From IMG/VR virus record IMGVR_UViG_3300031992_000025, positions 33,932 through 97,931 of that record: a stretch of DNA of 64,000 bases. One strand, written 5' to 3'. The notes beneath the pieces are model-generated. The model was given only the letters and a program-made list of their open reading frames with translations, was not told the origin of the DNA and did not search any database. The position numbers were made by a program, and so were the translations under genes. Origin of the DNA: a virus (Duplodnaviria > Heunggongvirae > Uroviricota > Caudoviricetes). This document shows, in pieces, positions 1 to 64,000 of the stretch (positions within the stretch are counted from its first letter, which is position 1; the number at the start of each line of letters is the position of its first letter).

Positions 1-2
1 AG

Positions 3-473
3 ATGAATAGAGCATTAATTCAATATTGGAATGATAAGGTTGGCTATAATGATGATGTTTATATCTTAGGTGATTTTTGTTTTGATAATAAAGGTTATAG
101 AACTAATGAATTCTTAAAGCAATTAAATGGCAGAAAGCATTTAATTAAAGGCAATCATGATAGTTTTCTAAACAGTCCGGGTTTTGACCCAGATTTATTT
201 GAAAGTATTAAAGTATATGATGAAGTAGATGACTATGTAAATGGCGAAAAAGTTCATGTCTGCTTATTTCATTATCCAATTGCAGTTTGGAATAAGAAAC
301 ATCATCATGCATATCATTTATTTGGGCATATTCATTCTAATAAGTCTGATGGCTCACACCATGCATTAGAAACTAACTTAGGTGGTCATGCTTTTAATGT
401 TGGCGTTGATGTTAGAGATTTAGAACCAAAGACTTTACAAGAATTAGTTGATAGTAGATGGAAAGGTTATTAA
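3..473 (+). CDS. calcineurin-like metallophosphoesterase (possibly 5'-truncated at window edge)
   Basis: GDFCFD...GNHD motifs, His-rich C-terminus typical of PPP-family metallophosphatases. Confidence 0.55.
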   Translation: MNRALIQYWNDKVGYNDDVYILGDFCFDNKGYRTNEFLKQLNGRKHLIKGNHDSFLNSPGFDPDLFESIKVYDEVDDYVNGEKVHVCLFHYPIAVWNKKHHHAYHLFGHIHSNKSDGSHHALETNLGGHAFNVGVDVRDLEPKTLQELVDSRWKGY

Positions 474-678
474 AATGGAAGAGCTTGAAGTTTTAATTAA
501 AGCTTTAAAGGCTGGTTTTGTTAACTATCCATTAGATTGTCCTGAAGATTGTTATAAATATAAAGTTGATTGTTTATATTATAATAAAGCGATGAAACGC
601 TTTTATATTTATGTTTCAGATGGCGTTGGTGAGCTATTTATAGAAGACTATGAAAAAACATGGAGTATAGCAGAATAA
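448..678 (+). CDS. hypothetical protein
   Basis: ORF overlapping upstream stop, Cys-containing small protein. Confidence 0.35.
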   Translation: MIVDGKVIKMEELEVLIKALKAGFVNYPLDCPEDCYKYKVDCLYYNKAMKRFYIYVSDGVGELFIEDYEKTWSIAE

Positions 679-1136
679 TGGAAAAAATTAAATTAAAATA
701 TAATCCACATGGTGATAGTAGGCATGCACCAAAAGATACAACTTTTGAGCAATTTCACGAAGCAAATTTAAGTCATATTGAAGATGTTAAAAATGTATTG
801 ACTAGATTATCAATTATATTAGACCAACAAGGTAAGCAACATGATTGGACTAAATTACAATATGAAGACGAATTTTGGAATGATTTTTGGAGCCAGGATT
901 TTATAAATTGTAAATGGTATCAAAGACATGTTCATACAGAAAGGCATCATCCAACTTCATATTGCCATGATGATATTGATTTATTAGATATTATTGAGAT
1001 GATAGTTGATTGCGTTTGTGCTGGTAAAGCAAGAAGTGGTGAAGTTAGACCATTAGAGATTAATGATGAAATTCTTAAAAAAGCATTTGAGAATACAGTT
1101 AAATTGGTTGATAATATTACTGAGGTTGATAAATAA
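660..1136 (+). CDS. hypothetical protein (His-rich, possible metal-dependent hydrolase)
   Basis: ORF with H..H..HP..CHDD motifs; translationally coupled to neighbours. Confidence 0.4.
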   Translation: MEYSRIMEKIKLKYNPHGDSRHAPKDTTFEQFHEANLSHIEDVKNVLTRLSIILDQQGKQHDWTKLQYEDEFWNDFWSQDFINCKWYQRHVHTERHHPTSYCHDDIDLLDIIEMIVDCVCAGKARSGEVRPLEINDEILKKAFENTVKLVDNITEVDK

Positions 1137-1399
1137 TGTGCGACACTACTACAAGACCAATTAATAAGACTGAGCTTGAACTACGTGGTATATTAGATAA
1201 AATTACTGAAGTTCAGCTGAATGATGACCCTGAAAGTACAGCAATGCTAACTCTTCCAACAGAATATGATAGCACTACAAGCTGTTATAGCAATAATCCA
1301 CCAATGGCGATAAAGTTTGGCTATAATAGAAGAGTTTCGAGATTTGCAAAGAAACATGGCATAACAGAAGAAGAAGCATTTAAAAGACTATATAAATAA
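1136..1399 (+). CDS. hypothetical protein
   Basis: ATG overlaps previous stop (ATAATG). Confidence 0.4.
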   Translation: MCDTTTRPINKTELELRGILDKITEVQLNDDPESTAMLTLPTEYDSTTSCYSNNPPMAIKFGYNRRVSRFAKKHGITEEEAFKRLYK

Positions 1400-1412
1400 T
1401 GCTTCTTTTTAT

Positions 1413-1427
1413 TTTGCTAAATTATAT
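1413..1427 (+). promoter_or_regulatory. conserved upstream motif TTTGCTAAATTATAT (candidate phage-specific promoter)
   Basis: same motif found >=15 times (e.g. 5018, 17706, 24768, 25194, 27284, 28418, 29033, 37805, 38861, 44693, 54613, 60415), 25-45 nt upstream of start codons including late genes lacking TGTATAAT promoters. Confidence 0.45.
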
Positions 1428-1457
1428 AACTGATAATAAAGTAAAGGAGAAATTAAC

Positions 1458-1856
1458 ATGTCTGTTAAACAAGAACACTGGGTAGAAAAGTTATATGATG
1501 AAACATTTCCAGTAAGCAATCAGAATCATTGGGGCGCTTTTGGCTGGACTAACGTTTGGGGATTTAGAGAAGGTTGTGAAGGCAACTGGACTTATTATGC
1601 CTGTGCAGATGGCCGTATTATTGGAATCCGTGTAGCTGATATGATTGTTAAGTGTAAAAGTAAAGAAATTTATGATGAATATATCAAAGCAGCAAGCTTT
1701 AGCACATCAGAATTTCTTCATAAAGCATTAGCTGATTCAAGATTAAATGTCAAACGCGGAAACGACGTCGAAATTAAATTCGTCTTTAGATGGGGCGATG
1801 ACGATAAATCATTTAATATTAGCGGTAAAGGTGATTTACTAGGCGAAGAAAAGTAA
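1458..1856 (+). CDS. hypothetical protein
   Basis: RBS AAAGGAGAAATTAAC-ATG; preceded by TTGCTAAATTATAT motif. Confidence 0.5.
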   Translation: MSVKQEHWVEKLYDETFPVSNQNHWGAFGWTNVWGFREGCEGNWTYYACADGRIIGIRVADMIVKCKSKEIYDEYIKAASFSTSEFLHKALADSRLNVKRGNDVEIKFVFRWGDDDKSFNISGKGDLLGEEK

Positions 1857-1869
1857 AGGAGACAATTAA

Positions 1870-2070
1870 ATGGCAAAGGGAAAAGGCGGCAAGAAAGTTA
1901 GTGCTAGCTCTGGACTTAGAAAAAAACATGGTCCAAAGAAAAAAATGTTCCATAAGTATTCAAAGTGCATTAGAATTGAAATGGCAAAACTTGGAATGCT
2001 CAAAAAGGATGTAGATCCAGAAGCAAGAGAACAGTCTGAAAGTGCTAAAAATCCAAAAGGAAAAAAATAA
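1870..2070 (+). CDS. small Lys-rich basic protein
   Basis: RBS AAGGAGACAATTAA-ATG; 66 aa, about 30% Lys; followed by terminator. Confidence 0.45.
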   Translation: MAKGKGGKKVSASSGLRKKHGPKKKMFHKYSKCIRIEMAKLGMLKKDVDPEAREQSESAKNPKGKK

Positions 2071-2097
2071 AAAGGCGTTTACGGACGTCTTTTTTTA

Positions 2098-2112
2098 TTG
2101 TATAATATAAAT
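2098..2112 (+). promoter_or_regulatory. extended -10 promoter TTGTATAATATAAAT
   Basis: TGn-TATAAT consensus; same 14-mer recurs >=20 times between 2 and 37 kb, often with TTTACA -35 at 17-18 nt spacing. Confidence 0.6.
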
Positions 2113-2120
2113 AGATATTA

Positions 2121-4406
2121 TTGAAAGGAAAGGTGATTATTATTCGTACCTTACTTATTTTACGCGGAGCCCCTGGATGTGGTAAGTCAACATGGGTTAA
2201 AAACAATGGTTTATCCGCCTATACTTTATGTCCAGATGATATTCGTGTTATGTGTGCTTCAAGAGAATTGAAGGCAGATGGTGCTTTTGCTATTGCAAGA
2301 AATCATGCAGTTGAACAAGAAACCTGGAAAATTATTTTAGACTTACTTGAATACAGAATGTCTCGTGGCGAATTAACAGTTTTAGATGCTACGGCTTCAA
2401 AGACAAAAGATATTAAGCAATATAAAGAATTAGCAGACCAATACAGATATAGAATGTATTGCGTTGATTTTACTGATGTTCCTTTAGAAGTTTGTAAGAA
2501 ACAAAACTTGCAACGTCCAGAAGATAAAATTGTTCCAGAACAAGGCATTGAAAATATTTATGCTCGTTTTGCAACACAACCAGTTCCAGCTGGTGTTGAA
2601 GTTATTAAGCCAGATGAATTAGATAAGATTTTAGAAAAACCAATTGATTTATCTTCTTATAGAAAAATCGTTTTTATTGGTGATATTCATGGTTGCTATG
2701 ATACTTTAATGCAATATTTCAAAGATGGCTTAGAAGATGATGTTGAATATATTTTCTTAGGTGATTATATTGACCGTGGAAACCAAAATGCTGAAGTTAT
2801 GAATTGGTTATATTCTATTAAAGATCGCCCAAATGTTTGTTTATTAGAAGGTAATCATGAAAGACACTTACAAGCTTATGGTATGGGCTATGAAGCCAAA
2901 TCCAAAGAGTTTGAAGAAAAAACAAAAGGTCAATTAATTTTAGGTGGCTTTGATGAGAAAAAAGCTAGAATTTTCTATCGAAAGCTTCGTCAAATGTCCC
3001 ATTTTACTTATAATGGTATTGAAGTTTTAGCAACTCATGGCGGTATTCCATGTATGCGTGCAAATCTTACTTATATTCCTACATGCGCTTTCATTAATGG
3101 CGTTGGTGAATATAATGACTATCAAGATGTCGCTGATACTTGGATGAAAGAAACTGCTGAAAATCAATATCAAGTTCATGGCCATCGTAATACTGCACAA
3201 GACCCAGTTCAATTAGCTGACAGAGTTTTTAACTTAGAAGGTGAAGTTGAATTTGGTGGTAAATTAAGAATTGTTGAATTAACTTCTGATACTTTTAATG
3301 GCTGGGCTTTTGGTCATCCAGAAGCTGGTTTAGTTACTGGAACAAGATGGAATGTTATTGAGTTATCTAACTGTCAACCAATTACAGAAGATTTTAATGT
3401 TGAAAAGGCTCCTGTTGAAACCGTTGAACAAGCAGTTGAATATTTAAGAAACAATCAATTTGTCAAAGAAAAGAAATTAGGTAATGGTATTTCATCTTTC
3501 AACTTTACTCGTGAAGCTTTCTATTCTGCTAACTGGACAAGACAAACAGTTTTAGCACGCGGTTTATTTATCGATACAGACAATAATAAGATTATGGCGC
3601 GTTCATATGAAAAATTCTTCCGTATCAATGAAGTTCGTGAGACTGAAATGGTTGCTTTAAAGAATAGATTGAAGTTTCCAGTCAAAGCCTATGTTAAAGA
3701 AAATGGTTTTTTAGGTATTGTCTCTTATAACTATAAGACTGATGATTTATTTGTTGCAACTAAGTCTTCTGATAAGGGTGACTGTGCAGATTATTTTAAC
3801 AAAATGCTTGAACCATATAGAGAAAAGCTATTACATCTATTAAGAGCTATTTATAACTCCGAAGATCCAGATACTTATTCATTCGTCTTTGAGTGCGTCG
3901 ACCAAGAAAACGACCCACACATCATTAAATATGATAAGAGTGATATTTATTTGTTAGATGTAGTTTACAATAGATTAGACTTTGAGACTCTTCCATATTG
4001 GAGATTGAAAGAATTAGCTGAAACTCTTGGCTGTAAAGTCAAGACAGAGGCTTATACAATCAAAGATTTTGATGAGTTCAGAGATTTAGTAAATAGAGCT
4101 GAAGATGAAGATTATAAGTATAATGGAAATTATATTGAAGGTTATGTCTTCGTTGACCAAAATGGCTTTATGACTAAATTAAAGACAGGTTATTACAATT
4201 TCTGGAAACATATGAGAAGTGTTGCTGATTCAACTTTAAGAAGTGGTTCATATAGAAGAATGGGCTCATTACTTACAGTCCAAGGTAATCAATTTGCAGC
4301 CTTCTGTAAAGAGTGTTTTAACAAAGATAGAATTAAAGAAACAAAGTCTTACCCTTACAAAACTGACATTATTTCGTTAAGAGAAAAGTTCCTATTTAAC
4401 AAATAA
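2121..4406 (+). CDS. pnkp: Pnkp-like RNA repair enzyme: polynucleotide kinase / calcineurin-type phosphatase / ATP-dependent RNA ligase fusion
   Basis: N-terminal P-loop (ILRGAPGCGKST, Walker B LTVLD). Central GDIHG / GDYIDRG / GNHE phosphatase motifs as in lambda-phosphatase and Clostridium thermocellum Pnkp. C-terminal nucleotidyltransferase-like segment with KENGFLG (KxNG lysine motif). Starts at TTG/GTG after AGGAAAG RBS. No TGA codons. Confidence 0.75.
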   Translation: MKGKVIIIRTLLILRGAPGCGKSTWVKNNGLSAYTLCPDDIRVMCASRELKADGAFAIARNHAVEQETWKIILDLLEYRMSRGELTVLDATASKTKDIKQYKELADQYRYRMYCVDFTDVPLEVCKKQNLQRPEDKIVPEQGIENIYARFATQPVPAGVEVIKPDELDKILEKPIDLSSYRKIVFIGDIHGCYDTLMQYFKDGLEDDVEYIFLGDYIDRGNQNAEVMNWLYSIKDRPNVCLLEGNHERHLQAYGMGYEAKSKEFEEKTKGQLILGGFDEKKARIFYRKLRQMSHFTYNGIEVLATHGGIPCMRANLTYIPTCAFINGVGEYNDYQDVADTWMKETAENQYQVHGHRNTAQDPVQLADRVFNLEGEVEFGGKLRIVELTSDTFNGWAFGHPEAGLVTGTRWNVIELSNCQPITEDFNVEKAPVETVEQAVEYLRNNQFVKEKKLGNGISSFNFTREAFYSANWTRQTVLARGLFIDTDNNKIMARSYEKFFRINEVRETEMVALKNRLKFPVKAYVKENGFLGIVSYNYKTDDLFVATKSSDKGDCADYFNKMLEPYREKLLHLLRAIYNSEDPDTYSFVFECVDQENDPHIIKYDKSDIYLLDVVYNRLDFETLPYWRLKELAETLGCKVKTEAYTIKDFDEFRDLVNRAEDEDYKYNGNYIEGYVFVDQNGFMTKLKTGYYNFWKHMRSVADSTLRSGSYRRMGSLLTVQGNQFAAFCKECFNKDRIKETKSYPYKTDIISLREKFLFNK

Positions 4407-4427
4407 TAAAAAAGTTTAAAAATATTT

Positions 4428-4459
4428 AAGGGCTGAGAATAAAACTTGGCCCTTTTATT
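4428..4459 (+). terminator. rho-independent terminator
   Basis: AAGGGC-TGAGAATAAAACTT-GGCCCTT-TTATT. Confidence 0.6.
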
Positions 4460-4491
4460 GTATAATATTATATATTTGGAGGTAATTTTTT

Positions 4492-4692
4492 ATGTTAGAG
4501 TTGCAAGAAATCATTAATCAGTTGGCAAAGAAAAATGAGGTCACAATTCAGGGAGGCTTATATAAAATAGCTAATGCTGTATATATTACAGATGGTGAAG
4601 TTTTAAAGACTAGACTCTTATTAAAGAGTGCTGATAGTGAAAATCAAATTGTCATCGATATTGGCATTTCTGCAAAAATTTACAAGTGCTAA
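4492..4692 (+). CDS. hypothetical protein
   Basis: RBS GGAGGTAATTTTTT-ATG after promoter TTGTATAATATTAT. Confidence 0.4.
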   Translation: MLELQEIINQLAKKNEVTIQGGLYKIANAVYITDGEVLKTRLLLKSADSENQIVIDIGISAKIYKC

Positions 4693-4720
4693 ATTAACGT
4701 AGATAGGAAAGGTTAATTTA

Positions 4721-4990
4721 ATGGAACTAGATTTAGAAAATGAAATGCAAACTCTTTTAGCTGAAGAGAGTTATGTTACTGGATTAATTGATCAGCTCTC
4801 TGAACTTAAATACAGAAAAGGTTATGGTCCACTCTTAAAAGATATTACTAAACTACTAGATAAATTAAACGATAAAAGAGAAACAATACAAGAAAATATA
4901 CAAGATCTTACAGATAATATAATTATGGCTGCTGAAGTGTATGCTGGAGAATACATTAGTGGAAATGATTCAGCAGAAAGTTATATTTGA
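4721..4990 (+). CDS. hypothetical protein (acidic, coiled-coil-like)
   Basis: RBS AGGAAAGG upstream. Confidence 0.4.
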   Translation: MELDLENEMQTLLAEESYVTGLIDQLSELKYRKGYGPLLKDITKLLDKLNDKRETIQENIQDLTDNIIMAAEVYAGEYISGNDSAESYI

Positions 4991-5050
4991 GATTATTAAA
5001 AATATATTCGCTAAATTATATAAAGATATCGCAGGATAAAGATTTCCTGT

Positions 5051-5118
5051 AGAAACTACGCTTATTTCTTACATCCGCCGAAGCGCACGGCTAATTGCGT
5101 TGCCATTCTATTTAGAGC
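5051..5118 (+). repeat. bipartite bulged-helix motif copy 11 (divergent)
   Basis: AGAAACTACGCTTATTTCT ... GAGCTAGTTCAGAT (AACTA-C-GC pairs GC-TAGTT). Confidence 0.5.
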
Positions 5119-5236
5119 TAGTTCAGATATTGCAGCAAACAGACTATAGATAATATTTAGCCAGAGCGGTACGACTTGTGGTCAAATCCCAGGAGGAGAA
5201 CAAGGAGACTGGGTGTCTGATGACTAGCTACGAGCA

Positions 5237-5348
5237 AAATGGTAGAAGCTGTACTTATTTCCAAGTCTCTAGTGATGTGCAACCAAAAGTTGTATAGCAC
5301 TATAATAACAGTTATGTTAATGGAAATAGGCCGCAACAGTCAGTTCAA
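5237..5348 (+). repeat. bipartite bulged-helix motif copy 12 (divergent)
   Basis: AGAAGCTGTACTTATTTCC ... ACAGTCAGTTCAAAT. Confidence 0.45.
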
Positions 5349-5385
5349 ATATTACTTATAGTCTGTTTTTATTTTTAAAAAATTA

Positions 5386-5397
5386 TTGTATAATAAT
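5386..5397 (+). promoter_or_regulatory. extended -10 promoter TTGTATAATAAT
   Basis: TGn-TATAAT; motif copy 1 starts at +1. Confidence 0.55.
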
Positions 5398-5399
5398 AT

Positions 5400-5462
5400 A
5401 GAGCTTGTGCTTATTTCTAAATTACGAATCTTGAAAATCCGCGACATTAGCCAAGCCAAAAT
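5400..5462 (+). repeat. bipartite bulged-helix motif copy 1
   Basis: AGAGCTTGTGCTTATTTCT ... TAGCCAAGCCAAAA (GCTTG/CAAGC double covariation); begins at promoter +1. Confidence 0.65.
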
Positions 5463-5482
5463 AAAAAAATTTATAAAACTAT

Positions 5483-5515
5483 TTACAAAAATAAAAAAAT
5501 AGTTGTATAATATAT
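5483..5515 (+). promoter_or_regulatory. sigma70-type promoter TTTACA-N18-TTGTATAATATAT
   Basis: -35 TTTACA plus extended -10. Confidence 0.6.
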
Positions 5516-5546
5516 ATGTAAGCAGTGTCAATAAGACTTACAGTTA

Positions 5547-5600
5547 GAGCCTATACTTATTTCTTTAGAAAATATGGTATTCAAGTTAGTTAGGCCAAAT
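5547..5600 (+). repeat. bipartite bulged-helix motif copy 2
   Basis: AGAGCCTATACTTATTTCT ... AGTTAGGCCAAAT. Confidence 0.7.
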
Positions 5601-5691
5601 CGTTAATATATTCAAGCAGTTTTTGGAATATTAGGCGAATTGGCAGTCTAATATCTCAAAGGCTGCTTTTTATGTAAAGGAGGTCACAACC

Positions 5692-7725
5692 GTGACAAGA
5701 AATCAATTCAATGCACTTAGTGCAACCACAATCCCATCCAACATCCACGTCAATGCACAAACTATTTTGATTGCAAGACACTATCTTTTAGCTGTTCCAC
5801 AAGAAGTGGATCCAGAATTAAAGGTTAGAACTGCTTATTTAAACGCATATCTTTTCTCTAATTTTGGTATCGTAGTTGATAGACCAGAACTTTTAACCGA
5901 AACTCATGTTGAGGAAATTTCTGATTTATTCAAACTCAATGTCCCAGCTTCTTTCTATAAGAACCCACAAGATACTAAGTATTACACTTCTGGTGAGCTT
6001 TTTGTTAACCAAGTTTTAGCTTACTTCTTGGCTTATGGTGAAGAAGATTCTTCTATTGATGTTTTTGATAAGAAATTACCAGAATATCCAGAAGGTAAAG
6101 AAATCAAGCTTCGTGAATTCAAAATTCTTTTTGCTGACGAAGCAGATGAAGTTTTAGCTAATATCACTAAATCTTATGCTGATTACAAACGTCCATGGTC
6201 TTTAGACGAAGAAAATGAATTTGTCTACTTATATGAACATGGCTATTACAGAGATTTTGATATTCTTTGTGCTGACAATGCCATTACCATGATTAAGAAA
6301 GATGCTAACTTTGCTCGTTTCTTATACAAGAAAGACTTAGTTAAGATTTCTGTCGCTGCTTGTGGCGAAAAGTCTAAGCTTGTTTTAGACAAAGATACCG
6401 CTGATTTAATTAGAAAGGCTATTCCTTTCGTTAAAGACTGCCCAATGTCTAAGAAACAAGCTAAATACTTTAATACTTTAATTAATAAGGTTGGCGCGCA
6501 AGGCAAAGTTAAACTTGCTACTAATGAACGTTCACCTTATGCTAGAGCTCAAGCTTTACTTGACAAAGGCGATGTTTTAGGCGCTGCTAAAGTTTATGCT
6601 GCTAACGGTTCTTTATTTGAAAGAAATATCAAAATGTTAATTTCTCGTGCGAACCCAGCAGAAGCTTTAGAAATCATCAAAATGATTCCAGCTAAGAACC
6701 CAATCGCTTTATATCAATTTGTTACCAATTTGATGGAAGATAATGGCGGAAACCGTACTTTCACTTTCACCAAAAACAGATTGGTCAAAAAGCACATTGA
6801 AACTGAATACGAAGCTAAGTGGAGAAAGTCTAGACTTAATGAAGGAACCCGCAAAATGGTTCATGATGCAGTCTTTACTCAAATTGAAGCTGGCTATCGT
6901 GCTCAACCTTCTTTAGGTAAGGTTTATGTTTCACCAGACTTCTTCAAGGTTGGTGTTCCTGTTAATACTTCTGCCTCTGGTAAAGGTATTGATGTCTTAC
7001 CAGCTGGCTCAAGAATTCCAGTTCGTGGTGAATATATTAGAACATTTGTTCACTGGGAACATGCTTTCGATATTGACTCTTCATTAATTATTGTTGACAA
7101 AGACGATAAAATGAGTGTTATGAGCTTCTGGAACTTCTACCAAAAAGAATTCGGTAATGATATCTTATTCTCAGGTGACGTTACTAGCCCAACAGGAACT
7201 GAATATTTTGATATTAATTTACCTGCTCTTAAAAAGAAAGGTATTAAATATATCATTCAATCATTCCATGGCTTCTGCTCTAGCTTAAACAGTGGAGAAA
7301 TCTACTGTGGCTACCAAGATAAGAAAAATATCAATACAAAGGCTTGGGATCCTAAGAACATTGAATTAAAGATTCATGTTAAAGGTGATACCCGTGCATT
7401 TATCTCATTTGGTATTGACTTAGAAACAAATGAAGTAGTTGTCTTAAATATGCTTATTGATTCAGAAAGCCGTATTGTTTCACCAGATATGCGTGCTCTT
7501 GTCGATAAGTATTTAGGTTCAAGCTGTTTAGAGCTTAACATGGGCCTTGTTGCTACATACAGAGCATCTGAAGTTGTTGCAACTCCGGAAGAAGCAGACG
7601 TGGTCTTTGACCCAGCCTATACTTCTGCTGTTGACCCAGAAACAGGCAAAGCAACTCAAAAGGTTGTTAGACCATATGAAGTCGAAAGACTCGTTGGCCT
7701 TGCTTCTGGTGCAGAGCTTAATTAG
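5692..7725 (+). CDS. hypothetical large protein (677 aa), possible partner of Pnkp
   Basis: GTG start after AAGGAGG RBS; long upstream leader containing four motif copies and two promoters; no recognisable motifs by eye. Confidence 0.55.
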   Translation: MTRNQFNALSATTIPSNIHVNAQTILIARHYLLAVPQEVDPELKVRTAYLNAYLFSNFGIVVDRPELLTETHVEEISDLFKLNVPASFYKNPQDTKYYTSGELFVNQVLAYFLAYGEEDSSIDVFDKKLPEYPEGKEIKLREFKILFADEADEVLANITKSYADYKRPWSLDEENEFVYLYEHGYYRDFDILCADNAITMIKKDANFARFLYKKDLVKISVAACGEKSKLVLDKDTADLIRKAIPFVKDCPMSKKQAKYFNTLINKVGAQGKVKLATNERSPYARAQALLDKGDVLGAAKVYAANGSLFERNIKMLISRANPAEALEIIKMIPAKNPIALYQFVTNLMEDNGGNRTFTFTKNRLVKKHIETEYEAKWRKSRLNEGTRKMVHDAVFTQIEAGYRAQPSLGKVYVSPDFFKVGVPVNTSASGKGIDVLPAGSRIPVRGEYIRTFVHWEHAFDIDSSLIIVDKDDKMSVMSFWNFYQKEFGNDILFSGDVTSPTGTEYFDINLPALKKKGIKYIIQSFHGFCSSLNSGEIYCGYQDKKNINTKAWDPKNIELKIHVKGDTRAFISFGIDLETNEVVVLNMLIDSESRIVSPDMRALVDKYLGSSCLELNMGLVATYRASEVVATPEEADVVFDPAYTSAVDPETGKATQKVVRPYEVERLVGLASGAELN

Positions 7726-7740
7726 TATGAATTAAAACAA

Positions 7741-7775
7741 AAAAGCCTACTTTTTGTAGGCTTTTCTTTTTTATA
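7741..7775 (+). terminator. rho-independent terminator
   Basis: AAAAGCCTAC-TTTTT-GTAGGCTTTTCTTTTTT. Confidence 0.7.
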
Positions 7776-7885
7776 TTGTATAATAAATATATGATTATAA
7801 GCTAAATTAAAATGATAACTTCGGTTGTTATTTAGGGTACGATGTACTAATCTAGCTAACTAAGTTAATCAGTTTAGGAGTTACT

Positions 7886-8797
7886 ATGGCTGATACAACT
7901 TATACTGGTTGGAAAAGATGAAATCCAACATCTGAGGAATGAATTGATTTATATACAAATAATACAGTTCCATTCCAACTTAAAGAAAATGAATATTTAA
8001 TTGTTATGGCAACTGACGGCAGCACAACATTTTATTGCTATGAAAATGGCCAATTAAGAAAGTTTACTGGCGGTTCCATTAAAACAATTAAAGATACTAC
8101 CCCGGTTTTATTAGAAGAGCCAAAACCAAAGCAAGAGAGTAAACAACGATCTTCTACTCCAAAATATTCTAAGGGTAAGAATGTTGTAATTACTCCTAGA
8201 AATGAAGAACAAGTTTGTGCTTTTGACTTAATGAAAGACCCAACAAAAACAGTTAAATTGTTAACTGGAACTTGGGGCACAGGTAAAACCTTAATCTTAG
8301 TGTCTGCTGCATTAGAAGCTTTAAAAGCTGGACGTTTTAAAAGAATTGTCTGAATTAGAAATAATGTTGATGTTAAAGATACCAAAGATTTAGGTGCTTT
8401 ACCAGGTGAAGTAATTGATAAATTACTTCCATTCTTAGGACCTTTTATTGATCATGCTGGTGAAAACAGTGTTCGAACTATGCTAAATAAAGGAACTCTT
8501 GTTGTAGAACCTTTGCAATCTTTGAGGGGAAGAAATTTTGATAACACATTAATTATGTGTTCAGAAGCTGAAAACTTAACTAAAGAGCATATACAACTTA
8601 TTATTGCTCGTGCTGCTGAGGGCAGCGAAGTTTGGTTTGATGCTGATAACAGACAACGTGATAAAGCTTCTTTTGAGAAATCAAAAGGAATTGAAACACT
8701 TATTGAAAGATTTGCAGGACAAAAATTATTTGGGTATGTTCATTTAATTAAGTCTGAGCGTTCAAAGACTGCTGCAATGGCAGATTTATTAAATTAG
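7886..8797 (+). CDS. phoH: PhoH-like ATPase (three in-frame TGA read as sense)
   Basis: GTWGTGKT Walker A, LVVEPLQSLRGRNF, DADNRQRD motifs of PhoH family; frame continuous across TGA at about 7918, 7948 and 8351; RBS TAGGAGTTACT-ATG. Confidence 0.75.
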
Positions 8798-8808
8798 GAG
8801 GACTTCTA

Positions 8809-9474
8809 ATGTCACTTGTTATAGCTATAAAAGATAAAAATAGAGTTGTACTTGGTGCAGATAAGCAGGGAAGTGTGAGTGATTTTAAAGATCATTCATG
8901 CACAAAAATTTGGCCTGTTGAGGAGCTTCCAGGTGCCATTATGGGCGGCGTTGGTTCAGCGCGTGCCTCTCAAATTATTCAGTATGCTAATATTATTGAC
9001 AAGAATCTTATTGGCAAAGAAATTTCAACTGATTTTATTATTTGTTCATTAGCTCCAACAATTGCAGCTGGCTTAAAAGCTAACGGATTTAATTTAGAGG
9101 TTAAGGAAAATGAACTTTGCGAACTCATGCCAAATTCATTTATTTTTGCTTATAAAGATAAGGCTTGGATGATCTGGAATGATTTAAGCGTTACTGAAAT
9201 TGATGATTATTTAGCTATTGGCTCAGGTAGTGATGTTGCACGTGGAGCATTATTTGCTACAAAGAAGCATAACCCATTTGAGCGTATTGTTACAGCAATT
9301 GATGCTGCAGCTGAATCAACATTATTTGTTGATGATGATATTGATTTATTAGCAACAGACATATGCGAAGGTGATGATGAAAAAATTGCAAAAGCTTTAG
9401 GTTTTGAGATTAAAGAAGTTAAAGAAGAAATTAAAAAATCTGAGGCTAAAGCAAAAAAAACAAAAAAGAAGTAA
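8809..9474 (+). CDS. HslV/proteasome-beta-like Ntn-hydrolase peptidase
   Basis: MSLVIAIKDKNRVVLGADKQ N-terminus and AIGSGSDVARGAL resemble HslV TTIV...GDGQ and GSG motifs; Ser instead of Thr after Met; Lys-rich tail. Confidence 0.5.
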   Translation: MSLVIAIKDKNRVVLGADKQGSVSDFKDHSCTKIWPVEELPGAIMGGVGSARASQIIQYANIIDKNLIGKEISTDFIICSLAPTIAAGLKANGFNLEVKENELCELMPNSFIFAYKDKAWMIWNDLSVTEIDDYLAIGSGSDVARGALFATKKHNPFERIVTAIDAAAESTLFVDDDIDLLATDICEGDDEKIAKALGFEIKEVKEEIKKSEAKAKKTKKK

Positions 9475-9493
9475 TTAATTAACTTCTTATAAA

Positions 9494-9527
9494 GCATCCT
9501 GAGCATATGTACTCAGGATTTTTTATT
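9494..9527 (+). terminator. rho-independent terminator
   Basis: ATCCTGAG-CATATGTA-CTCAGGAT-TTTTTATT. Confidence 0.7.
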
Positions 9528-9538
9528 GTATAATATAT
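9526..9538 (+). promoter_or_regulatory. extended -10 promoter TTGTATAATATAT
   Basis: immediately after terminator, 14 nt before ATG of 9552 gene. Confidence 0.55.
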
Positions 9539-9551
9539 AGAGGTATTATAT

Positions 9552-10106
9552 ATGCAAGAAGAAATTGAAGCTATTAGAGATGCTTATTATCCAAGTAATA
9601 AGACAGAGGAAGAAAACAAGAAACTTTGTGAAAAGTACCCATTTCTTGCCTGGTATGGAGATCCACTTTATATGGGATATAGTGAAGAGGGTGAACCGAA
9701 TTATAAGTTTACTTGGGAAGATGAAGTGCCAGAAGGCTGGAGAAAAGCTTTTTGTCCTCAAATGTGGGACGAATTAAAAGAAATCCTTGCAAAAGCTGAT
9801 TATATTGATAAATTTAGATTTGTTCAGATTAAAGAAAAATGGGGGCAGTTGAGACTTTATTATAATGGTGTTCCAGAAGAAATCTATGATGAAATAGAAG
9901 CTTGGGAAGCTAAATATGAAAAGCTATCAGAAAAAACTTGTATTCATTGTGGAAAACCTGCTGAGTATATGTCAATAGGCTGGATTTCTCCTTGGTGTGA
10001 AGACTGTGCTAAAGAAATTAATGATGCTGTTATTAAAATTGAAGATACTGATAATTTCTATAATGCACCAAGAGAAGAAAGAATAAAATTTATTATAAAA
10101 TTCTAA
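9552..10106 (+). CDS. hypothetical protein with C-terminal CxxC...CxxC zinc ribbon
   Basis: CIHCGKP...WCEDCAKE; RBS AGAGGTATTATAT-ATG after promoter. Confidence 0.5.
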   Translation: MQEEIEAIRDAYYPSNKTEEENKKLCEKYPFLAWYGDPLYMGYSEEGEPNYKFTWEDEVPEGWRKAFCPQMWDELKEILAKADYIDKFRFVQIKEKWGQLRLYYNGVPEEIYDEIEAWEAKYEKLSEKTCIHCGKPAEYMSIGWISPWCEDCAKEINDAVIKIEDTDNFYNAPREERIKFIIKF

Positions 10107-10157
10107 AAACTATTTACAATTACGGATATTTATAGTATAATATATAAGTATCTTAAT

Positions 10158-10234
10158 CGTCCTATGGAGAAGTAGACTAACTCGGTGCCCTCTCAAGGCA
10201 TTATTCATGGGTGCAAATCCCATTAGGATGACCA
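10158..10234 (+). tRNA. tRNA-Glu(CTC)-like, atypical T-loop TGCAAAT
   Basis: hand fold: acceptor CGTCCTA/TAGGATG, anticodon loop CTCTCAA, CCA encoded. Confidence 0.35.
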
Positions 10235-10351
10235 AAATTAAAAAAAATATTTACAAATTAGAAAAAAAGTTGTATAATATTTATGAGCGTTGAAAAAAGA
10301 TACGCTAAATTAATATGTCAGCAGTGAGCTGGCAAGAAAGACGGAGAAAGT

Positions 10352-10477
10352 ATGAAAAAGACAATGACAATCGTATTATGGAATTGTTCCAATGGATTAG
10401 GTCGCCTTAATTCATATTTTAGCCATGAACAAGATATTAATTTTGGCAAGGGCTCTCCGGTATATTTGACCAGGTAA
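10352..10477 (+). CDS. small ORF (41 aa)
   Basis: GGAGAAAGT-ATG RBS downstream of promoter TTGTATAATATTTAT. Confidence 0.25.
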   Translation: MKKTMTIVLWNCSNGLGRLNSYFSHEQDINFGKGSPVYLTR

Positions 10478-10504
10478 CGTTTAATTACTTTGATTAAATA
10501 AGAA

Positions 10505-10532
10505 CAGGCGAGCCCAAAAGGTTCGCCTTTTT
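10505..10532 (+). terminator. rho-independent terminator
   Basis: AGGCGAGCC-CAAAAG-GTTCGCCT + TTTTTAATT. Confidence 0.6.
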
Positions 10533-10536
10533 AATT

Positions 10537-10621
10537 GCCCAGATGATGGAATAGGTAGACATAGGGGTCTTAAAAACCCCTGGCGCAAGCCGTGCCGGTT
10601 CGAGTCCGGCTCTGGGCACCA
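10537..10621 (+). tRNA. tRNA-Leu(TAA)
   Basis: acceptor GCCCAGA/TCTGGGC, anticodon loop CTTAAAA, long variable arm, CCA encoded. Confidence 0.8.
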
Positions 10622-10626
10622 ATTAT

Positions 10627-10712
10627 GGGAGCGTATTCTTCTAAGGACGGAGGGCGGTCTGTAAAACCGTTGCCATTTGGCTGGCTGGGTTCGATACCCA
10701 GAGCTCCCACCA
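10627..10712 (+). tRNA. tRNA-Tyr(GTA)
   Basis: anticodon loop CTGTAAA, long variable arm, T-loop TTCGATA, CCA encoded. Confidence 0.7.
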
Positions 10713-10720
10713 GAAAACAT

Positions 10721-10797
10721 GTTGAAGCGAATCCGACGGTTTTGGATGACGGTCTGTGAAACCGTATCATAGGGTCCGACTCCCTAGCTTCAACCCA
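10721..10797 (+). tRNA. tRNA-His(GTG)
   Basis: anticodon loop CTGTGAA; 8-bp acceptor with extra 5' G (G-1). Confidence 0.7.
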
Positions 10798-10802
10798 AAT
10801 AC

Positions 10803-10878
10803 GGTCCGGTAGCTCAGTTGGTAGAGCACGTGCCTGAAGAGCATGGTGTCGGCAGTTCGATCCTGCCCTGGACCACCA
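10803..10878 (+). tRNA. tRNA-Phe(GAA)
   Basis: GGTCCGGTAGCTCAGTTGGTAGAGC..CTGAAGA..GGCAGTTCGATCCTGCC. Confidence 0.8.
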
Positions 10879-10897
10879 TTTAAAAGAAAGGAACAGT

Positions 10898-11314
10898 ATG
10901 AAAGTTGTATTCTTAGACATTGATGGAGTCCTAAATGATGCAATCACAACAATGGACTTACTGGACGATAAGCCAAAGAAAGAGCATTTAGAGTGTCTAA
11001 AAGCAATTATTGATGCTACAGATGCTAAAATTGTCTTATCTTCAACTTGGCGATTATTCCCAAGCGCAAGAAATGATGTAAAAAATGCTCTAAGAAATGT
11101 CGGTCTTGAATTTATAGACAAAACAAAAGAACTTAGAGATAGAGCATCTGAAATTAAAGAATGGCTAAGTAGACACCCAGAAGTTGAAAAATTTGTAATC
11201 TTAGATGATGAAGAAATTTCTGGAAAGTTCCCTGATAACTTAGTTCAAACGACTTTCTACAGAGGCTTATTGCCAGAACATGTTGAAAAGGCAATAAAAA
11301 TCTTAAATTCTTAA
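10898..11314 (+). CDS. HAD-superfamily phosphatase-like protein
   Basis: VFLDIDGVLND motif I (DxDG), small 138-aa HAD-like fold; RBS AAAGGAACAGT-ATG. Confidence 0.5.
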   Translation: MKVVFLDIDGVLNDAITTMDLLDDKPKKEHLECLKAIIDATDAKIVLSSTWRLFPSARNDVKNALRNVGLEFIDKTKELRDRASEIKEWLSRHPEVEKFVILDDEEISGKFPDNLVQTTFYRGLLPEHVEKAIKILNS

Positions 11315-11349
11315 AAATTATATTTACAATTAGAAATGGTTGTAGTATA

Positions 11350-11580
11350 ATATAAATGTTGAATATGATAGCTGAAAAGACCATCACTCAGTAAGCTTGA
11401 ATAGAGTAGGTATGACGACTCCTGACACCGCTTAGTCGTCACGTCTATGGGCAAAATCTCATAGCAGCAGGCTAATGCTGTAAAACTTAGTCTAGGGTAC
11501 AGCTAATACGAACGTGGTAAAGGCCGAGGCCGAAGAAGGGCATAACAGGAGCGGACACCCTCTAAAGAGTGGGGCCACCA
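11350..11580 (+). ncRNA. candidate structured ncRNA ending in GGGGCCACCA
   Basis: ORF-free about 230 nt between promoter TTGTAGTATAATATAAAT and tRNA-Ile; internal hairpin TGACGACT..AGTCGTCA. Confidence 0.3.
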
Positions 11581-11585
11581 GATAT

Positions 11586-11661
11586 TGGAGCGTAGCTTAG
11601 TTGGTAAAGCACTCGGCCGATAACCGAGAGACCGCCGGTTCAAGTCCGGCCGCTCCAACCA
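11586..11661 (+). tRNA. tRNA-Ile(GAT)
   Basis: anticodon loop CCGATAA, acceptor TGGAGCG/CGCTCCA, CCA encoded. Confidence 0.8.
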
Positions 11662-11665
11662 ACAT

Positions 11666-11741
11666 AGGGGAGTAGCCAAGCGGTAAGGCATCGCCCTTTG
11701 AAGGCGACAGTACGAAGGTTCGATCCCTTCCTCCCCTGCCA
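11666..11741 (+). tRNA. tRNA-Gln(TTG)
   Basis: anticodon stem TCGCC/GGCGA loop CTTTGAA. Confidence 0.75.
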
Positions 11742-11744
11742 ATA

Positions 11745-11833
11745 TGCTGTAATAATGTAACAGGTAGCAGGTCCTAGCGCCATAGACGTATGGCAAATGC
11801 AGAGGGGAATTGGTTCAAGTCCAATTTACAGCA
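11745..11833 (+). ncRNA. tRNA-like element lacking an anticodon (hairpin GCCATA-GACG-TATGGC in place of anticodon arm)
   Basis: acceptor TGCTGTA/TACAGCA, T-arm AATTGG-TTCAAGT-CCAATT. Confidence 0.35.
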
Positions 11834-11840
11834 ACTATCT

Positions 11841-11915
11841 TGAGATGTCGACAAGCGGTAAGTCATCTGGCTCTGAACCAGATATTCCTTGGTTCGAATC
11901 CAAGCATCTCAGCCA
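11841..11915 (+). tRNA. tRNA-Gln(CTG)
   Basis: anticodon stem TCTGG/CCAGA loop CTCTGAA, CCA encoded. Confidence 0.75.
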
Positions 11916-11917
11916 GT

Positions 11918-11982
11918 AGAGCCTATACTTATTTCTGTCTAGAGACAATTGCCTGCAACGCGATCATTATAGTTAGGCCAAT
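11918..11982 (+). repeat. bipartite bulged-helix motif copy 3 (AGAGCCTATACTTATTTCT ... AGTTAGGCCAA)
   Basis: GCCTA-T-AC pairs GT-TAGGC; 34-nt insert; immediately after tRNA-Gln CCA. Confidence 0.7.
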
Positions 11983-11986
11983 AAAT

Positions 11987-12060
11987 AGGAGTTTGGTATA
12001 GTGGCCGTGCCTTGGTCTCCAAAACCAATGAGGTGAGTTCGATTCTTACAACTCCTGCCA
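11987..12060 (+). tRNA. tRNA-Trp(CCA)
   Basis: anticodon stem TTGGT/ACCAA loop CTCCAAA. Confidence 0.75.
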
Positions 12061-12065
12061 AATAT

Positions 12066-12154
12066 AGAAGGTTGGGAGAGCTGGTCTATTCCGCTTGTCT
12101 AGAAAACAAGAATGTCGCAAGGCATCATCCGTTCGAATCGGATACCTTCTGCCA
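12066..12154 (+). tRNA. tRNA-Ser(AGA), type II, A34
   Basis: anticodon stem CTTGT/ACAAG loop CTAGAAA, long variable arm; anticodon assignment tentative. Confidence 0.5.
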
Positions 12155-12158
12155 GAAT

Positions 12159-12246
12159 GGAGAGTTGGCCGAGTGGTCGAAGGCGTCTGTCTTGAAAACA
12201 GAAGTGGGGCAACCCACCTGGGGTTCGAATCCCTAACTCTCCGCCA
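12159..12246 (+). tRNA. tRNA-Ser(TGA)
   Basis: anticodon stem TCTGT/ACAGA loop CTTGAAA, long variable arm. Confidence 0.8.
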
Positions 12247-12291
12247 TAAAAACTGTTTACAACTCAGTATAAATGTTGTATAATATAAAAT

Positions 12292-12366
12292 GCGGGTATA
12301 GACAAGTGGTTAAGTCATGCGCCTTTCACGCGTATATCGCCGGTTCGAATCCGACTACCCGTACCA
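12292..12366 (+). tRNA. tRNA-Glu(TTC)
   Basis: anticodon loop CTTTCAC, preceded by promoter TTGTATAATATAAAAT. Confidence 0.7.
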
Positions 12367-12477
12367 AATTAATTTAATATTAGTACCTACTTGCTTAATG
12401 CTAGCAACAAGCAGACAAAAAAGAATGCCAGGTGAAACCGCTTTTACAGGTTTAGGTTGGGAGTAGCCACTTATTAT

Positions 12478-12552
12478 GGGTCATTAGCTCAATGGTAGAG
12501 CGGCCGGCTGTTAACCGGTTGACGACTGTTCGATTTCAGTCATGGCCCGCCA
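12478..12552 (+). tRNA. tRNA-Asn(GTT)
   Basis: anticodon stem GCCGG/CCGGT loop CTGTTAA. Confidence 0.75.
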
Positions 12553-12556
12553 TACA

Positions 12557-12660
12557 TGCGGTTGTTCGAAATTGGTATACGGTAATAGTTAAGCTATTAC
12601 AAGGCACTGGCAAGCATGCTGAAGTCATGTGTTTAGAGGTTCAAGTCCTCTCATCCGCAA
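12557..12660 (+). ncRNA. atypical long tRNA-like element (about 104 nt)
   Basis: T-arm AGAGG-TTCAAGT-CCTCT, acceptor-like GCGGTTG/CATCCGC, extra hairpin GTAATAG-TTAAG-CTATTAC. Confidence 0.3.
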
Positions 12661-12665
12661 CAAAT

Positions 12666-12760
12666 ATGCCCTTGGTCGTCTAATATGGTTAAGACGCGGC
12701 GTTATAAAGATAGAAGTGTACAGCTATCAAGTTGAGATGTGGTTACAATCCACTAAGGGG
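12666..12760 (+). ncRNA. atypical long tRNA-like element (about 95 nt)
   Basis: closing helix GCCCTT/AAGGGGC, T-arm GTGG-TTACAAT-CCAC, no clean anticodon arm. Confidence 0.3.
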
Positions 12761-12770
12761 CAGCTAAAAT

Positions 12771-12845
12771 GGATCGCTCGTATATCAGCTAGTATACTTG
12801 GCTGTCTACCATGGGAGGAGGGTTCGATTCCCTCGCGGTCCGCCA
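12771..12845 (+). tRNA. tRNA-Asp(GTC)
   Basis: anticodon loop CTGTCTA (one stem mismatch), acceptor GGATCGC/GCGGTCC. Confidence 0.55.
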
Positions 12846-12847
12846 AA

Positions 12848-12931
12848 AGAGCCTATACTTATTTCTTAATGGTTTTTGAAGGTTCGATTCCTTCATTACC
12901 CGCTTTGGGTGATGATATTAGTTAGGCCAAA
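12848..12931 (+). repeat. bipartite bulged-helix motif copy 4 enclosing a permuted tRNA minihelix
   Basis: AGAGCCTATACTTATTTCT + T-arm GAAGG-TTCGATT-CCTTC + acceptor 3' ATTACCC-G + CTTT + complementary 5' strand GGGTGAT + AGTTAGGCCAA. Confidence 0.65.
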
Positions 12932-12982
12932 GTTTATTTAGAAAGGAGAAAGCTTATGTAATTGTTAAAGGAGGACATAACG

Positions 12983-13234
12983 ATGAGTTATAGTCGAAAA
13001 CAATTTGATAAGCAAAAGCTAAAAAAGCTTGCAAAAAATAGCTGTAATGGCTGGAAAGGTGGCGCATATTATAGTCGCTATTTAGGCCATTATGTTCGTT
13101 GGTGGAAAAGTAAAGGTAGGAATAGTAGATATGCTTACTATAAAAAATTCTATCGCAAACGAATGAGAAGATTTGCAAACAAAAATGGTTGGTATTCTAA
13201 AAAAGAGTTCGATTTAATTTGGACTTGTTGGTAA
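12983..13234 (+). CDS. small basic Arg/Lys/Tyr/Trp-rich protein
   Basis: RBS AAAGGAGGACATAACG-ATG; 83 aa, highly basic. Confidence 0.4.
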   Translation: MSYSRKQFDKQKLKKLAKNSCNGWKGGAYYSRYLGHYVRWWKSKGRNSRYAYYKKFYRKRMRRFANKNGWYSKKEFDLIWTCW

Positions 13235-13239
13235 AATTA

Positions 13240-13253
13240 TTGTATAATATAAT
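13240..13253 (+). promoter_or_regulatory. extended -10 promoter TTGTATAATATAAT
   Basis: drives ncRNA candidate plus tRNA-Met cluster. Confidence 0.55.
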
Positions 13254-13254
13254 A

Positions 13255-13537
13255 GAGCTTACTTAACTGTTGGCTTAGAAGCAGCCATCATATAATGAGT
13301 GACCAACAGAACGTAAGGTGGTGCATCACTGAAATGAAGCGTCCCTAAATTACTGGATGAGAAATGGGACGTAAAACTGTCGGGAGTCAATAAAAATCTA
13401 TAATTTGGTAAGGGTGGTCAGAGTACCATTCTTAACTAAGAGCGTGCTGTAGGCACAGTAAATGCAGTATAATCAATGTTATAGAGTGCCCTAAGAGTCT
13501 TTGGCGTAGTAGCACATAAGTAAGTTCTTTATAACAT
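13255..13537 (+). ncRNA. candidate structured ncRNA (about 280 nt) transcribed from TTGTATAATATAAT promoter
   Basis: ORF-free, GC-richer than surroundings, directly upstream of tRNA-Met. Confidence 0.35.
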
Positions 13538-13613
13538 TGCGGGGTGCTAGCAGCGGTAGCTAACTGGGCTCATAACCCAGAGGTCGTAGGTTCGATTCCT
13601 ACCCCCGCGACCA
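13538..13613 (+). tRNA. tRNA-Met(CAT), initiator-like
   Basis: anticodon stem CTGGG/CCCAG (three G-C pairs next to loop) loop CTCATAA. Confidence 0.7.
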
Positions 13614-13617
13614 ATAT

Positions 13618-13732
13618 TGCATGATAGTCGAGTGGAAGAGACGACCGCATACATAAGCGGTGGACACAGCTGAAAGTAAATTCTAGATAGGAGTAAGCTA
13701 GAGCGGAGGTTCGATTCCTTCTCATGCGACCA
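13618..13732 (+). ncRNA. atypical 115-nt tRNA-like with 8-nt anticodon-type loop and about 45-nt extra arm
   Basis: acceptor TGCATGA/TCATGCG-A-CCA, T-arm GGAGG-TTCGATT-CCTTC, stem ACCGC/GCGGT with loop ATACATAA. Confidence 0.35.
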
Positions 13733-13734
13733 GA

Positions 13735-14010
13735 GGCAGGTTTTCATCGATTTTAGAGCCTCGCACATAAGAAAATCGATAGATAGACGGACTATGTACA
13801 AGATATGTCTAATCTAAAAAAGGAAAGGTTGTACACCAGAAATTTGGTCGGCTAGTTGGCGTAAACCTAGCAATAGGAGCGTTTGCAACAGACCCTCAAT
13901 AACTGCAGTGAGAGGGCAAGCACGAGCTTACAAGAAGAGACTGCGACGGATGAAATATTCCTAGAGCTCTTGAGCTGAGAGCACAAGGTTCACTGGGCAA
14001 AGAACAAAAC
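13735..14010 (+). ncRNA. candidate structured ncRNA (about 275 nt)
   Basis: ORF-free, 9-bp hairpin ATCGATTTT/AAAATCGAT with loop AGAGCCTCGCACATAAG. Confidence 0.3.
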
Positions 14011-14012
14011 AC

Positions 14013-14089
14013 GGACCGTTGGTGTAGTGGCCTTGCATGCTTCTCTGTCACGGAAGAGATCACGAGTTCGAATCTCGTACGGTCCGCCA
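14013..14089 (+). tRNA. tRNA-Asp(GTC)
   Basis: anticodon stem CTTCT/GGAAG loop CTGTCAC, acceptor GGACCGT/ACGGTCC. Confidence 0.75.
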
Positions 14090-14094
14090 TAGTT

Positions 14095-14202
14095 AGAGCC
14101 AATACTTATTTCTTAGCGAGGTAGCTCAGAGGTTAGAGCAGCAGATATTAATCTGAAGGTCGTAGGTTCAAGTCCTTCCCTTGCCAGGCCTAGTTTGGCC
14201 GA
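14095..14202 (+). repeat. bipartite bulged-helix motif copy 5 enclosing an anticodon-less tRNA-like unit
   Basis: AGAGCCAATACTTATTTCT ... GTTTGGCC (GCCAA/TTGGC covariation); insert 14115-14186 has acceptor, D-arm, T-arm and hairpin CAGAT-ATTA-ATCTG instead of anticodon loop. Confidence 0.65.
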
Positions 14203-14205
14203 TCT

Positions 14206-14282
14206 GGCTGGGTGGCCAAGCTGGTTAAGGCACAAAGCTCATACCTTTGGGATCGTCAGTTCAAATCTGACCCCAGCTACCA
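14206..14282 (+). tRNA. tRNA-Met/Ile2(CAT), elongator-type
   Basis: anticodon stem CAAAG/CTTTG loop CTCATAC. Confidence 0.7.
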
Positions 14283-14285
14283 TTT

Positions 14286-14363
14286 AGAGCTTATACTTAT
14301 TTCTTGAATGCTGTGGTTCGAATCCACCTTGCCTGTGGGGAGCGGAAAGTAGTTAAGCCAAAT
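14286..14363 (+). repeat. bipartite bulged-helix motif copy 6 enclosing tRNA 3'-fragment
   Basis: AGAGCTTATACTTATTTCT ... AGTTAAGCCAAAT (GCTTA/TAAGC covariation); insert has T-arm GTGG-TTCGAAT-CCAC. Confidence 0.65.
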
Positions 14364-14365
14364 AC

Positions 14366-14441
14366 GCACTCTTAACTCAACTGGGAGAGTGCTACCCTTA
14401 CAAGGTAGAAGTTGTAGGTCCGAGTCCTACAGAGTGCACCA
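14366..14441 (+). tRNA. tRNA-Val(TAC)
   Basis: anticodon stem CTACC/GGTAG loop CTTACAA. Confidence 0.8.
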
Positions 14442-14581
14442 TGGCATGTATGCAATTAGAAAACGCAACCTGCCGGTAAAGTAGGCGCTCCGAGTAGTCT
14501 CGAAGTAGGAGCTTTGTGGAATATTGCTAAATCGAGACTTTAGTAACAATATTCTAGGTGTAATTCCCACCATGCCAACCA
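14442..14581 (+). ncRNA. 140-nt tRNA-like RNA (acceptor TGGCATG/CATGCCA-A-CCA) with large internal insertion
   Basis: 7-bp terminal helix plus ACCA; T-loop-like GGTG-TAATTCC-CACC. Confidence 0.3.
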
Positions 14582-14585
14582 ATTT

Positions 14586-14660
14586 GCAGACGTAGGACAA
14601 TGGTTAGTCCATCGCCTTGCCAAGGCGAATATACGGGTTCGATTCCCGCCGTCTGCTCCA
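14586..14660 (+). tRNA. tRNA-Gly(GCC)
   Basis: anticodon stem TCGCC/GGCGA loop TTGCCAA. Confidence 0.7.
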
Positions 14661-14731
14661 CCAGGACAGATAAAGATTAGTTTCTTTATTAGGTTCTAAG
14701 GCTGGACAAATCGATAAAACCAGCCAGTTAT

Positions 14732-14806
14732 GCGGGTGTCGTCCAACGGTCAGGGCCTCTGCCTTCCAAGCAGAAGATACCGGTTCGATTCCGGCCACCC
14801 GCTCCA
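14732..14806 (+). tRNA. tRNA-Gly(TCC)
   Basis: anticodon stem TCTGC/GCAGA loop CTTCCAA. Confidence 0.75.
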
Positions 14807-14834
14807 TTAGCAGTATTTAAAAGGAGAAAAAACA

Positions 14835-14930
14835 ATGAAAACAATGAAACTCAGTCGTCTAAGTTGTCGAAGCTGTAAAGCTTGTTTTCGTTGTCTCAGT
14901 ATAAATACCGCGTTAGCTCAGCTGGATTAG
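14835..14930 (+). CDS. Cys-rich micro-ORF (31 aa, C-x2-C-x2-C-x2-C) reading into tRNA-Arg
   Basis: strong RBS AAAAGGAGAAAAAACA-ATG. Confidence 0.25.
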   Translation: MKTMKLSRLSCRSCKACFRCLSINTALAQLD

Positions 14931-14984
14931 AGCATTTGGCTACGAACCAAAAGGTCGAGGGTCCGAATCCTTCACGCGGTGCCA
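14907..14984 (+). tRNA. tRNA-Arg(ACG)
   Basis: anticodon stem TTTGG/CCAAA loop CTACGAA. Confidence 0.75.
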
Positions 14985-14985
14985 A

Positions 14986-15060
14986 GCTTTGGTAGCCAAG
15001 TGGTTAAGGCTTCGGTCTGCAACACCGACATCGTGGGTTCGAATCCCACCCAAAGCTCCA
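14986..15060 (+). tRNA. tRNA-Cys(GCA)
   Basis: anticodon stem TCGGT/ACCGA loop CTGCAAC. Confidence 0.8.
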
Positions 15061-15095
15061 AAATCTAGCTTTTTATGTTGTATAATATAATAGTT

Positions 15096-15173
15096 CCTCC
15101 CGTAGCTTAGTCAGGTTAAAGCGAACGCCTTATAAGCGTTAGATCGGTGGTTCAAATCCACCCAGGAGGACCA
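15096..15173 (+). tRNA. tRNA-Ile(TAT)
   Basis: anticodon stem AACGC/GCGTT loop CTTATAA; preceded by promoter TTGTATAATATAAT. Confidence 0.6.
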
Positions 15174-15248
15174 TCAAGCTAGTTATTTGCCTGTCAGAAG
15201 CCCTGTTAGAGGAAGCTGGGCTTATAATTAGCTTATTTTAATAAAGAG

Positions 15249-15845
15249 GTGCTTATGGAAATTAGATTTGTTGATGAAAGCAAAGAAGCCACTGGTAAAG
15301 TAAAAGAGGCACAAGAAGCATTAGATGAGCTCATTGATAAAAAGTCTGGTGAAGCTAAGGAAAATCCAGATTATTTAGCATTAATGGCAAAATATAAAAA
15401 AAGCTTAACTAATATTAATAAAGATGCTTGCGGCAGTCCTTGGGAATGGAGTTGGGGCTTAGACTATTTTGTTGAATTTCTTCGTTTTATGCAAGAATAT
15501 TATAAATTAGGCATTAATGTTTGGGCAATGGAGAGACGAGATGAAGATCCTAAAAAATATAAAAATTATCCAACTAGATATGAGAGTATTTCTAAAGCTC
15601 TTAGCTACTATGATAAGTGGCAAAATTTAGAAGAAGAATATATTACAGTAATTGATCACCCAGAGACACGAAAAACACATGAAAATGATGATGGAACAAT
15701 TACTGTTGATGATCTTGGCTTTCATTGTGAATATAAATTTGGTTCTGCTAAGAAAACATATAGAAAACTTCATAAGGATCAAAAGAAATATAAAAAGTTA
15801 TTTTTTAAAACTGTAATGAACTATTTAGAAGAATGGTGGGATTAA
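15249..15845 (+). CDS. hypothetical protein
   Basis: RBS AAAGAGGTGCTT-ATG. Confidence 0.5.
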   Translation: MLMEIRFVDESKEATGKVKEAQEALDELIDKKSGEAKENPDYLALMAKYKKSLTNINKDACGSPWEWSWGLDYFVEFLRFMQEYYKLGINVWAMERRDEDPKKYKNYPTRYESISKALSYYDKWQNLEEEYITVIDHPETRKTHENDDGTITVDDLGFHCEYKFGSAKKTYRKLHKDQKKYKKLFFKTVMNYLEEWWD

Positions 15846-15883
15846 TTAAGTCTCATTGAAAATCTCACTGAAGAAAACTTGCT

Positions 15884-15971
15884 GGAGGCATGGAGTAATG
15901 GTATCTCATCACCCTGCTAAGGTGACCATCGGGCAACTGATGTCCGCGTTCGAGTCGCGGTGCCTCCGCCA
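15884..15971 (+). tRNA. tRNA-Ser(GCT)
   Basis: anticodon stem TCACC/GGTGA loop CTGCTAA, long variable arm. Confidence 0.8.
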
Positions 15972-15973
15972 TA

Positions 15974-16306
15974 TTGAAAGGAAATTTTATGAAAGCATAT
16001 TTTATAGCAACTGCAAATGATTGTAAAAAAGATGAGCTTGGTTGGTTAGACTGGGGTAAATCTTTACGTGTTGTTGGTTTCTTTGAAGACATGGAAACTG
16101 CAAAAAAAGCAGTAGAAGAAAATTGGGGAGATATATATGAAGATGGTTATTATAAATATGCTATTATAGAAGAAAGAGAAGATGGTCTATATTCTCATTG
16201 TGAAAGCCCATTATTCTATAAGTGGGAAGGCACAATAAAAGATGGTGGCTATAAACAAATAGAAAGGCCAGAAGCTACAAAAGGCTTTTGTAATTTCACA
16301 ATCTAG
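15974..16306 (+). CDS. hypothetical protein
   Basis: RBS GAAAGGAAATTTT-ATG. Confidence 0.5.
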   Translation: MKGNFMKAYFIATANDCKKDELGWLDWGKSLRVVGFFEDMETAKKAVEENWGDIYEDGYYKYAIIEEREDGLYSHCESPLFYKWEGTIKDGGYKQIERPEATKGFCNFTI

Positions 16307-16308
16307 TT

Positions 16309-16392
16309 GCCCAGATGGTGGAATGGTAGACACCCGTGGCTTAGAACCACGTGCCGAAAGGCGTGCAGGTTCAAATCCTGTTCTGGGCACCA
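16309..16392 (+). tRNA. tRNA-Leu(TAG)
   Basis: anticodon stem CGTGG/CCACG loop CTTAGAA, long variable arm. Confidence 0.8.
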
Positions 16393-16399
16393 TTATTCT

Positions 16400-16485
16400 G
16401 CGCGAGTGATGAAATGGTAGACATGTGAGTCTAAGAAGCTCATGCCAGCAATGGTGTGTGGGTTCAAGTCCCACCTTGCGCACCA
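16400..16485 (+). tRNA. tRNA-Leu(AAG), type II, A34
   Basis: anticodon stem TGAGT/GCTCA loop CTAAGAA, long variable arm; anticodon assignment tentative. Confidence 0.5.
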
Positions 16486-16528
16486 TATTTATTTAAATTA
16501 AATTGTATAATATATAGAGGATTATTAT

Positions 16529-16858
16529 ATGTATACTTTACAAGAATTAATTGAAAAAGGCTATATTGATAGCATTAAAACTGATGGGACTCATCTTGGT
16601 GATGGTTATACCATTGTTGTAAAATTAAGTAGATATTCTATTGGCAGAATTACTATTGATGTTGGTATTGATGAATATTTAGATGATGCAGTTAGACTTA
16701 TTAATGGTATTATCAATATTCAAGAAGAATTAAATAAGGAAGCTACATCAAAAGAAAGTCCAATAGTTAGAAAAGCACCTGCAGAAGAATTAAAAGAAGT
16801 ACTTACTGGAACAGAAATTAAAGAAACAAAAATTAGCCCAGAGGATTATGCTGAATAA
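16529..16858 (+). CDS. hypothetical protein
   Basis: RBS AGAGGATTATTAT-ATG after promoter TTGTATAATATAT. Confidence 0.5.
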   Translation: MYTLQELIEKGYIDSIKTDGTHLGDGYTIVVKLSRYSIGRITIDVGIDEYLDDAVRLINGIINIQEELNKEATSKESPIVRKAPAEELKEVLTGTEIKETKISPEDYAE

Positions 16859-17031
16859 TGAAACATATAATTAAAGATGGTATTTATTATTTATATTCAG
16901 ATACTGATGCTGAACTAATGTCAATTACACTTACCAGTGAACCAGAAAATCAAGTTATTATAAAAACAGAGAATGAAGTTTATGCTGGTCCCGTAAAATT
17001 TATTAAATTTTCTGAAGATATAACGACAAAA
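16858..17031 (+). CDS. small hypothetical protein (57 aa)
   Basis: ATG overlapping previous stop (TAATGA). Confidence 0.35.
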
Positions 17032-17039
17032 TAAGCCGT

Positions 17040-17345
17040 ATATTATATACAGGGGTGTAAGTTATGTAGTAGACCCGCGGTCTTCAACCTCGAAAGTTGC
17101 TATGAATGACTACGAAACTGGTGCCTTATATTGGAAACATTATAAGTGCAGGTGATGATATCGGTGAACCCTGTCAAATGGGAATACCGAGGGAACGAAA
17201 GGCCCGTAGAGAGTAGATAATCACCCAGCTAAACAGAAATGTATGCTGAAGATGTACTCCAGACCACAAACAGAAATGGTGGTGAAAACCATAGTGGTAA
17301 GCAAAACCGGGAAACTAGGTGCAAGCCCTAGCACCCCTGCCAATA
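17040..17345 (+). ncRNA. candidate structured ncRNA (about 300 nt)
   Basis: ORF-free, GC-richer; contains ACAGAAATGG...AAAACCGGGAAACTAGG segments; 3' end ...GCACCCCTGCCAA. Confidence 0.35.
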
Positions 17346-17355
17346 TTATTATTTT

Positions 17356-17574
17356 ATGGAAGAATCTTATAGTTTATTATTAGAAATGACTATTGTTGGA
17401 ATAATGTGTGGACTTGTAGTAGCATTCTGCATATTCTTCTGTATAAAATATCATAAAGATAAAAGTTATGAAAAAGCCAGAGCAATTATCTTAGGTGGAA
17501 CTATTGGATTATCTCTACTAACTACAATATTTGAGATAGTTTGGTTCTGTATGTATCTTGGCTTACCAGTTTAG
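17356..17574 (+). CDS. small membrane protein
   Basis: two predicted TM helices. Confidence 0.4.
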   Translation: MEESYSLLLEMTIVGIMCGLVVAFCIFFCIKYHKDKSYEKARAIILGGTIGLSLLTTIFEIVWFCMYLGLPV

Positions 17575-17724
17575 GAGAGAATTATGTTAGCTATTGAACT
17601 ATTTGCAATATATGGAATTGGATTAGGAATTTTAAACCTACTTACTCTTGGATTAATACTATTCCATAAAATTAAAAAAGATTAATATTAGCATATAATT
17701 ATTTGCTAAATTAAAATGAGTTTT

Positions 17725-17797
17725 GAGCCGCCTCGCTCAGAAAACGCCCCCTCTGATCAAGGAAATAGATCAGGTTAAAGGTGGCGGCCTTTTTTAT
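17725..17797 (+). promoter_or_regulatory. long-range hairpin plus U-tract (terminator or regulatory RNA) upstream of secreted-protein operon
   Basis: GAGCCGCC ... GGCGGCC-TTTTTTAT with internal hairpin CTGATC..GATCAG. Confidence 0.35.
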
Positions 17798-17835
17798 AAA
17801 GCCACTATGAATTTTATTGAAGGAGACTTAGAAAA

Positions 17836-18450
17836 ATGAAATTAAGAAACAAAATTGCTGCTATTACAGCAGCCGCCATGTTAGCATTCACAGGTGTTGG
17901 TTTTGCTGCATGGACATTTACACAAGAAAGAGCAGCTGAAGTTGCAGTTACTGATAGAGTTTCAGTAGGCATTGAATTAAATGATAACTTTAAACTTTAC
18001 AATGCTGATGACGATGCTGAGATTTCTAACCTTTATATTATTTGTGATGCACCAGCTTCAGAAAGCGGTATTCTCGCTGGCGAAGGAGTTTACTGGGCAA
18101 GTGATGCTGCAGGTGCAACAAAAGTAGATGATGTTTATCTTAAAGGTACTCTTAAAAAAGTTGAAGAAGACAATATTTTAGATAAAGCTTCTGTTACAGT
18201 TACATTTGGTGCAACACATTCAATGACATCTACATATATTACAATTGGTGCTTTTACAGCCCCAGCCAATGTTGATGTTACAGTTGCCAATAATGCAGAT
18301 GTTCAAAGTGCTGACTTTAATTTACCAACATTAGCATATGTTGCAGCTAAAATTCCACATTCTGTTGATGAATTAACTGCTATGAATACAGCTCTTGCAA
18401 CTGAATTATCTGGTGCAAAAGTTAGTTTTACTGCTCAAATTATTGCTTAG
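17836..18450 (+). CDS. secreted protein with SipW-cognate (TasA/camelysin-class) signal peptide
   Basis: MKLRNKIAAITAAAMLAFTGVGFAAWTFTQ: hydrophobic core followed by G-x-G-F-A-A-W-T-F motif; directly upstream of SipW-like peptidase. Confidence 0.5.
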   Translation: MKLRNKIAAITAAAMLAFTGVGFAAWTFTQERAAEVAVTDRVSVGIELNDNFKLYNADDDAEISNLYIICDAPASESGILAGEGVYWASDAAGATKVDDVYLKGTLKKVEEDNILDKASVTVTFGATHSMTSTYITIGAFTAPANVDVTVANNADVQSADFNLPTLAYVAAKIPHSVDELTAMNTALATELSGAKVSFTAQIIA

Positions 18451-18463
18451 TTAGGAGATTAAT

Positions 18464-19399
18464 ATGACATCAATTACGATTATAACAATAGTCGTAGTTG
18501 CACTCTTAACTGTTATAATCTTTGGTTTAGCTTGGTTAGGCTGGAGCTCTTGTATAAAGAGCTATAAAATGGAAGTCAGTCAAGGTAAATATGATGATGC
18601 TATTTTAAAAGAATATCATTCAAAGAAAAGTAAGTCAGGGCTAGTGGGAATTATATGTTCTTACCTAGCCCTCACTATTCTTGCTGGACTATTCATTACA
18701 GGAGTAGTCTACAAGGCACGAGGCGAAAACTTAGCAATCGGCAATCAAACAGCTCTTGTTATAAAAACAGGCTCGATGTCCGATTATTATGATAAAGACT
18801 TAGCTGATAAACATCCAGAATATAAAATATCACAGTTTGATATTGGAGATATTTGTATTTTTGAAACAAATTTTAATGACTTAGTTGAGGGTGAAGTCTA
18901 CGGCTATAAATATAAAGATATTATAATTACTCATAGATTGTGGAAATATAATCGAGAAACAGGTTGCTGTGAATTTAGAGGCGATAATAATTTTTATCCA
19001 GAAAATATTTCTGATGTAGCATATTATGGCACAGTCTATAGAGAAGATATTGTATATCATTATACAGGCAAAAAAATCCCATGTATTGGTGCATTTATTT
19101 TATATGCACAATCTATTTTTGGAATTTGGTCATTAGCCGGAATTATTGGTGTCGCAGTTAGTTCTGAAATTGTTTATTATCAAATAAATAAAATAAATAA
19201 GGCGAGAGATAACATAATCTATAAGCCAGAAGAAAAACCTATAGAAGAAGTAGAACAAGAGGAAAAACCAAAGAAAAAGCTTAAAGCAAAATTTAAGCGT
19301 AGAGATGGAACTCTTGTAGAAATATATGCTAAGGAACCAACAGCTGAGGCTCCTTCAAAGACTCACGAAGAAAAGGAGGGCGCTGAAGATGAGAAGTAA
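18464..19399 (+). CDS. sipW: ER/archaeal-type signal peptidase I (SipW/Sec11-like, S26B) with C-terminal Lys/Glu-rich extension
   Basis: N-terminal TM; VIKTGSMSDYY (Ser box), IITHRLW (HR box), RGDNNFYPENISD (GDNN box). Confidence 0.7.
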   Translation: MTSITIITIVVVALLTVIIFGLAWLGWSSCIKSYKMEVSQGKYDDAILKEYHSKKSKSGLVGIICSYLALTILAGLFITGVVYKARGENLAIGNQTALVIKTGSMSDYYDKDLADKHPEYKISQFDIGDICIFETNFNDLVEGEVYGYKYKDIIITHRLWKYNRETGCCEFRGDNNFYPENISDVAYYGTVYREDIVYHYTGKKIPCIGAFILYAQSIFGIWSLAGIIGVAVSSEIVYYQINKINKARDNIIYKPEEKPIEEVEQEEKPKKKLKAKFKRRDGTLVEIYAKEPTAEAPSKTHEEKEGAEDEK

Positions 19400-20327
19400 G
19401 TTATTGATTCCTATAATTACTCTTTTTGTTGGCGCTCTTCTTTTTGGGACTACTTATTCTGCTTGGGTATTCAATAATTCTAATAACGCAAATAATACTG
19501 TTCAGGTTGAAGTTCCAACTTGGACATTTGGTGATCAAGGCTTTGCTAAAATTGAGAATATTTCTGGTTTAAGCTATTTAACTGCTGAAAAAGAAGAAAC
19601 TATTACTCAAGGCAGTTCTGAGGCAGTTAGATTCACAAATACTGGTGGAACTCATGCAAGAGACCATATCTTCTATGTTGATTTAGATCAAGATTATAAC
19701 TTATATGATATAGCTACTTGCAAAATTGAATTTGATTATTATCATACTTATAAAAGGGAACAAAATACAAAAGGTTTTCCAAAACTTCAATTATTCCGTG
19801 ATGACATAGGCAGAGGAGCTGCCCAAGGTGGCGATGACACAATAACTGAAATTGCACCTTATGTTGTTACTAATATTGATGAAGACTGGTGGCATTTAGA
19901 ATATTATATTACTTCTATGTGTCCAACAGTTGCCGACCATCAAGATAAGCCACAATCAAATTATCAGATAAATAGAATTAAATTTACAGATAGAGGCATT
20001 TATGACTATGCTGATGTAACTGGCTGGTTCGTTATGGACAACTTAATGCTTACAAATGAACCAGGTGCTAGATTAGGTCTATTCAATAGAACTGCTGGTG
20101 ATACAGTTGGAAAATTCTTCTGGTTTAAAGTCGCTTGGTCAGGTGATTTACATTCTTGCATTCTTACAACAAGTGATACAAGTTTGGCTGTTTGGGATGA
20201 TGAATCTACAAAGAGTCCATTCTATGTTAAGCTTCTTGCGAGAGGACAAGTCACTATTACAGCAACTCTTGAAATTGGAAGTAATCACGAAATATTTACA
20301 ATTTCTAATACAATTACAATAAGTTAA
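19388..20327 (+). CDS. secreted protein with SipW-cognate signal peptide (second candidate substrate)
   Basis: MRSKLLIPIITLFVGALLFGTTYSAWVFNN: same G-T-T-Y-S-A-W-V-F motif; start overlaps sipW stop. Confidence 0.5.
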
Positions 20328-20477
20328 TCGTATAATATAATGTAACTGCCACACATTGCCGCCGTGGTCGGAAAAGAGAATTGATCATCTCTAAGTACTG
20401 GATAAGGGCGGGTCTAGCCAAACGGTGCACAAAATTCTGGAAATACAAAAGGCGATCCATAAAGCAACAGTTACAAT

Positions 20478-20503
20478 AAAAGAGCTTAAATAAGCTCTTT
20501 TTT
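20478..20503 (+). terminator. rho-independent terminator
   Basis: AAAAGAGCTTAAATAAGCTCTTTTTT. Confidence 0.6.
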
Positions 20504-20534
20504 AATTGTATAATATAAATGAGGTTTATTTTAT

Positions 20535-20807
20535 ATGAAAAAGAAAGACATTATTGATTTAATTACAGCTCATTATGAAGATGACCCAAGATTGTTTTTC
20601 CATAAAACTATTGAGGTTTTAAAGGAATTTCAAGAAAATGGTGATGATGCCTTAATTCAACATTTAGACTTCATTCTTAAGAGTAAAGTTAAAATTGCCC
20701 CTAAGAGAGAGGTTAGAAAATTAGAAGATTTGCACGAAGAAATTTCTTTCGACGAAGCCAAGAAGCTTGGTTGGATATTTGTTCCACAGGAGAGTAATAA
20801 TGAGTAA
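20535..20807 (+). CDS. hypothetical protein
   Basis: RBS AATGAGGTTTATTTTAT-ATG after promoter. Confidence 0.45.
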   Translation: MKKKDIIDLITAHYEDDPRLFFHKTIEVLKEFQENGDDALIQHLDFILKSKVKIAPKREVRKLEDLHEEISFDEAKKLGWIFVPQESNNE

Positions 20808-21105
20808 AAATTATTCACCAGAAATTATTAAAAGATTTCTTGAAGATGATAAGCCAAGTATTTTTGTTTTAAAAGATGATAGTGTTTATATCGGGATATT
20901 AAGGCCTGGATATGGTCGTGGGCATGTTCATTGTGTAGCACCTACTATCAATGATGGCGGCATGGGTTTTCCAAGAAGTTATATTAAACAAATTATTTTA
21001 TTTAATGGTTTAATTTACCCCAAAGAAGAAAATGGTCCGCACAAAATATTAAATATTTTAGAGCTAAATGAATTAGTAAATAAAGCCGGCTATGAGTTTA
21101 TTTAA
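20800..21105 (+). CDS. hypothetical protein
   Basis: ATG overlapping previous gene end. Confidence 0.45.
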   Translation: MSKNYSPEIIKRFLEDDKPSIFVLKDDSVYIGILRPGYGRGHVHCVAPTINDGGMGFPRSYIKQIILFNGLIYPKEENGPHKILNILELNELVNKAGYEFI

Positions 21106-21179
21106 AAATTTTTAAAATTTCTCAAAAAATATTCGCTAAAATAATACACAGCAAAAAAATTAAAAATTTGCTGTATAAT

Positions 21180-24130
21180 ATATAGTTAGTTACAGAGTAA
21201 TCTGTTTCTATAAGAGCTTAAAAAGCACCTGCACTATTAGGAACTCCCGAAAAGCCGAAAGTGAGGCTGTCGAAAGGCTAAGCGACTATAAATAAAATTT
21301 ACGTTAACATTAAGACCCGAAGAGTACTCACATCGACGGGCACTGCCGAAAGGCACTTAAAGGTGGGTTGGGGTTAAAGTTGTCTACCAATGTGAGAAAA
21401 ACAACTGCTTCCTTGGCTAATTTAGTCCGGTAGGAAGTTAATATAGTTTAGGTGGCCCAGGAGGTATTTAATTTCCCTCTCCCCAGAAAACTTGAGGTCA
21501 CCAGCCTATAATCAGGTATAGCTATGGCGCCTGGAATACTATCATTCTCGATAGTATAGTTTAAGAGGCTGCGTAATGCCGCCAACCCGTTGAGGTTATC
21601 TCTGGCGGGTTATGTAGAGCCGGAGTATTTACCGACTGGACCTGAGCAAATTGTCCACCTACTTAATTAAACTGCTCATTTTTCTTAAAAATCGATCGCA
21701 CTTCAGGGCACTTCCGCCTGTCCTAAGCATGACGTTAAACTGCAAATAATTTTTAGGAGGCGCTTATGAAGTATTACGTATTAGATGGCGAAATTAATAC
21801 TCGCCCTATTAAGGAAAAAATGTTCCGTTCAAGAGCTGCCGCTGAAAAAGCATTAGAAGTTATTCTCTATAGAGAGGACCTTCAAGTTCAAGACGACAGA
21901 TTTCCTTCAAAGCACACCGAAGAATTCGTGTGTGACAGATGCTCTAGATTCTTCATTCGTAGAATTGTCTACGGTGAGTAGAGCCTAGGTCAAGACACAA
22001 ACTAATTGGCCCAGTAATGGGAAAATGGAAAATCCGAAATCGTGGATTATACAGAGACTAGCGATCAAAGTTAGTTAGAAAGTCTTGATTTCTTAGTTAG
22101 TTACACGTTCGCGTGTTTCTATAAAACTTCCTGAAAATCTTTGGATAAAAACCAAAGCGAATGACTGCACAAGTTGTATTGAGTGCTTTCACGAGAAAAG
22201 GTACACTGGGATGCATGGGAAGTAAAATGTGATGCACCAGTAATTGTCGGTGGCGATATAAAACCGTTCAGCAGAGATACAACTCTTGACTGATAAAGGC
22301 CTTGTTGATGGGTGAGGTTAGTTACCTCTTCAGGTAGAAATGAATCAACTAATCTGCTCTCTTGCCGACTATTTTGGGTTAGACAGGCAAGTATAACAAA
22401 AGTTATAGTCTTAGCCCATGAGTTTATTAATTACATAGTAATATGTGATTATATATGAACGGCGCTTGCTTAGGCCTTAACAACTTAAGCTGGTGAGCAT
22501 TCAAGACAACTACGTTAAGTGAGTATTCTGAGGCATAATGAAATCTCACATATTCAGCGCTGATTGCCGACAAGTCATATGACTGGACATGAGCTTGTCC
22601 TTGAAAAGGCACAACGGGGTTTGGTGAGATGTCCACAACCAGTTATTAAAATCACTTGGGCAAAAATAAGCATAAGCCCATTAACAACGAGGGCACGTTG
22701 TAAAATAACGAGTTTAGCCGAGTCTTATAGACGGTATGGAGTCTGATATAAACCCATGCAACCCACATTCTTTATAGGAGGTATGGAACGCTAGAATAAA
22801 TACTTTGGGATCTAGCAATCTGGCCGACCTAATGGGTAGTTCAAGGTGTAACTCCTTGATTGGTCTCAAAAAGCCCACGTAGCAGTAACCAGGGCTAATA
22901 CTAAGACGTCAAAACGTGAAAGAGCCTGCTACACTGACATAGGATTCATTCCGAGTTGTGACCGCTTGAAAGCTGGCGGGAATGCACTGTGATGCACGTC
23001 AAAAATTCTCACAGACCTGCACAAGGCTAAGTGCTAAAAAATGTCCAGGCTTTTAGAAGGAAAACTATAAACCTCCAGGTGGCTCCTGGGTAAACTGTAA
23101 GAAACAAGCTGCCTTTAAACAGTATAAAGATTAGGGGTGCAGAACTATCGCTGAAGTTAGCCTGTAGGCAAAGCGTCAATATGATGTGTCAAAGTTGGTT
23201 GGTAAGAGCCTAATTCCGTTAATCGCAAGGAATGACTGCAATAATATACTTTGGTTTGGAATGACACAGTAATGAACCTAAAAACCCAACATGACAGTGC
23301 ATTATTTAATCGGATTTTGTCACCATGTAAATAATAATGCTTCGGGAAAGTGAACGAACTAGGAGCCCCCTCGCGCATTAAGTTGTATGCCAACGGCTGA
23401 GCATTAGAAATAATGTGAGGTGCATATTATTGCCGAGCATAGAGGAGATTGCCGATACCTCGACCAGGATATGGAAAGCAAAGTAGGGATGTGGATGTTC
23501 ACCAAGAAACTCTTTTAGATAAAATCGTGATTGTGGGTTTGGAGTTTCAAAGGTAATTATGCCTAATTAAGTAGATTAAAGAGTTTGGTCTCTGGGACGG
23601 CCATAGTGCTTAATTGAAAATAATAAATAGTTCCACCACCCAGTACTGAATGTTGTTTGATTAATTGTGATTGCCGCTGGACATGACGAAGGAGAGACAG
23701 CAATTAATTAAGTAAGTGGACTATCTCAGCCTATTAAACGCTAGTTTAGTTTAAAGCTATTAATTAATAGGTAATTAACAGAACTTAGTATTCTGTATAA
23801 AGAGATTAAAGCCGGGGAACTCCAGGACAGGTTTTATGAGTATCTTGCTAAGAAGAGAAAATAATGTAAAAAGGCCTGAGTAAGTTTAATCACCTGCAAT
23901 TTGGGGTTGAGCCCAGTTAGAAAACGTTAGTCAAAGTTAACGCTCTAACAATGCTTATTAATTTATTTGCCTGAGGCTATCTCACGCAGATTAATAAGAA
24001 GAGCCCAAGAAAATAGGGACCGAAAGGAAAAATATCCAACTTTGAACTCTTTTATATAAGAATAGTCTTAGCTAGTGAGTAGAGGGCTAAGATGAGGCAA
24101 AGCATGCGTGTGATAAGCCATTAAACTCTA
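21180..24130 (+). ncRNA. roughly 3-kb ORF-free, GC-enriched block: candidate giant structured ncRNA(s)
   Basis: promoter TGCTGTATAATATAT at 21170; stops in all six frames throughout; GC clearly above the about 30% genome background; only one short ORF (21766-21981) with RBS; ends at terminator near 24160. Confidence 0.45.
21766..21981 (+). CDS. small ORF (71 aa) embedded in the noncoding block
   Basis: RBS AGGAGGCGCTT-ATG; CDRCSRFF motif. Confidence 0.3.
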   Translation: MKYYVLDGEINTRPIKEKMFRSRAAAEKALEVILYREDLQVQDDRFPSKHTEEFVCDRCSRFFIRRIVYGE

Positions 24131-24157
24131 TTTTTTTATTTACTAGTAAAAATTTTA

Positions 24158-24188
24158 AAGGCCTATTTATATAGGTCTTTTTATTTTA
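24158..24188 (+). terminator. rho-independent terminator
   Basis: AAAGGCCTATTTATATAGGTCTTTTTATTTT. Confidence 0.55.
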
Positions 24189-24209
24189 TTTATTGTATAA
24201 TATTATAAT

Positions 24210-24395
24210 ATGGTTTTCAATTATAGAGTTATTTGGACAGATATAAATAAAAATAGGCAGGATTTTGTAGATATGGATTCACAAAATATTGCACTTTTTA
24301 TAGCAAAACAAAAAGTGAGACAAGGTATGCAAAATGTTATTATTCAACTTACACTAGTTGGAGACTATGATAAGCAAGAGGAGATAGAAGTATAA
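24210..24395 (+). CDS. hypothetical protein
   Basis: follows promoter TTGTATAATATTATAAT. Confidence 0.4.
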   Translation: MVFNYRVIWTDINKNRQDFVDMDSQNIALFIAKQKVRQGMQNVIIQLTLVGDYDKQEEIEV

Positions 24396-24396
24396 T

Positions 24397-24708
24397 ATGA
24401 AATTTATTAAAAAACCAATTCCAATTGATGCAGTTAAATGCATTAAAGAAAATGAAGATGAAATTATTAGTCTTTTAGAGTCAGGAACTACAGAATGGGA
24501 AAAAGTATTAGATGATGATTATAATGTTATTGGATTTAATATTCATTCTTGGGAAGGTGTAGATCCAGTCTATTATGATTTTAGTAAAAATAAAAATAGT
24601 GGCGGAAAAGCTTACTGGGTTATTAAAGGGTTAAAAGGTGAGTGCTACCCTTGTGTAGCAGATGATGCTGAAGATGCTCCTCTTGGGTACGAGCTCTTTA
24701 AAGAATAA
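24397..24708 (+). CDS. hypothetical protein
   Basis: translationally coupled (TAATATG). Confidence 0.4.
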   Translation: MKFIKKPIPIDAVKCIKENEDEIISLLESGTTEWEKVLDDDYNVIGFNIHSWEGVDPVYYDFSKNKNSGGKAYWVIKGLKGECYPCVADDAEDAPLGYELFKE

Positions 24709-24822
24709 TTAAAAAAATATTTACAAAAAATAAAAAATATCGTATAATATTAATGTGAATGAAAAAACATTCGCTAAATTAAATAAGTGAATTGCAAACT
24801 AATATATAACAAAGCAATTCAC

Positions 24823-24895
24823 AAGAGCCTATACTTATTTCTACAAATAAAAATGAAGATCTAAGAACAAAGCTAGTTAGGCCAAAGTAAAAATT
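24823..24895 (+). repeat. bipartite bulged-helix motif copy 7
   Basis: AGAGCCTATACTTATTTCT ... AGTTAGGCCAAAG; preceded by 9-bp hairpin GTGAATTGC..GCAATTCAC. Confidence 0.65.
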
Positions 24896-25035
24896 TTAAG
24901 AAAAAGGAGAAAAGAAGCATGTTAAATTTAGTTGCTAAGACAGTTAAACCTACAGCAACAGCCAGACCAGCAGTCTTGGTAAATTTTGATATGCTTACAA
25001 ACTTCTAAAATCTTAAAAACCGAAATTAAAAGATT

Positions 25036-25066
25036 CCGCAGGCGTTTGTAAGCGTCTGCGGTTTTT
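25036..25066 (+). terminator. rho-independent terminator
   Basis: CCGCAGGCG-TTTGTAA-GCGTCTGCGG-TTTTT. Confidence 0.65.
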
Positions 25067-25072
25067 ATTTCT

Positions 25073-25150
25073 GGGGGCGCATGTTCTAAGGGCAAGCGAG
25101 ACTGCTTTGCAAGCAGACTGTTGTGGGTTCGATTCCCTTCGTTTCCACCA
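25073..25150 (+). tRNA. tRNA-Ala(TGC)-like
   Basis: acceptor GGGGGCG/CGTTTCC with G3-U70 wobble, anticodon loop TTTGCAA, enlarged D region. Confidence 0.5.
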
Positions 25151-25203
25151 ATATGTAATAATATTTGCAGCGCAAGTTGTGTCCCAAATATTTGCTAAAT
25201 TAA

Positions 25204-25217
25204 TTGTATAATATAAT
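25204..25217 (+). promoter_or_regulatory. extended -10 promoter TTGTATAATATAAT
   Basis: upstream of HNH endonuclease gene. Confidence 0.55.
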
Positions 25218-25229
25218 GAGGCATTTATT

Positions 25230-25835
25230 ATGAGAAAAACAATTGATGATATTAAAAAACAAATTTGGGAGAATTCATTGCATACCTGTGAATATTTAAG
25301 TGGTGAAGCAAAACCAGGTAAAAAAATTCATGTAAGATGCATAATTCATAATGAAGAGTTTGATGTAAGTTATGATACTATTCGTAAATCTACTAGAAAA
25401 CATCATATTTGTCCTAAATGTAAAGCTGAAGATGATGCAAAAGATAAGGTAAAACTTATTTGCGATTATTGTGGTAAAGAGTATTATGTTGCAAAAAGTA
25501 AGTCTACTAAATCAGATTATCATTTCTGTTGTAGAGCTTGTAAAGATTCTGCACAAAAGATTAATTCTGGAGAAAAATTTAATGAATTAAGACCAGATCA
25601 TTATGGAACTGGAACAACAACTTACAGAGATGCAGCATTTATAGCTTATCCACATAAATGTGCAATTTGTGGTTGGGCTGAGGATGAAGATGTGCTTGAA
25701 GTTCATCATATTGATGAAAATAGAGCAAATGCAAGTTTAGACAATTTAATTATATTATGTCCAACTTGTCATAGAAAATTATCTATTCATAAATATTATC
25801 TTACTGATGATAGAAAAAGCATTATTAAAAAATAA
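25230..25835 (+). CDS. HNH homing endonuclease with Cys-rich zinc-binding N-terminal region
   Basis: EVHHIDENRANASLDNLIILCPTCH (HNH motif); multiple CxxC pairs. Confidence 0.65.
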   Translation: MRKTIDDIKKQIWENSLHTCEYLSGEAKPGKKIHVRCIIHNEEFDVSYDTIRKSTRKHHICPKCKAEDDAKDKVKLICDYCGKEYYVAKSKSTKSDYHFCCRACKDSAQKINSGEKFNELRPDHYGTGTTTYRDAAFIAYPHKCAICGWAEDEDVLEVHHIDENRANASLDNLIILCPTCHRKLSIHKYYLTDDRKSIIKK

Positions 25836-25846
25836 TGTAAATTTAT

Positions 25847-25923
25847 GGGCTATTAGTTCAGTCTAGGAGAACGCCCGCCCTGCAAGCGGGAGGTCATCGG
25901 AGCGGAGCCGATATGGTCCACCA
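25847..25923 (+). tRNA. tRNA-Ala(TGC)-like with atypical T-loop
   Basis: acceptor GGGCTAT/ATGGTCC incl. G3-U70, anticodon stem CCCGC/GCGGG loop CCTGCAA, T-loop AGCGGAG. Confidence 0.4.
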
Positions 25924-25927
25924 AATT

Positions 25928-26001
25928 GCCCCTGTAGTACAATGGTAGTACAGTTGACTTGTAATCATCCGATGGCCGTTCGATTCGACCCTGGGGCACC
26001 A
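25928..26001 (+). tRNA. tRNA-Thr(TGT)
   Basis: acceptor GCCCCTG/CTGGGGC, anticodon loop CTTGTAA. Confidence 0.7.
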
Positions 26002-26005
26002 AAAT

Positions 26006-26081
26006 GGGGCTGTAGCTCAATTGGGAGAGCGCCGCGTTAGCATCGCGGAGGTTGCGGGATCGTTCCCCGTTAGTTCCACCA
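26006..26081 (+). tRNA. tRNA-Ala(AGC), A34
   Basis: anticodon stem CCGCG/CGCGG loop TTAGCAT; acceptor GGGGCTG/TAGTTCC with G3-U70. Confidence 0.5.
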
Positions 26082-26166
26082 ATTCATGCCATGGAAGGAA
26101 AACCATATAAACCCTTACAGCTTCGTTAATATCAGACGTAGGTATTAAAGAGTTAAGCTGAATTAT

Positions 26167-26243
26167 CCGGAGTTAGTTCAGCTTGGTAGAACACCTGATT
26201 TGGGATCAGGGGGTCGTGGGTTCGAATCCCGCATTCCGGACCA
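26167..26243 (+). tRNA. tRNA-Pro(TGG)
   Basis: anticodon stem CCTGA/TCAGG loop TTTGGGA, acceptor CCGGAGT/ATTCCGG. Confidence 0.75.
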
Positions 26244-26247
26244 TTAT

Positions 26248-26370
26248 AGAACCTGTGCTTATTTCTAATAGGGCAAGCAGGTTGTCGCTGGTTCGAATCC
26301 AGCCTTCTCCACCATTAATTGGGGAAGTAGCTCAGTTGGTAGAGCACCCGCAAAATATTAGCCAGGTCAT
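26248..26370 (+). repeat. bipartite bulged-helix motif copy 8 enclosing permuted tRNA halves (3' half, linker, 5' half)
   Basis: AGAACCTGTGCTTATTTCT + T-arm GCTGG-TTCGAAT-CCAGC + CTTCTCC-A-CCA (ends 26314) + TTAATT + GGGGAAG-TA-GCTC-AGTTGGTA-GAGC-A-CCCGC (26321-26351) + partner GCCAGGT (26361-26367); acceptor strands GGGGAAG/CTTCTCC fully complementary (G3-U70). Confidence 0.65.
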
Positions 26371-26373
26371 ATT

Positions 26374-26449
26374 GCACCTTTAGCTCAGTTGGGAGAGCAT
26401 ATCCTTGACGTGGATAGGGTCGTAGGTTCGAGCCCTGCAAGGTGCACCA
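26374..26449 (+). tRNA. tRNA-Val(GAC)
   Basis: anticodon stem TATCC/GGATA loop TTGACGT. Confidence 0.75.
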
Positions 26450-26453
26450 TTAT

Positions 26454-26531
26454 GCTCCTCTAGCCCAACTGGCAGAGGCGGTAAGCTCAAACCTTACTTA
26501 TGTCTCGGTTCGAATCCGAGGGGGAGTACCA
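26454..26531 (+). tRNA. tRNA with anticodon CAA but short (type I) variable arm
   Basis: anticodon stem GTAAG/CTTAC loop CTCAAAC; acceptor GCTCCTC/GGGGAGT with G-U pairs. Confidence 0.45.
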
Positions 26532-26576
26532 AAAATGCAAAATTTGCAAAAATGTTATACTAAAGGAGAAAAAGTT

Positions 26577-26657
26577 ATGATGCAAATGAACAGAAAAAAT
26601 ATCAAGAGCAGAAAAACCAAAAGATTTGGTTCATTTAGTCATGGCTTAATTCATTAA
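26577..26657 (+). CDS. micro-ORF (26 aa, basic)
   Basis: RBS AAAGGAGAAAAAGTT-ATG; followed by terminator. Confidence 0.25.
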   Translation: MMQMNRKNIKSRKTKRFGSFSHGLIH

Positions 26658-26690
26658 GATTATAAAGGACGTTAGTTAACGTAATATAAT

Positions 26691-26720
26691 GCCGAGTGGT
26701 TAAGCCGCCCGGCATTTTTT
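26691..26720 (+). terminator. rho-independent terminator
   Basis: GCCGAGTGG-TTAAG-CCGCCCGGC-ATTTTTT. Confidence 0.55.
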
Positions 26721-26863
26721 CTAGGATTACGTTAGCGCGACGGACAAGAATTACTTATGCGAATTCCTTCTTAGAAAAAAATCTCCTTGTCTTCTAATTG
26801 AATAAGATATAGACCTCCTAAGTCTATGATCAGAGTTTAAATCTCTGCAAGGAGTCCATATAT

Positions 26864-26938
26864 ACCGCCATAGTACAACGGATAGTACAGTAGCCTTCTA
26901 AGCTTCTGATCCGGGTTCGATTCCTGGTGGCGGTGCCA
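26864..26938 (+). tRNA. tRNA-Arg(TCT)
   Basis: anticodon loop CTTCTAA, acceptor ACCGCCA/TGGCGGT. Confidence 0.7.
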
Positions 26939-26940
26939 TT

Positions 26941-27010
26941 AGAGCCTATGCTTATTTCTAGCTCAACGAGAGCGTCAAACATTTAATTTGAAGGTATAGC
27001 TAGGCCAAAA
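26941..27010 (+). repeat. bipartite bulged-helix motif copy 9
   Basis: AGAGCCTATGCTTATTTCT ... TAGCTAGGCCAAAA (AC to GC paired by GT to GC change). Confidence 0.65.
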
Positions 27011-27014
27011 TTAT

Positions 27015-27092
27015 GCACCGTCGGTCGCAAGGTGTGACACTCGACTTTTAATCGAGGTATCAGGATGGGTTCGATTCCCTCACGGTGCACCA
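27015..27092 (+). tRNA. tRNA-Lys(TTT)
   Basis: anticodon stem CTCGA/TCGAG loop CTTTTAA. Confidence 0.75.
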
Positions 27093-27096
27093 ATAT

Positions 27097-27171
27097 GCAC
27101 CCTTAGCCAAGCGGTATGGCCTACGACTTTTAATCGTATTATCAGGTGTTCGACTCACCTAGGGTGTACCA
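27097..27171 (+). tRNA. tRNA-Lys(TTT), second copy
   Basis: anticodon stem TACGA/TCGTA loop CTTTTAA. Confidence 0.75.
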
Positions 27172-27174
27172 GTA

Positions 27175-27252
27175 TGCTCCGTTGGCGCAATTAGGTAGCG
27201 CAAGATACTCTTAATATCTGGGTTACAGGTTCGATTCCTGTACGGAGCACCA
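27175..27252 (+). tRNA. tRNA-Lys(CTT)
   Basis: anticodon stem AGATA/TATCT loop CTCTTAA. Confidence 0.8.
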
Positions 27253-27310
27253 ATAAAATATTTTGCATTTGACTTAAAATTATTTGCTAAATTAATTGAG
27301 GTTCAAAATT

Positions 27311-28123
27311 ATGGCAAATTATATAAGTCACACTGCTTGAAATAAAGGCTTAACCAAAGAAACCGATAGTCGTTTAGCAAAAACAGCTTTATTACAAAGT
27401 AAAGTTAAAAAAGGTAAACCAAATCATCCACAAACTGCTGAAACAAGAGCAAAAATATCAGCTGCTAGAAAAAAATACATAGCAGAGCATCCAGATCAAG
27501 TTCCATTTAAAATGCACCATTCATCTAAAGAAAGTTTTCCAGAAAGATATTTTAGACTTTGACTTAAAAAAGAAAAATTATTAGAAGCACAAGAACTACA
27601 GATTGATAGATATACATTAGATTTTGCTTGGCCAGATAAAAAGATTTATTTAGAAATTGATGGAAATCAGCATAAGTTAGATTGAATGCAAGAGCATGAT
27701 AAAATTAGAACTGATTATTTAAATACTTTAGGTTGAACATGTATTGGTAGAATAGATTGATCTTGATATAAAGCTTTGTGCACAAAAGAAAAGCATAAAT
27801 ATTTACAAAACATAAAAGCAGCAATTGAGCAAGCTAGTTTTATAGAAAAATTTATATCAAAAAAAGACTTAGCTTTACAAAAACGTCAAAAGCTTATTGA
27901 AGCTGGATTTGTTATGAAAGATGGCAGAACAGCTCCATGAATGTTATCTAATAATGAATGGCAAAGACGTTTACAGCTAATACTAGATAGTAATATAGAC
28001 TTAACAAAATTTGGCTGGAAAGAACAAGTACAAAAAATAACGAATTTAACTCGTAGCCAATTAAACGATACAATAGAGCATTTTCCAGAACATTTTACAA
28101 AAATCTATATTAGAGGCAAATAA
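27311..28123 (+). CDS. homing endonuclease-like protein: NUMOD3-type DNA-binding motifs plus DUF559/Vsr-like PD-(D/E)XK nuclease domain (about 10 in-frame TGA)
   Basis: HTAWNKGLTKETDSRLAKTA and KPNHPQTAETRAKISAARKK (NUMOD3-like); DFAWPDKKIYLEIDGNQH...LGWTCIGRIDW; TGA codons fall at conserved Trp-like positions (GW motif). Confidence 0.65.
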
Positions 28124-28205
28124 ATTATTGTATAATATATTGTGGTTGAGATATGAGTTTTGGTAGTTTTGTGCCACGCATGCGGAAATAAAAACTACTA
28201 TATAT

Positions 28206-28281
28206 GCCGACTTAGCTCAGCTGTTAGAGCAATTCACTAGTAATGAATAGGTCGGGGGTTAGAATCCCTCAGTCGGCACCA
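28206..28281 (+). tRNA. tRNA-Thr(AGT), A34
   Basis: anticodon stem ATTCA/TGAAT loop CTAGTAA, acceptor GCCGACT/AGTCGGC, T-loop TTAGAAT. Confidence 0.6.
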
Positions 28282-28283
28282 TC

Positions 28284-28400
28284 AGAGCCCATGCTTATTT
28301 CTTTCGGCTTGTAACCGGGTGGTCGTTGGTTCGAATCCAACTCGGCGCTGTATAGTGTCGATAGCTCAGCGGTAGAGCACCTTATTTAGCTGGGCCTTTT
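28284..28400 (+). repeat. bipartite bulged-helix motif copy 10 enclosing a permuted tRNA-Thr(TGT)-like gene
   Basis: AGAGCCCATGCTTATTTCT + anticodon arm TTCGG-CTTGTAA-CCGGG + T-arm GTTGG-TTCGAAT-CCAAC + acceptor 3' TCGGCGC-T + TGTATA + acceptor 5' GTGTCGA-TA-GCTC-AGCGGTA-GAGC + partner GCTGGGCC-TTTTT; acceptor strands pair 7/7 (two G-U). Confidence 0.65.
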
Positions 28401-28461
28401 TATTTTTTTGCTAAATTATTATGAATATTATAAAATAATTTACTATAAAGGAGAGTAGTTT

Positions 28462-28974
28462 ATGGCAAAAGATTTAGAAGAAGCTTTAACTAATATTGAA
28501 AAGAAATTAGGTGGCACTAAAAAACCTCATATGGATTTAGGCGAACACTTAGAATATATTGAATCACTTATCGGTGGTGGTAGTTCGTCTCTCCCAGATA
28601 TTGAAGAAGGAGATGCTGGAAAAACTGTTAAAGTTAAAGAAGATGAAACAGGCTATGAATTAGGCACCATTAGTAGTGGGACTAAATTATATAAACATGT
28701 TTTTAGGGCTTTATATATGTCAGTGAGCGGCAATTATGGAACAGGCTATTTTATTTGTGACTATCCTGGGGATTTAAGCCAAGCACCAAACGGAACAGTT
28801 GTTTCAGTTGTATCAACCACATATTTTAATGTTAGCGGTAGTAAATATATATATGCAAGTGATAACCCAACTCTTACAATTACAAATGGTAAAGTTAGTA
28901 TTGGTTTATTAGATATTAAAGAACTAACTTATAGCCAGCTATTTTTTATTAGTGATACAGTTATACCACTTTAA
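28462..28974 (+). CDS. hypothetical protein
   Basis: RBS AAAGGAGAGTAGTTT-ATG. Confidence 0.5.
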   Translation: MAKDLEEALTNIEKKLGGTKKPHMDLGEHLEYIESLIGGGSSSLPDIEEGDAGKTVKVKEDETGYELGTISSGTKLYKHVFRALYMSVSGNYGTGYFICDYPGDLSQAPNGTVVSVVSTTYFNVSGSKYIYASDNPTLTITNGKVSIGLLDIKELTYSQLFFISDTVIPL

Positions 28975-29042
28975 TCTAATTTAATAATAAATAAAAGGGC
29001 AGATAAAAACTGCTTTTTTAGTATACTTAGAAATTTAATCTT

Positions 29043-29852
29043 TTGCTAAATTATATGATTATGAAGAATTTAGTTAAAACTGATTTTGATAAGACATATG
29101 ATGAATTAAGCAACTTATCTTTTATTATAAATGAAAAAGAAGATAGCTCAATAGACATTTTAGATGATATTACCTTAGAACAGTTTGGTCAGCCATATGA
29201 AAAATCAAGTATTCAATCCCTTAAAATAAAAAATACTTGTGGAATTTATTTAATTTTTAGAAAAGCAGAAGATGGTAGACTTCATAAATATATTGGGCAA
29301 GCAACTTCTCTACGTGACCGTTTATTGAAGCATCTTTCTAGGGCTGCATATATTATGGAGCATCCTAAGACAGATGAAAACAAAAATTTAGGCATTTATA
29401 AAGATTCGCCAGCTTTACATAGTGCTTTAATTAGACACAATTTTAAGGGGTTTTTCTTTGTTATATTAAAAATTTGTAAGCAAGAACAACTAAATGCATT
29501 AGAACAATTTGCTATTGCACAGTATGGCACTTTTGAAAATAAGTGAGATTATAATTTAACCCCTGGTGGCCAAGAAGGTGTAATTACTCATACAACTGCT
29601 GTTGAGCAATGAATTATAGAATATAAAAAAAGCACCAAAGGGCATGCTGCAGAAGTTAGATGAATTAATTGTAAAAATGTTTATCCAAGTGAAGCTGCTG
29701 CTTCTATTGCTGTTTGTGGTGAAAATAAGCATCAGCAAATAGCAAATGCATTAGCAACACCTGATGGTGAATTTTGACAAAATAAATCTGGTAAGAATAA
29801 ACAATGAGCTGGCTATGGTTGGAGACTACTAGACGAAGTTGCTAGCGAGTAG
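29043..29852 (+). CDS. GIY-YIG homing endonuclease (TGA-recoded C-terminal half)
   Basis: CGIYLIF...KYIGQATSLRDR (GIY-YIG), catalytic E in ALEQFAIAQYG; frame continues through about 6 TGA to TAG at 29850. Confidence 0.7.
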
Positions 29853-29875
29853 TATAAGTAAAGGAAATTTAATTT

Positions 29876-30295
29876 ATGGATATACTAGCGTTATTGTCAT
29901 TAATATTTTCAGGTATTTCAATAGTTGGAACAATTATTATAGGTATTTTTACAGTAAAGGCAAATATTAAAATAAGTAAAATTAATAATCTTGAAGCTGT
30001 CCATAAATTTGAGAAAAATATTACTAAATTTGAATTACAGTTTAAAGATGAACTATGACTTGCTGAAATATTAGATAATGGAGAATTTGATACTTATAAT
30101 AAAAAATCTCAAAAACTTATTTTAAAATGATGACTTAATTATAAAAAAGAAAACCCAGTGATTTTATTAAATAAGCCAACAGTTAAGTATACAGACAAAG
30201 AAATCCTTAGATTAAGAGTTGGACCAGATGAGTTTAAAAATATAAAAACAAAAACTCTACCTGAAGATCTGCCTGACCCAAAAGATTTATTTTAA
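29876..30295 (+). CDS. membrane protein (TGA-recoded)
   Basis: N-terminal TM helix; RBS AAAGGAAATTTAATTT-ATG. Confidence 0.45.
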
Positions 30296-30325
30296 AAAAG
30301 AGACTTGAAAAAGTTTCTTTTTTTA
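30295..30325 (+). terminator. rho-independent terminator
   Basis: AAAAAGAGACTTGAAAAAGTTTCTTTTTTT. Confidence 0.6.
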
Positions 30326-30362
30326 TGCTTTTTTAAATGTATAATATAATAAGAGGTTTATT

Positions 30363-31157
30363 ATGGACAAAGCTATTATTGAATTTGGAAAACGAATGAA
30401 CCAAGCAGAAGATAAAGTTTTGCTTGTTGAGTATGCAGAGGGTGCTAAGCAAGTTTTAGACCTTGGTGCTGGTACTGGTAAAATTAGTAGAGATATTGCT
30501 GAAAAGTGGGGAGCACATTGTGATGCAGTAGATCTACAGTTTAAAGAGGAGCTCCAAAACTCTGATAAAGTTACTTATTATAGCATGGACATTAATACTT
30601 TTTTAGCTACAACTGAAAAGAAGTATGATTGTGTCATTTTAAGTGCCATTTTACATGAATTATCTAATGAATATTTAGAGCAAATGTTTGTTCATTTACA
30701 AAAAGTATTAGCAACTAATGCTAGAATTCTTATTAGAGAGCCATTTTATGATTATACTTTAGGTCCAGTTAAAGATTTAAATAAATTTGTAGAATTAGTT
30801 CAAAATAAATTACCAGCAGGTAAGACTATTGAATTTGCTCAAACTAGTAAATTACATTCTGGTAAACCATTAGATATTACTGATATGATTGGAATTGATT
30901 GGGTTAATCTATGCTTTACTATTTCTTATGGTGAAGCTAGCTGGGAAAGAGAAAAACATGAGCTAAGATATGCTCGCGATTTAAATTGGTGTAAAGGAAT
31001 TTTTAATTTTTCTCAAAGACCATTTACAGGGTTCCAAGTTTATCCAGTTTTAGATAAAACATATAGACAACATTTTATAAATGTTGGTATTCCTGGTGAA
31101 GCATTTGATTTAATTCAATACACAGGAATGATTGTTATTATTGACTATTCAAAGTAG
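30363..31157 (+). CDS. class I SAM-dependent methyltransferase
   Basis: VLDLGAGTGKIS motif I, acidic motif II CDAVDL, motif IV DCVILSAILHE. Confidence 0.7.
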   Translation: MDKAIIEFGKRMNQAEDKVLLVEYAEGAKQVLDLGAGTGKISRDIAEKWGAHCDAVDLQFKEELQNSDKVTYYSMDINTFLATTEKKYDCVILSAILHELSNEYLEQMFVHLQKVLATNARILIREPFYDYTLGPVKDLNKFVELVQNKLPAGKTIEFAQTSKLHSGKPLDITDMIGIDWVNLCFTISYGEASWEREKHELRYARDLNWCKGIFNFSQRPFTGFQVYPVLDKTYRQHFINVGIPGEAFDLIQYTGMIVIIDYSK

Positions 31158-31228
31158 GATAATAATGGTGAAAATCACTTAAAATTCACTGTATTATATA
31201 TTAAGATAATTCGAAAGGAGCATTTAAC

Positions 31229-32800
31229 ATGGATGTAGGACAAATTATCGGAATAGTTGTTGGCGGAGTAGCATTACTTCTCTTAATCATCTTTTTTGCT
31301 TGTGCATATACAAAAGCAGGACCAGATGAAGCCATCATGATCTCTGGCGCAGGCAAGAGAAAAATTTTAAGAGGAAAAGCTGGCTGGAGATTGCCATTCT
31401 TACAAAGAAAAGATAAATTATCTCTAAAAGTGTTCCAAGTTGACATTAAGACTCGTGAATCAATTCCAACTAATGAATTTATTAATATTAATGTTGATGG
31501 TGTTGCGAACTTAAAAGTATCTAGTGATCCAGAATTACTTGAAAGAGCCTTTGAAGCTACACTTGGTATGGGCCAAGAGGACTTAATTGAACAAGTCAAG
31601 CAAGTTCTTGAGGGTAATATGCGTGAAATTATCGGTACTGTCGGTATTAGACAACTTGTTCAAGACCGTAAAGGTGTTGCTGAGGCTGTTAAGGAAAATG
31701 TTATTCCAGATATGAGTAAATTAGGCCTCGAATTAGTTAATTTTAATATTCAAAACTTCTCAGACAATAATCATGTCATTGAAAACTTAGGTATTGATAA
31801 TATTTCTCAAATCAGCAAAGAAGCTGCTATTGCTAAAGCAAATGCTGAAAGAGATGTTACTATTGCTCGTGCTGAAGCAGCAAAACAAGCTAATGAAGCT
31901 GAAGTTTTATCAAAAACTGCTATTGTTCAAAAGAACACAGAATATAGTCTTAAAGAGTCTGAATTAAAGATTAAAACAGATACAGCTAAAGCTGATGCTG
32001 ATGCTGCTTATAAAATTCAAGCTCAAAAGAGACAAGAAGAAATTAATACTGCTACAGTTAATGCTGAAATTTCTAAGAGAGAACGTGAAGTTGAACTTGG
32101 AAATAAAGAAGTTGAATTAGCAGAAAAGAAACTTGCTGCTACTGTTAATAAGAAAGCTGATGCAGATAAATATGCTGCAGAAAAAGAAGCTGAAGCAGAA
32201 TTATACAGACGTCAAAAGAAAGCTGAAGCTGAACTTATTGAAGCTCAAAGACAAGCTGAAAAACTTAAAGTTGCCGCTGAAGCTGAAAAACTTGCTCGTA
32301 AAGAAAAAGCTGATGCTGTTGCTATCGAAGCTGAAGCTCAAAGAGTTTCTCGTGCTAAAGCTGCTGAAGCTATTAAGTTAGAAGCTGAAGCTAATAAACA
32401 AGCCGCTCTTGCTGAAGCTGAAGGTATTAAAGCAAAAGGTGAAGCTGAAGCTACTGCAACTAAAGAAAAAGCAGAAGCTATGAAGGCATTCAATGATGCT
32501 GCTACATTAAAACTTGTTTTAGACAGCGGTGTCTTACCAGAGACTGTCAGAGCTTACTCTGAACCAATTGCTGCTGCATTAGGTCAAATTGATGGAATCA
32601 CTATGTATGGTTCTGGCAACGAAGCTAAACTTGTTGAGAACATTCAAAAGTCTGGTGATCAAATCTTTGAGGGCTTAAACAAAACATTAGGCATTGACCT
32701 TAAATCTGTTCTTCTTGGCTATCTTGGACCAAAAGTCTTAGGTGCTGTTGCTGAAACTCCAACTAAGAAAACAAAAGGCAAAACAGATTTAACTGAATAG
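31229..32800 (+). CDS. flotillin/SPFH (band 7) domain protein with long Ala/Glu/Lys coiled-coil
   Basis: N-terminal TM, SPFH core (KTRESIPTNEFININVDGVANLKV...), about 200-aa EA/KA-repeat coiled coil, flotillin-like C-terminus. Confidence 0.7.
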   Translation: MDVGQIIGIVVGGVALLLLIIFFACAYTKAGPDEAIMISGAGKRKILRGKAGWRLPFLQRKDKLSLKVFQVDIKTRESIPTNEFININVDGVANLKVSSDPELLERAFEATLGMGQEDLIEQVKQVLEGNMREIIGTVGIRQLVQDRKGVAEAVKENVIPDMSKLGLELVNFNIQNFSDNNHVIENLGIDNISQISKEAAIAKANAERDVTIARAEAAKQANEAEVLSKTAIVQKNTEYSLKESELKIKTDTAKADADAAYKIQAQKRQEEINTATVNAEISKREREVELGNKEVELAEKKLAATVNKKADADKYAAEKEAEAELYRRQKKAEAELIEAQRQAEKLKVAAEAEKLARKEKADAVAIEAEAQRVSRAKAAEAIKLEAEANKQAALAEAEGIKAKGEAEATATKEKAEAMKAFNDAATLKLVLDSGVLPETVRAYSEPIAAALGQIDGITMYGSGNEAKLVENIQKSGDQIFEGLNKTLGIDLKSVLLGYLGPKVLGAVAETPTKKTKGKTDLTE

Positions 32801-32822
32801 CTTAAAATTTAAAAACCACATT

Positions 32823-32850
32823 AAAACCCAGCTATTTTGCTGGGTTTTTA
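32823..32850 (+). terminator. rho-independent terminator
   Basis: AAAACCCAGC-TATTTT-GCTGGGTTTTTA. Confidence 0.7.
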
Positions 32851-32864
32851 TTGTATAATATAAT
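32851..32864 (+). promoter_or_regulatory. extended -10 promoter TTGTATAATATAAT
   Basis: after terminator, upstream of Thg1-like gene. Confidence 0.55.
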
Positions 32865-32877
32865 GAGGTATTTTAAT

Positions 32878-33789
32878 ATGATTAGAGATGCATTAGGCGA
32901 TAGAATGAAAACTTATTATGAGGAAGTTACTAAGACTAGACTTACTCGTAGAACTCCAGTTGTTATTAGGCTAGATGGCTGTCATTTTCATACATTTACG
33001 AGAGGATTTAAAAAGCCATTCGATGAAGTTTTAGTTAAGTCTATGCAAGCAACCATGAAATATCTTTGTGAAAATATTCAAGGTTGTGTTTTAGGTTATA
33101 CTCAGTCTGATGAAATTACTCTTGTTTTAGTTGATTATAAAGAATTGAATACAAGCGCTTGGTTTGATTATGAAGTTCAAAAGATGGTTTCAGTTTCAGC
33201 CGCTCTTGCAACTTATGCTTTTAATAAATATTTTAATGAGTACTATTTAGAAAGTATTGCAGAAAAAGGCGAAGTTGATAAATATGATTTAGCTCATGAT
33301 ACCGCAAGAAGAAAAGGTGCATATTTTGATAGTAGAGTATTCAATATTCCAAAAGAAGAAGTTACTAATTGTGTTCTTTGGAGACAACTTGATGCAGAGA
33401 GAAATTCAATTAATTCATTAGCTCAATCTTTATTTAGCCACAAATCACTTCAAGGTTTAAATCTTAAAGATACGAAAGCTAAAATTGAAACTGAAGCTGG
33501 AATTATTTGGGGAAATTTACCAACAACTCAAAAACGTGGATGTTGCTGTATTAAAAACTATTATTTCTTAGACAAAGAAGGCAATAGATATGAAACAGCT
33601 AATATCTGTACATCAGAAGAAGATGGTACACATTATGTTGATGCCGGATTTAATGAAGAAAAGAATGTCTATGAACTTTATCCTATTGAAGTTACTCTTC
33701 ATAGTGAGTGGGTAGTAGATGAAGATATACCACAATTTAAAGATAGTGGTAGGAATTATATTGAAAACTTAGTTTTTGTTGGTGAATAA
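32878..33789 (+). CDS. Thg1-like protein (tRNA-His guanylyltransferase family 3'-5' nucleotidyltransferase)
   Basis: TPVVIRLDGCHFHTFTRGFKKPFDEVLVKSMQATMKYLCENIQGCVLGYTQSDEITLVL matches Thg1/TLP N-terminal catalytic core (RLDG.NFH.F....KP.D, GQSDE). Confidence 0.75.
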   Translation: MIRDALGDRMKTYYEEVTKTRLTRRTPVVIRLDGCHFHTFTRGFKKPFDEVLVKSMQATMKYLCENIQGCVLGYTQSDEITLVLVDYKELNTSAWFDYEVQKMVSVSAALATYAFNKYFNEYYLESIAEKGEVDKYDLAHDTARRKGAYFDSRVFNIPKEEVTNCVLWRQLDAERNSINSLAQSLFSHKSLQGLNLKDTKAKIETEAGIIWGNLPTTQKRGCCCIKNYYFLDKEGNRYETANICTSEEDGTHYVDAGFNEEKNVYELYPIEVTLHSEWVVDEDIPQFKDSGRNYIENLVFVGE

Positions 33790-33790
33790 T

Positions 33791-34090
33791 ATGACTAAGC
33801 TAGAAAAACTTAATGCTTTAAATGAATTATTAAAAGCTGTTTATGAACAAGGCTGGCGTATTGGTGCTAGCTGGAATAATGATAAATTTAATGAATTGTT
33901 TGACATAAATGGTTATTTAAAAGATGACTTAAAAATTGAGAAGGATCTAAGAGCTAAAATAGATAAACTTCTTATTATGCTTGGCTTTGAAATTAATGAC
34001 TTAATTGTATATACAAAAGAAGATTTGTCTATGCATGAAAATGATTGGGAATATATTGCACCAGTTTTAGAGTTCAAGGAGAAAGAATAA
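33791..34090 (+). CDS. hypothetical protein
   Basis: ATG overlapping previous stop. Confidence 0.4.
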   Translation: MTKLEKLNALNELLKAVYEQGWRIGASWNNDKFNELFDINGYLKDDLKIEKDLRAKIDKLLIMLGFEINDLIVYTKEDLSMHENDWEYIAPVLEFKEKE

Positions 34091-34425
34091 TGGGAAAGAA
34101 ATTAAAATTAATAGCTGGAGAATCAGTTAATTATATTGATTTAGATTTAACTTGGTGGATTGATGCTTATGATGAAGACAATGGAAAGTTTCCTTATAAA
34201 ATAAGATTTAGGGGTGCTGACGGAGGCAATTCTCAGACAATAGGTTGGAAAAAGGAAAAGGATAGAGATAACTATCTTGAAAAATTAGAAAAGCTTCTTC
34301 ATCTAGTTACTTTAGAGGATGGTGAGGAAGAGGAAGAAGTAGTTGTTCCTGAACCAAAACTTCCAAAGCAGCCTAATGAGGACGTGTTAGCATCAGACTA
34401 TGACCCAATGGATGCAATTAAATAA
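34090..34425 (+). CDS. hypothetical protein
   Basis: RBS AAGGAGAAAGAATA-ATG. Confidence 0.45.
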   Translation: MGKKLKLIAGESVNYIDLDLTWWIDAYDEDNGKFPYKIRFRGADGGNSQTIGWKKEKDRDNYLEKLEKLLHLVTLEDGEEEEEVVVPEPKLPKQPNEDVLASDYDPMDAIK

Positions 34426-34504
34426 GTTGTATAATATATAAAAATAACATTCAAAAGTCCCAAAAGGACGATTTGTAGCTTAAAAGGCGAAGGAGAATTA
34501 GAAA

Positions 34505-35377
34505 ATGTCAATGTTTAGTGGTAAATGTGATTTATATGATCACATAATGGGAACTGCTGGTTGGTATGACCGAAATGGAAATCCAGTTAAAATGGGAGAT
34601 TCAGGTGTTGGTGCATACTATTCAGACGAGTATAGAGATTTTTTAGAATTTAAGAAAAGAACAGGTGGAGTTTTACATCAACATAAGGTTTTAACAGTTA
34701 CACCTTGGAATCATGATGATGCTGTAAAGCTTTGTCCAGAATTAGAAGTAATTGAACATAAGAGAATTGTTCCAGATAAACGTCAAAAATCTGGGCAAAG
34801 AGAAGATGTTTATTATACTTATAAATATTGGGGAAAAGAATATACCTTAAAAGAATTAAATAAGCATAAAGTTTATATTACTATTGACATTCATTTTGAT
34901 ACTTTACTTGATTTAATTCCTTATTACCCATATATTGTTACAATGTCTTGTAGTAATAACGGCAAACAAACTGTATTTATTTCAAGTCAAAGTTTTGTTG
35001 ATGAAGAAGTAGATGACCATTTAAAGCATGGTTATTATTCAGAGTTTTGGCAATATTATAAAAAACAATTACAAGAGCATTATCAAGAAATTGTTTTAAG
35101 ATATTATAACCCAGCTGGAAGAGAAATAAAAGAAAACATTACTTTTATGAAAGAAACAGCTGAAGATGGAACTGAAAAGTATATTGGTAGAACTTTATAC
35201 CCAATAGATGAAAACTTTGAGCCAAAGTGGACAACTAATAAATCAAGATGGACTTCACCAAAAAGAATTGATGAGCATCGAATTGAAATGAGTAAACAAG
35301 ATTTTGAAGGTTACTTAGGCGCCACTCAAGAAGTTTATTATGTTCAAAAGAAAGACTATGAATTATATTTGGGGTAA
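34505..35377 (+). CDS. hypothetical protein
   Basis: RBS AAGGAGAATTAGAAA-ATG after promoter. Confidence 0.5.
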   Translation: MSMFSGKCDLYDHIMGTAGWYDRNGNPVKMGDSGVGAYYSDEYRDFLEFKKRTGGVLHQHKVLTVTPWNHDDAVKLCPELEVIEHKRIVPDKRQKSGQREDVYYTYKYWGKEYTLKELNKHKVYITIDIHFDTLLDLIPYYPYIVTMSCSNNGKQTVFISSQSFVDEEVDDHLKHGYYSEFWQYYKKQLQEHYQEIVLRYYNPAGREIKENITFMKETAEDGTEKYIGRTLYPIDENFEPKWTTNKSRWTSPKRIDEHRIEMSKQDFEGYLGATQEVYYVQKKDYELYLG

Positions 35378-35382
35378 TAACT

Positions 35383-35625
35383 ATGGATTATAATAGACAA
35401 TATTTTAGTAAAGATGATGTAAAAGCAGGTTTACATATTAAATTTATGCAATTTTTATTAGACAATTTTGAGTCTAAAGAATATCATCTTGATATGCATG
35501 TTTATCATGAAGACTGTGGTGCAATTATAGTTGAATGGATCAGACAGCTTTGGGATTATATTGATGATATGGGCAAATTTGTATTTCTTGCAGGCGATGA
35601 AGAAATTGTAAAAGAGGAATATTAA
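35383..35625 (+). CDS. hypothetical protein
   Basis: closely follows previous gene. Confidence 0.4.
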   Translation: MDYNRQYFSKDDVKAGLHIKFMQFLLDNFESKEYHLDMHVYHEDCGAIIVEWIRQLWDYIDDMGKFVFLAGDEEIVKEEY

Positions 35626-35628
35626 TGT

Positions 35629-35826
35629 ATGAAAAAATTTGTAAAAGTTTTATTAAATATTTTTTATACCATTATAGCTGTTATATTTGGGGTTGCAGGA
35701 GCAATTTGTCTAATACCACTTGCAGCTATTGGTTTAGTAATAAGCTTGCCAGCTTCAATTATAGCTGATATTTGGTTTCCACCAGATATTTATGAAATAG
35801 AAGAAAATAAAGAAAGTGAAGAATAA
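35629..35826 (+). CDS. small membrane protein
   Basis: hydrophobic core FYTIIAVIFGVAGAICLIPLAAIGLVISLPASI. Confidence 0.45.
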   Translation: MKKFVKVLLNIFYTIIAVIFGVAGAICLIPLAAIGLVISLPASIIADIWFPPDIYEIEENKESEE

Positions 35827-36752
35827 TGAAATATTTTATAGTAAGTGATATTCATAGTTTTTATTTAGAGCTAAGAAATGCTTTAAAGCTTGCTGGTTTT
35901 GAAAAAAACAATAAAAATCATACACTGATTGTTTGTGGCGATGTTTTTGATCGTGGACCAGATACAATGGGAGTATATAAATTTTTAACTTCAATTCCAA
36001 AGAAGAGATGTATTCTTGTACAGGGAAACCATGAGCTTTTATATAAAGAGCTTTTAAAAAAGAAATTTCCTGATAGCTATGATTTTAGTAATCATACTGT
36101 TGACACTTTCTGCCAGATAGCTGGTTATAGTGCAGAAATTATGACACCTGAATATTGGTACAAACTTGGGGAAGACCCATATGATAGAATTCAACAAGTC
36201 TGGCAAGAAATATTACGAGAAGTTAATCATAGCCAGGTTACAGACTGGCTATATAGTGACCAATGGAAACCTTGGTATGAAGTAGGAAATTTTATTTTTG
36301 TTCATAGCTTTATTCCACTTAGAAATGCAGACGGTTTACCAAGCTATTATATAAATAATCGTAGGTTTGAATATTTTAAAGACTGGCGTGAAACTGCAAC
36401 AAAGTTTGAATTAGAAGATGCAACCTGGGGGTGCCCATATCAGCAGTATCTTGATGGTTATTTTAAAGAAGAAGCCACTAACGGAAAGGTCCTTGTTTGT
36501 GGACACTGGGTAGTCACAGATTTTCGTAAATATATAAATAATAAAAAATATACTGATGATACAAGTATCTACTATTGGGACAATTTAATTGCTCTTGATT
36601 GTGGTGTTTGGCAATATAAAGGTTCAAAAGAATTTTATCACCCACAAAATGTCCTTGTTATCGATGATAAAGATTTTAAATGTTATGATCAATATAGCAC
36701 AGAGCTTGAGGAAGAGTCATCAGTTCCAAGAATAGAAACAGTTACAGAGTAA
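35826..36752 (+). CDS. calcineurin-like metallophosphoesterase
   Basis: SDIHS...CGDVFDRG...QGNHE motifs. Confidence 0.65.
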   Translation: MKYFIVSDIHSFYLELRNALKLAGFEKNNKNHTLIVCGDVFDRGPDTMGVYKFLTSIPKKRCILVQGNHELLYKELLKKKFPDSYDFSNHTVDTFCQIAGYSAEIMTPEYWYKLGEDPYDRIQQVWQEILREVNHSQVTDWLYSDQWKPWYEVGNFIFVHSFIPLRNADGLPSYYINNRRFEYFKDWRETATKFELEDATWGCPYQQYLDGYFKEEATNGKVLVCGHWVVTDFRKYINNKKYTDDTSIYYWDNLIALDCGVWQYKGSKEFYHPQNVLVIDDKDFKCYDQYSTELEEESSVPRIETVTE

Positions 36753-36753
36753 T

Positions 36754-36782
36754 AAAAAGGGGTTTACAAAACCTCTTTTTTG
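36754..36782 (+). terminator. rho-independent terminator
   Basis: AAAAAGGGGTTTACAAAACCTCTTTTTTG. Confidence 0.55.
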
Positions 36783-36810
36783 TTGTATAATATATGTAGG
36801 AGAAAGAAAA

Positions 36811-37536
36811 ATGATTAGTGTTTTATATGACATTTTCAAAAAATGGAGTGCCAATGGGTCAGTTTATATTATAAGTGATCCACATTTTTCTGATGCCGAA
36901 AGCTTTGAATTTAGAAAAGCAAGTGGAAAATTACCAGAAGGTATTGAAACTATTGAAGACTTAGATAATTATATTATTAAGAATATTAATGCTGTTGCAA
37001 GTAAAAATGATACATTAATATGTTTGGGCGACGTCGGCAATAAAGAATGCATTACTAAGCTAAAAGCAGGTTATAAAGTTTTATTACTCGGTAACCATGA
37101 CCGTGGTGCAGACCACTATAAAAGAGCAATTGTTGATATTACAGATTTAAAAGCTAACTTAGCTAAATCAGTTAAAATACCAAAAGAGCTTTTTATGGGT
37201 GAACATGAATTAGATAAGCATGTAGTGTTTGATAATAAGCTATTTGATGAAGTTTATTCTGGACCACTAATGATTAGTGATAAGATTATTTTGTCTCATG
37301 AACCAATTATTCCTTGCCCAGACTATTTAGTTAACTTGTGTGGGCATGTTCATGCTAAAAATCATAAATTCAGAGTTGATAAACACCAGTATTATAACTT
37401 CTGTGCAGAAGCAATTGATTATAAGCCTGTCTCTCTTGGAGAGCTTATCAAAGAAGGAATTCTTAGTAAGGTAAAAGATATTCATAGAGTGACAGTTGAC
37501 GGTGCAATAGTCAGAAAAAAGAAAGCTAGCCATTAA
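36811..37536 (+). CDS. calcineurin-like metallophosphoesterase
   Basis: ISDPHFSD...LGDVGNKE...LLGNHDRG motifs. Confidence 0.6.
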   Translation: MISVLYDIFKKWSANGSVYIISDPHFSDAESFEFRKASGKLPEGIETIEDLDNYIIKNINAVASKNDTLICLGDVGNKECITKLKAGYKVLLLGNHDRGADHYKRAIVDITDLKANLAKSVKIPKELFMGEHELDKHVVFDNKLFDEVYSGPLMISDKIILSHEPIIPCPDYLVNLCGHVHAKNHKFRVDKHQYYNFCAEAIDYKPVSLGELIKEGILSKVKDIHRVTVDGAIVRKKKASH

Positions 37537-37622
37537 TTGGTTAGCTTTTTTAATAAGCTAAATTATTATATATGATACTTAATAAATTTAAAGACTGATA
37601 TATTAGGCATTGTGAGCTTATT

Positions 37623-37784
37623 ATGAGTATTGACTCAATGATATTTTTTATTGCTCTATTTGCAAGTTTTCTATATTTATTTCTAGCATTTCCTATCTAT
37701 TTTCATATAATAGCTGCTAGTATTTCAGTTGTGTCATACTTATTTTTAGTATTTAATACTAAAATATTCGCTAAGTATTACTAA
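37623..37784 (+). CDS. small membrane protein (53 aa)
   Basis: two hydrophobic segments; low confidence short ORF. Confidence 0.25.
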   Translation: MSIDSMIFFIALFASFLYLFLAFPIYFHIIAASISVVSYLFLVFNTKIFAKYY

Positions 37785-37867
37785 GTTATAAATTTTTTTA
37801 ACCAATTTTTTCGCTAAATTAATGTGAGATTGATAGAAATCTTACCAAAAGTAAGGAGGAAGCCTCT

Positions 37868-38404
37868 ATGGAGACCAGCTGATTAGAGATCACTATTGCT
37901 ATTGTTGGCTTACTTGGTACAGTTCTTGGTGTCCTAGGCATTTCAGGTTACCTTGGAGAGCGTGCAAAGCATAAAGCAGAACTTAAAAACAGACAAGAAG
38001 ATAAAGAAGTAGAAGATAAACAAGAAGTAGCAGATCAAAGATTAAAGAATACAGTTAGAGATGTCTTTAAAGAAGAAGTTCACCCAATTAATATTAAGCT
38101 AGATAATATCACAAAAGAAATTGAAGCAATTAAAAGTGATTTAGCTGATAACACAATTGGAACGGTCACAATGCTTCGTGATAGAATGAAAGCTATTAAA
38201 GATGAATGTAAACATGAGGGTTTTGCATCTACAAGTACAAAAGCAAACTGACATGAATTATATAATACCTACAAGAGTTTGGGTGGAAATCATTTTAAAG
38301 AATATGTTGATGCTTGGAAAGAGGAACTTGAAGAGCTTCCATCTACAGCTCCTTTAAAAGGTCGTAAGGGAAAATCTACTAAAGTAGCCCCTGAAAATAA
38401 ATAA
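37868..38404 (+). CDS. membrane-anchored coiled-coil protein (TGA-recoded)
   Basis: RBS AAGGAGGAAGCCTCT-ATG; TM helix then charged coiled coil; 3 in-frame TGA. Confidence 0.5.
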
Positions 38405-38429
38405 TAAAGATTAGAAAGGAAATAAAACT

Positions 38430-38795
38430 ATGTTAGAATGGATCGAATCTGCAAATCAAATCGTTGTATTAGTTACTAGTTTAGTTGGTTTAATTGGTAC
38501 AGGTGTTGGAGCATTTTTTGCTATTAAAGGTTGGGTTAAAGCCTTTAAAGAAAAAGATGCAAAACAAAAATGGGCAACTATTATGGAAATTGCTGATGCT
38601 GCAATTAAAGAGGCTGAAAAGTCTGGCAAGTCAGGAGCAGATAAAAAAGAAATGGTTGTCAATTCAGTCAAAGCAAGCTGTAAAGCAGCGGGTATTGATG
38701 TAGATACATTTATTGACCAATTATTAGAATATATTGATCAAACAATTGCATTTGTCAATGACATGTCTAAAAAGACAAAAGTAGCTAAAAAATAA
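38430..38795 (+). CDS. membrane protein, holin-like
   Basis: N-terminal TM helix, Lys-rich tail; followed by terminator. Confidence 0.4.
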   Translation: MLEWIESANQIVVLVTSLVGLIGTGVGAFFAIKGWVKAFKEKDAKQKWATIMEIADAAIKEAEKSGKSGADKKEMVVNSVKASCKAAGIDVDTFIDQLLEYIDQTIAFVNDMSKKTKVAKK

Positions 38796-38814
38796 AGAAA
38801 AATATTAGTAAATA

Positions 38815-38847
38815 AAAAAGACTTGTATTATTACAGGTCTTTTTATT
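38815..38847 (+). terminator. rho-independent terminator
   Basis: AAAAAAGACTTGTATTATTACAGGTCTTTTTATTT. Confidence 0.6.
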
Positions 38848-38860
38848 TATTACAATTAAA

Positions 38861-38875
38861 TCTGCTAAATTATTT
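38861..38875 (+). promoter_or_regulatory. TCTGCTAAATTATTT motif upstream of first structural-module gene
   Basis: as above. Confidence 0.4.
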
Positions 38876-38912
38876 GATAAATGCTGAATAGAAATAGAGG
38901 AGATATTAAATA

Positions 38913-39377
38913 ATGCGAGATATGTTTGTTAAATATGACAATGATGTTGAAAAAAAGCCTCTTCCACCATTTATTTCATGCGAAGATAGACCAAAGATTT
39001 TAGAGAGTCTTGATAATATTGCTATTGTAAGAGACGTTTTTGGTAATGAAATTGGCATTAAAGTCAAACATAACACAGCTTTTAATATTTATTTATATTT
39101 AGATGGTTATGTTGATGGTGAAAGCTTAGATACAGTTGTTTTAAATAGCCAATTAAATTTCCAAGTATTTTCTTTTAGACATAAATTAGTCTTTGAAAAG
39201 ACATTTAATGCAGCAGATTATTATGATGCAGAGTCTAATTGGCTTGTTATACCAATTTCACAAGCAGAGTCAGAAATTTTTGATATAGATTCATATACCA
39301 TTAAGGCTACTTTAGGTTGGCCAGGCGGAAAATATGAACTTTATAGTGAAAATGATGGCCTATTAATTTTTAGATAG
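38913..39377 (+). CDS. hypothetical virion-module protein
   Basis: RBS AGAGGAGATATTAAATA-ATG, TTGCTAAATTATTT motif upstream. Confidence 0.45.
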   Translation: MRDMFVKYDNDVEKKPLPPFISCEDRPKILESLDNIAIVRDVFGNEIGIKVKHNTAFNIYLYLDGYVDGESLDTVVLNSQLNFQVFSFRHKLVFEKTFNAADYYDAESNWLVIPISQAESEIFDIDSYTIKATLGWPGGKYELYSENDGLLIFR

Positions 39378-39390
39378 GAGGAGCTATACT

Positions 39391-40077
39391 GTGGAAGATT
39401 TAAAGATTAAAACAGTGCTAGGAATAGTCCCAAGAAAAAAGCCACATGAACTAACTAAAATTATTCGTGGTGCAAGTGCTAAACTTGACTATGTTTTATC
39501 AGACAAATGGTATACTTTTGATACATTAGAGCAGGTAACATATACATTTAAACAAAAAAGAAGAATTATTTGGTTTAATATGTTTATTTACTTAAAAAAG
39601 ACTGAAGATACTACCGTTGATATTTATAAAACTTATTATGAAAATGTTAGACAAATATCTCCAGATAGTTTGCAATGTCTTGGTGATTTAGTTACTGAGC
39701 CAGTTGAAAACCCAAAAGAAGCAAATTATTATGAGGTTGTTGAAATTACTGATGGTGAGAATAACTTATGTTATTTACTTGATAGCCATTTCTACTATAC
39801 AGTTGATGGTGAAAATGAATATATCTCATTTATATTTACACCAGAAGAAACTGCCTCATTTTATCCGACTCAGCCAGGTGCAAATGTAGGATTTGAAATT
39901 GCACTTAGATTTAATACAGATAACAGAGTAGATTTAACAAATAAAGATTCTGTTGTCATAGACCCACAATCGCCTTTAATTGTTATTGATAGTTTATATA
40001 GCCAAATTAATGCAGATGGTGAAACTTGCAATGATGATACAGGTATGGTTGTATCAACAGATCGTAATGTATGATAA
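39391..40077 (+). CDS. hypothetical virion-module protein
   Basis: GTG start after AGGAGGAGC; terminal TGA then TAA. Confidence 0.45.
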
Positions 40078-40091
40078 TAAGGAGATAATAT

Positions 40092-43000
40092 ATGTCAGAG
40101 CTTTACACAAAAACCGTATGGATAAACAATAGAACAAAGCTTAGTGCCAAAAACATGAACCATATTGAAGATGGTCTTGAAAGAGTGGCAGAAGCAGTAG
40201 AAGAAATAGAAGAAAGTGGAGTTTCACATACTCACAGAAATAAAGCTATTTTAGACCAAATAACTGCACCATTTACTACTGTATTAGAAAATAAATACGA
40301 TAGTTATGCAAATAAATCAACTGTCACTGTAAGTAAATCAGGTGAGTCTGAAGTTAGTGTTCAATATATTACAATTGATGGTGTTGAATACAAACTTGCT
40401 GGTGATATTGCAGAAAATTACGAAGAAAAATATGATGTTTCTTTAAATACAATTACTGAAACAGGCGTTTATAAAATTATTGATGCTAGAGATGTTCCAG
40501 AAGGAACTTCTACATCTGGTATTTTAAATGCAACAAAGTTATCAAATGGACAAACAGCTCAAGATTGGTTATCAACAACTAATCGTGCTGTTAGAATTTT
40601 TGATGAAAGTGCTATTGGTTTAAAATTCTATGTTAATGATGAATTAGTTTCACAAGGTGAAGTATTATTACCAGCTGGCGGGACTTATGAATTACAAGGT
40701 GATTTATTAGGTCATATTATAATTGGTGAAAGTGAAGCAGCTGTTAATAATCGTACAAAAATTATTCTTAATGGTGTTAATATTCAATCTTATGATTATG
40801 ATTCATGTATTGAATACACTCCAATTGATAGTAAGGTTGTCATTGAAGTTGCTGATAATTCTAAAAACTATATTGTTGTTGGAACAGATGGTGAAAAAGA
40901 CGATGATGATTTAGGCGCTATTCATTCTGAGAATAATTTAGTTTTAACAGGTGTTGGTTATTTAACAGTTATTAATACTAAAGGCCATGGCATTAAAGCT
41001 TCTGAATTAGTTATTACTGGTAACCCATATGTTTACTTACGTACAAATCATGATGCTGTTCATGGCGGTAAATTATTAAAGATTGCTGGTGGTTATTTTG
41101 AAGTTGATGGAGCTAATGATGCATTTAGTGGTTCAGCTGGTTCATCTGATAATGGCAGAGTATTAATTCTTGGTGGTACTTATGTAATTAATGCTTGTAA
41201 TGAAGCAGCATTTGAAGGCAAGTCTGCCAATGGTATTAAGAGAGTTTTAAATGCTAACATTACATTTGGCGCTGGTGTTAATAAATTATTTAATGCAAGC
41301 AATGCAAATGAAGGTTTTGAATTTAAAGTATTTGAAGGTTTAAATACAATTGTTAATAATTCTGGTAAAGCAGATCCTACAACTGTAAGTCTAAAGACAC
41401 TTGTTGGTCCAGCTAGATTAACTATTGGAACTGGCGTAGAAGCTACTGTTATTCCAACAGACGAAGCTGAAGTTGTAATTGCACCAGTTGAAGATACTGA
41501 ATATGTTGCAAGCGGTGACTGGACAGGCAAAAAACTTATTTCAAATCCAGCTGCAGGTATTAAAGTTGATATTGTTTTAGAAGATTTCTATCATGAGCCT
41601 ACTGAATTACAAGATGGTTTTGAACCAGCACCATTTATTCAACATAATGGCGATAAACGTATTAAATTCTCAGTTGATGAATTTAAATTAGCTTATATTG
41701 CACATGAAGGAGCAGCTGCCATTTTAACTTCAAAAAATATTCAAGTTAAAGGCAAAGGCGACTTATTTATTAAATGTACTAATGGTGAGGCTATTACTGC
41801 CCCAAATGGCTACACTGTTTTAGGTGGAGACGGTATTAGAAATATTACAAATTGTGCTTCTGGTATTACAACAGCTAGTTTACGTTTAGGGGAAGACCCA
41901 GATGATGTTGATGAAAAATTTGATTCAACTCCAAGCAAACGTGGGGTAAGTGAAACAGCTATTTATATTATTAATAATGCTAGTAATGAACAAAATAAAG
42001 ATATTACGCTTACTACTACTGAACAATTAATTACATATGAAAATCAAGTTATTGCTACTCAATATATGACAGGTGCAGCAATTTTAGGTAATATTGTAAG
42101 AGCTGATTATGAAAGTTTATTAGTTGTTCAATCTGGTGAAGTTTTGCAAAAAACAGGAAATTCATATACTAATACTGCATTAGTCTATGTACAAACTGCT
42201 TTAATTGACATTGAAGGCGATGCCCATGTTTATGAAGAGCCATCTATTGAAGAATTAGATACAGAAGCTCCTGATATTGAAAGTTCAGCTAGCGCTTCTT
42301 GGGTTGTATACCACGGTGATGGCTACTCTAAAGAAGATGCAGATGAGAAATTTGTTGCTAAATCAACATATAATGCATTAGTTAATGATTTAGATGCTCG
42401 TGCACCAAGAAAAATTGATATTATCAATTTCTTAGCTGATGACGACGGAATTCCATTAAAGCCAAAGACAAAAGATCCTCATCCTGGCACATATGCTGAT
42501 GGTAAAATTGATGCAATTGAAATTTTTAGATATGCATGTCCAGAACAAATTGATATTGATAGCACTATTGACCAAAATGGTGATCCAGTACTAGAGCCAG
42601 AAACACATAGCAGCTACATGAAAGATGGCCGTCAAATTTATGCTAGAGACGGTGATTCTGGTTATCCAGAAATTGATGGAACAGGCCAATTTAATTTTAG
42701 GCCAGTTTGAAATACAGAGGGTTATGTTTTAACTCCAATTGTCACAGATTTTTCTGGTAAACCACATGATGGTAATGAAAAACTTCCAGATAAATCTCCA
42801 AATCCAAATTATAATAAATGTTATAATAAATTTAAAACACCTTGGTTAACAGGTATTCCAGGAGTTCATAGATTCACAAAAGTTTGTAAAGACATTAAAA
42901 TTGATTTTGAAGCTGTTGAGGAAGCAAGTTTACCAAGAAATACAATTACTTGGAATATAGTTGCGCCAGATGGTTATTTAGAAACTAATATTCCGTCAGT

Positions 43001-43811
43001 TAGAATTTTTAGATGTGAAGATCAAGCTGAAAAATATTTTAAATATTATTTAGGTGAAGATACATATCTTGGTACATTATCTGAAGACCTTATTTCTGGT
43101 GAAGCTTTATCATTTATAAAACAAGAAACTGAAGCTGGCGAAGACCAAGTTTGGGAAACAACTGGTATTACTTATAATAATGATACTGGTTATCCAGAGA
43201 AAAATGGTGGTAGTATTGTTTTCTTGCTTGGAAATCTTGATAAATTACCAGAAGGCTATACTGTTACAGCTTTTACTGATGGGCCAGCTATAAGTGATGG
43301 TAGTTATGGTCATACAAAGTTTGTTGAAAAAATTAATGATAATATTACAATTACTATTAAAGTTGCCCCACCAGTTAATATTAGTTATGATGATCAAGGC
43401 AATACATTAACATATATTGATAAAGGTAAGACAAAAGTAGCTTATGGCTTCTCAGACGGGGATAATCAGGAATCAGCAGCTCAAGGGTCAAATATTGTAT
43501 TTACAATATTCCATAGTGAAACTGATACTGCACATGGCGGCTATGGTTGGACCGAGGGTACAAAAGATCCAATTACACAAATTAAGCCAATTTATAAACT
43601 CGATGGAACTCAACCAACTGTAGAAGATGTATATCCATATATTGCTTCAGTTACAGTCGGTGAAGTAGTCTATACTCCAGCAGATGCTATTATAGCAACT
43701 AATTGAAAAGCTAAGAAGGTTGAAATTACACTTAATGCTGCTATTGTAACAGATGATATTATAATTAAGCTTGCTGCAAGACCTGGTGAAAGAAATTGGC
43801 CAGCTGAATAG
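40092..43811 (+). CDS. giant structural protein (1239 aa, tail fibre/tailspike-like), TGA-recoded
   Basis: frame continuous 40092-43811 across TGA at 42708 and 43704; RBS AAGGAGATAATAT-ATG; Gly/Asn/Thr-rich beta-rich composition. Confidence 0.55.
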
Positions 43812-43829
43812 ACATAGGAGAAATTTATT

Positions 43830-44606
43830 ATGAGAATTAGAAATGTAATTGATCACATTAATACAAAGCAAGATATAATTAGTGATTTAGCTACAATTAG
43901 AGCTGGTGCAGAAGCAGGAGCTTCTGCAGTTCAGCCAGCAGCTATTTCTGATATGGCTACTCAAACTTGGGTTGGCCAGCAAGGATTTGCAGCAGAAACA
44001 GACTTAGGTAGTAATTTATTTACAGTCGCTGATGGATTTACCGTAGATATGCAACATTGCTATCAAATTGGACCATTAGTTTTTATCCATATAGTATTTC
44101 ATAAGAATGCTGCACCATCAGCTGCTTCTATTCTTAAAATTGGCACATTCTCAATTCACCCACAACATGACCATGCTTTCCCAGCGACTGCATATAATGC
44201 AAGCGCTTCAACTACATCTAAAAAATTATTAGATAGTCGTGGTGTTTTAGAAACAAATGGCGATATTTGGTGTTATTTTATTTCAGATTCAACAAGTAAT
44301 GCAATTTATGATATTGAATTCTTCTTCTGTGCAAATGATAATGATCAAGATGGTAGTAATATCTTTGATATTGGTCAAGCAGTTGATATTACTATTAATT
44401 ATAATGCAAATGGTGGCGAAGGAACAATGGAATCAACTATTGCAATATCTCCAACTGCAGCTGCATGTACATTCACAGCACCTAGCGGTATGCAATTTGT
44501 AGAGTGGAATACTGCAGCAGATGGCTCTGGTGATACATATGCTGTTGGCGATTCTATTGAAGCAGACTTAACACTTTATGCAATTTGGGAAGAAGCTAGC
44601 GTCTAA
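43830..44606 (+). CDS. structural protein with C-terminal Listeria-Bacteroides repeat (Flg_new-like) domain
   Basis: ITINYNANGGEGTMESTIAISPTAAACTFTAPSGMQFVEWNTAADGSGDTYAVGDSIEADLTLYAIW. Confidence 0.5.
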   Translation: MRIRNVIDHINTKQDIISDLATIRAGAEAGASAVQPAAISDMATQTWVGQQGFAAETDLGSNLFTVADGFTVDMQHCYQIGPLVFIHIVFHKNAAPSAASILKIGTFSIHPQHDHAFPATAYNASASTTSKKLLDSRGVLETNGDIWCYFISDSTSNAIYDIEFFFCANDNDQDGSNIFDIGQAVDITINYNANGGEGTMESTIAISPTAAACTFTAPSGMQFVEWNTAADGSGDTYAVGDSIEADLTLYAIWEEASV

Positions 44607-44644
44607 ACTATAAAATATAATATAAAATTAATATAATCAATATA

Positions 44645-44677
44645 AAAAAGGCATCTTTAATAAGATGTCTTTTTATT
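44645..44677 (+). terminator. rho-independent terminator
   Basis: AAAAAGGCATCTTTAATAAGATGTCTTTTTATT. Confidence 0.65.
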
Positions 44678-44692
44678 ATTTAAAGCTTATTA

Positions 44693-44707
44693 ATTGCTAA
44701 ATTATAT
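44693..44707 (+). promoter_or_regulatory. ATTGCTAAATTATAT motif
   Basis: follows terminator, 27 nt before ATG 44734. Confidence 0.4.
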
Positions 44708-44733
44708 GAAACTTTGAGCAAAGGAGATTCATT

Positions 44734-45096
44734 ATGGCATTAAATAATATTGTAGTAATTAATCGTGGTGATACATTTTCATTTGATTTGACAATCGATG
44801 ACTGTGCGTCTCCAAATGGAAGATATATTTTAAAAGACGATGATGTGTTATATTTTGGTATTATGGATCCACATCAACTTTTTGAGAATGCTCTAGTTAA
44901 AAAAAGATATACAAAAGAAGACTGCGATGATGAAGGTAATTTACTTATTGTAATTAGACCAGAAGATACTCTAGATTTATATCCTGGAGTATATTATTAT
45001 GCTGTAAAACTTCATAAATTAACTGATAATGAGACTGAATATGTAGATGAAGTTGTTACTGTAATAAATAAAACAAAATTTATTATTAATGACTAG
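44734..45096 (+). CDS. hypothetical virion-module protein
   Basis: RBS AAAGGAGATTCATT-ATG. Confidence 0.45.
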   Translation: MALNNIVVINRGDTFSFDLTIDDCASPNGRYILKDDDVLYFGIMDPHQLFENALVKKRYTKEDCDDEGNLLIVIRPEDTLDLYPGVYYYAVKLHKLTDNETEYVDEVVTVINKTKFIIND

Positions 45097-45110
45097 GAGG
45101 AGACTGATTA

Positions 45111-48100
45111 ATGGTTGGTAAAATAAATAAAAATTCAACATCTATTAGTGGCTCAATAAATGCTCCAACTCCTAGTACTGGCACTGTTTCAAGGCTTGGT
45201 GGCGGAACTGCAGACCATACAAAGTTATTAAATAGAAATGCTCCAAATCAGCATAATATTGCTGCAATTACTGGTTTACAAGATCTATTAGACAGTAAAC
45301 TTGATTCTGAAACTGCTTTACCTTTAATTGAGGATGCTACTAATAATAAAGCACGTGGCTTATTTTATGACATACACTGTGAAATTGCTGAAAAACCATA
45401 CTGATATTTAACCTCTGAAATTGATGAGGAAACTGGACAAGGGACTCTTGATTCAATTATTTCTGGACCATATGACCTCGGCCAAGGCGGAGGCGGTGGC
45501 GGAGGCGGTGGTGGTGTCACTGACGTCACGCTTAATATCGCAATTGATCCAGAGACTGGTGAACGTATGTGGCCAACATACGTAGCTATTGGTAGCGCAT
45601 GTACTATTGGTGTTACTTGGTCATCTACAAGAGATGGCGAGTCTACTGGCCGTGGCACATTATATGTATATGTTAATGATAAATTAGTTGAAACAAAAGC
45701 AACTCAACAAGGTATTGTTACATTTGAAATTGGTGATTACTTAACTTCAGGTGAAAATAAGATTGAAATTAGAGCAATAGATGCTTATTCTACAAGTAAG
45801 AATTTTATTAGCTCTATTTCAGGTATTACATTAAAGTTACAGTCTAACTTTGAAGATGATATCAGTTATACTGGTGATGTTACTTTCACATATATCCCAA
45901 CAGGTAATATTAGAAAACTTGTATATTTTATTGTTGACGGCGTTCAATTTGGTGCTCCTGAAGTTGTTACTACTTCTGGTGAACAATGAACAAAAATTAT
46001 TCCACAGTCACTTTTAACTCATGGTTCACATACATTAGAAGTTTACTTTACTTGCGAACTAGATGGTGAAACAGTTAGATCTAATGAATTATACTATGAT
46101 TTAATTTGTTATGAACCTGGAAACACTACCCCAATTATTGCTTCTACCTTTAAAGATAGTGCCCCGCAAGAGCAATATGTTTCATTTACAGTTAGATACA
46201 GAGTTTTTACTCCAAATAAAAATGACTCAATTGTTTATTTAATTTCAGACGGAACTTCTTCAAGCCCATTAACTATTGACCAAAGATATCATTTGTGGGA
46301 ATGCCGCTTTGATATTCCAGGTAACCATACTTTAATTATTAGAACTGGTCGTGTTTCTAAGATTTTTAATGTTAAAGTTGTCGAGAGCACCGTTCATGTT
46401 GAACCAGTTACACAATCATTAGCACTTGAATTAAGTTCATATGGCCGCTCAAATTCAGTTCCATTAGAAGAGCGTTCCCAATGGAATTATAATGATATTA
46501 CAAGTACTTTAACTGGCTTTAACTGAGTTTCAAATGGTTGGGTACTTGATGATGATGGTAATACTGCTTTACGTCTTTCTGGTGATGCTCGTGTTACTAT
46601 TAACTATAAGCCATTTGAGACTGACTTTACTTCAACAGGTAAAACTTTTGAATTTGAAATTGCTACATCAGATGTTAAAGATTATGAAACTAAAATCTTT
46701 GAATGTCTTGATGGTGCTGATACAATTACTTATTCAACAAGATATGCTGGTGAAGATACTCGTACTAAAAAGTTTGCAGTTGAGTCTATTGACTTAGAGA
46801 TGTTTACTACTAAGGTTTTAGGCTCTAAAGGAACATATGTCTTTATTTATGATGGGCATAACTGAGATTTAGACGGACTTTTAGTTACACAAGAAGCTCT
46901 TAGAGATGAATATGGTATTACATTAGAAGAAGTTGATTTAGACCCAACAGTAATTGAACCAAGCCATTATGTGATTGAAGATAAAATTACTGTTTATTAT
47001 ACCGTTGCTGGTCACGGCTTCTATATTACTCCTCAATTAGCAAAACTTCAGTCTAATCAATCGTCACTTTCAACACAATATAAAGAAGGTGAAAAAGTTA
47101 GACTTGCTTTCGTTGTTGAAAATCGTAATGATGGCTCAGAAACATTTAAGACAAGATTACTTTATATGTATATTAATGGTATTTTGTCAGGTGTTTCTAG
47201 ATATCCAGAAGGCGATAGTTTCCAACAAACTCCAGCAAGTAAAGTTGCTAATATTACAATTGGTAGTAATGATGCTACTGTTGATGTTTATACAATTCGT
47301 ATTTATAATAGTAATTTAACAAGAAAGCAAATTGTTCAAAACTGAATTGCTGATACTAGAAACCCAGTATTAAAAGCACAAAGATATAAACATAATGATA
47401 ATTACAACGATGAAAATAAAATTTCATTAGATAAAGTTAAACTTCTTGGTAATCTTCCATATATGATTTTACGTGGAGAAAAATTACCAGCATATAAAAA
47501 AGATAGAAAATATATTGAAGTTGAGTATAGAAATCCATCTGATCCAGATAGAGACTTTACTGCTACACAAGCAAGAGCTGACGTTCAAGGTACTTCTTCT
47601 CAATACTACTATAGAAAGAATTTTAAAATTAAGTTTGAAGGTGGTTTTGAAGATAATAATGGAAACTGGACAGAGCATTATAAAATGCGTGGCGATGATT
47701 CAAAGAAAGAAAAAACTTATACATTCAAAGCTGACGTTGCTTCTTCAGAAGGTGCAAATAACGTTGAATTAGTAAGATATTTTGAAGACACCAAAAACTG
47801 GTACTCACCAGCTGAGCAGGAACCAGATACTGACTTAAACACTGCTGATAGTAAATTACGTATTCGTGTTGGTATTGATGGTTTCCCAATTGTTATGTTC
47901 CATGATGCTGGAGATAATAAGCCAGTTTTCTATGGTAAAATGAACTTTAACAATGATAAAGGAAATGAAAGAACTTTTGGTTTTAAAGAAGGCGACGAAT
48001 GTTGGGAATTTGTTAACAACTCATCTCCACTTGTCTTATTTAAAACTGATGATTTAACTGATTGGCAAAGTTCTTGGGAGTCTAGATATCCAGAAGAATA

Positions 48101-51100
48101 TGGCGATGATGCACATGCTTATGGAACAGGACCGGGAGAATTAACTAAATTACAACAAGTTGTATCCTGGATTGTCTCTACTAGACGTGATACTGCAACT
48201 GGAAACCCATTACCAACTCGTAAATCATTTGATGGCGGTGTAACATATTATACTCATGATACTGAAGAATATCGTTTAGCTAAGTTTAAAGGTGAATTAT
48301 CTCAATACTTTGATAAAACATCATCATTATTCTATTACTTATACACAGAGTTATTCTTAATGGTTGACTCTCGTGCAAAAAACGCAATGCTTGCTTACTT
48401 AAAGAGCAGACAACCTGGTGATGGTGGTAATAAATGATTCTGAATGCCATACGATATGGACACTGCGTTAGGTATTAACAACGAAGGTCTATTAGTTTTC
48501 AGCTACGATAAAGAAGATACAGATTTACAAGAAGGCGCTAATATTTATAATGGACAAGCATCTATTTTCTGGAACAATCTAAGAGATGCATTTGGTCCAG
48601 AATTAAAACAAATGTATGCTGACCTTCGTACTGATAAGGGACAAGGTAAACCTTATTGGAGCTACGATAATATTGAAAAATACTTTGAAGACCATCAAGC
48701 TGTTTGGTCTGAAGCAATTTTTAATGAAGATGCTTATACAAAATATTTAGAGCCTTATATAAATGATAAAGATGCTACTTACTTAGGTATGGCACAAGGT
48801 TCAAAAGAGCAACAAAGAAAATGGTGAATGTATAATAGATTTAAATATCTAGATTCTAAATATCTAACTGGTGATGCATTAAAAGATACTATTATGTTCC
48901 GTGCATATGTTCCAGTAGGCCCAAAACCAAATATTACTGTTACTCCATACCAAAATATGTATGCTGCAGCACTATTTAGAAATGGTGATACTGTTACGCC
49001 AGTCAGAGCTTCAAAAGGCACACCAGTTACATTAGTAAATACAGTTGAATATGAAGCAACAGAAACAGACCAAGAAACAATTATTTATTCTGCTTCTCAA
49101 TTAAAAGATATTGGTGATCTTTCCGTATTTAAGCCAGGATATGCAGACTTTTCAAAAGCAACTAAACTACAAAGATTACAAATTGGTAGTTCAAATCCTT
49201 CATATGAAAATCCAAACCTTAAAGGAATTAACGTTGGTGCTAACCACTTATTAACTTACTTAGATGCTAGACACTGTAAAAACTTAGGTGTTGGTGAGGG
49301 TGCTGATGTTACCCCAACCATTGACTTATCTCAATGTTATAGTATTGAAGAAGCTTATTTTGATGATACTCAAATTAAAGCAGTCAGCTTCCCTGTTGGT
49401 GGAAACTTAAAGAGAGTTCACTTACCAGAAACAATTACAAGCTTAACAATTAGAAACCATCCTAACTTAGAAGAGCTTGTTTTAGGCGGTACAGCTAATC
49501 TTTCATCTATTTGGTTAGAAGATATCCCATCAACAACAATTAATGCTGTTGATATTATTTCACAAATGCCTGATGGCTCAACTGTTAGATTAATGAATAT
49601 TAATAATACAATTAATACTGTTGGTGAAGTTGAAGCTTTCTATGCAAAGCTTGCTAGAATGCAAGGTAGAGATGGTAAAGGCGACCCAACTCCAAAAGCA
49701 CAAATTACTGGTGTTATTCATGTTCCTCAAACAGTTAACTTCCCATATGCTATTTGGAAACGCTTATCTGAACAATTTGATGAAGTTACAATTGATGCAA
49801 AGGTTGTTTGTACAGTTAACTTCTGGAATGAGGGTGTTTTACATGAATCAAAACTCGCTGTTTTAGGTGGTCCTGCACAAACTCCATCAATTCCAGTAAA
49901 AGCATCTACACAACAATACTATTATACATTTGCAGCATGGGATCAAGCATATGACGAAGTATTTGAAGATTTAGATATTAATGCTACTTTTGACCCACAT
50001 ATTCAACATTATACAATTAAATTTAGAACCGGTTCAAATCTTATTCATGCTATTCCTGCTGAAGTCGATTTAGAGTATGGTGCATTAATTCCAGAGCCAA
50101 CACTTGATTATGGAACTGTTGACGAGACCACTATTAGATTCTTAGGTTGGTATACAGCGAATAATGACCAAGTAGACTTCACTACAAAAACTGTTTCAGG
50201 AAATATTATTAGGTTCCCAGAAACAATGGAAATTGTTATTTCTGCAAGATGGCAAGATATGAATGCACCATTAGTAGAAAGAATAACAGTACTTGCTTAT
50301 AATAAATTTAGATTCGAACTATCAGATAACTTAGGTGTTACAGGATATGCTATTACTAACTCTGCAGAAGCTCCAGCTTTTGAGGACTCTGCTTGGGTTA
50401 ATTTGCCTGAACCACTTACCTACTACTCAAACGAATATACTGTTCGTCATGCTGGTGAATACTATGTCCATGTTAAAGATGACACAAGCAGTTCATTTGA
50501 AAAAGTTACTGCTTATGCAATTTCATTAACACAAAATATTAATAATGAGGAATATGACACCTCAGAAAATATTGTTCAATTAGCTCTTACTGAAAATGAT
50601 GAGCCGGTTAATGCTAGCTTTGCTTTACAGACTACTACATTAGTAGTTGCTACAGATTTAGATGAACACTATGAGTCATTATCATTATATTGTAATGATG
50701 TATTTGTTGATACTGGTACATCACTTTATGTAGCAGAAGACCTCAACTTTGTAGCAACATGCTATCCAAAACATTATATGGTAACATTTGATGTTGGAGA
50801 CCATGGTTCAAATGTAGATAGCCAAGAAATTATATATAAGCATTTTGCAATTGAGCCTACCCCACAAGTTGATGGTAGTATGATTCTTGATAACTGGTCT
50901 TATGAAGATAATATTTGGGTCTTTAATTCATATGCTGTTTTAGGCGATATGGAATTAGTTGCTAACTGGGTTAACTATACAGGTTCAACTGATATTCAAC
51001 TAGACTTACCAGTAGGAAATTTATTCCCATCAGAAGGCATTGAAGTGTCTATTCATATTTATCAGTCAGTTGGTAGAGCTGTTCAGATTCGTTGAGAGGG

Positions 51101-52484
51101 TGATAGTACTGACCCGAGCAATATAAGCAGACTTAATGTTGAAGGTGATACTACATTTACTCATAGATATATGACTGGTGGCGGCCACGCAGTTAAGATT
51201 TCAAGATTAGCTGGTGATTTTATTCTTGGAAAGAGCTATGACTATCCTTTAGTTGAACCAATTGAGTATGTTTCTGATATTACTTTTGGTTATGATATTG
51301 CTGCAACTAAAGAAGGACTTTTAAGAGGTGCTATAAATTTATATGATATTAAATTAAATAGATTTATGGTAACATTGGCCTCTAGTATGTTTGAGGGCTG
51401 CACTAATATTAGACATGTTATTATTGCAGGTGAAAATAGCTTAGGTGAGTTAGACCTTTCTCAAACAGACATGATACCAGAATCAGTTAGATTTATTGGC
51501 GATAATGTATTTAAAGGTTGTACTGCACTTGTGAATATTAGAATGCCTGAAAGATTAGCCTCTTTGGGTACTAACGTATTTGCTGATTGTACTGGTCTTC
51601 AAACAGTTACTTTCTCAGATAATTCTACTCTTAGTACATTACCTAATAATACATTCTCTGGTTGCTCAGATTTAATTAGTGTTCATATTCCAAATAGTAT
51701 TACTACAGTTGGTGAATATGCTTTTAATGGTTGTTCGTCATTAGCTAATATTGTCCTTGGTCCAAATGTTGTAAGAATTGGTGCTTCTGCATTTGCTGAT
51801 TGTACAATATTAAATGACGTAGCAATAAGAGCAACATCAATGGAATCAATGGGCTTAAATATTTTCTACAACTGTCCAAATCTTCAAGATGCTGGACCAA
51901 TTGGTGGTGATTATGATATTAAATTTGGTTGACAAACAGCTATCCCAGCAAATGCATTTGGTGTATCATATACTGGTGCTTCTGCATTATTAGCAATTGA
52001 CCTACCAAATACTATTACTTCAATCGGAGACAGAGCTTTCTACAGATGTACTAGATTACAGGCAGTTAATTCAAATAATATCTTACCAAGAAGTTTAATA
52101 TATATTGGTGATGAAAGTTTTAGATATTGTTTTGAACTATTAGGTATTGATATTCCAGCTTCAACAACTTATATCGGTGCAAGTGCATTTGACTCTTGCC
52201 GTGGTTTAAGGACTATTTATATTAGATGTCCAAATAGTACATATAAAGTTACAGCAACTACTGGAGCATGGTTTGCTCAAGTAAGTTTAAGTATATTTGA
52301 TCCATCAGCTGAAGAATGAGGTGGAGAATTAATTCACATTCCATCAGCTCTCTCTGATACTGACCCAGAAAAACAGACACCAAGTGAAGCTTATGGTGAA
52401 TTCTGGAATTGGCACAGCCAAGAAATAGACTCAGAAACTGGAACAATTACAACATATACACTTGGCTATGAATGTAATCTTTAA
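45111..52484 (+). CDS. giant ORF (2458 aa if all about 10 TGA are sense): tail fibre/adhesin-like with poly-Gly linker, BspA-type leucine-rich repeats and Flg_new-like repeats
   Basis: single frame free of TAA/TAG for 7.37 kb in an AT-rich genome; RBS AGGAGGAGACTGATTA-ATG; GGGGGGGGGG at about 45480; LRR_5-like repeats 51.3-52.3 kb; HYMVTFDVGDHGS...LVANW repeat. Confidence 0.5.
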
Positions 52485-52502
52485 TTATAAGGAGTAAAAA
52501 TT

Positions 52503-52712
52503 ATGACAATTAATATTATTCAAACAATTTCAAATCTTTTAGATGAAAAGCGTAGAGTTATTAAATCTTCTACTGTTGAGTCTACTGTTTTAACTCCTGC
52601 ACAAGGAAAAGTTTTAAAACACATTCCAACAGGCAAAATTTTTACTCAAGCAATTAATATTGGAACAGCTGGAAAAATAAAAGATTATATTGAAATAGAC
52701 TCAGTAAAATAA
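52503..52712 (+). CDS. hypothetical protein
   Basis: RBS AAGGAGTAAAAATT-ATG. Confidence 0.45.
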   Translation: MTINIIQTISNLLDEKRRVIKSSTVESTVLTPAQGKVLKHIPTGKIFTQAINIGTAGKIKDYIEIDSVK

Positions 52713-52726
52713 TGAGGTAACTGTTT

Positions 52727-53389
52727 ATGCCTAGAATGAAAAATGAGCCAGTAGTTCAAGATAAATCACTTGACAGACAGCCTCATAAATTGCCACTAGC
52801 TGCTACTAGTCAGGCAGAAGAGCAACGCCAAAAAGCTTTAAAATATAAAGTAGAAAATAATGGTAATGCTAAAAGAGGCCCTTTGCCTATCTATGTACAA
52901 AACGCAGACATAGATGTTAAACTAACTGTTTTAGATGAAAAAATTTCTAAGAATTATTTACCTTTAGATTTTGATAAAAATACAGAAATTGAAGGTATAG
53001 ATTTTAATGATCTATCAAATAAAGCATATGTATATGTAGATGACAATGGCACACCAAAAAAGATATTAATTTTATCTGCTTTAATGCATGAAATTAACTG
53101 GACTGACCTATCTGGTGATGCTAAAATTCAAATTCAAAATTTAATTACTAGAAATATTGAAAATAGCTCACTTATTGCTGGTAATAATATTTCTATTGAA
53201 GGCCGAACAATAAGTGCTAATATTGGTGTTTCTAAAGTTAATGGTGAAGAAGGCGAAATAACTATAACACCAGAAACTTTAAATGTTTATACAAAAGATG
53301 TATTATATACTAAAGATGAGTCTTATTCAAAAACAGAAGTAGAGGATGCATTAGAAGAATTAATAGTTGATGGAGGAGCTTATAGATAA
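52727..53389 (+). CDS. hypothetical virion protein
   Basis: RBS TGAGGTAACTGTTT-ATG. Confidence 0.45.
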   Translation: MPRMKNEPVVQDKSLDRQPHKLPLAATSQAEEQRQKALKYKVENNGNAKRGPLPIYVQNADIDVKLTVLDEKISKNYLPLDFDKNTEIEGIDFNDLSNKAYVYVDDNGTPKKILILSALMHEINWTDLSGDAKIQIQNLITRNIENSSLIAGNNISIEGRTISANIGVSKVNGEEGEITITPETLNVYTKDVLYTKDESYSKTEVEDALEELIVDGGAYR

Positions 53390-53390
53390 T

Positions 53391-54032
53391 ATGAGAAAAA
53401 TAGAAGTACTCCAATTAAAACGTGGAACAAAAGCTAAGCTAACTGAACGCCTTTGTGGTGATTTTAGACCAAAAGATGGCGAACCAATTTGAGAAGAAGA
53501 TACTGGTAAGCTTAAATTTGGTGATGGTATTCATGACTATGGCGAGTTAGAATATTTTAATACTACTGATTTCGTTGTTGAAGGTGCTCTTGATGGCCAT
53601 ACACTTATTTATAATGAATCAGTTGGTCGTTGGGAATCTAGAAAATTTGTTGATGGAAAAAGTATTGATTTTGATGAAAATGGTTTGAAAATTGCAGGTT
53701 TTTCTGGTGAACAGGGCACAACACCAGTTGTTAATAATGGTGGATTAAACTGGCAACAAGCAGTTACTCAACAAACATTAAATGCTGCTGTTAGCCAAGC
53801 TCAAAATTATGCTTATGATTCAAGTCAATCAGCAACTCAAGCTGGAGCATCAGCTAACCAAGCTGGTAATGCTGCAGCACAAGCAGAGCAATTTAGAGAT
53901 GCAACTGCTGCTTTAATTAATAGTAAATTCTGGTTTGGCACTCGTGAAGAGTATGAAACACAGATTTTAAGTCAAGGAAAATTAACAGAAGGAACAATCT
54001 ATTTCATTAGAGATTATGATTGAACATTATAG
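53391..54032 (+). CDS. tail-fibre-like protein with Gln/Ala-rich segment (TGA-recoded)
   Basis: ATG overlapping previous stop; frame continuous through TGA at about 53490 and 54021. Confidence 0.45.
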
Positions 54033-54035
54033 AAT

Positions 54036-54569
54036 ATGCCAGTAAGGACTGAAAGTAATTTATTAACTAGCACTGATATTTATGGGCACAAAGATAATTA
54101 TACAGGTGAAAAAACCGATATGTATAATATTTTTGGTACTACCCAAATAATTATTGGTGATAAAGATTTAAGTCAATTACCACATGAACAAATTGAAAGA
54201 TTAGTATATGATTTACAACAAAAAGTATATCATAAATGTTTATTTCCACTTGATTTAGAAACAGGCGGTTCAGAAGATACTGACTTACCTGGCGGCAAGA
54301 AAAATTGGTTTCCAGGTTGCGATACTTATGGTATATTACTTTCAAGAGATGGTGCAGTCTTTGATAATGATAAAGGTATTGGTGCACCACTTGAAATTAT
54401 TTATAGAAAAGATGCTCGTCATACTGCAACTGAAGCATCTGTTAAAATTTTAGATGTATTAGATGCTATTAATACATCTACAGAATGAAAAACAAGAATG
54501 AATATTTATTATCATGTAGAGACTAGAAATGGTGTACGTGGTTATATAAATGCTTCTTTAGTTGATAAA
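54036..54569 (+). CDS. hypothetical virion protein (TGA-recoded)
   Basis: frame continuous through TGA at 54486 to TAA at 54567. Confidence 0.4.
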
Positions 54570-54612
54570 GTAGTTTATATTGCACACATATAAAGTTAGT
54601 TTTTAATAAATA

Positions 54613-54627
54613 TTTGCTAAATTAATT
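54613..54627 (+). promoter_or_regulatory. TTTGCTAAATTAATT motif
   Basis: 48 nt before ATG 54675. Confidence 0.4.
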
Positions 54628-54674
54628 GATTATTAAGTAAGATCACTCTTAGAATTGTAAAAAGGAGATAATAT

Positions 54675-57600
54675 ATGTCAGCTAATAACTTCTTATTAAC
54701 TTTAGATACTATAGCACCTCGTGGCGGAATTATTGATCCAGCGGCTCAAGTTGAAGTCAAAGGTAGCATTCAGTTAACTATAAGTTATAACTCAAATGCC
54801 GATGCAAAATATAATGGCGCTGCCTATATGAAGGTATGGTATGATACTACTTCATCACCATCTTCAGTTCCAGCAGATAATGTAGTTCCTTGGACTACTC
54901 TTAATACAACACCAACACTTTCTTTCGCAAGTAATGGCTATTACTATGCTCACCTTGTCCTTTTAGATAATGTTGGAAATCAATCTCAAATTTACAATTC
55001 ACCAATGATCGTTTCTGATACTCAAGCTCCAGTTATTAGAGAGCTTTGGGCATATGATAAAACAGTTCCAACTGGATATGAAGATTTACCTGGCACAGCT
55101 ACATCATATACTGCAGCTTCAACATATACAGCTGGCACAGATTACTTCTATATAAATGAAAGTAGCCAATATGTTCCAGATTATAGTATTACAAGTCAAG
55201 CAACATTTAATGCTTCTAAAACTGAGCATGGAACATTATATACAAGGTCTGGTGTTGAATACCCAGAATATCAAAATAGCCATGTATATACTAATGAAAG
55301 CACATTTGGAATTCATATTAAGGCTTATGATACAGGCACAACTCAATCAGGCCTAAAAGAAGTCAGAATTACTGGTAATTTAGTTTATCCAAGCAGCCAA
55401 ACATGTGTTACTATTGCAGGCAGTAGTTTTAATAATACAACAAATGTTTATGAAGGTGATTTAACCTTTGCTGGTGGTGCAACTCCAGGAACACAAACAA
55501 TTACAGTTACTGCTGAAGACTATTCTGGCAATACTACAACATCTACTTGTACAATTATCTATGACCCAAATCCATCAACTGGTAATTTTGCTTTATATAG
55601 TGTAGGCACAAATGATTCTTTACCAGCTTATTTAAATTATAATTCATGCCATATGACATTTAAGATGGTTATTAATGCTACTGATGCTACAACTGCTGTT
55701 AAATACTATCAATTAGTCGGTGATATTGTAGATGCTGGCTCACCAGTAGCTTGGCCTACAAGCGGTGGTACACCAGCTAGTTCCGTCACACTATCTGCTT
55801 TACATATTAGTAGTGGCGATGGCACAAAGAGCTTTGGGGTTAAGTTAATTGATGCTGCAGGCAATATTACAACTCTTCCAACACAAACAAGAGTTTATGA
55901 TGATACTCAGCCAACAGGTACTTTAGTTGCGTCAGGCGTTGAAGATTCAAATCATAATATTTGGATTTCAGCTGGTACTGGCATGTCATTAGCTGCAAGT
56001 GCTGTTACACAATCAACTATTACCTATACTGCAGCTGATGCTACATCTGGTTTATATAGTGGTTGGCCAAAATTCTATATTAGAGATGGCGGAACTGACT
56101 ATGAAATTCCAGGTGTTATTACAAGTGGTACAAATACTGCAGCTGCTGGTTCATTTACCTTTGATATGACCCATCCATCAGATGTTGCAGCACATATTCA
56201 TACTGGTGCAAATATTATTGTTATGAAGCTTAAAGATAACTCAGGCAATACAAGAGAAGCTACATGTACAGTTAATATTGAAGCAACATGGACACTTGGA
56301 ACTCCAACATTACATGGATACTTACTTTGTGCTAATGAATTTAATCATACAACAAAAGATTTAATTTCTGCTACAGTTGTTGATAATATTAGTGGTGCTT
56401 TCTCTGAGCGCGACTCATTGCAAGTTTGGACAAATACAACACAAAATTCTACTACAACTTCTGCTTCACAGATTACATGGACAGGAAATAATCAATTAGT
56501 TGAAAGTGAGTCAATTAGTAAGACATTTGCTGAAGATTCTGCTTCTAACTATCTCCATGTTAAGGCTGTAAGTATTGTTGGAAACGTTGCTTATGCACAC
56601 ATTCAATTTAATGTTGATAAAACTGGCCCAACATACAGTGAAACTTATTCAGCACATGTTAATAATGCTACAACAAATATTACACTTTCAAATGGTAATG
56701 ATAATTTAAGTGGTATTTATCAAATTAAGATTGAACCAGGCACTAATACTCCAATTGAGTCTGGTACATGCTCATGGACAGCTTATGAAGATAAATCATA
56801 TGCTATTACATTAGGACCACGAACACAAGGTGGAAATCCTGAAGATGGTAATTATTCAGTTATTATTACCGTTAGAGATAGAGCTGGAAATGAAACTCAA
56901 AAAATAATTAATTGGGAATATGATAATACTATTCCAGGTGGTGCTCTTGTCTTAAAGAAAGCATCACAAGATGTTAATAAAGATGACCCATCTCCAGAGT
57001 CTTCATTCAGAGCTCAAATTACATTCTATGATTCAGCTGATTCAAGTGATCCACACTATGACCCAACAGATGATTATGGAACAATTCAATATAAATTATA
57101 TGGTGATTTTGGTACATCTATTCCAACAGGTCAGTCTGCTGCAGCAAGTGCAACAGCTGAAAATGATGCTCAATGGGTTACAATGACTGCTAATACAATG
57201 ACAATTGGTCCATTATATTGTACTAAAAATGCTAATGATGCTCCTGCTGATGGTGTTGAAAAGAAAATTTATCTTAAACTTAAAGATGATGCTGGAAACG
57301 TTACGCAACCAATCATGGTTTCATTCGTTTATAACCCAGTTACAGCAGAGCTTACAATTGACCATTTAAGTCATAATAGAATTAGCTGTGTCCATGCTAG
57401 AAGAAAAACAGGTACATCAACTATTTCTGATGCAACATTACCAAGTGAATATGCTTCAGAGACAGGCTCAGAAGACTATGCAGATAAGATTTGGTTCAGA
57501 GTAACATGTCCACAAACAATTCAAGAATGGAAAGTTGCAGCATTTGTTACTTATCCAAGTAGCCAAACAACTGGTGCAGCAATTACACCAATGTCAACAC

Positions 57601-57848
57601 ATGGTTCAGGAGCTAACATTTCAAGCTCATCTGGATATCATCAAACAGGCACAAGTGTTACTGAGTGGTGAGTTGAAGTTGATGGCAAAGACTATCGACA
57701 AGCAATTCGTGCAGCCAAGAATTTAACAGGTAATATCGATTCTGACTCACCTGAAGTTGATGGTGTGTACTACATTGTTGTATTTGGTAAGAACTTAGCT
57801 GGTGCTTGGTCAATGGCCGGCACTGCAGCTGAAGTTCCATCTGCCTAA
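54675..57848 (+). CDS. large structural protein (1057 aa), Thr/Ser/Gly-rich, Ig-like repeats (TGA-recoded near C-terminus)
   Basis: RBS AAAGGAGATAATAT-ATG after TTTGCTAAATTAATT motif; continues through TGA at 57669. Confidence 0.5.
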
Positions 57849-57873
57849 TACTAGTTATTAAAAATTAATATAT

Positions 57874-57908
57874 AGCCGGGGCAGATATATAAAAATCCCC
57901 GGCTATTT
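57874..57908 (+). terminator. rho-independent terminator
   Basis: AGCCGGGGCAGATATATAAAAATCCCCGGCTATTT. Confidence 0.7.
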
Positions 57909-57959
57909 AATTAAAATATATAGAAATTGTAAACAAAAATAAAGGAAAGGGTGTAATAA

Positions 57960-60359
57960 ATGGCAAGTTATCCATTAGTAACATATACAAACTTAAAGCA
58001 TAAAGTTATTACTGGGCTAAGTAATGGTAGTCTTGTTATTGGTGATGAAAGTATTACACCTGTTTTTTCTAAAACAACAGAAAATATTTTACCTTTCAAA
58101 GTTTCATTTGTTAGCCCATATAATCAAATAACTGGAACATTTACTGCAAACAGAGCTTTAAATGCTTTTGAGGTTAGAATTTCTCCAGCTGAAGAAACAA
58201 GTTACGGTCCTGGTGAAGGTATCTGTGCTTTTTCAATAGTTGGTATAGCTGGAAATACTTCAAATAATTTTATTATTCCTATTAATTCGGCCACTTGTTT
58301 ATGTAGCCCATCAAATACTTATAGAATTTGTTTATTAGCTCAAAGTGAATTAGACTATTCTTGGGACTGCACTCAATTATATATGGTAATTGATACAAAT
58401 ACTTCATTTACTAATACTTATACTGAGGTGGAATTTCTTAAGTCTACTGGCACACAATATATAGATACAGGTCTTGGTGTTTCATCCTCTATTAAAGTAG
58501 AAATTACTTTATTACCAACAGTTCAAGGAGTTGATGAGCGCTTTTTTGGTGCTTATGATAATGGTATTTTCTTAGGTCAATTGGCTAGCAAATGGCGTTA
58601 TGGTAGCACTTGTGAAAAAAATGACATTGCAATTGATTATGCAACTAAAACTACTGTAACAGCGAATGGCGCAGCTTGAACATTTAATGGAGTAGAAAAA
58701 ACTGCTAGTACTATTGGAAATCGTGGTAATAGAATGCTTATTTTTGGAGCATCTTATAGAAGTGATGCTCTGTATGGAGCGGGTCGTTGTCAAATTTATA
58801 CTTGCAAGATTTGGGATGGGGCTAATTTAGTTAGAAATTTTGTTCCTTGTATTAGAAATTCTGATAATAAACCAGGAATGTATGATAGAGTAAATAATGT
58901 ATTTTACACAAATCAAGGTTCGGGTGAATTTTTATATGGCCCATTAAAGTCAGTCCCACAAAAATATCAACAAGTAAACTATATTGAGTCTAGTGGTAAA
59001 CAATATATTGATACTAATTTTGTGCCATTAATTTCTAATACTTGAAAAATTGAAGCTGATGTATCATTTCATACTTCTGATGTAAGGCAAGCAATTTTTG
59101 GAAGCTATGGCAGAAATAATTCAACTAATAATTATCTATGCTGTGAAATAACTGCAGGAAATAAATTTAGATTAGTTAGCTATAATGAAGATAGAAATTC
59201 ATCGGCTACTATGGCAGTAAATAAACTATATAAATTAATAGTATATAATGATGCCAATAAAGCATATTTGAGAATTATGGGTGAAAATACTGATGAAACA
59301 ACTGATTATGTCACATTAATAGATAATAATAACTCAGAGCTACTATTTAAAGATTATAGAGATAATATTTTTACGCTTGAATCAATTAGGCTTTATTCAT
59401 TTAAAATAAGTAATAATACCGGTCCAGTGCGTCACTTAGTTCCATGTTATAGAAAAGCCGATAATATAGCTGGAATGTTTGATTTAGTAGGTAATCAATT
59501 TTATCGTGACCCAGAATCAACAATTAACTTAGGTGATATTTCGGCTACTTATACAAACTTTAATTATAATACAAGTTATAATTTAGATAGCTGGGGCGGA
59601 AATGTTGGCACTGCTAAATTTTTTGGTTCAGGTGGGTATGAGAATGCTCCATATTATGCTTATTATAAAACGACTAATGGCACTTCTGGTGGTTCGTATA
59701 AAGATACGGCAGATAATATGACTATTGAAGCTGGTAAGAAATATACAATGTCAATTTATGTAAAAGCAAGTAGAGAAGTAGCCAGTAATAGTGAGTATCT
59801 TTTTACATTAAATAGACACAGTGATAATTATTACATTACATATAATTCTCAGGTTAACCTTACAACAGATTGACAAAGACTTACTAAAACATTTACTGCT
59901 TCTGCTGCCCAAGCTGGTAATTATTGTGTGAGAAATATTATTTATACAACTGTACCAGCCGATACAACAGTTTATTTTTCAGGATTTCAATTAGAGCTAA
60001 ATGATCATGCTACCCCATTTGCTTTAGGAACAAGAGATTTTAGTAAAGGTAGTAACGAAAATAATTGCAACTATCTAAAATATACTCCAACTGATTATGA
60101 TAGTTATGAAGTTCATTGTGGCGGGTCAGCACAATTTAGTGAATTGTGATTAATTAGTTGCCCGAGTAGTGCTAGAATACAGACAATAAAATTAATAAGG
60201 AGTATGACAGGCTTAGCCTTAAAAGAGGCCAAAGATTTAGTAGAAATTTGTCCATGTTGTATATATGATTCTACAAATAATCAAGAGTTCTTATTAGATA
60301 AATATGATGAATATGCAAGTCAATTTGAAGCTTGCGGAGCAGCTATTGAGCTAAGATAA
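57960..60359 (+). CDS. structural protein (799 aa, TGA-recoded) with C-terminal ribosomal protein bL12 (L7/L12) C-terminal-domain-like module
   Basis: frame continuous through 4 TGA; last 60 aa [60 protein letters not shown] aligns with bL12 CTD [23 protein letters not shown]...LEEAGAEVE. Confidence 0.5.
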
Positions 60360-60376
60360 TATATAAGAATTAATAT

Positions 60377-60411
60377 GAAAGTTCTGATAATTAAAGTCAG
60401 AACTTTTATTT
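60377..60411 (+). terminator. rho-independent terminator
   Basis: GAAAGTTCTGATAATTAAAGTCAGAACTTTTATTT. Confidence 0.65.
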
Positions 60412-60414
60412 ATA

Positions 60415-60429
60415 TTTGCTAAATTATAT
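60415..60429 (+). promoter_or_regulatory. TTTGCTAAATTATAT motif
   Basis: follows terminator, 28 nt before ATG 60457. Confidence 0.4.
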
Positions 60430-60456
60430 GAGTTTCAAGCTAAAAGGAGTAAAAGT

Positions 60457-61179
60457 ATGGCAGATTTCCAAAGTAAATTCTCTGGTATTGAAGTAGATAC
60501 AACTATACGTAGATTATTAAACTGGGCCAATGCTGGCTTCCCAAGTGCTTTTAATAACCTATCTAGCGGTGATTGGTCAACATATGATAATATTACTGTT
60601 GATAGTATTGATTATGCTGTTATATGGCGAATTGCTCCAACAAGCTCAAATCAAGTTTATGGCCTAGGCATAGATAAAAATACTGGTCGTTTGTATCAAA
60701 TTTATAATAATAAAGGCACATATAGTGTTTCAAATGTTGGTATTGATACAAGAAATACAGCTGGTTCAACTAACTTAAACTCAAAATTATACTTAGTTGG
60801 TGCTCAACAACAGGCCACTGATGCTCAAACTTATTCTCAAGCCCTTGTTTATACAGAAGGTGGAAAGTTATATTCAAATAGCTCTGAAGTTGTTAACAAT
60901 GCTGATAATCAAGACATTGATGGAAAAAAATGATTCGAAAAAAATACCGGAACATCAGAATATTTAAGAATTAATGATGACGGTGACCCAGATGAAGATG
61001 CTGATCGTCCAGAAAATATGATGGGTGAAAATATGCAAAGTGATCCAGACTTATTTATTTATTCAACTGGCTTTAATATTAAAGATGGCGGTACAGAGGC
61101 TAGTATACAGCTAAGCTTTCCAGATAGAAGCGGTAAAATGGGTCTTGAAGTTGAAATTGTTGACTTAACGGAGCTATAG
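60457..61179 (+). CDS. hypothetical virion protein (TGA-recoded)
   Basis: RBS AAAAGGAGTAAAAGT-ATG; continues through TGA at 60931. Confidence 0.45.
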
Positions 61180-61180
61180 T

Positions 61181-62311
61181 ATGAGATATAAAGTAGTTGT
61201 TAATGGCGTATCCCATACTATCTGGGACATTCATCAACAATATGAAGTCTATTGTGGCTCAGTTGATTCAAGCACAAAAGATAGAGTAATATTAACATTT
61301 AATGAAGATACTCAATCATTTATTGCTAAAATTGAAAATCCAAGCCCAAAAACATTAGATTTATTCAATAGAGGCAAACTTGGATTCGGTATCTCTAGAT
61401 GTAATTTTGGTAAAAAAGACCATTGGCATCGTGGTGGAGATAATATGAGCTCAGTTAATGCAACTATGAATGGAACATGAAGCGCTTCATATAATGACCC
61501 AATTAAAAATGCAAAGAAAGCTAAATATCATCCAAGATGAAGTCGTGTTGTTAATAATTTAACTAAAGTGACAGATTTAGAATATATTGAAATTCCAGCT
61601 AGCAGAATTCCAGGCCCTGGGCATCATGAATATACGCGTAAAACTATTGTATGAAACTATTATAGAGGATTATTAGTTTCAATTGTTGGAAACCCTGATA
61701 GTATTAATACTATGGAAAGGACCCGTAGCTTAAATTATAAAACTAATTGTAAATCTATTAAATTAAATTATAGTAAGTCTACTGGACGATATTCAATTCC
61801 AACACCAGGCGAAAGTATTCTTGATGTTAATGCTACATTAATCGGAAATAATACCTATCAAATATTTATTAATAATATTACAGGCAGTTTCTTAAATATG
61901 TATCAAAATAATTATTTAATGATTGGTGTTAAATATTATGGGCCTCTCTGAAGTTCTAGCGGTCATGGGAGTAGCTGACATCGTGGTTCAAACTCTTCAA
62001 ATCAGCACAGAATAAGTATGGGGATGGAAAAAGATAATTTAAGTAAAAGGCACTATGGTCATCGAGTTCAATCTCAAACAGTACAAAACTTAATGTTTAA
62101 TTTCTCGCCCGATTTAAATTTAGCACCATACCAGCATCTTACTAGATTAAGTGGCCAAGATGGTCATAGAACATATGATGTAAAAATTGATGGCACTTGT
62201 GAAATTTATTTATATTATCACTGCACAGGGCATAAAATTTGCTCTTTAGTTACAGGAATTCCATATAATACTTGGTATGAAGATCAATATTGAGATTATA
62301 ATGATGAGTAA
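61181..62311 (+). CDS. hypothetical virion protein (TGA-recoded, about 7 TGA)
   Basis: single frame continuous 61181-62311 across TGA codons. Confidence 0.45.
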
Positions 62312-62317
62312 TTAATT

Positions 62318-62400
62318 TACCGCGGATACCGGTGGTAGACGCGTGATTCACATTTTCGGTTAGGCCACGTTGGTTCGCGGCCGTATTGGTGGGGCAGGGG
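62318..62400 (+). ncRNA. GC-rich (about 60%) structured island in AT-rich context
   Basis: CCGCGGATACCGGTGG...CGGTTAGGCCACGTTGGTTCGCGGCCG...GGGGCAGGGG. Confidence 0.3.
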
Positions 62401-62525
62401 TACTTCTTTAAATAAAATTAAGAAGGAAAATGTGAACTTGCAGATATACATCGGATTCATATAGATTATAGGTTGTCTATAAACCTTAAAATAGACAAAA
62501 AAAGAAAATTTACGGAGGTCAATTA

Positions 62526-64000
62526 ATGGCTAATTTACAAAAGATTATCAAAGTAACTCAGGCACAGTATAATACATTGGCCTCTGGAGGTACTGTTGGT
62601 GATTATACAGGATTAGATGAAAATTATCTTTACCTTGTTAAAGATGAAGGTATTGAATCTTTAATTACCAGAGTTACTTACTCACAATTGAAAAGTCTTC
62701 GTGATAATAAGCAATTATTACCAGGAATGAGATATCAAATAACAAATTATAAAACGACAACAAAAGCATATAATACATCAGCCGCTGGCCATGATTTTGA
62801 TGTTATTGTTTTAGCCTTGTCAGAAGACACTCTTGCAGAAGATGCAAAAGCTATTTGGCATAATGGCGACAGTTATTTTATGCGTCAATATTTAAATAGA
62901 GCGCAGTGAATGACACCATTACCAGATTTAGCTACTATTGATACTAAATTTAAATATTTTATTCAATCCGGCAATGATCCACGAGAAAACTATGACCGTG
63001 GAAATAATTTTACTCAATTAACAACTGTAGTAAATCAAGATGATGTTGAAGTACCTGCAGTGTTAGATACAGCACCAGATGGTGATGATTTTTATGATTG
63101 CTATTATGTTTATGACGGTACATATCAATTAATTAGGGGCCAAAATGAGTTAGTTTCTGTTCAGTATGTAATGAATATTTGGAATAATGATATAGAGTAT
63201 ACTAATGTTGGTAATAGTAGATATAAAAGTAGTGATATTTTTACTGTTATTGATACCGAGACTAGAAATAAGCCAGTTTCAGCATCTTGGTATGATGGCG
63301 CAGATCCAGTTGGTAATAAAGAATGCATTTTATATTCTGTTTATGAAGAAAATGGTGAAACACGCTATTCAACAGATGACCATGGTAACGTTGCTCAAAT
63401 TCGTAAAATGACAACTGCAATTCACCCTCGTTGAAATATAAGCGTACCTGCTTTTTATGGCAATAAGCATATTTGGTCAAATGAGCAAGACCCAGAATAT
63501 GATGATCCAGATGAAGAAACAGTCGATTATGAGCATATATATGTATTTGATGGCCAAAATATTATTGATGGTGATGTTTATGATCGTTGAATTAAATTTA
63601 GTAATAGTCCAGACCCAGAAGAATTATATTTAGAGGATATGAATTTCTGTACATACTATTTAACATGAAATTTTGTTGATGCAGAGTTAGAGGAAATCAA
63701 TATTCCACTTTTATATAAATCTGATGGATTATATAAAGGCTTTACTTTAGAAACTGGTGTAGACTACGATGATGTCTTTAAGTATTGAGATAATTATGAA
63801 TTAGATGGCGTTGAATATAGCAGATGACTTAAATACTCAGGTAATTCTGGCAGTAGCGGGCAAACGAATGATATTTATTATTCATTTATTTTAACACAAA
63901 AAATTGTGGAAGATAATGAATTTACTATTACACAAGATCAATTAACAAATGCAGCTGGCGCTGCTGTAACAGTTTATGATAAATGGGTTGAATATTATCC
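62526..64000 (+). CDS. virion protein, partial (continues beyond window), TGA-recoded
   Basis: RBS TTACGGAGGTCAATTA-ATG; frame continuous through >=7 TGA to window end. Confidence 0.45.

What the first reader, a model, noticed from the sequence alone, without database searches (positions are those of the whole stretch)
2098..60429. Two promoter vocabularies: TTTACA-N17-TGTATAATATAAT confined to 0-37 kb versus TTGCTAAATTATAT found genome-wide including late genes
The extended -10 14-mer occurs at least 20 times up to 36.8 kb and never in the structural module. The TTGCTAAATTATAT motif occurs at least 15 times, sometimes overlapping the first class (25194-25217).

It precedes late genes at 38861, 44693, 54613 and 60415, each just after a terminator and 25-50 nt before a start codon. 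This suggests a phage-specific sigma factor/RNAP or activator site for middle and late transcription.
Basis: seen in the sequence. Interest (0 to 1): 0.5.

Follow-up and report, generated by a model that had tools for sequence, protein, structure and literature searches.

The report
Two promoter classes in recoded phage
This stretch of an uncultured large phage carries two sharply different promoter-like sequences: a standard bacterial type in front of early genes and tRNAs, and a phage-family-specific one (GCTAAATTA) in front of every late operon. The second type also marks exactly the genes that read the stop codon TGA as an amino acid.

Summary
Class 1 (NGTATAAT, mostly TGTATAATAT) has 24 intergenic + strand sites between 2099 and 36791 and none in the late module. 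Only 8 of them carry a TTTACA -35. The rest have no -35 and abut terminator T-runs.

Class 2 is best defined by the invariant 9-mer GCTAAATTA (context aaaattATTTGCTAAATTAwwtRr). It occurs 17 times on the + strand and never on the - strand, against about 1.2 expected, and never inside a gene.

TTGCTA is not a -35, because nothing is conserved 17 bp downstream. The element is -10-like and stands alone.

The 9-mer is kept in relatives at 41-88% protein identity (51 + / 2 - in 291 kb), including orthologous junctions where the surrounding DNA no longer aligns.

New here: late genes read TGA as sense. One example is a 2457-aa ORF with 11 in-frame TGAs. In the window, genes behind class 1 alone have 0 TGA in 4874 codons, and genes behind class 2 have 54 in 10931.

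Most likely class 2 is the middle/late promoter read by a phage-directed specificity factor. No sigma or RNA polymerase gene was found in the sequence available, and no transcription start site (TSS) data exist.

The parts
2078..2106 (+). class 1 promoter, TTTACG-N17-TATAAT, before the Pnkp/RNA-ligase gene 2121-4406
4459..4466 (+). class 1 (TGTATAAT), no -35, abuts terminator 4428-4454; ATG at 4492
5387..5394 (+). class 1, no -35; before the Y-RNA-like element 5401-5459
5482..5511 (+). class 1 with TTTACA at 18 bp; before the Y-RNA-like element 5547-5598 and the 677-aa gene
7777..7784 (+). class 1 after terminator 7741-7765; tandem with class 2 at 7801; before phoH
9527..9534 (+). class 1 after terminator 9496-9519; ATG 17 nt downstream
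10113..10141 (+). class 1, TTTACA-N17-TATAAT, before tRNA-Glu 10158
10250..10278 (+). class 1, TTTACA-N17-TATAAT; tandem with class 2 at 10304; before a tRNA cluster
11323..11351 (+). class 1, TTTACA-N17-TATAAT, before a non-coding stretch and tRNA-Ile 11586
12256..12284 (+). class 1, TTTACA-N17-TATAAT, before tRNA-Glu 12292
13241..13248 (+). class 1 (exact 13-mer), before non-coding 13.25-13.54 kb and tRNA-Met
15079..15086 (+). class 1 (exact 13-mer), before tRNA-Ile 15096
16504..16511 (+). class 1, ATG 17 nt downstream (16529)
20329..20336 (+). class 1 variant CGTATAAT
20507..20514 (+). class 1 after terminator 20478-20501; ATG at 20535
21172..21179 (+). class 1 at the head of the 3.1-kb ORF-free stretch
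24194..24201 (+). class 1 after terminator 24157-24180
24720..24748 (+). class 1, TTTACA-N17-(CG)TATAAT; tandem with class 2 at 24773
28129..28136 (+). class 1 before tRNA-Thr 28206
30338..30345 (+). class 1 (exact 13-mer), ATG 17 nt downstream (methyltransferase)
32852..32859 (+). class 1 (exact 13-mer) after terminator 32823-32848; Thg1-like gene
34428..34435 (+). class 1 before the 290-aa gene 34505
36763..36791 (+). last class 1 site; its TTTACA lies inside terminator 36754-36780
1416..1424 (+). class 2 core GCTAAATTA, 33 nt before ATG 1458
4688..4696 (+). class 2 core overlapping the end of ORF 4492-4692; conserved in L137 at 9477
5010..5018 (+). class 2 core before the Y-RNA-like element 5052-5126
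7801..7809 (+). class 2 core before phoH (3 TGA); same junction in L001-L003
10304..10312 (+). class 2 core, 25 nt after the class 1 8-mer at 10271-10278; the same tandem cassette occurs in L140 at 19063/19095
17705..17713 (+). class 2 core before genes 17836-20327
24773..24781 (+). class 2 core, tandem after class 1 at 24741
25194..25202 (+). class 2 core, 2 nt upstream of class 1 at 25205
27286..27294 (+). class 2 core before the DUF559 endonuclease gene (7 TGA)
28410..28418 (+). class 2 core after a Y-RNA-like stem and T-run; conserved in L135 at 241
29045..29053 (+). class 2 core 1-7 nt before the ATG of a gene with GIY...YIG endonuclease motifs seen by eye in the translation (5 TGA); mRNA possibly leaderless
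37557..37565 (+). class 2 core, first site of the late region, after a terminator
37813..37821 (+). class 2 core before 37868-38404 (2 TGA); footprint conserved in L137 at 20218
38864..38872 (+). class 2 core after terminator 38815-38844; heads operon 38913-44606; footprint in L137 at 21287
44696..44704 (+). class 2 core after terminator 44645-44674; heads the operon with the 2457-aa ORF
54616..54624 (+). class 2 core before 54675-57848; the ortholog in L086 has the motif 44 nt upstream
60418..60426 (+). class 2 core after hairpin 60380-60404; the ortholog in L086 has the motif 40 nt upstream
45111..52484 (+). 2457-aa late ORF with 11 in-frame TGA (context: recoded late genes)

Best explanation
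The window is part of a large (about 190-240 kb) uncultured phage, with all genes on one strand. Its host probably uses Shine-Dalgarno sites and sigma-70-type promoters, which suggests Firmicutes.

Class 1 (TGTATAATAT, with or without TTTACA at 17 bp) is a near-consensus host sigma-A promoter. It drives early protein genes, tRNA clusters and small RNAs.

Class 2 (aaaattATTT-GCTAAATTA-wwtRr) is a second kind of promoter. It is a single AT-rich element in the -10 region with no -35 partner. Transcription would start about 5-8 nt after the 9-mer.

Class 2 is most likely read after the early phase by host core polymerase carrying a phage-encoded sigma-like specificity factor, as in the T4 gp55 and SPO1 gp33/34 paradigms. 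Less likely, it is read by a phage-encoded polymerase. It heads every late (structural and lysis) operon, several homing-endonuclease genes, and some early-region units that also have a class 1 promoter (tandem cassettes).

In this window the class 2 gene set coincides with the genes that contain in-frame TGA. Late transcription and the TGA-to-sense code switch therefore gate the same genes.

Shown: the motifs, their placement, their conservation and the TGA association.
For: 1. Specificity. GCTAAATTA occurs 17 times on + and 0 on - in the window. Expectation is 1.2. None is inside a gene although 78% of the window is coding. One-mismatch variants are at background, 33 on + and 28 on -.

2. 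Anatomy. The only conservation is from about -10 to +5 around the 9-mer. Nothing is conserved 17 bp downstream, so it is not a -35, and nothing is conserved further upstream.

3. Placement. It occupies the same slot as class 1, namely terminator, then motif, then 16-50 nt, then SD-ATG. Of the late intergenic gaps over 50 nt, all carry it except 57849-57959 and 62312-62525. No class 1 site exists there.

4. Family conservation. In 291 kb of relatives there are 51 copies on + and 2 on -, across GC contents of 29-40% and 41-88% protein identity. It is retained at orthologous junctions. In L137 only TAAATCTGCTAAATTATTTGAT and GCTAAATTAATGTGAGATT survive while the flanks diverge and the terminator stem shows compensatory changes. 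It lies 40-44 nt before the orthologs of 54675 and 60457 in L086, which share 41-44% identity. It travels with the 120-aa gene to a different genome position.

5. Independence of the two classes. The order is swapped at the same junction: class 1 then class 2 in the window, class 2 then class 1 in L002. A conserved tandem cassette also exists.

6. Link with recoding. Genes behind class 1 alone have 0 TGA in 4874 codons. Genes behind class 2, or behind both, have 54 in 10931. Fisher p = 4.7e-9.

7. Geometry. The ATG of the GIY-YIG gene lies 1-7 nt after the motif in the window and 5 nt after it in L140, which implies a start site just downstream, as for a -10 element.
Against: There are no transcription start data.

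No sigma, RNA polymerase or activator gene was found in any of these:
- the window (Pfam and PHROGs);
- 150 non-window ORF clusters of relatives, where only the top 25 of 88 Pfam families were visible;
- the gene tables of L137 and L140;
- a phmmer search with T4 gp55 and gp45.

The 9-mer can be read as a legitimate extended -10 for host sigma-A. It has TG, one base, then TAAATT, which keeps T-12, A-11 and T-7. A host-only reading is therefore possible.

Class 1 is just as invariant as class 2, so invariance alone does not point to a special reader.

The TGA association is not absolute in a close relative. In L137, phoH (3 TGA) and two small genes lie behind class 1 only, and the nrdD/nrdG genes behind class 2 have no TGA.

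Class 2 also precedes TGA-free genes in the early half (1458, 17836-20327, 28462).
Confidence: 0.6

Rival explanations
1. Class 2 is also a host sigma-A promoter. It would be an extended -10 (TG-n-TAAATT) of lower intrinsic strength whose use is delayed or boosted by a phage activator, by DNA replication or topology, or simply by competition. No new sigma or polymerase would be involved.
For: The motif keeps the three bases most important for sigma-70-type -10 recognition (T-12, A-11, T-7) and has TG at the canonical -15/-14 spacing (read directly). The upstream region is A/T-rich like an UP element. No phage sigma or RNAP was found. Class 2 also occurs before non-late genes.
Against: A merely weaker sigma-A promoter could be built in many ways. 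Instead, nine positions are identical in 68 distinct sites across phages of 29-40% GC, including the GC that sigma-A does not specify, with no enrichment of one-mismatch variants. The same genomes use perfect TATAAT elsewhere, and the two sequence types partition the genes.
Confidence: 0.2
2. Class 2 is the promoter of a phage-encoded RNA polymerase, either single-subunit T7/N4-like or a split multisubunit enzyme of the phiKZ/AR9 type, encoded outside the window.
For: The genomes of the family are jumbo-sized, with contigs of 194-290 kb, and such phages often carry their own polymerases (general knowledge). The conserved block in close relatives reaches about 20 nt and extends past the presumed start site. 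The strict invariance resembles phage-polymerase promoters.
Against: No polymerase gene was seen in the sequence inspected. The one DFDGD-bearing ORF found (L125) lies on an unrelated contig where the motif is inside the gene. The information is concentrated in a 9-mer at the -10 position with an AT-rich melting character, more like sigma-type elements. Early genes clearly use host-type promoters.
Confidence: 0.15
3. The 9-mer acts at the RNA level (a processing, antitermination or translation signal), or in DNA replication or packaging, rather than as a promoter.
For: In three tandem cassettes it would lie at about +17 to +26 of class 1 transcripts. Strand specificity would also fit an RNA signal.
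Against: In the late region it follows strong intrinsic terminators with no other promoter available. Its distance to the start codon varies from 1 to over 100 nt, so it is not tied to ribosome binding. It has no conserved pairing partner. Seventeen dispersed copies at operon heads do not fit a replication or packaging site.
Confidence: 0.05

Closest known systems
Phage T4 late promoters (TATAAATA, read by gp55 with gp33 and the gp45 clamp)
   Same: A single, nearly invariant 8-9-bp AT-rich element at the -10 position with no -35. It heads late structural operons. Early genes use host sigma-70 promoters. One locus that shares the motif context (L097) encodes a T4-type portal and a prohead protease.
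   Different: The sequence is different (GCTAAATTA). No gp55, gp33 or gp45 homolog was found in the sequence held. Class 2 also precedes non-late genes. It is not shown that L097 belongs to the same family.
Bacillus phage SPO1 sigma cascade (gp28 middle, gp33/34 late)
   Same: A large Firmicutes-type phage with host-sigma early promoters and phage-sigma-specific later classes. The window's Pnkp/ligase has its best matches in SPbeta-like, Alicyclobacillus and staphylococcal Twort-like phages.
   Different: SPO1 middle and late promoters are bipartite (-35 and -10). Class 2 has no upstream partner.
-35-less TG-TATAAT promoters of T5 late genes and Thermus phage P23-45 middle/late genes (from memory, not checked here)
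   Same: Sixteen class 1 sites are -35-less, with TG next to TATAAT.
   Different: Here this type is confined to the early half, and TG is directly adjacent to the hexamer rather than one base away.
Late promoters of phiKZ/AR9 non-virion RNA polymerases
   Same: Jumbo phages with short AT-rich late motifs close to the start site.
   Different: No split beta/beta' genes were seen, and the early genes here clearly use host-type promoters.
Stop-codon-recoded gut phages (Borges et al., bioRxiv 10.1101/2021.08.26.457843), especially the TGA-recoded, roughly 200-kb 'Jade' clade, whose figure legend refers to infected Firmicutes cells
   Same: In-frame TGA is concentrated in structural and lysis genes, early genes are in the standard code, TGA is avoided as a stop, and GC is low.
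   Different: That paper contains no promoter analysis ('promoter' occurs 0 times). Membership of this window in a named clade was not tested. No TGA suppressor tRNA lies in the window.

Membership tests
sigma-70/sigma-A promoter (class 1) | -10 hexamer TATAAT | tested here: met
   24 intergenic sites with NGTATAAT
sigma-70/sigma-A promoter (class 1) | -35 hexamer TTGACA-like at 17 +/- 1 bp | tested here: inconclusive
   Present (TTTACA) at 8 of 24 sites and absent at 16
sigma-70/sigma-A promoter (class 1) | mapped start site 6-8 nt after the hexamer | not testable with these tools
   No RNA data. The ATG lies 14-25 nt after the motif at 10 sites, so leaders would be about 10 nt long
canonical extended -10 (TGnTATAAT) | TG separated from the hexamer by one base | tested here: not met
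   In class 1, TG abuts TATAAT. The 17-bp spacing to TTTACA fixes the hexamer. Class 2 has the canonical spacing, TG-C-TAAATT
T4-type late promoter system | single -10-region element with no -35 requirement | tested here: met
   No information outside about -10 to +5 of the 9-mer
T4-type late promoter system | consensus TATAAATA | tested here: not met
   The consensus here is GCTAAATTA
T4-type late promoter system | gp55-like sigma, gp33 and a clamp encoded by the phage | tested here: inconclusive
   phmmer with T4 gp55 and gp45 gave no hit in the window or any of the 135 loci held at that point, which included unrelated motif-scan hits. Most of each genome could not be fetched
T4 middle promoter (MotA box TTTGCTTTA at -30 plus -10) | -10 element 11-13 bp downstream of the box | tested here: not met
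   No conserved TAnnnT downstream
sigma-54 promoter | GG 10 bp upstream of the GC of TTGC | tested here: not met
   Upstream positions are A/T with no conserved G
   Positions +21 to +26 are unconserved
phage single-subunit RNAP promoter (T7-like) | 17-23-bp conserved block across the start site, plus an RNAP gene | tested here: inconclusive
   The conserved block is 19-22 nt in a close relative but only about 15 nt family-wide. No RNAP gene was found
stop-codon-recoded phage (TGA to sense) | long ORFs restored by reading TGA; TGA not needed as a stop | tested here: met
   ORF 45111-52484 is 2457 aa with 11 TGA, and its pieces match one 2494-position PHROG profile. TGA positions are conserved in relatives, and one aligns to TGG
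stop-codon-recoded phage (TGA to sense) | phage suppressor tRNA (anticodon UCA) | tested here: not met
   None among the 38 tRNAs nor in a permissive ARAGORN run. It may lie outside the window

The most novel reading that the evidence does not exclude
GCTAAATTA defines the regulon of a previously undescribed phage transcription-specificity factor. No recognisable sigma or RNAP was detected so far. The factor would be shared by a whole family of uncultured 190-290-kb gut/rumen phages. This regulon would also be the set of genes that can only be translated after the phage switches the cell to TGA = Trp. Late expression would then be double-locked, at transcription and at decoding.
Probability: 0.3. 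Interest if true: 0.65.

Novelty: new member of a known kind. Interest (0 to 1): 0.45.

Why it matters
Temporal promoter classes are textbook phage biology, so the principle is not new.

What is new is a precise and easily searchable late/middle promoter for a widespread family of uncultured large phages that read TGA as an amino acid. With it, operon structure and expression class can be predicted from sequence alone.

It also yields a testable link between promoter class and in-frame TGA use. The hypothesis that recoding times late gene expression currently rests on gene function alone. Promoter class offers an independent, sequence-based marker of 'late'.

Finally, it provides a bait: any protein that makes host polymerase initiate at GCTAAATTA is the missing regulator.

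Tried and rejected
1. TTGCTA as a -35: rejected, because no -10 lies at 16-18 bp.
2. MotA-box-like and sigma-54-like readings: rejected for the same reason.
3. The 2457-aa giant protein as a virion RNA polymerase: rejected. Its sequence looks like a tail or adhesin protein, with repeat and leucine-rich segments seen by eye, and PHROG 14959 has no known function.
4. Close cultured relatives in INPHARED: none for the DNA, the 998-aa protein or the 677-aa protein.
5. Exact-protein look-up of the source contig: not on record.
A few family loci were recovered (L026, L071, L075, L086) along with others with family-like context whose family membership is unproven (L057, L084, L097, L115).
7. Relatives of two late proteins by peptide-pattern scan: none.
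8. Search for a sigma or RNAP gene, all negative or capped:
   - Pfam and PHROGs on about 50 window proteins.
   - Pfam on 150 ORF clusters from relatives, where only 25 of 88 matched families were displayed.
   - Gene tables of two long contigs.
   - phmmer with T4 gp55/gp45.
   - A DFDGD regex, whose single hit (L125) is an unrelated contig.

9. Literature string searches for the motif: nothing relevant.
10. The 677-aa conserved protein next to the Y-RNA-like elements as a Ro60/TROVE protein: no Pfam or PDB sequence hit, and the AlphaFold model (pLDDT 74.6) has no significant PDB fold match.
11. 'Circularly permuted tRNA genes' at 26249-26370 and 28285-28398: re-interpreted as YrlA-type Y RNAs after sub-threshold Rfam hits and comparison with the published architecture.

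Full report
WHAT THE WINDOW IS

The DNA is 32% G+C and positively GC-skewed throughout, and essentially every gene lies on the + strand. It carries 38 tRNA genes in two blocks, at 10.1-16.5 kb and 25-28.3 kb.

It also encodes an RNA-repair and tRNA toolkit:
- a kinase-phosphatase-RNA ligase fusion at 2121-4406;
- a Thg1-like enzyme at 32878-33789;
- several metallophosphoesterases;
- PhoH.

From about 37.5 kb onward there is a late module with very large proteins.

No cultured phage is close. Relatives are metagenomic contigs of 194-290 kb. The window therefore comes from a family of uncultured large phages. Strong Shine-Dalgarno sites and sigma-70-type promoters point to a Firmicutes-like host. 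This is an inference: one DUF5662 homolog is annotated in a Blautia genome.

CHECKING THE OBSERVATION

Both motifs are real and far above chance, but each needs re-definition.

Class 1:
- The core TGTATAATA occurs 22 times on + and once on -, against about 1.3 expected.
- With C or A at the first base there are 24 intergenic sites, all between 2099 and 36791.
- The three hits beyond 37 kb are inside genes and at chance level.
- The exact 13-mer occurs only 5 times.
- Only 8 sites have TTTACA at 17-18 bp. These mostly precede tRNA or small-RNA clusters.
- The other 16 have no -35 and usually abut the T-run of a terminator.
- At 10 sites the ATG is only 14-25 nt after the motif, so the Shine-Dalgarno sequence would sit at the very 5' end of the mRNA.
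- The 17-bp spacing to TTTACA fixes TATAAT as the hexamer. The TG is therefore directly adjacent, not at the canonical one-base distance.

Class 2:
- The exact 14-mer occurs four times.
- The real unit is GCTAAATTA: 17 on +, 0 on -, about 1.2 expected, and none inside a gene.
- One-mismatch variants show no strand excess (33 against 28), so the 9-mer is effectively invariant.
- The context over 68 distinct sites is aaaattATTT-GCTAAATTA-wwtRr.

WHAT CLASS 2 IS NOT

If TTGCTA were a -35, a -10 should appear 16-18 bp downstream. Those positions carry no information. For the same reason it is not a MotA-box-type element. There is no GG ten bases upstream, as a sigma-54 site would need.

It has no pairing partner, and its distance to the start codon ranges from 1 to over 100 nt. 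This argues against a ribosome-linked or structured RNA signal.

WHAT CLASS 2 LOOKS LIKE

It is a stand-alone element in the -10 region, and it occupies the same slot as class 1: terminator, motif, short leader, SD-ATG.

In the late region, of the intergenic gaps over 50 nt, all carry it except 57849-57959 and 62312-62525. The sites are 37557, 37813, 38864, 44696, 54616 and 60418. No class 1 site exists there.

A gene with GIY...YIG endonuclease motifs (seen by eye in the translation) starts 1-7 nt after the motif in the window, and its homolog starts 5 nt after it in L140. This places the start of transcription a few bases downstream of the 9-mer, as for a -10 element.

The motif can be read as TG-C-TAAATT, an extended -10 with T-12, A-11 and T-7 intact. 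This is why a host sigma-A reading cannot be dismissed.

COMPARATIVE EVIDENCE

Fourteen IMG/VR loci were found through the 677-aa protein (48-57% identity, GC 29-40%). They hold 41 copies on the gene strand and 1 on the other, in the same context and 15-60 nt before SD-ATG. Adding closer relatives (L135, L137, L140) and L086 gives 51 against 2 in 291 kb.

At orthologous junctions the motif persists where the rest has diverged:
- In L137 only TAAATCTGCTAAATTATTTGAT and GCTAAATTAATGTGAGATT are retained upstream of the orthologs of 38913 and 37868. The preceding terminator keeps its stem through compensatory changes.
- In L086 the orthologs of 54675 and 60457 (41-44% identity) have the motif 44 and 40 nt upstream.
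- The 120-aa gene at 44734 has homologs at a different genome position in L002-L012. In L008/L012 the motif sits directly upstream (9137 before 9187).

The two classes behave as independent modules:
- After the 677-aa gene the window has class 1 then class 2, whereas L002 has class 2 then class 1.
- A tandem cassette (class 1, 24-25 nt between the class 1 8-mer and the 9-mer, class 2) recurs before tRNA or small-RNA clusters in the window (10271/10304, 24741/24773) and in L140 (19063/19095).

LINK WITH THE GENETIC CODE

Reading TGA as sense restores long ORFs:
- 45111-52484: 2457 aa, 11 TGA;
- 40092-43811: 1239 aa;
- 57960-60359: 799 aa;
- 61181-62311: 376 aa.

Under the standard code the giant ORF falls into pieces that match successive parts of one 2494-position PHROG profile. 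Under the TGA-sense reading every gene ends in TAA or TAG. The only two standard-code ORFs that end in TGA, 62526-62909 and 62910-63434, are in-frame pieces of one longer read-through ORF. TGA positions are conserved in relatives, and one aligns with TGG, which fits TGA = Trp.

Within the window, genes whose nearest upstream promoter is class 1 alone contain 0 TGA in 4874 codons. Genes behind class 2, or behind both, contain 54 in 10931. Fisher p = 4.7e-9. This includes four TGA-bearing genes embedded in the 'early' half, each with class 2 upstream: phoH, a DUF559 endonuclease, the gene with GIY...YIG motifs and a 139-aa gene.

The rule is softer in L137. There phoH (3 TGA) and two small genes lie behind class 1 only, and nrdD/nrdG behind class 2 have no TGA.

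The published survey of recoded phages proposes that recoding times late expression, but it contains no promoter analysis.

No sigma, RNA polymerase or activator was found in any of these:
- the window;
- two annotated neighbourhoods of long contigs;
- a phmmer search with T4 gp55/gp45;
- a catalytic-motif regex, whose single hit lies on an unrelated contig.

Most of each roughly 200-kb genome could not be reached with the tools, so this is absence of evidence only.

One locus that shares the motif context (L097) encodes a T4-type portal, a prohead protease and, in L057, a tail sheath. These are compatible with, but no proof of, a T4-like late system.

VERDICT

The two vocabularies exist.
- Class 1 is an ordinary, near-consensus host-type promoter set, one third with a -35.
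- Class 2 is a family-specific, -10-like, stand-alone promoter element for middle and late units.
- I put 0.6 on a phage-directed specificity factor on host core polymerase, 0.2 on host sigma-A with or without an activator, 0.15 on a phage polymerase, and 0.05 on a non-promoter role.

The kind of system is well known. The motif, its family-wide conservation and its coincidence with TGA-containing genes are new details.

Noticed in passing
window 37868-64000, plus 7886-8797, 27311-28123, 29055-30295: TGA is read as a sense codon, probably Trp. Examples are the 2457-aa ORF 45111-52484 with 11 in-frame TGA and the 1239-aa, 799-aa and 376-aa ORFs. Under this reading every gene ends in TAA or TAG, and early genes contain no TGA. 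No tRNA with anticodon UCA lies in the window.
   Followed up: yes
window 5052-5126, 5401-5459, 5547-5598, 11919-11981, 12849-12930, 14096-14202, 14287-14361, 24825-24885, 26249-26370, 26942-27008, 28285-28398: Eleven small elements share a closing stem, G-A-GCCTA-T-RCT-TATTTCT ... AGY-TAGGC-C-AA, with clear covariation (GCCTA/TAGGC, GCTTG/CAAGC, ACCTG/CAGGT, GCCCA/TGGGC, GCCAA/TTGGC). Two of them (26249-26370, 28285-28398) contain V, T, acceptor and D arms in the order typical of YrlA Y RNAs, and they give sub-threshold Rfam RF02553 hits (38 and 33.5 bits; gathering score 69). An array of this size looks unusual. No TROVE/Ro60 gene was recognised.
   Followed up: partly
window 14114-14187: A tRNA-like gene with a 6-nt anticodon loop (5 nt in the L135 homolog) sits inside one of the Y-RNA-like stems. 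The segment 14122-14176 is 91% identical to DNA of the Prevotella Lak megaphages.
   Followed up: partly
window 5692-7725: A 677-aa protein is conserved throughout the family (524 homologs found, none with a Pfam domain) and lies directly downstream of two Y-RNA-like elements. The AlphaFold model (pLDDT 74.6: a helical N-terminal half and a beta-sandwich C-terminal half) has no significant PDB match. It is not demonstrably Ro60-like.
   Followed up: partly
window 21106-24209: A 3.1-kb stretch at about 40% GC has no long ORF in any frame and no tRNA or Rfam match. A class 1 promoter sits at its head (21172) and a terminator at its end (24157-24180). It has several GNRA-type hairpins (GCCGAAAGGC and similar), a folding z-score of only -1.5 for its first 900 nt, and no homolog in the loci held. 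It is possibly a large structured RNA or a group of introns.
   Followed up: partly
window 25230-25835, 27311-28123, 29055-29852: Three homing-endonuclease-type genes lie inside the second tRNA block: an HNH-like motif and GIY...YIG motifs (both seen by eye in the translations) and DUF559 (Pfam hit). The latter two (DUF559 and GIY...YIG) are TGA-rich and sit behind class 2. The gene with GIY...YIG motifs would be leaderless or nearly so.
   Followed up: partly
window 17051-17342: Permissive ARAGORN calls a tRNA-Val (CAC) with a 215-nt insertion in the anticodon loop. The region is 92% identical in relative L137 and lies in an 800-nt ORF-free gap.
   Followed up: no
window 62312-62525: A GC-rich 214-nt intergenic stretch in the late region (ccgcggataccggtgg...ggggcaggggtac) has no promoter motif and no Rfam match. 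It may be a structured RNA.
   Followed up: no
window 2121-4406, 32878-33789, 35826-37536; L010 2846-4210; L140 1-1246: A dense RNA-repair and tRNA-maturation toolkit: a Pnkp-like kinase/phosphatase fused to a T4 Rnl1-type ligase, a Thg1-like 3'-5' polymerase and metallophosphoesterases. Relatives also encode a CCA-adding enzyme. All of this sits next to 38 tRNAs and the Y-RNA-like array.
   Followed up: no
window 31229-32800: A 523-aa SPFH/flotillin-like protein is encoded among the early genes and is 97.5% identical in L135.
   Followed up: no
window 57849-57959: This is one of two late intergenic gaps over 50 nt that lack class 2 (the other is 62312-62525). It contains a hairpin (agccggggcagatatataaaaatccccggct), so gene 57960-60359 may depend on read-through or on an unrecognised signal.
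   Followed up: no

Follow-up and report, generated by a model that had tools for sequence, protein, structure and literature searches.

Near the start of the window, by which we mean the whole 64-kb stretch of viral DNA analysed here, the ORF listing places a plus-strand open reading frame at 2121..4406 that begins at a first TTG (2121), encodes a fusion protein of 761 aa, and ends in TAA-TAA. The start of this gene is probably GTG 2133, giving 757 aa, since a strong Shine-Dalgarno sequence, GAAAGGAAAG, lies at 2123-2132 just ahead of that codon and the resulting length matches that of a database protein (P0001, 757 aa) that is 100% identical to the fusion protein. TGA stop-codon recoding is clear in the late genes of the window. 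A shift of the limits of the fusion ORF by such recoding was considered and rejected; the frame contains no internal TGA codons and terminates in TAA-TAA, so its boundaries are unaffected by recoding elsewhere. Upstream, a terminator-like hairpin on the plus strand (2069..2094; an 11-pair stem and then a T run, identified by consensus scan and a pattern match only) closes the preceding unit, and a motif scan found a promoter-like extended -10 motif, TTATTGTATAAT, immediately 5' of the fusion gene (2095..2106, plus strand). The window contains 15 copies of this motif where 2.6 are expected, a count reached in 0 of 100 shuffles; 13 copies are on the plus strand, all inside the first 37 kb, and copies also stand ahead of the tRNA clusters and of a Thg1-like gene, which therefore have this promoter motif in common with the fusion gene. 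A second terminator-like hairpin (4428..4454, plus strand; consensus scan) directly follows the fusion stop codon, and the next copy of TTATTGTATAAT (4455-4466; motif scan) lies behind it. Given this arrangement, the fusion gene looks like a single-gene transcription unit.

The window also encodes other genes related to RNA repair. As the original prediction had it, the genome is tRNA-rich, with 38 tRNA genes in the window, one of which is an aberrant tRNA-like gene; no intron-containing or split tRNA needing protein ligation was detected in the window. A 'Swiss Army Knife' HAD RNA-repair phosphatase is encoded inside the tRNA array (10898..11314, plus strand; PF18143 HAD_SAK_2, 2.5e-28), and a Thg1-like protein of the 3'-5' nucleotidyltransferase family lies further downstream (32851..33789, plus strand; PF04446, 2.3e-31), its coordinates having first been given as 32878-33789. 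Four stand-alone metallophosphoesterases had also been proposed, of which two are solid (3-473, phrog_547, 1.6e-35; 35826-36752, Metallophos, 2.2e-13) and one is a weak, PdeM-like match (36811-37536, 4.5e-6); the proposal is thus only partly confirmed. For comparison we examined 80 viral (IMG/VR) neighbourhoods of the fusion gene, each extending +/-10 kb. A Thg1-like homolog was present in 14 of these 80, and among related loci one (L001) has a HAD_SAK_2 gene near the fusion gene and another (L002) a Thg1-like homolog upstream of it. Homologs of the downstream 677-aa ORF (5692-7725) occur a few kb from the fusion gene in both L001 and L002 (50-65% identity), on either side of it and with small ORFs between; they were found at a distance of 10 kb or less in only 3 of the 80 viral loci. 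A tight operon tie between the two genes was therefore rejected, the association being loose at best given the varying side and the 3/80 count. A tRNA-rich context was likewise rejected as a general rule: only 29 of the 80 neighbourhoods contain a tRNA gene within 10 kb, and 5 contain at least five; possession of the enzyme thus does not depend on a genome rich in tRNA genes.

The polypeptide had been predicted to combine a kinase, a metallophosphoesterase, and a lysine-nucleotidyltransferase ligase in the domain order of bacterial Pnkp, and profile searches bear this out. Three Pfam domains score above their gathering scores, namely AAA_33 (aa 11-150, 2.3e-17), Metallophos (aa 182-359, 1.6e-17), and RNA_lig_T4_1 (PF09511, aa 479-692, 3.9e-38); this support is far beyond chance. 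All of the motifs cited earlier were found (GAPGCGKST at aa 16-24, GDIHG at 187-191, GDYIDRG at 214-220, GNHE at 244-247, and KENG at 526-529), and the C-terminal third, with its RNA_lig_T4_1 match and its KENG lysine, is related to nucleotidyltransferases. The profile phrog_8238 ('RNA ligase') matches the protein over its full length with E 1.6e-199, pairing aa 9-758 with positions 2-730 of the 737 in the profile. A full-length AF2 model was of moderate quality (pLDDT 75.9, pTM 0.44), with low to medium confidence in a beta-rich extension and linker delimited by alignment (aa 388-439; 3282..3437, plus strand); some 12 residues inserted within this region (DTFNGWAFGHPE) have no counterpart in the homologs from Bacillus, Staphylococcus, and Alicyclobacillus phages. 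All catalytic residues are in place, and none of them varies among 37 close relatives; the same key residues are also invariant in 33 phage and cellular relatives and in the homologs from Twort, the SPbeta-like phages, and the Alicyclobacillus phage, which are ~40% identical to the fusion protein. Judging from these alignments, the key residues of the three domains appear to be under purifying selection.

The fusion family is already catalogued as PHROG 8238, which has the same three domains, full length, and all key residues. Its members include Staphylococcus phage Twort ORF008, Sep1-like and K-like myophages, SPbeta-like Bacillus phages, and Alicyclobacillus phage KKP_3916. Matches spanning 80% or more of the fusion protein occur in 113 phage records; Staphylococcus phages are the largest group of cultured-phage matches, and the homologs from cultured phages are just 35-42% identical to it. 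At the nucleotide level, a comparison of the phage with cultured phages gave no match. Chromosomal copies occur in Veillonella and Lachnospiraceae, and in Veillonella parvula and Coprococcus aceti the gene is a singleton among housekeeping genes. We found no biochemical characterisation of the family in the literature, and the census of Burroughs and Aravind (2016) might describe the architecture.

The first of the three domains is a polynucleotide 5'-kinase (aa 11-150; 2151..2570, plus strand; Pfam AAA_33 and a match to 4gp7) that retains the P-loop residues K22/S23, the predicted general base D39, R42, and the lid residue R132, all of them invariant in 33 relatives. Its best solved relative is the kinase of C. 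thermocellum Pnkp (CthPnkp; 4gp7; phmmer 6.8e-5; Foldseek TMt 0.72), with which it agrees both in fold and in P-loop, Asp, and Arg residues: the phmmer alignment places K22, S23, D39, and R42 on the P-loop Lys and Ser and on an Asp and an Arg that we take to be Asp38 and Arg41. The ATP-motif residue of the CthPnkp kinase is K21 (PMC1920235). The second domain is a binuclear metallophosphoesterase, predicted to act as a 2',3'-phosphatase/cyclic phosphodiesterase (aa 182-387; 2664..3281, plus strand; Pfam Metallophos, TIGR04075), for which Foldseek returned lambda phosphatase and PP5. Its key residues are D188, H190, D215, R219, N245, H246, H306, and H355, and the motifs GDxHG, GDxxDRG, GNHE, HGG, and GH are common to it and CthPnkp. 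The residues essential to the CthPnkp phosphatase are Asp187, His189, Asp233, Arg237, Asn263, His264, His323, His376, and Asp392 (PMC3675462), and eight of these nine map to invariant motif residues of the fusion protein; Asp392 has no confident mapping, with the invariant E373 in NLEG as a candidate equivalent.

One may postulate from the identical domain order, the kinase closest to that of CthPnkp, and the common phosphatase motifs that the protein and bacterial Pnkp, the enzyme of the Pnkp-Hen1 system, are true orthologs, in which case the fusion protein would need a Hen1-like partner for ligation and junction methylation; a SAM methyltransferase is indeed encoded elsewhere in the window, at 30363-31157, as originally noted. 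We consider this highly improbable, and it is already contradicted by profile, alignment, and neighbour tests. The match to TIGR04075 (bacter_Pnkp) is confined to aa 10-383 and reaches 71.4 bits where the curated cut-off is 750, and the similarity to true bacterial Pnkp loci is likewise limited to residues ~6-378 (22-27% identity). The description of a Pnkp-like tri-functional enzyme thus stands for the healing half and fails for the ligase half, where the TIGR04075 match has ended; whereas the ligase of bacterial Pnkp depends on the Hen1 N-domain for a complete active site, the fusion ligase is not of the Pnkp type. A Hen1 partner in the window was also rejected. No Hen1 model from Pfam or NCBIfam matched among the scanned ORFs of the 64 kb; the 677-aa ORF, said to lack a methyltransferase motif, gave none, nor did the other neighbours, and the methyltransferase at 30363-31157 matches generic class-I models only and is 26 kb distant. 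Hen1 is likewise absent beside two cellular homologs, the chromosomal copies in Veillonella and Coprococcus.

The sealing half consists of an adenylyltransferase module (aa 440-692; 3438..4196, plus strand; PF09511 and Trl1-LIG alignments) and a helical C-terminal sub-domain (aa 693-761; 4197..4403, plus strand) homologous to the Trl1 C-domain. In these comparisons it most resembles the LIG domain of fungal Trl1 (the 'Rnl6' clade; PDB 6n0t, 6n67, 8rbj, 9qw7), with which it has the distinctive all-helical C-terminal domain in common. The lysine of the KENG motif, K526, is indeed the predicted adenylylated residue, and motif I (K526-E-N528-G) is accompanied by R480, K498/F499, K548 of motif Ia, E591 of motif III, H600, E673-G674 of motif IV, and K686/K688 of motif V. 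R480, K498/F499, and K526 align to R99, K120/F121, and K148 of CthTrl1, and K548, E591, E673, and K686/K688 to K169, E218, E300, and K323/K325 (Trl1-LIG residue roles as in PMC6379707). The two ligases nevertheless differ in several respects: identity is only about 24%; Trl1 Arg305, which contacts adenine, is Val in the fusion protein; Arg334 is Lys; and His241, which provides the motif IIIa stacking, is not conserved and has no obvious equivalent. The layout differs too: LIG forms the N-terminal part of Trl1 and is followed by a GTP-dependent kinase and then a 2H cyclic phosphodiesterase, whereas here the ligase is C-terminal, and Pfam and NCBIfam profile scans found no 2H domain in the fusion protein. 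The adenylyltransferase core features of T4 Rnl1 are present as well; the match to TIGR02308 (T4 Rnl1), at 39.5 bits, falls short of the family cut-off of 242, however, and the Rnl1-specific C-terminal tRNA-recognition domain does not align with the fusion protein. T4 also differs in that its Pnkp and Rnl1 (gene 63) are two separate proteins rather than one polypeptide and in that the T4 Pnkp phosphatase is a DxDxT acylphosphatase and not a metallophosphoesterase (PMC3592404).

Resemblance to Trl1 raises the question of whether the ligase, like the fungal enzyme, also favours or even depends on a 3'-OH/2'-PO4 end, capturing the 2'-phosphomonoester intermediate of its own phosphoesterase; a 2'-phosphate would then be left at the junction, to be removed by another enzyme or to persist and block re-cleavage in a manner akin to Hen1 methylation. 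In two independent HMMER alignments, a sequence-only comparison in which the middle residue is Lys, H600, K696, and R699 align to the Trl1 triad (His227, Arg334, and Arg337); N528 is at the position of Asn150, and each of the four residues is unchanged in 29-30 of 30 relatives. [quoted passage not shown] Wild-type CthPnkp, for its part, passes through a 2'-phosphomonoester intermediate on opening a 2',3'-cyclic phosphate, and a CthPnkp mutant halted at this step supplies yeast ligase. The fusion phosphatase retains H190 and R219, however, the equivalents of CthPnkp H189 and R237, which are needed for the monoesterase step and abolish it when mutated, so it is expected to proceed to a 2'-OH end. 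Position 334, moreover, is Lys and not Arg, the spatial equivalence of the pocket residues is judged from sequence alignments, and plant Trl1 needs 2'-PO4 without either arginine (PMC12440814), which makes the triad an unreliable predictor. The co-occurrence with Tpt1/KptA that Trl1-like chemistry would predict was also unsupported: tblastn with an E. coli KptA query detected none in the window (best E 4.6) and none in the 80 IMG/VR neighbourhoods (+/-10 kb), and Staphylococcus phages account for 0 of the 98 phage records that bear KptA. We therefore regard a 2'-PO4 preference as rather unlikely, and it is similarly doubtful that the phage and bacterial family is a prokaryotic counterpart of Trl1 in chemistry as well as fold, sealing 3'-OH/2'-PO4 ends by means of a His-Lys-Arg pocket. 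Were this chemistry true, 2'-phosphorylated RNA junctions would arise in bacteria; such junctions would be the long-missing natural substrate of bacterial Tpt1/KptA, rendering the Tpt1 puzzle directly testable, or, alternatively, the junction phosphate would serve as a Hen1-like mark against re-cleavage by the nuclease. The family would then represent a one-protein RNA repair tool, and the tRNA-splicing ligase of fungi and plants would originate in phage or bacterial RNA repair. The C-domain and phosphate-binding residues of fungal Trl1, to which the resemblance extends, are regarded in the Trl1 literature as fungus-specific and as an antifungal drug target.

Domain identities, fold relationships, active-site conservation, and gene context are established for this protein. 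The explanation we favour, and consider likely, is that it is a self-sufficient 'heal-and-seal' RNA repair enzyme for nuclease-cut tRNA whose two halves differ in ancestry, the healing half being of Pnkp type and the sealing half of the Rnl1/Trl1 lineage. What follows on catalysis, on the substrate, and on a role against host defences is our inference. The P-loop kinase would phosphorylate the 5'-OH RNA end, and the Mn-dependent binuclear metallophosphoesterase would open the 2',3'-cyclic phosphate and then take the phosphate off; the ATP-dependent ligase would form K526-AMP, adenylylate the 5'-phosphate, and join the ends. The RNA 3' end should be held in place by the helical C-domain that belongs to the ligase itself, which would make a Hen1-like activator unnecessary and the search for a Hen1 partner moot; autonomy is further supported by the lack of a Hen1-like gene in the scanned ORFs and by the singleton copies in Veillonella and Coprococcus. 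The most likely substrates would be tRNAs, those of the host as well as the 38 that the phage encodes, after defence nucleases of the host have cleaved their anticodon loops. The Thg1-like neighbour, the HAD_SAK_2 gene in the tRNA array, the tRNAs themselves, and the common promoter motif place the gene in an RNA-repair context. Because it is written in the standard code and preceded by an early-type promoter, the fusion gene could act ahead of late-gene translation. There is precedent for such a pathway in T4, where Pnkp plus Rnl1 mend PrrC-cut tRNA (the T4 record's own annotation), and healing by CthPnkp enables tRNA sealing by T4 Rnl1 (PMC1920235).

The original prediction had named both the countering of anticodon nucleases and tRNA maturation, and either may be the biological role. 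The bacterial chromosomal copies mean that this role need not be counter-defence, and the enzyme could instead perform routine RNA maturation or upkeep, acting on the phage's own unusual tRNAs or on general breaks in cells. The housekeeping surroundings of the Veillonella parvula and Coprococcus aceti genes are consistent with this, as are the aberrant tRNA-like gene among the 38 tRNAs and the recurrence of a Thg1-like tRNA 5'-end repair enzyme as a neighbour. Most related phage neighbourhoods are without tRNA genes, however, the window yielded no intron-containing or split tRNA, and the well-studied phage heal-and-seal systems are all counter-defence (T4 record annotation; jumbo-phage survey, PMC7824862); we therefore consider routine upkeep improbable. 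Repair of nuclease-cut tRNA, the reading we prefer, would fit the broader pattern in which heal-and-seal RNA repair is the classic phage answer to tRNA-cutting host defences, and new tRNA-targeting defences have now been described in number. The family is large, catalogued, and apparently uncharacterised, and it joins a Pnkp healing module to a ligase closest to fungal Trl1. Even if its chemistry is not Trl1-like, it would still be a compact, Hen1-independent repair enzyme meriting consistent annotation; the labels of PHROG 8238 records currently range over RNA ligase, polynucleotide kinase, tRNA ligase, Ser/Thr phosphatase, and hypothetical protein.

The kinase–metallophosphoesterase–ligase fusion ORF and every motif quoted for it in the original prediction are present at 2121–4406 on the plus strand. 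The ORF comprises 761 aa when counted from the first TTG, which we use for residue numbering; the GTG at 2133, directly preceded by GAAAGGAAAG, is probably the true start, as it yields a 757 aa protein equal in length to a 100%-identical database protein (P0001). No internal TGA occurs in the ORF, which terminates in TAA-TAA. The P-loop motif GAPGCGKST is found at aa 16, GDIHG at aa 187, GDYIDRG at aa 214, GNHE at aa 244 and KENG at aa 526, and three Pfam domains above their gathering scores confirm that kinase, metallophosphoesterase and ligase are joined in one polypeptide (AAA_33, aa 11–150, 2.3e-17; Metallophos, aa 182–359, 1.6e-17; RNA_lig_T4_1, aa 479–692, 3.9e-38). In the metagenomic clade of the fusion, an insertion of roughly 12 residues, DTFNGWAFGHPE, lies at 3339–3374 (aa 407–418), within the beta-rich segment linking phosphatase to ligase; in our alignment, cultured-phage homologs lack it.

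The proposal that this is a Pnkp-like enzyme held for the healing half and failed for the sealing half. The top NCBIfam match to the protein was the bacterial Pnkp family TIGR04075, which spans aa 10–383 only, with a score of 71 bits where the cut-off is 750. The closest solved structure to the kinase domain is the Clostridium thermocellum Pnkp (CthPnkp) kinase 4gp7 (6.8e-5, PDB sequence search; Foldseek TMt 0.72), with K22 and S23 aligning with its P-loop and D39 and R42 with its catalytic Asp and Arg. Foldseek matched the phosphatase domain in fold to lambda phosphatase and PP5. The CthPnkp phosphatase has nine essential residues (PMC3675462), and eight of them correspond here to motif residues D188, H190, D215, R219, N245, H246, H306 and H355, although the counterpart of CthPnkp Asp392 is uncertain. 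Judged by sequence and predicted structure, the N-terminal healing half is thus Pnkp-like.

The C-terminal sealing half is Trl1-like, not Pnkp-like, by the same kinds of evidence. Searches of PDB sequences, whether with the ligase region by itself or with a profile built from 11 relatives, matched fungal Trl1 tRNA ligases only (2.5e-14 to 7e-13); even at E<=10, both the CthPnkp ligase and T4 Rnl1 were absent. The profile alignment covers Trl1 residues 97 to 394 and therefore extends through the helical C-domain, the defining feature of the 'Rnl6' clade (PMC6379707, PMC11404444), whereas the hhalign alignment to T4 Rnl1 was confined to the adenylyltransferase core and ended directly past motif V. 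Foldseek on the full-length model placed the fungal ligase domain (Trl1-LIG) first and T4 Rnl1 second of these two, with no Pnkp-system ligase in the top 50. Trl1 structures were released from 2019 onward, later than the AlphaFold2 training cut-off, and it is therefore unlikely that the modelled C-domain likeness was memorised by AlphaFold2.

Active-site residues were located by alignment to the fungal ligase CthTrl1, with roles taken from PMC6379707. The ATP γ-phosphate and adenine contacts R99 and K120/F121 correspond to R480 and K498/F499, the motif I nucleophile K148 to K526, the motif I Asn N150 to N528, motif Ia K169 to K548, motif III E218 to E591, motif IV E300 to E673, and motif V K323/K325 to K686/K688. 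Two positions differ: Trl1 R305 is replaced by Val, and no residue clearly corresponds to Trl1 H241. H600, K696 and R699 align with His227, Arg334 and Arg337, a triad that according to two groups enforces the Trl1 2′-phosphate requirement (PMC11404444, PMC12440814) and that one of them considers unique to the Trl1 clade.

These residues raise the question of whether the fusion follows the Trl1 route at the 3′ end, sealing RNA that bears a 2′-phosphate. Wild-type CthPnkp converts the cyclic phosphate to a 2′-phosphomonoester before removing the phosphate, and a mutant halted at the first step feeds yeast ligase, not T4 Rnl1 (PMC1920235); an enzyme that joins such a phosphoesterase to a ligase whose phosphate pocket resembles that of Trl1 could thus in principle take this route. 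We nevertheless regard it as improbable. The phosphatase retains H190 and R219, whose CthPnkp equivalents are required for the monoesterase step (PMC3675462); the central triad residue is Lys rather than the Arg of Trl1; and plant Trl1 requires the 2′-phosphate without either arginine (PMC12440814). Tpt1/KptA was moreover absent from the window, from every Staphylococcus phage record and from the neighbourhoods (±10 kb of the fusion) of 80 related viral contigs (0/80).

The best-supported reading is that the fusion is an autonomous heal-and-seal enzyme, with activities that we infer as follows: the kinase domain would generate the 5′-phosphate, the metallophosphoesterase domain would resolve the 2′,3′-cyclic phosphate, and the Trl1/Rnl1-type ligase would join the RNA ends via K526-AMP, aided by its own C-domain. 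In the Pnkp system, Hen1 is required to complete a ligase of a different kind, a difference that would account for our finding no Hen1 among the scanned window ORFs. The SAM methyltransferase predicted at 30363–31157 does exist, as a generic class-I type without Hen1 signal. We infer that the fusion probably acts on tRNAs cleaved by defence nucleases of the host, by analogy with T4 Pnkp/Rnl1 and PrrC and with what surveys of RNA repair in phages describe (PMC7824862). Membership in the Pnkp–Hen1 family was rejected because three of its defining features were tested for and not found, as was identity with Trl1, whose domain architecture differs; the fusion represents a hybrid variant among known heal-and-seal enzymes. 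Phage RNA repair itself is well known; the new and testable part is a Trl1-type ligase with a supposedly fungus-specific C-domain and phosphate-binding residues.

The active-site residues mapped above are all unchanged across 37 relatives from metagenomes (63–95% identity); the same holds for the homologs of Twort (ORF008), SPbeta-like and Alicyclobacillus phages (~40% identity) and for 33 relatives from phages and cells. The PHROG family phrog_8238, 'RNA ligase', is a full-length match (1.6e-199), the three-domain architecture recurs in at least 120 metagenomic proteins, and 113 cultured-phage records match over at least 80% of the protein's length, all below 42% identity and inconsistently annotated. 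Full-length relatives were found in species-representative genomes of Lachnospiraceae, Bacilli, Veillonella and Succinivibrionaceae, whereas genuine Pnkp loci (Bacteroidota, Acidobacteriota and other phyla) match residues ~6–378 only, at 22–27% identity. The full-length chromosomal homologs of Veillonella parvula (L036, 4007–6211) and Coprococcus aceti (L014, 4001–6217) stand alone among housekeeping genes (polA, coaE, NUDIX, amylase, TetR), outside prophages and with no Hen1 nearby, so the family is found in cells as well as in viruses. It is already catalogued but appears to be biochemically uncharacterised: we found no biochemistry in the literature covered; a 2016 census of RNA-repair systems, outside that coverage, might describe this architecture.

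Terminator-like hairpins flank the fusion gene at 2069–2094 and 4428–4454, each followed by an extended −10-like motif, TTATTGTATAAT. This motif has 15 copies in the window versus 2.6 expected (<=1 mismatch), a count reached in 0/100 shuffles. Thirteen copies are on the plus strand, all within the first 37 kb (2095, 4455, 5383, 7773, 9523, 10130, 13237, 20503, 24190, 25201, 28125, 32848 and 36780); some of them precede tRNA clusters and the Thg1-like gene, and several sit behind hairpins. The motif probably marks a class of early or middle promoters common to the fusion gene, the tRNA clusters and the Thg1-like gene. The last, anticipated near 32878–33789, was recovered at 32851–33789 (2.3e-31), and the window holds 38 tRNA genes. 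Among the 80 viral neighbourhoods, 14 carry a Thg1-like gene and 29 carry tRNA genes, with at least five tRNA genes in only 5. Of four stand-alone metallophosphoesterases proposed, two are solid (3–473 and 35826–36752) and one is weak (36811–37536).

A 'Swiss Army Knife' RNA-repair phosphatase (HAD_SAK_2, PF18143, 2.5e-28), missing from the original list, lies at 10898–11314 between tRNA-Phe and tRNA-Ile within the tRNA array. ARAGORN reports a tRNA-like gene at 14114–14187 with a two-base 'anticodon', its anticodon stem CAGA/TCTG enclosing the 6-nt loop TATTAA. HNH-like (25230–25835) and GIY-YIG, group I intron endonuclease-like (29043–29546) ORFs among the tRNA clusters suggest mobile elements. 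The 677-aa ORF at 5692–7725 has no Pfam domain and bears weak likeness to the MXAN_6230/SCO0854 RING-domain family (NF041916, 4.6e-19, aa 280–586) and to phrog_33734; copies with 50–65% identity lie near the fusion in two related phage contigs (L001 and L002), but such a copy occurs within 10 kb in only 3/80 viral loci. Unusual phage cargo in the early region includes a weak proteasome/HslV-like ORF (8809–9474, PF00227) and a 523-aa SPFH/flotillin-like protein (31229–32800).

The window also carries a strong sign, at the sequence level, that TGA is recoded as sense. Single in-frame TGAs with at least 80 open codons on either side number 15, versus 0 TAA and 0 TAG. Fourteen fall in the 40–63 kb region (40089–63434; first bases 42708, 45402, 45987, 46524, 46863, 47343, 48825, 51093, 51930, 58677, 59043, 59871, 60931 and 62907), where ORFs of 1240, 2464 and 799 codons emerge once TGA is read as sense; the first 37 kb, with the plus-strand TTATTGTATAAT copies, shows little recoding. 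Such recoding would explain the fragmented standard-code gene calls in the second half of the window, and it fits published TGA-to-Trp recoded phages, which are gut phages infecting Firmicutes with recoding concentrated in late genes. None of the 38 tRNAs found carries a TCA anticodon. The fifteenth site is in a PhoH-like gene (8006–8797) called as two ORFs in the same frame (8006–8353 and 8480–8797), whose sole interruption is the TGA at 8351–8353; the intervening sequence also reads as PhoH. A DUF5662 homolog at L001 7489–7947, called as two tiny genes, has two in-frame TGAs, one of which aligns with Trp in the window copy at 660–1136 (EF*DDFW versus EFWNDFW).

Follow-up and report, generated by a model that had tools for sequence, protein, structure and literature searches.

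Clamp RNAs with variable, partly tRNA-like inserts in the tRNA arrays of a jumbo phage and their genomic linkage to an unannotated protein family

Background

To our knowledge, it is the association with Ro60 that has defined Y RNAs up to now, and the tRNA arrays of phages are at present interpreted solely as reservoirs of tRNAs for codon supply or against nucleases. The Y-RNA genes are known to adjoin the gene of the protein, and the Ro/Rsr-binding motif is defined as GNCGAA(N0-1)G (PMC4201824; PMC12135203).

The repeated elements described here, which we call clamps, share with the YrlA/Ro60-Rsr Y RNAs the closing stem formed by paired 5' and 3' ends, a conserved single-stranded motif that separates the closing from the connector stem on the 5' strand, a distal tRNA mimic with an identical permuted arrangement (connector, T arm, loop-capped acceptor stem, UA, D arm), a location directly beside the gene of the presumed partner protein, often in several copies, and an occurrence in bacteria and large phages in an RNA-repair context. 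They differ in that GNCGAA(N)G/CGAAUGC is absent and RC-UUAYUUCU is present instead, in that their YrlA scores are 33-47 bits against a gathering score of 69, in that the protein encoded next to them shows no detectable relationship to TROVE and carries a TerD fold in place of vWA, and in that most copies carry no tRNA-like module or parts of it only. Furthermore, twelve clamp copies lie in 24 kb inside tRNA arrays, whereas Y RNAs usually number one or two per genome.

Results

Identification of the paired repeats

The window, i.e., the whole stretch of 64,000 nucleotides that was analysed, contained twelve plus-strand copies of the motif AGA-N5-U-RC-UUAUUUCU ... UA-GY-N5'-C, starting at positions 5051, 5244, 5400, 5546, 11918, 12848, 14095, 14286, 24824, 26248, 26941 and 28284. 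The twelve copies reported in the initial annotation all exist on this strand, with three starts (5237, 5547 and 24823) slightly off; its literal pattern, AGAG-N5-..., gave 0 matches at up to two mismatches, because the pattern was written one base out, the final G of AGAG already belonging to the variable 5-mer as its first base. The search with AGA-N5-T-RC-TTATTTCT gave 16 matches (3.4 expected), of which the 12 on the plus strand fit the corrected pattern with 0-1 mismatches, and the remaining four, on the minus strand with two mismatches each, were regarded as noise. The exact 7-nt reverse-complement 3' arm was found 24-94 nt further 3' in 11 of the 12 copies, the exception being the copy at 5244, whose arms pair via one G.U. 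The number of paired elements was 0 on the minus strand of the window and 0.15 per window in shuffled sequence, and chance origin is excluded. The flanks had been described as invariant; this holds for the 3' C, which is followed by AAA, AGA, AAT, GAT, ATA or TTT and is the sole constant there, but the copy at 5051 has AGAA with a bulged C and that at 5244 has TTATTTCC.

With Rfam at the gathering threshold, the window gave tRNAs only, and no family matching the clamp was found in permissive scans. No near relative was present among the INPHARED phages, where the sole match was 55 nt to Lak phages. The clamp is an RNA motif absent from Rfam, and annotation has overlooked it because the YrlA matches (see below) score below threshold.

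Selection on the helix

Each clamp is a bulged helix of 8-9 bp, composed of 5 bp, a one-base bulge (in the phage lineage) and 3 bp, to which a constant single-stranded 5'-UUAYUUCU-3' on the 5' strand adjoins. U18-A29 is an extra invariant pair beyond the helix described at first, and G8-C37, with both positions invariant, is a possible further pair across a bulged A. The compensating pairs listed previously were all correct, and the selection on the helix that they had been taken to indicate, with the assignment to a structured family, was borne out in more than 200 copies from related phages and bacteria. In the alignment, 100% of the 585 cells were paired, with double-sided changes in six of the nine pairs, and the control with slid registers gave 10-54% pairing. 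A perfect 7/7 partner was found for approximately 68 of the 72 motif copies in related viral contigs (an unselected count); among chance loci with a single hit, 3 of 99 had one. In one bacterial subfamily, U-A on both sides replaces even the C-G pair termed 'invariant'. The bacterial subfamily has different flanks (GCUA ... GAU/AAU) and no bulge.

Single mismatches in the helix were G.U/U.G in 67 cases and A.C/C.A in 10, and all copies of the window are on the plus strand, co-directional with genes and tRNAs. Because the copies all lie on the transcribed strand and G.U is tolerated over A.C, the helix is selected in RNA, not in DNA.

Elements in the leader of the 677-aa gene

All features given below with coordinates are on the plus strand. 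Four copies lie, as noted earlier, in the long leader of the 677-aa ORF (p677; 5692..7725). Element 1 (5051..5124; AGA-AACTA-C-GC-TTATTTCT ... GC-TAGTT-C) is degenerate, with C as the bulge and a 47-nt insert. Element 2 (5244..5346; AGA-AGCTG-T-AC-TTATTTCC ... GT-CAGTT-C), with one G.U pair, has a 76-nt insert that forms a long hairpin of its own, pairing with the UUAUUUCC strand. Element 3 (5400..5457; GCTTG/CAAGC, GC/GC; 31-nt insert) is preceded by a TATAAT box ending 5 nt before it, and its transcript therefore probably starts at about AGA. A sigma-70-type promoter (5482..5511; TTTACA-18-TATAAT, 11/12), kept in related phages as TGTATAATATAATG, is predicted to drive element 4 and the 677-aa gene. 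Element 4 (5546..5596), of class 1, has a short insert with UGG at the centre. Between element 4 and the RBS, a 22-bp hairpin followed by UUUUUAU (5614..5674) resembles a terminator or attenuator; it was missed by a simple hairpin scan (up to 20 stem pairs, loops of 3-8), and its position is conserved in related phages.

The first clamp is preceded, about 0.6 kb upstream, by a Pnkp-like ORF (2121..4406) with P-loop kinase, metallophosphoesterase and Rnl1-type RNA ligase parts. The neighbourhood is conserved in phages in that either a Pnkp-like gene or a polynucleotide kinase is present, and in one relative a stand-alone AAA_33/KTI12 kinase takes the position of the Pnkp-like ORF upstream of the p677 homolog. 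The window also holds a Thg1-like enzyme and 38 tRNAs.

Elements in tRNA arrays or before other ORFs

Eight of the 12 copies are located 4-21 kb from the p677 gene, in tRNA arrays or before other ORFs, and most copies of the window precede tRNAs, not ORFs. Seven begin 2-5 nt past a tRNA 3' end, and five of these seven end 6-9 nt before the next tRNA. A -10 box of their own is common among phage copies. Element 5 (11918..11979; 35-nt insert) fills the gap between tRNA-Gln (2 nt before it) and tRNA-Trp (8 nt after it). Element 6 (12848..12928), 2 nt after tRNA-Asp, contains a T arm (GAAGG-UUCGAUU-CCUUC) and a loop-capped 7-bp stem, a mimic of the tRNA top-half 'minihelix'. Element 7 (14095..14200) wraps a complete tRNA-like gene of normal order (14114-14187), of which the anticodon loop is abnormal with 6 nt. 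Element 8 (14286..14359; GCTTA/TAAGC), between tRNA-Met and tRNA-Val, has a T-arm-like hairpin in its insert, and element 9 (24824..24883), upstream of an RBS, has a 33-nt AU-rich one. Element 10 (26248..26368; ACCTG/CAGGT, GC/GC) carries a YrlA-type tRNA-mimic insert in the order connector, T arm, acceptor stem with a ACCAUUAAUU cap, UA and D arm. Element 11 (26941..27006), which directly precedes three tRNA-Lys genes, has UA followed by a D-arm-like hairpin and an anticodon-arm-like hairpin with the loop CAUUUAA. Element 12 (28284..28396; GCCCA/TGGGC) has a YrlA-type insert with a mini-hairpin of anticodon-like loop CUUGUAA, and a T-run after the 3' arm.

The inserts and the YrlA module

Insert length ranges from 12 to about 120 nt across copies (24-94 nt in the window), and the content is unrelated. 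The T arm, loop-capped acceptor stem and D arm are present in the copies at 26248 and 28284 and in many relatives; further types are a T-arm minihelix, an anticodon-arm mimic, a whole tRNA-like gene and a short UGGG loop, and a few clamps wrap whole tRNAs (14095 in the window, L005:7049 and L099:682). The YrlA-type module is found in only two of the 12 window copies, the other ten carrying partial or no tRNA-like modules, and five copies have short inserts without a tRNA-like feature. Rfam YrlA (RF02553) matches lie inside the copies at 26248 and 28284 (38 and 33.5 bits), and 9 of 12 bacterial loci also have one (35-47 bits), placed 100-300 nt 5' of the p677-family gene; E-values are 1e-6 to 1e-10, and at 33.5-47 bits the Rfam gathering threshold for YrlA (69 bits) is unreached, with no match at threshold in the window. 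For 15 long phage copies, RNAalifold predicted the clamp, a T arm, an 8-bp capped acceptor and a D arm, with 20 of 25 pairs compensated. By these matches and this predicted fold, the YrlA-type insert is the tRNA-mimic module of the bacterial Y RNA YrlA.

The Ro/Rsr-binding CGAA motif is absent from the clamp copies, and YrlA model positions 1-22 are unmatched or deleted. YrlA carries its conserved CgaAUGC at the topologically equivalent point of the 5' strand; this segment is deleted in the clamp family, where the 5' strand reads AGA-N5-U-RC-UUAUUUCU.

Linkage to the p677 family

Every related phage has a class-1 copy orthologous to element 4 approximately 100-160 nt 5' of its p677 homolog, and one to four clamps are found just upstream in five of five distant p677 relatives (21-25% identity). 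The motif ranges far beyond this phage to the chromosomes of gut and rumen Clostridia and to their giant phages, and the pair of p677-family gene and clamp RNA is present in cultured rumen isolates. Among 71 bacterial p677-family loci, 57 were clamp-positive upstream and 14 had no detectable copy. The bacterial clamps numbered 109 in 36.6 kb upstream and 14 in 719 kb elsewhere (153-fold enrichment), and GCUA, which was not a search criterion, precedes 105 of the 109 upstream copies. By gene position, this linkage across deep divergence ties the motif to the p677 family, not to Pnkp, and it points to an undescribed RNA-protein partnership between the p677 family and the clamp RNAs.

The p677 protein consists of a helical-repeat N-terminal part and a C-terminal part with a TerD beta-sandwich fold, the sole recognisable fold, and is the candidate partner of the clamp RNAs. 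TerD is known as a Ca2+/ligand-binding domain, not as an RNA binder (PMC7824862). The family comprises more than 1,400 clusters at 50% identity; 32 diverse members gave no Pfam match even at E<=10. Residues 280-586 of p677 match NCBIfam NF041916 ('MXAN_6230/SCO0854 RING domain protein'; E 5e-19), on which we found no literature. The TROVE/Ro60 family is marked by the TROVE domain (PF05731) and by a ring of HEAT-like repeats plus vWA. Comparison of p677 with the TROVE domain gave a non-significant hhalign probability of 0.2-0.5%, the likeness being limited to two collinear short motifs, LLxxxHxKP and LLRNL...(H/N)P. An HMM of TROVE, made from 20 diverse Ro60/Rsr sequences, detected no ORF at E<=1 in the window and about 1.15 Mb of related loci, and a tblastn search for TROVE homologues found nothing.

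Discussion

On balance, the probable explanation is a Ro/Y-RNA-like ribonucleoprotein system with the clamp as its handle and a different protein, p677, that has expanded in the tRNA arrays of this phage. The paired 5' and 3' ends of the RNA (8-9 bp) together with UUAYUUCU would form the constant handle, most likely the docking site for the p677-family protein, and the variable insert (tRNA mimic, minihelix, D-arm plus anticodon-arm mimic, tRNA-like gene or UGGG loop) would be the working end. The handle would have spread into the tRNA gene arrays of the jumbo phage, where RNase P/Z-type processing of the flanking tRNAs may free the elements as discrete RNAs; their transcript ends are placed according to promoters and the borders of tRNAs. 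On the model of Ro60 and its Y RNA, the clamp RNAs may link the protein to factors that recognise tRNA, or display parts of tRNA to such factors, for tRNA surveillance or repair or as counter-defence against tRNA-cleaving host nucleases. What is new is the same tRNA-mimic module on a different, highly conserved handle, linked to a different unannotated protein family. Of the three candidates proposed originally, a protein-binding hairpin came closest, although the modular YrlA-type inserts, the linkage to p677 and the spread into Clostridia had been missed.

A likeness in arrangement exists to CsrB/RsmZ-CsrA and to ribosomal-protein leaders, in which one short structured site occurs in a gene leader and in separate small RNAs; by this analogy, the repetition of the site in the leader and elsewhere suggests that one protein reads all copies. 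The sequence, structure and protein are unrelated, and the clamp sites hold variable cargo domains, not simple hairpins.

If the partnership is real, it gives a first functional clue (an RNA partner and a tRNA-related role) for more than 1,400 clusters without a Pfam domain, a new class of non-tRNA genes in phage tRNA arrays and an RNA motif gained that Rfam lacks, and the design of a protein handle plus a tRNA mimic would have evolved, or been re-wired, more than once.

It is possible, though rather doubtful, that the p677 family is a cryptic counterpart of Ro60, perhaps diverged beyond recognition, and that the clamps belong to a second widespread Ro/Y-RNA-like system of gut and rumen Clostridia, multiplied in jumbo phages. 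The displayed tRNA parts (elbow domain, acceptor minihelix, and anticodon arms with Lys/Arg/Thr/Asn-type loops) would then act against host defences that target tRNA, or in tRNA repair, as decoys or adaptors.

The presence of one to four tandem clamps within about 500 nt upstream of the p677-family gene in both bacteria and phages, together with the conserved order of promoter, element, long hairpin with U-tract and RBS, could also be explained by a purely cis-acting leader element that controls this gene through autoregulation or a terminator-like hairpin, the array copies being a secondary spread without trans function. We consider this unlikely, since eight of the 12 window copies are remote from the gene, many phage copies have their own -10 box, YrlA-type copies are located downstream of the gene in relatives, and a simple operator needs no elaborate covarying tRNA-like domains. 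The linkage to the downstream gene is equally expected of such an element, which is compatible, as an extra role, with the ribonucleoprotein system; the leader copies probably add feedback control of the p677 gene, because the terminator-like hairpin follows them.

The helix would bring the AGA and CAAA ends together as in an anticodon stem-loop that has been broken (5-bp stem, open loop of 7 nt), and the elements might be substrates of processing or ligation, as had been proposed, being either sealed and circularised by the Rnl1-type ligase of the Pnkp-like enzyme or cut by a nuclease that acts on tRNA-array transcripts at the bulged helix. The nearby Pnkp-like gene, the kinase kept at its position in the relative, the occupation of tRNA slots and the wrapping of whole tRNAs agree with this idea, but the bacterial copies sit in single-gene leaders (the neighbours at locus L127 are housekeeping genes), the open-loop geometry is not conserved in the bacterial subfamily with its GCUA ... 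GAU/AAU flanks and no bulge, and the invariant UUAYUUCU strand is left unexplained, which makes such a role quite improbable.

The TerD proteins of Ter systems are presumed sensors of nucleoside-like signals. A riboswitch-like aptamer that senses a small molecule or tRNA and controls the downstream gene would fit the leader location, the tandem copies, the terminator-like hairpin after the element and the class-1 UGG(G) loop, which could in principle pair with the CCA end of tRNA. It is nevertheless very improbable, as the conserved part is just one helix and eight single-stranded bases, such variation of the insert in length and content is seldom tolerated by aptamers, UUAYUUCU showed no conserved partner for a pseudoknot, and most window copies stand before tRNAs.

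An integron attC-like recombination site or cruciform, suggested previously, can practically be dismissed: the bulged imperfect inverted repeat with its extrahelical base and variable centre and the commonest 3' arm, GTTAGGC, which matches GTTRRRY of the core sites RYYYAAC ... GTTRRRY, fit attC, but GCCAAGC, GCTAGGC, GCCAGGT, GCTGGGC, GCTAGTT and GTTTGGC violate GTTRRRY, selection acts on RNA pairing with strict strand specificity, unlike the transcription-independent single-stranded DNA hairpin of attC, UUAYUUCU has no symmetric counterpart, the elements are in gene leaders and tRNA transcripts, and neither an integrase (about 30 window ORFs scanned) nor a cassette structure was seen.

Other RNA elements were also considered. 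Functional permuted tRNA genes, which would circularise and then be processed, were rejected because a covarying connector stem stands where the anticodon stem would be and none of the junctions would restore a normal tRNA; the permuted and split tRNA genes of Cyanidioschyzon and Nanoarchaeum share the order of 3' half, capped acceptor and 5' half and the leader-trailer helix, and the clamp differs by its misplaced junction. The BHB splice motif has two 3-nt bulges and a 4-bp helix, in contrast to the 5 bp, 1-nt one-strand bulge and 3 bp of the clamp, and bacteria and phages lack the splicing endonuclease of BHB systems. Judged from sequence alone, K-turns and hammerhead/twister-type ribozyme cores were rejected, with no GA tandem or catalytic core motifs present, as was boxA/nut, of which the boxA GCUCUUUA differs from RCUUAYUUCU. 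The CUUCU of the constant strand could pair with AGGAG in an anti-Shine-Dalgarno manner; the distance of the copies from start codons is 26-250 nt, and most of them come before tRNAs.

Structure of the clamp and its selection in the transcript

The motif is best supported as the handle, or constant part, of a modular family of Y-RNA-like small RNAs, in which a bulged closing helix (the clamp) surrounds a variable insert. The pattern of the initial annotation, with 'AGAG' as written, had no match in the window at up to two mismatches, because the final G of 'AGAG' is base 1 of the variable 5-mer. The corrected pattern, AGA-N5-T-RC-TTATTTCT, gave 16 matches on both strands of the window against 3.4 expected; 12 were on the + strand, each with 0-1 mismatch (starts at 5051, 5244, 5400, 5546, 11918, 12848, 14095, 14286, 24824, 26248, 26941, and 28284), and the four on the - strand were all two-mismatch noise. 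The exact reverse complement of the seven paired bases lies 24-94 nt downstream in 11 of the 12 window copies, and the 3' arm of copy 5244 pairs via one G.U. A generalised structural scan of the window recovered 12 elements on the + strand and no paired element on the - strand (0.15 per shuffled window).

Copies were collected by a scan of viral contigs from related contigs with 2-7 copies each, and many other viral contigs with single, chance matches served as the control. The claim of the initial annotation that the helix is under selection was borne out by this comparison, in which a perfect 7/7 partner was found for approximately 68 of the 72 copies in multi-copy loci versus 3 of the 99 in the single-match control. 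For the structure alignment, 65 distinct copies were used with the insert taken out; the proposed 9-pair structure was paired in 100% of the cells (shuffled, 85%; slid registers, 10-54%), with changes on both sides in six pairs (102 cells). As these copies were chosen for pairing, the count of perfect partners is the fair estimate. The invariant positions were G8 and A9 of 'AGA', C17, UUAUUUC, A29-G30, and the C that follows the 3' arm. Even the C17-G30 pair gives way to U-A, with both sides changed, in a bacterial subfamily.

Among 98 distinct copies with a single non-Watson-Crick position, this position was G.U or U.G in 67, A.C or C.A in 10, and another combination in 21. The excess of G.U over A.C and the strict strand specificity mean that the helix structure is selected in the transcript. 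The same mismatch spectrum (67 vs 10) and strand specificity exclude a DNA cruciform. The integron attC site proposed in the initial annotation is likewise excluded, many 3' arms also breaking GTTRRRY.

Inserts enclosed by the clamp

The family is modular, and five insert classes were drawn from 69 listed copies of the window and its relatives. Class 1 inserts are short and AU-rich with a central UGGG. Class 2 inserts (approximately 40 nt) consist of UA, a D-arm-like hairpin, and an anticodon-arm-like hairpin whose loop is often CUUUUAA; window copy 26941, directly 5' of three tRNA-Lys genes, belongs to this class. Class 3 inserts (85-120 nt) are of the type of YrlA (the bacterial Y RNA of Rfam RF02553), and approximately half of them have an additional mini-hairpin with an anticodon-like loop (CUUUUAA, CUUCUAA, CUUGUAA, CUGUUAA, or CUGCUAA). 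In class 4, an entire tRNA or tRNA-like gene in normal order lies inside the clamp, as in window copy 14095 (element 7), which encloses a tRNA-like gene at 14114-14187. Class 5 inserts, in window copies 12848 and 14286, have a T arm, to which a capped stem may be added.

By folding, copies 26248 and 28284 were found to hold a T arm, a loop-closed acceptor stem, and a D arm, permuted in that order. The Rfam YrlA model matched their interior at positions 23-88 of 114 with 38.1 and 33.5 bits, below the gathering score of 69 (E-values of 3e-6 and 7e-5, respectively, in a 2.4-kb scan), and its outer Ro-binding part was unmatched in both. With RNAalifold, the clamp, T arm, 8-bp capped acceptor stem, and D arm were recovered from 15 long copies, double changes preserving 20 of 25 pairs; the connector stem covaries by eye (ACUGU/AUAGU vs ACUGU/ACAGU, CGU/ACG, and AGCUGG/CCAGCU).

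The tRNA-like gene at 14114-14187 was called 'tRNA-???' by ARAGORN, scored 49 bits with the Rfam tRNA model, and has a 6-nt anticodon loop (UAUUAA), with which normal decoding would not be possible; the gene may be a decoy or pseudo-tRNA. The mini-hairpins in long elements (window 28305-28321; L002:1741, L005:4920, L021:2732, L073:3545, and L099:545 of related loci; and others) have covarying stems of 2-5 bp and 7-nt loops that fit the anticodon-loop rule CU-NNN-AA, and their 'anticodons' (UUU, UCU, UGU, GUU, and GCU) are all those of tRNAs for ANN codons. Some of these tRNAs, Lys-UUU for one, are known targets of anticodon nucleases.

Linkage to the p677 family

The clamp is linked to the p677 family, i.e., the 677-aa protein of ORF 5692-7725 (p677; a helical region plus a TerD fold, in a model of moderate confidence) and its relatives. 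In every related phage locus holding a p677 homolog (47-57% identity), a class-1 element is located approximately 100-160 nt upstream of the homolog, and YrlA-type elements directly follow the homolog in related phage loci. One relative of 218 kb has a polynucleotide-kinase-like gene upstream of the homolog and an array of tRNAs and clamps in the downstream 8 kb. The family is very large and unannotated; it comprises more than 524 close matches and 1,443 clusters at 50% identity (E ≤ 0.001), and no Pfam domain was found in 32 diverse members. All of five distant members (21-25% identity), one of them on a bacterial chromosome with housekeeping genes on either side, have 1-4 clamps directly upstream on the same strand, with the bulge-free consensus GCUA-N5-RC-UUACUUCU ... 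A-GY-N5'.

When bacteria were scanned with one genome for each species, 246 loci with p677 relatives were found, and the best 80 of these were nearly all from Clostridia of the rumen or gut, cultured Lachnospiraceae and Eubacterium ruminantium among them. The p677-family gene and the clamp occur together in Lachnospiraceae bacterium AC2029 and C6A11 and in Eubacterium ruminantium FB3002 (L179, L143, L198). In a variant-aware scan, which was hand-written and is not a calibrated covariance model, at least one clamp was present within 500 nt upstream at 57 of the 71 evaluable bacterial loci, and 109 copies were counted in 36.6 kb of upstream sequence; outside these regions, 719 kb on both strands contained 14, so that copies are enriched 153-fold upstream. 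GCUA, which was no search criterion, precedes 105 of the 109 upstream copies. The insert classes of the bacterial copies are the same as those of the phage copies, and sub-threshold YrlA matches (35-47 bits) were found 100-300 nt upstream of the p677-family gene in 9 of the 12 loci tested.

The phage-like contig L123 carries a distant p677-family gene accompanied by three clamps; approximately 0.7 kb upstream of this gene, among tRNA genes, is a full-length ROOL RNA (RF03087, 291 bits; 1041-1655). A tRNA gene directly follows the p677-family gene in the bacterial or metagenomic loci L142 (3678-3750), L145 (3635-3707), and L124 (3154-3230), which connects the family with tRNAs in a further way.

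Comparison with Y RNAs and Ro60

Bacterial and phage Y RNAs have a closing stem and a 5'-strand motif, GNCGAA(N)G/CGAA, contacting Ro60, their genes adjoin the Ro60 gene, and YrlA adds a tRNA-like module (PMC4201824; PMC12135203; PMC7824862). The clamp family shares its architecture and its tRNA-mimic module with YrlA, and differs in the protein-contact module and in the neighbouring protein. The Rfam YrlA consensus has CgaAUGC on the 5' strand between the outer and inner stems; clamp RNAs carry RC-UUAYUUCU at the topologically equivalent place, and the CgaAUGC segment is deleted in L140, the one full-length YrlA alignment to the clamp family.

The partner of the handle would be the helical-plus-TerD protein of the p677 family, to which the clamp RNA may bind physically; among the papers searched, none connected a TerD protein with an RNA partner. 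For comparison, the human Ro60 query was validated against PDB entry 9nen, the sequences of Xenopus Ro60 and Deinococcus Rsr were taken from PDB alignments, and bacterial proteins with TROVE (the Ro60 protein domain) were gathered and aligned. Profile-profile comparison of the p677 family with Ro60/TROVE was not significant (probability, 0.2-0.5%), and no ORF in the 64-kb window, the part of the phage genome covered by the analysis, or in approximately 1.15 Mb of related loci matched the TROVE HMM. Alignment was confined to two collinear signature-like motifs, LLxxxHxKP ('LLHHIHYKP' in the family and 'LLRLSHLKP' in Ro60) and LLRNL...(H/N)P ('LLRNLNYLLSR...NPI' and 'LLRNLGKM...IHPF'), which may give a hint, and only a hint, of a relationship with Ro60.

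Setting in the window and alternative roles

The window appears to derive from a large phage genome; its G+C content is 32%, all of its 38 tRNA genes are on the + strand, no close relative was found among deposited phages, and metagenomic viral contigs related to it measure 146-233 kb. Seven window copies begin 2-5 nt past a tRNA 3' end, and five of these seven stop 6-9 nt before the next tRNA. By this spacing, these copies occupy 'tRNA slots', so that maturation of the adjacent tRNAs would set them free as separate RNAs. A TATAAT box is located 3-10 nt upstream of window copy 5400 and of many copies in relatives.

A purely cis-regulatory role of the clamp is a rival explanation. ORF 5692-7725 is preceded by four copies, the last of class 1 (5546-5596), and the order of the leader (promoter, class-1 element, hairpin with U-tract, RBS, and start codon) is kept across phages. 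The extended -10 promoter is at 5482-5511 (11/12 match), and a hairpin of 22 bp followed by a U-tract (5614-5674), which looks like an attenuator, separates the class-1 clamp from the RBS. For the leader copies, a cis role probably coexists with the handle role. A processing or ligation role is a further rival, and a gene for a Pnkp-like kinase/phosphatase/Rnl1-type ligase (2121-4406) is near the clamps, as are genes for a Thg1-like enzyme, a methyltransferase, an SPFH protein, and HNH and homing endonucleases. A riboswitch role of the clamp is a third rival. As for the clamp as a handle, the phage would have multiplied it in tRNA arrays, displaying differing tRNA parts, and the elements may serve in tRNA surveillance or repair or in counter-defence against tRNA-cleaving nucleases.

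The leader hairpin has aligned counterparts in L003, L021, L026, L073, L077, and L084, and its 5' strand in relatives contains GCUUAUUUUGG, resembling CUUAUUUCU of the clamp. The spacer between elements 1 and 2 (5124-5244; 120 nt) is non-coding with a moderate fold (-23 kcal/mol). A cluster at 30363-33789 encodes a SAM methyltransferase, an SPFH/flotillin-like protein, and a Thg1-like tRNA 5'-end repair polymerase, and is, with the Pnkp-like gene, an extensive tRNA-repair toolkit. Rearrangement of the tRNA/clamp arrays may be driven by an HNH endonuclease, whose ORF (25230-25835) is within the tRNA cluster, and by a homing-endonuclease-like protein, whose ORF (29043-29546) is just past it. In an HslV-like ORF, 55 nt (9123-9177) are 91% identical to Prevotella Lak megaphages, the sole match of region 5000-15000 to deposited phages. 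A PhoH-like protein is encoded in two ORFs (8006-8353 and 8480-8797) with 127 nt between them, and the related locus L110 has the same split (6527-6886 and 7016-7330). Instead of being a sequencing error, the split may be programmed or due to a small element inserted between the two parts.

Follow-up and report, generated by a model that had tools for sequence, protein, structure and literature searches.

The stretch of DNA analysed here, referred to as the window, is 64 kb from a large phage with many genes for tRNAs and for RNA repair. The measured GC content of the window is 34%, and replaces the 30% given in an earlier note on this DNA. Judging from the contigs of relatives, the phage genome is about 137-168 kb. 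The question raised by this locus is whether TGA is read as an amino acid, which amino acid that is, and how a phage comes to carry TGA in some of its genes and none in others.

When only TAA and TAG were taken as stops, the longest frames grew from 3000, 2622 and 2292 nt to 7395, 3723, 3177 and 2400 nt, and when TAG was made a sense codon instead, the longest frames were essentially the same as before. TAG is an ordinary stop in the window and is found at 16 of 61 gene ends. The frame at 45090-52484 consists of 2465 codons with 13 in-frame TGA and no TAA or TAG. In every frame of an ORF-less stretch of the window, ~5.8% of codons are TAA or TAG (56-64 per ~1037), and arithmetic from this density puts the chance of such a frame arising at about 1e-64. 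The claims that TGA alone, and never TAA or TAG, interrupts the long frames and that the 7.4-kb frame is not chance are both confirmed. TGA is a sense codon in this phage, with about 55 in-frame sense sites in the window, and the genes that carry it include the following:

7886..8797, + strand: PhoH-like ATPase (Pfam PhoH, E = 5e-32), 3 in-frame TGA at residues 12, 19 and 156
27311..28123, + strand: DUF559 (Vsr-like PD-(D/E)XK) homing endonuclease (Pfam), 7 in-frame TGA, within tRNA array 2
29055..29852, + strand: GIY-YIG homing endonuclease (Pfam GIY-YIG, weak), 5 in-frame TGA and 1 TGG
29876..30295, + strand: small protein with an N-terminal transmembrane helix, 3 TGA and 0 TGG
37868..38404, + strand: membrane protein with a coiled coil, adjoining the holin, 2 in-frame TGA, TGA-128 aligned to W in L001
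40092..43811, + strand: minor-tail-like ORF of 1239 codons (PHROG minor tail protein), 2 in-frame TGA
45111..52484, + strand: giant tail/host-recognition ORF of 2457 codons, 11 in-frame TGA and 2 more upstream of the first ATG
54675..57848, + strand: large structural ORF of 1057 codons, orthologous to the end of L001, 1 in-frame TGA
57960..60359, + strand: fibre-like ORF of 799 codons with a CBM_4_9 domain, 4 in-frame TGA
61181..62311, + strand: structural-region ORF of 376 codons, 6 in-frame TGA versus 3 TGG
62526..64000, + strand: hypervariable fibre-like ORF that ends at the window edge, 6 in-frame TGA

The classes that carry TGA are tail/fibre genes, both homing endonucleases, PhoH, one small membrane protein and the membrane protein at 37868..38404, which probably belongs to the lysis cassette. 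Pfam supports the PhoH and homing endonuclease identities that had been proposed earlier for the genes with 3, 7 and 5 TGA, the GIY-YIG match being weak.

Alignments with homologs bear on the amino acid inserted at TGA. Among 37 aligned TGA positions, W is found at 18, F at 5 and G at 1, and the spectrum of residues opposite TGA is the same as that opposite the phage's own TGG codons. The giant tail protein, whose homologs were found in Bacteroides phages, has W aligned at residues 98, 472, 585, 745, 1109, 1111, 1239 and 2274 (L001, L002, L003 = phage NatCom_3357, and L004 = Hankyphage p00). With the standard-code homologs L002, L003 and L004 only, W is found at 9 of 19 aligned TGA residues; these homologs feature TGG-encoded Trp opposite TGA sites, and the L002 and L003 proteins have no in-frame TGA. 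The L001 alignment of the minor-tail-like ORF continues through TGA-873 with W opposite, and in the fibre-like ORF at 57960..60359 a bL12-CTD-like domain follows TGA-730. The fibre-like ORF at 62526..64000 is conserved in other phages only over the N-terminal ~40 residues. All three TGA residues of PhoH are W in 120 of 120 close homologs. The DUF559 endonuclease has W in its 53 homologs at 5 of the 7 TGA sites, including residues 142 (52/53) and 150 (50/53). The earlier note had read the TGA in the GW motif of this endonuclease as a Trp site, which 52 of 53 homologs bear out, and the alignment of PhoH and DUF559 that it proposed for deciding between Trp and Gly gives Trp, with Gly at 1 of 37 over all aligned positions.

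At conserved Trp sites TGA and TGG are swapped among relatives that are 85-95% identical. The DUF559 gene of L093 has TGA at the window's 7 sites and at 2 more, and also where the window uses TGG, and that of L094 uses TGG only. In the PhoH genes of L095 and L096 TGA is found at residues 12, 19 and 130 and TGG at 156, so that residues 130 and 156 have exchanged TGA and TGG relative to the window at 95% identity. TGA positions are also conserved across independent assemblies. Strong termination contexts were not significantly avoided at the base following sense TGA (p = 0.10 and 0.41). The comparison with homologs strongly supports the reading that TGA stands for Trp in this phage.

The distribution of TGA across genes is strongly bimodal. 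TGA is present in 34% of genes; it occurs in 4 of 28 left-hand genes and is missing from the other 24, and among the right-hand lysis and tail genes of at least 100 aa it occurs in 11 of 16. The TGA-free genes include the following:

2250..4406, + strand: kinase-phosphatase-RNA ligase fusion (Pnkp/Rnl1-like; Pfam AAA_33, Metallophos and RNA_lig_T4_1), 0 TGA and 8 TGG
30363..37536, + strand: TGA-free gene block (Pfam), 0 in-frame TGA
30363-31157, + strand: methyltransferase (Pfam), TGA-free
31229-32800, + strand: flotillin-like/SPFH gene (Pfam), TGA-free
32863-33789, + strand: Thg1-like gene (Pfam), TGA-free
35826-36752 and 36811-37536, + strand: two phosphoesterases (Pfam), TGA-free
38430..38795, + strand: holin-like gene (PHROG holin families), 0 TGA and 3 TGG

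An apparent ORF with 5 TGA at 35535-35810 proved to be an artefact, and the gap is filled by two small TGA-free ORFs. The holin-like gene, the recoded transmembrane protein and the tail genes are grouped together. The Pnkp, Thg1-like, phosphatase, methyltransferase and flotillin-like genes each have 0 in-frame TGA, as had been noted before. The broader claim that early genes lack TGA stands as a strong tendency (24/28 on the left) and fails as a rule, since PhoH in the "early" half is recoded, and the claim that all structural genes past 37.9 kb carry TGA is contradicted by 5 of the 16, including the holin-like gene. Twenty-three left-hand genes contain 91 TGG and 0 TGA and the right-hand block contains 83 TGG and 37 TGA (Fisher p = 6e-11, for left and right groups picked after the data were seen). 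TGA accounts for a share of 0.31 of the Trp codons in late genes and for none in 24 of 28 left-hand genes. The A-ending share of K, E and Q codons is 0.79-0.81 and therefore TGA is actively avoided. None of the 24 TGA-free left-hand genes ends in TGA. The standard-code relative L094 has TGA at 1 of 22 stops, and in frame it has 0 TGA and 84 TGG.

A decoder of UGA was sought among the tRNAs of the window:

10158..16485, + strand: tRNA array 1, 26 tRNAs, no UCA anticodon
11987..12060, + strand: tRNA-Trp with a CCA anticodon, G73 and an encoded CCA end (hand-parsed cloverleaf)
25073..28281, + strand: tRNA array 2, 12 tRNAs, no UCA anticodon

The standard tRNA-Trp(CCA) described earlier is thus confirmed; it features U11:G24 and is therefore no Hirsh-type UGA reader. 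The earlier failure to find a suppressor by hand also holds, as none of the 38 tRNAs in the 64-kb window has the anticodon UCA (TCA), and relaxed ARAGORN and permissive Rfam scans concur. No tRNA(UCA) was found in the close relatives L095, over 21 kb that include the orthologous tRNA array, and L108, over 10 kb upstream, or in the recoded contig of L001 over 41 kb. No RF1, TrpRS or deaminase gene, no RF-related gene and no terminase gene was found within the 64-kb window. A more distant relative, of 223 kb, encodes a tRNA(UCA) of Trp type (G73, CCA) within a TGA-free module. Its Thg1 and its ortholog of the window gene at 34505-35377 are each 57% identical to those of the window, ORFs with in-frame TGA are also present, and this phage is probably recoded as well. 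The window further contains an 11-copy family of stem-closed structured-RNA cassettes, some copies of which have complete or permuted tRNA-like modules.

We consider it likely that the phage has two coding regimes, in which the TGA genes await a UGA-to-Trp switch that is likeliest a tRNA(UCA) encoded outside the window. The TGA-free genes of the left half (RNA repair, tRNA maintenance, methyltransferase, SPFH, phosphatase) would be translatable by a standard-code host, as would most left-half genes, because there is no TGA in them. In a standard-code cell that had not been modified, the products of the TGA-containing genes would be truncated by release factor 2, and these genes would be translatable only once the infected cell reads UGA as Trp. 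The likeliest switch would be a phage Trp-type tRNA(UCA) from beyond this window, charged by the host TrpRS. We infer the code of the host, the role in timing, and what the decoder is and where it is encoded, and the timing of expression is deduced from gene function only. The recoded PhoH among the "early" genes and the 5 of 16 late genes without TGA are counter-points to the timing model.

It is unlikely that the host itself uses code 4 (Mollicutes-like, with no RF2), in which case the phage would share its code and need no switch. A code-4 host fits the clear use of TGA as Trp, the lack of a suppressor tRNA, RF1 or TrpRS in the window and in those parts of relatives that were examined, and the 24 left-hand genes, which could not end in TGA. 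However, TGA would then be neutral and favoured, yet these 24 of 28 genes are without it in a genome whose comparable two-fold codons are ~80% A-ending. A code-4-adapted phage is expected to have TGA genome-wide and preferred over TGG, and here even the late genes use TGA for just 31% of their Trp codons. Standard-code relatives exist, one of which has a TGA stop, and the tail protein homologs belong to Bacteroides phages. We know of no Mollicutes phage of such size and tRNA load. The 34% of genes with TGA lies within the 26-71% of genes recoded in phages with standard-code hosts, as against ~90% in host-matched code-25 phages (Borges et al., bioRxiv 10.1101/2021.08.26.457843). The earlier note had left both a code-4 host and a stop-recoded phage standing; a recoded phage on a standard-code host is favoured because of the left-hand absence of TGA despite the A-ending bias, the proportion of genes recoded and the standard-code relatives.

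There is little likelihood that TGA is read as Trp without a dedicated tRNA(UCA), by an edited or modified tRNA-Trp(CCA) or by its overexpression together with RF2 inhibition by the phage. The presence of tRNA-Trp(CCA) and the absence of UCA, both here and in the orthologous array of the 95%-identical relative, are consistent with such a route, as is the finding that just 35% of code-4 phages had a detected suppressor tRNA (Borges et al., bioRxiv 10.1101/2021.08.26.457843). The lineage is also rich in tRNA-processing genes, namely Pnkp/Rnl and Thg1, with a CCA-adding enzyme and YqeY in a relative. Against it, the window covers less than half of the phage genome, the tRNA-Trp is ordinary, with U11:G24 rather than the Hirsh A24, the window yielded no deaminase or RF-related gene, and the more distant relative has a canonical Trp-type tRNA(UCA). 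Equally improbable is a conversion of UGA to Trp by the phage's tRNA toolkit (tRNA-Trp(CCA), Pnkp/RNA ligase, the Thg1-like protein, the CCA-adding enzyme of relatives and the 11-copy cassette RNAs) without a canonical suppressor, which might proceed by editing or modification of the tRNA-Trp anticodon or through a noncanonical decoder processed from a cassette. Glycine (code 25, with an Absconditabacteria or Gracilibacteria host), selenocysteine, and pseudogenes or sequencing defects are extremely improbable: code-25 phages do occur in gut metagenomes and ARAGORN calls any tca anticodon "SeC", but code 25 is excluded by the single Gly against W at 18 and W or F at 23 of the 37 positions and by TGA at the invariant Trp sites of PhoH and DUF559, about 55 sites are far too many for selenocysteine and Rfam gave no SECIS-type match, and defects would not break frames by TGA alone or at the same positions in independent assemblies.

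For annotation, the late half would be fragmented and mis-annotated by standard gene callers, with 14 pieces in place of the 7.4-kb tail gene, and code 4 must therefore be recognised before any downstream use. With the window, the recoded phages gain a lineage that is well supported and abundant, with hundreds of near-identical PhoH sequences listed. This lineage is well suited to studying how UGA is decoded in code-4 phages that have no detectable suppressor tRNA, as it features an ordinary tRNA-Trp(CCA) and 38 tRNAs, yet no UCA in the arrays of the window or of the 95%-identical relative.

Several known systems resemble the one described here. Phages of code-25 Absconditabacteria and Gracilibacteria also have in-frame TGA as a sense codon, but there TGA is Gly and is found in about 90% of genes. 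Mycoplasma and Spiroplasma and their phages share UGA = Trp; these organisms have reassigned UGA across the whole genome, lack RF2 and prefer TGA for Trp, whereas in the window most early genes have no TGA and even late genes use it as a minority Trp codon. The TAG-recoded (code 15) crAss-like and Lak phages likewise reassign a stop over only part of their genome; it is late genes that are affected, and suppressor tRNAs have been proposed as the switch. They convert TAG to Gln, whereas the window reassigns TGA to Trp and TAG stays a normal stop.

The recoding in the window is genuine, and recoding of this kind has been described before in gut and rumen phages. The phage fits the TGA-recoded group reported by Borges et al. 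(bioRxiv 10.1101/2021.08.26.457843, later Nat Microbiol 2022), whose Agate, Jade and Sapphire clades consist of gut and rumen phages that reassign TGA (code 4); these phages are thought to infect hosts with the standard code and to hold back late genes by recoding. Unlike these clades, the window has a recoded PhoH and 38 tRNAs in 64 kb, none with a UCA anticodon, and it lacks the RF1/TrpRS "code-change operon" that has been described in Jade phages upstream of their lysis cassette. Like them, it reads TGA as Trp, has recoded structural and lysis genes and many standard-code early genes, has TGA depleted as a stop and has standard-code close relatives. In those clades, too, a suppressor tRNA is often undetectable. 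The genome of around 130-170 kb is also similar, and for Agate membership this similarity in size is merely suggestive. The homing endonucleases are preferentially recoded in the window, as they are heavily recoded in Agate phages (Borges et al., bioRxiv 10.1101/2021.08.26.457843).

The 64-kb window has a GC content of 34%, above the 30% given in the earlier note, and its convincing genes lie on the + strand without exception. The window carries 38 tRNA genes that are grouped in two arrays, at 10.1–16.5 kb and 25.1–28.3 kb, and from 37.6 kb on it features a lysis cassette followed by tail and fibre genes. Gene identities in the left half were taken from Pfam and PHROGs. The principal genes are as follows:

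2250–4406, + strand, kinase-phosphatase-RNA ligase fusion (Pnkp/Rnl1-like) (Pfam/PHROGs)
7886–8797, + strand, PhoH (Pfam/PHROGs)
8809–9474, + strand, HslV/proteasome-like protein (Pfam/PHROGs)
25230–25835, + strand, HNH endonuclease (Pfam/PHROGs)
27311–28123, + strand, DUF559 homing endonuclease (Pfam/PHROGs)
29055–29852, + strand, GIY-YIG homing endonuclease (Pfam/PHROGs)
29876–30295, + strand, small membrane protein containing in-frame TGA
left half, + strand, methyltransferase, SPFH/flotillin protein, Thg1-like enzyme and several phosphoesterases (Pfam/PHROGs)
38430–38795, + strand, holin-like gene within the lysis cassette

Positions 1–37600 form a dense island of genes for RNA repair and translation-related functions (Pnkp/Rnl1-like, DUF5662, PhoH, HslV-like, Thg1-like, SPFH/flotillin). 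tRNA-His is missing among the 38 tRNAs, although a Thg1-like gene is present. The lineage is abundant in metagenomes, where a PhoH search recovered hundreds of proteins with 87–99% identity, the contigs reaching 146.5, 168, and 167.7 kb; one of these homologs, P0055, matches the window PhoH exactly once TGA is read as Trp. A megablast of 40089–52484 against GenBank phages returned no match, and a host search with PhoH against GTDB genomes found only one distant bacterial PhoH.

The long reading frames are broken only by TGA, as the earlier note had proposed. When TGA is treated as a non-stop codon, the longest frames grow from 3.0, 2.6, and 2.3 kb to 7.4, 3.7, 3.2, and 2.4 kb, and treating TAG in the same way leaves them practically the same as before. 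Only the longest-ORF comparison is informative, since spurious ORFs inflate every relaxed code and total ORF length therefore fails to discriminate between codes. The 7.4-kb frame at 45090–52484 contains 13 in-frame TGA and no TAA or TAG over 2465 codons; with a TAA/TAG density of ~5.8% of codons per frame, determined from the window's own ORF-less stretch, the chance of such a frame is ~1e-64 by our own arithmetic. The coordinates first proposed for PhoH and the homing endonucleases agree with ORF and domain searches. The two TGAs of ORF 10625–11314 were left out of the tally because this ORF overlaps two tRNAs, and a "5-TGA ORF" at 35535–35810 was an artefact of gene picking, as two small TGA-free ORFs occupy the spot.

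Three independent lines of sequence evidence, homolog alignment, invariant sites, and synonymous drift, indicate that TGA is read as tryptophan. Alignment of all window proteins to 92 related loci places W opposite TGA at 18 of 37 sites, F at 5, and G at 1, and this spectrum is the same as that opposite the phage's own TGG codons. For the giant tail protein, comparison with standard-code homologs only (one IMG/VR contig, phage NatCom_3357, and Bacteroides Hankyphage p00) gave W at 9 of 19 aligned residues, and residues 745, 1109, and 1239 are W in 2–3 of the 3 homologs. The DUF559 endonuclease provides the invariant sites: residue 142 is W in 52 of 53 homologs, which bears out the assignment of the TGA at the GW motif of this PD-(D/E)XK endonuclease as a Trp site, residue 150 is W in 50/53, and three more TGA sites are W in 27–35 of the 53. 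The DUF559 homolog on a 296-kb standard-code contig (L094) occupies the same position after a tRNA-Lys cluster and uses TGG for all of its Trp codons. Synonymous drift is seen in an 85% identical DUF559 copy (L093) that has TGA at all seven window sites and at two more that are TGG in the window. It is also seen in PhoH: residues 12 and 19 are TGA both in the window and in two relatives of 95% identity (L095 and L096), residue 156 is TGA in the window and TGG in the relatives, and residue 130 is TGG in the window and TGA in the relatives. The alignments, the invariant Trp sites, and the TGA/TGG swaps exclude Gly (code 25) and selenocysteine as readings of TGA, and sequence errors as well.

The distribution of TGA over the genes of at least 100 aa is uneven. 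In-frame TGA is absent from 24 of the 28 genes in the left 37.6 kb, and the Pnkp, Thg1-like, phosphatase, methyltransferase, and flotillin-like genes all have an in-frame TGA count of 0, so the claim that early enzyme genes lack TGA holds for most of this region; the four left-hand genes that carry TGA are PhoH, the two homing endonucleases, and the small membrane protein at 29876–30295. The right-hand block has at least one in-frame TGA in 11 of 16 genes, and the suggestion that all structural genes are recoded is correct for these and fails for the other 5. Trp is encoded by 91 TGG and 0 TGA in 23 TGA-free left-hand genes and by 83 TGG and 37 TGA in the right-hand block (Fisher p = 6e-11 for a post hoc grouping). 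If TGA made up 0.31 of these codons, as it does in late genes, 0 TGA in 91 Trp codons would have a probability of ~2e-15 by our own arithmetic. Synonymous Lys, Glu, and Gln codons end in A in 79–81% of cases, so a neutral TGA ought to dominate. TGA is instead excluded from most genes and is a minority Trp codon even where it is allowed.

Stop usage was judged on TGA-free genes only, because the TAA/TAG endings of TGA-containing ORFs are circular evidence. TGA is a possible terminator in 0 of the 24 TGA-free left-hand genes. The standard-code relative L094 has one TGA stop in 22 genes and, in frame, 0 TGA and 84 TGG. Three TGAs, where 0.9 would be expected, fall within the last six codons of ORFs of at least 100 aa, and these near-terminal codons could be former stop codons that are now read through to the next stop. 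TGA lies 1–6 codons before the closing TAA/TAG at 40072, 54021, and 62291 (also 4988). The base after sense TGA does not differ significantly from that after TGG, and a termination-context bias is unsupported.

The search for the UGA decoder found no tRNA(UCA) in the window with ARAGORN (default and relaxed) or with Rfam at gathering and permissive thresholds, in agreement with the earlier note's manual reading. A "tca" candidate at 6591–6667 was rejected: it overlaps a gene that contains it fully and is reported only when the threshold is relaxed so far that the number of calls nearly doubles. The window proteins scanned yielded no RF1, TrpRS, or deaminase domain. The tRNA-Trp(CCA) at 11987–12060 was recovered by the tRNA search; it is ordinary looking, with G73 and U11:G24, and a Hirsh-type UGA-reading tRNA-Trp was rejected because the phage tRNA carries G24 and not the Hirsh A24. 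No tRNA(UCA) is present among the 23 tRNAs in the orthologous array of the 95% identical 168-kb relative L095, or in the 137.6-kb relative L108 within 10 kb upstream of the equivalent of the window start, where the genes encode peptide deformylase, DNA ligase, CCA-adding enzyme, YqeY, and a HAD "Swiss Army Knife" RNA-repair domain. Across 41 kb of the recoded IMG/VR contig that carries the giant-tail homolog L001, the genes are large, structural, and recoded, and no tRNA was found. The neighbourhoods of fibre N-terminus homologs (L101 and L102) are other TGA-recoded phages with tRNAs and no UCA anticodon, and no UCA anticodon was found around the DUF559 homologs L150–L154. One of these, the 60-kb phage contig L152, has a tRNA with anticodon CTA (amber suppressor) at 15841–15915 and a related DUF559 endonuclease within its tRNA array; the contig possibly belongs to a TAG-recoded phage with the same mobile DUF559 endonuclease family. 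Locus L130 has an array in which tca and cca tRNAs both occur; this array shows no synteny to the window and was rejected as a guide to it.

A collection-wide scan for tRNA-Trp anticodon arms in which U replaces C34 gave 23 matches, one of which is in L128. L128 and L008 are parts of one 223-kb contig, IMGVR_UViG_3300021400_000048, that is related to the window by Thg1 (57% identical) and by an ortholog of the gene at 34505–35377 (57% identical). L128 encodes a standalone 75-nt Trp-type tRNA(UCA) at 1332–1406 (− strand), with G73 and an encoded CCA, inside a TGA-free module. Other ORFs of the contig have in-frame TGA, one with 5 TGA and 0 TGG in 274 codons. The wider family therefore includes Trp-type opal suppressors. 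The slot 3' of 34505–35377, which is the tRNA(UCA) site in L128, holds the two small TGA-free ORFs in the window instead. A promoter-like TTGACG...TATAAT lies upstream of the L128 tRNA, and a GC-rich, apparently structured segment of ~160 nt (1560–1720) is located between this tRNA and the preceding ORF.

The non-coding gaps of the window contain 11 copies of a cassette RNA, all on the + strand and with conserved paired arms:

5052–5124, +, cassette copy
5401–5457, +, cassette copy
5547–5596, +, cassette copy
11919–11979, +, cassette copy
12849–12928, +, cassette copy
14096–14200, +, cassette copy
14287–14359, +, cassette copy
24825–24883, +, cassette copy
26249–26368, +, cassette copy
26942–27006, +, cassette copy
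28285–28396, +, cassette copy

The 5' strand is GA-NNNNN-y-RCT-TATTTCT and the 3' strand is AGY-nnnnn-CC. The arms are perfectly complementary in 11/11 copies, with seven different 5-mers and both RCT variants (compensatory changes), and such arm pairs number ~0 in shuffled sequence. Copies often begin directly after a tRNA 3' end. The cassette is kept in the relatives L095, L108, L007, L086, L110, L114, and L121, and L108 has the same three copies upstream of the same large ORF. No full-length Rfam match was found; a Y-RNA-like family and a processing frame are two possible readings of the cassette. The variable inserts (27–90 nt) extend from sequences with nothing recognisable to a complete tRNA, with a T-arm plus a hairpin as an intermediate form. 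The cloverleaf tRNA at 14115–14186, inside one cassette, scores 49 bits in Rfam; its anticodon loop has only 6 nt (UAUUAA), A1xC72 is mismatched, and ARAGORN could assign no anticodon to it. L094 likewise has a tRNA with an unassignable anticodon at 13836–13907. The inserts 26280–26348 and 28317–28385 are circularly permuted tRNA-like modules with a T-arm, a loop-closed acceptor stem, and a D-arm; the acceptor stem of the former is a perfect 7 bp followed by A-CCA. Their matches to the tRNA-like portion of Rfam YrlA score 38.1 and 33.5 bits, respectively, both below threshold. Phage Y RNA-like RNAs are known beside Ro60 genes (PMC4201824); no Ro60/TROVE gene was detected near the modules in the window.

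Directly 3' of three cassette RNAs is a conserved ORF of 696 codons between stops (5635–7725). It probably has a non-ATG start, since its first ATG is only at 6289, and its L095 ortholog is 677 aa long. The ORF has no Pfam or PDB sequence match, and its assignment as a Ro60/TROVE protein gained no support from these searches, the model being too poor for a fold search. This single-sequence AlphaFold model (pLDDT 36) predicts an all-helical N-terminus of ~420 residues and a beta-rich C-terminus. Unusually for a phage genome, the 3.1-kb stretch at ~21100–24210 has no ORF of more than 78 codons on either strand. Its GC is raised to 38–44%, long frames are absent under every alternative set of stop codons, and no Rfam match, internal repeat, or match in the fetched loci was found; it folds better than shuffled sequence only locally (z = −4.1 near 21.9–22.1 kb). 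The fibre-like ORF 57960–60359 ends in a domain that is genuinely homologous to the C-terminal domain of ribosomal bL12 (L7/L12) (60150–60356) and lies directly after the in-frame TGA-730 and would be made only by read-through. This domain occurs in 2–7 tandem copies in many proteins of the library and is therefore probably a structural module; its tandem repeats in many unrelated proteins led to its rejection as code-change machinery.

Phages that read TGA as Trp were described by Borges et al. (bioRxiv 10.1101/2021.08.26.457843). In that survey recoding affects structural and lysis genes, many early genes stay in the standard code, a homing endonuclease belongs to the families with the strongest recoding, TGA is depleted among stops, standard-code relatives occur, and a suppressor tRNA is detectable in only 35% of code-4 genomes. 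The share of recoded genes is 26–71% in phages with standard-code hosts and ~90% in host-matched code-25 phages (Borges et al.). TGA is carried by 34% of the window genes, which falls inside the former range and differs from the ~90% of the latter. In an AT-rich genome, the complete avoidance of TGA by most genes is hard to reconcile with a host that itself uses code 4. The window matches the pattern of Borges et al. in TGA = Trp, gene classes, endonuclease, stop depletion, and standard-code relatives, and this match, together with the 34% of genes recoded, favours a phage that changes its code during infection. Infection would begin in the standard code of the host, and the phage would make UGA readable later, so that lysis, virion, and selfish genes would be translated late. 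Specific to this phage are the very large tRNA set, the ordinary tRNA-Trp(CCA), and arrays with no UCA anticodon in the window or in its close relative. The recoding finding is correct and well supported, and each of its elements has already been published for other lineages.
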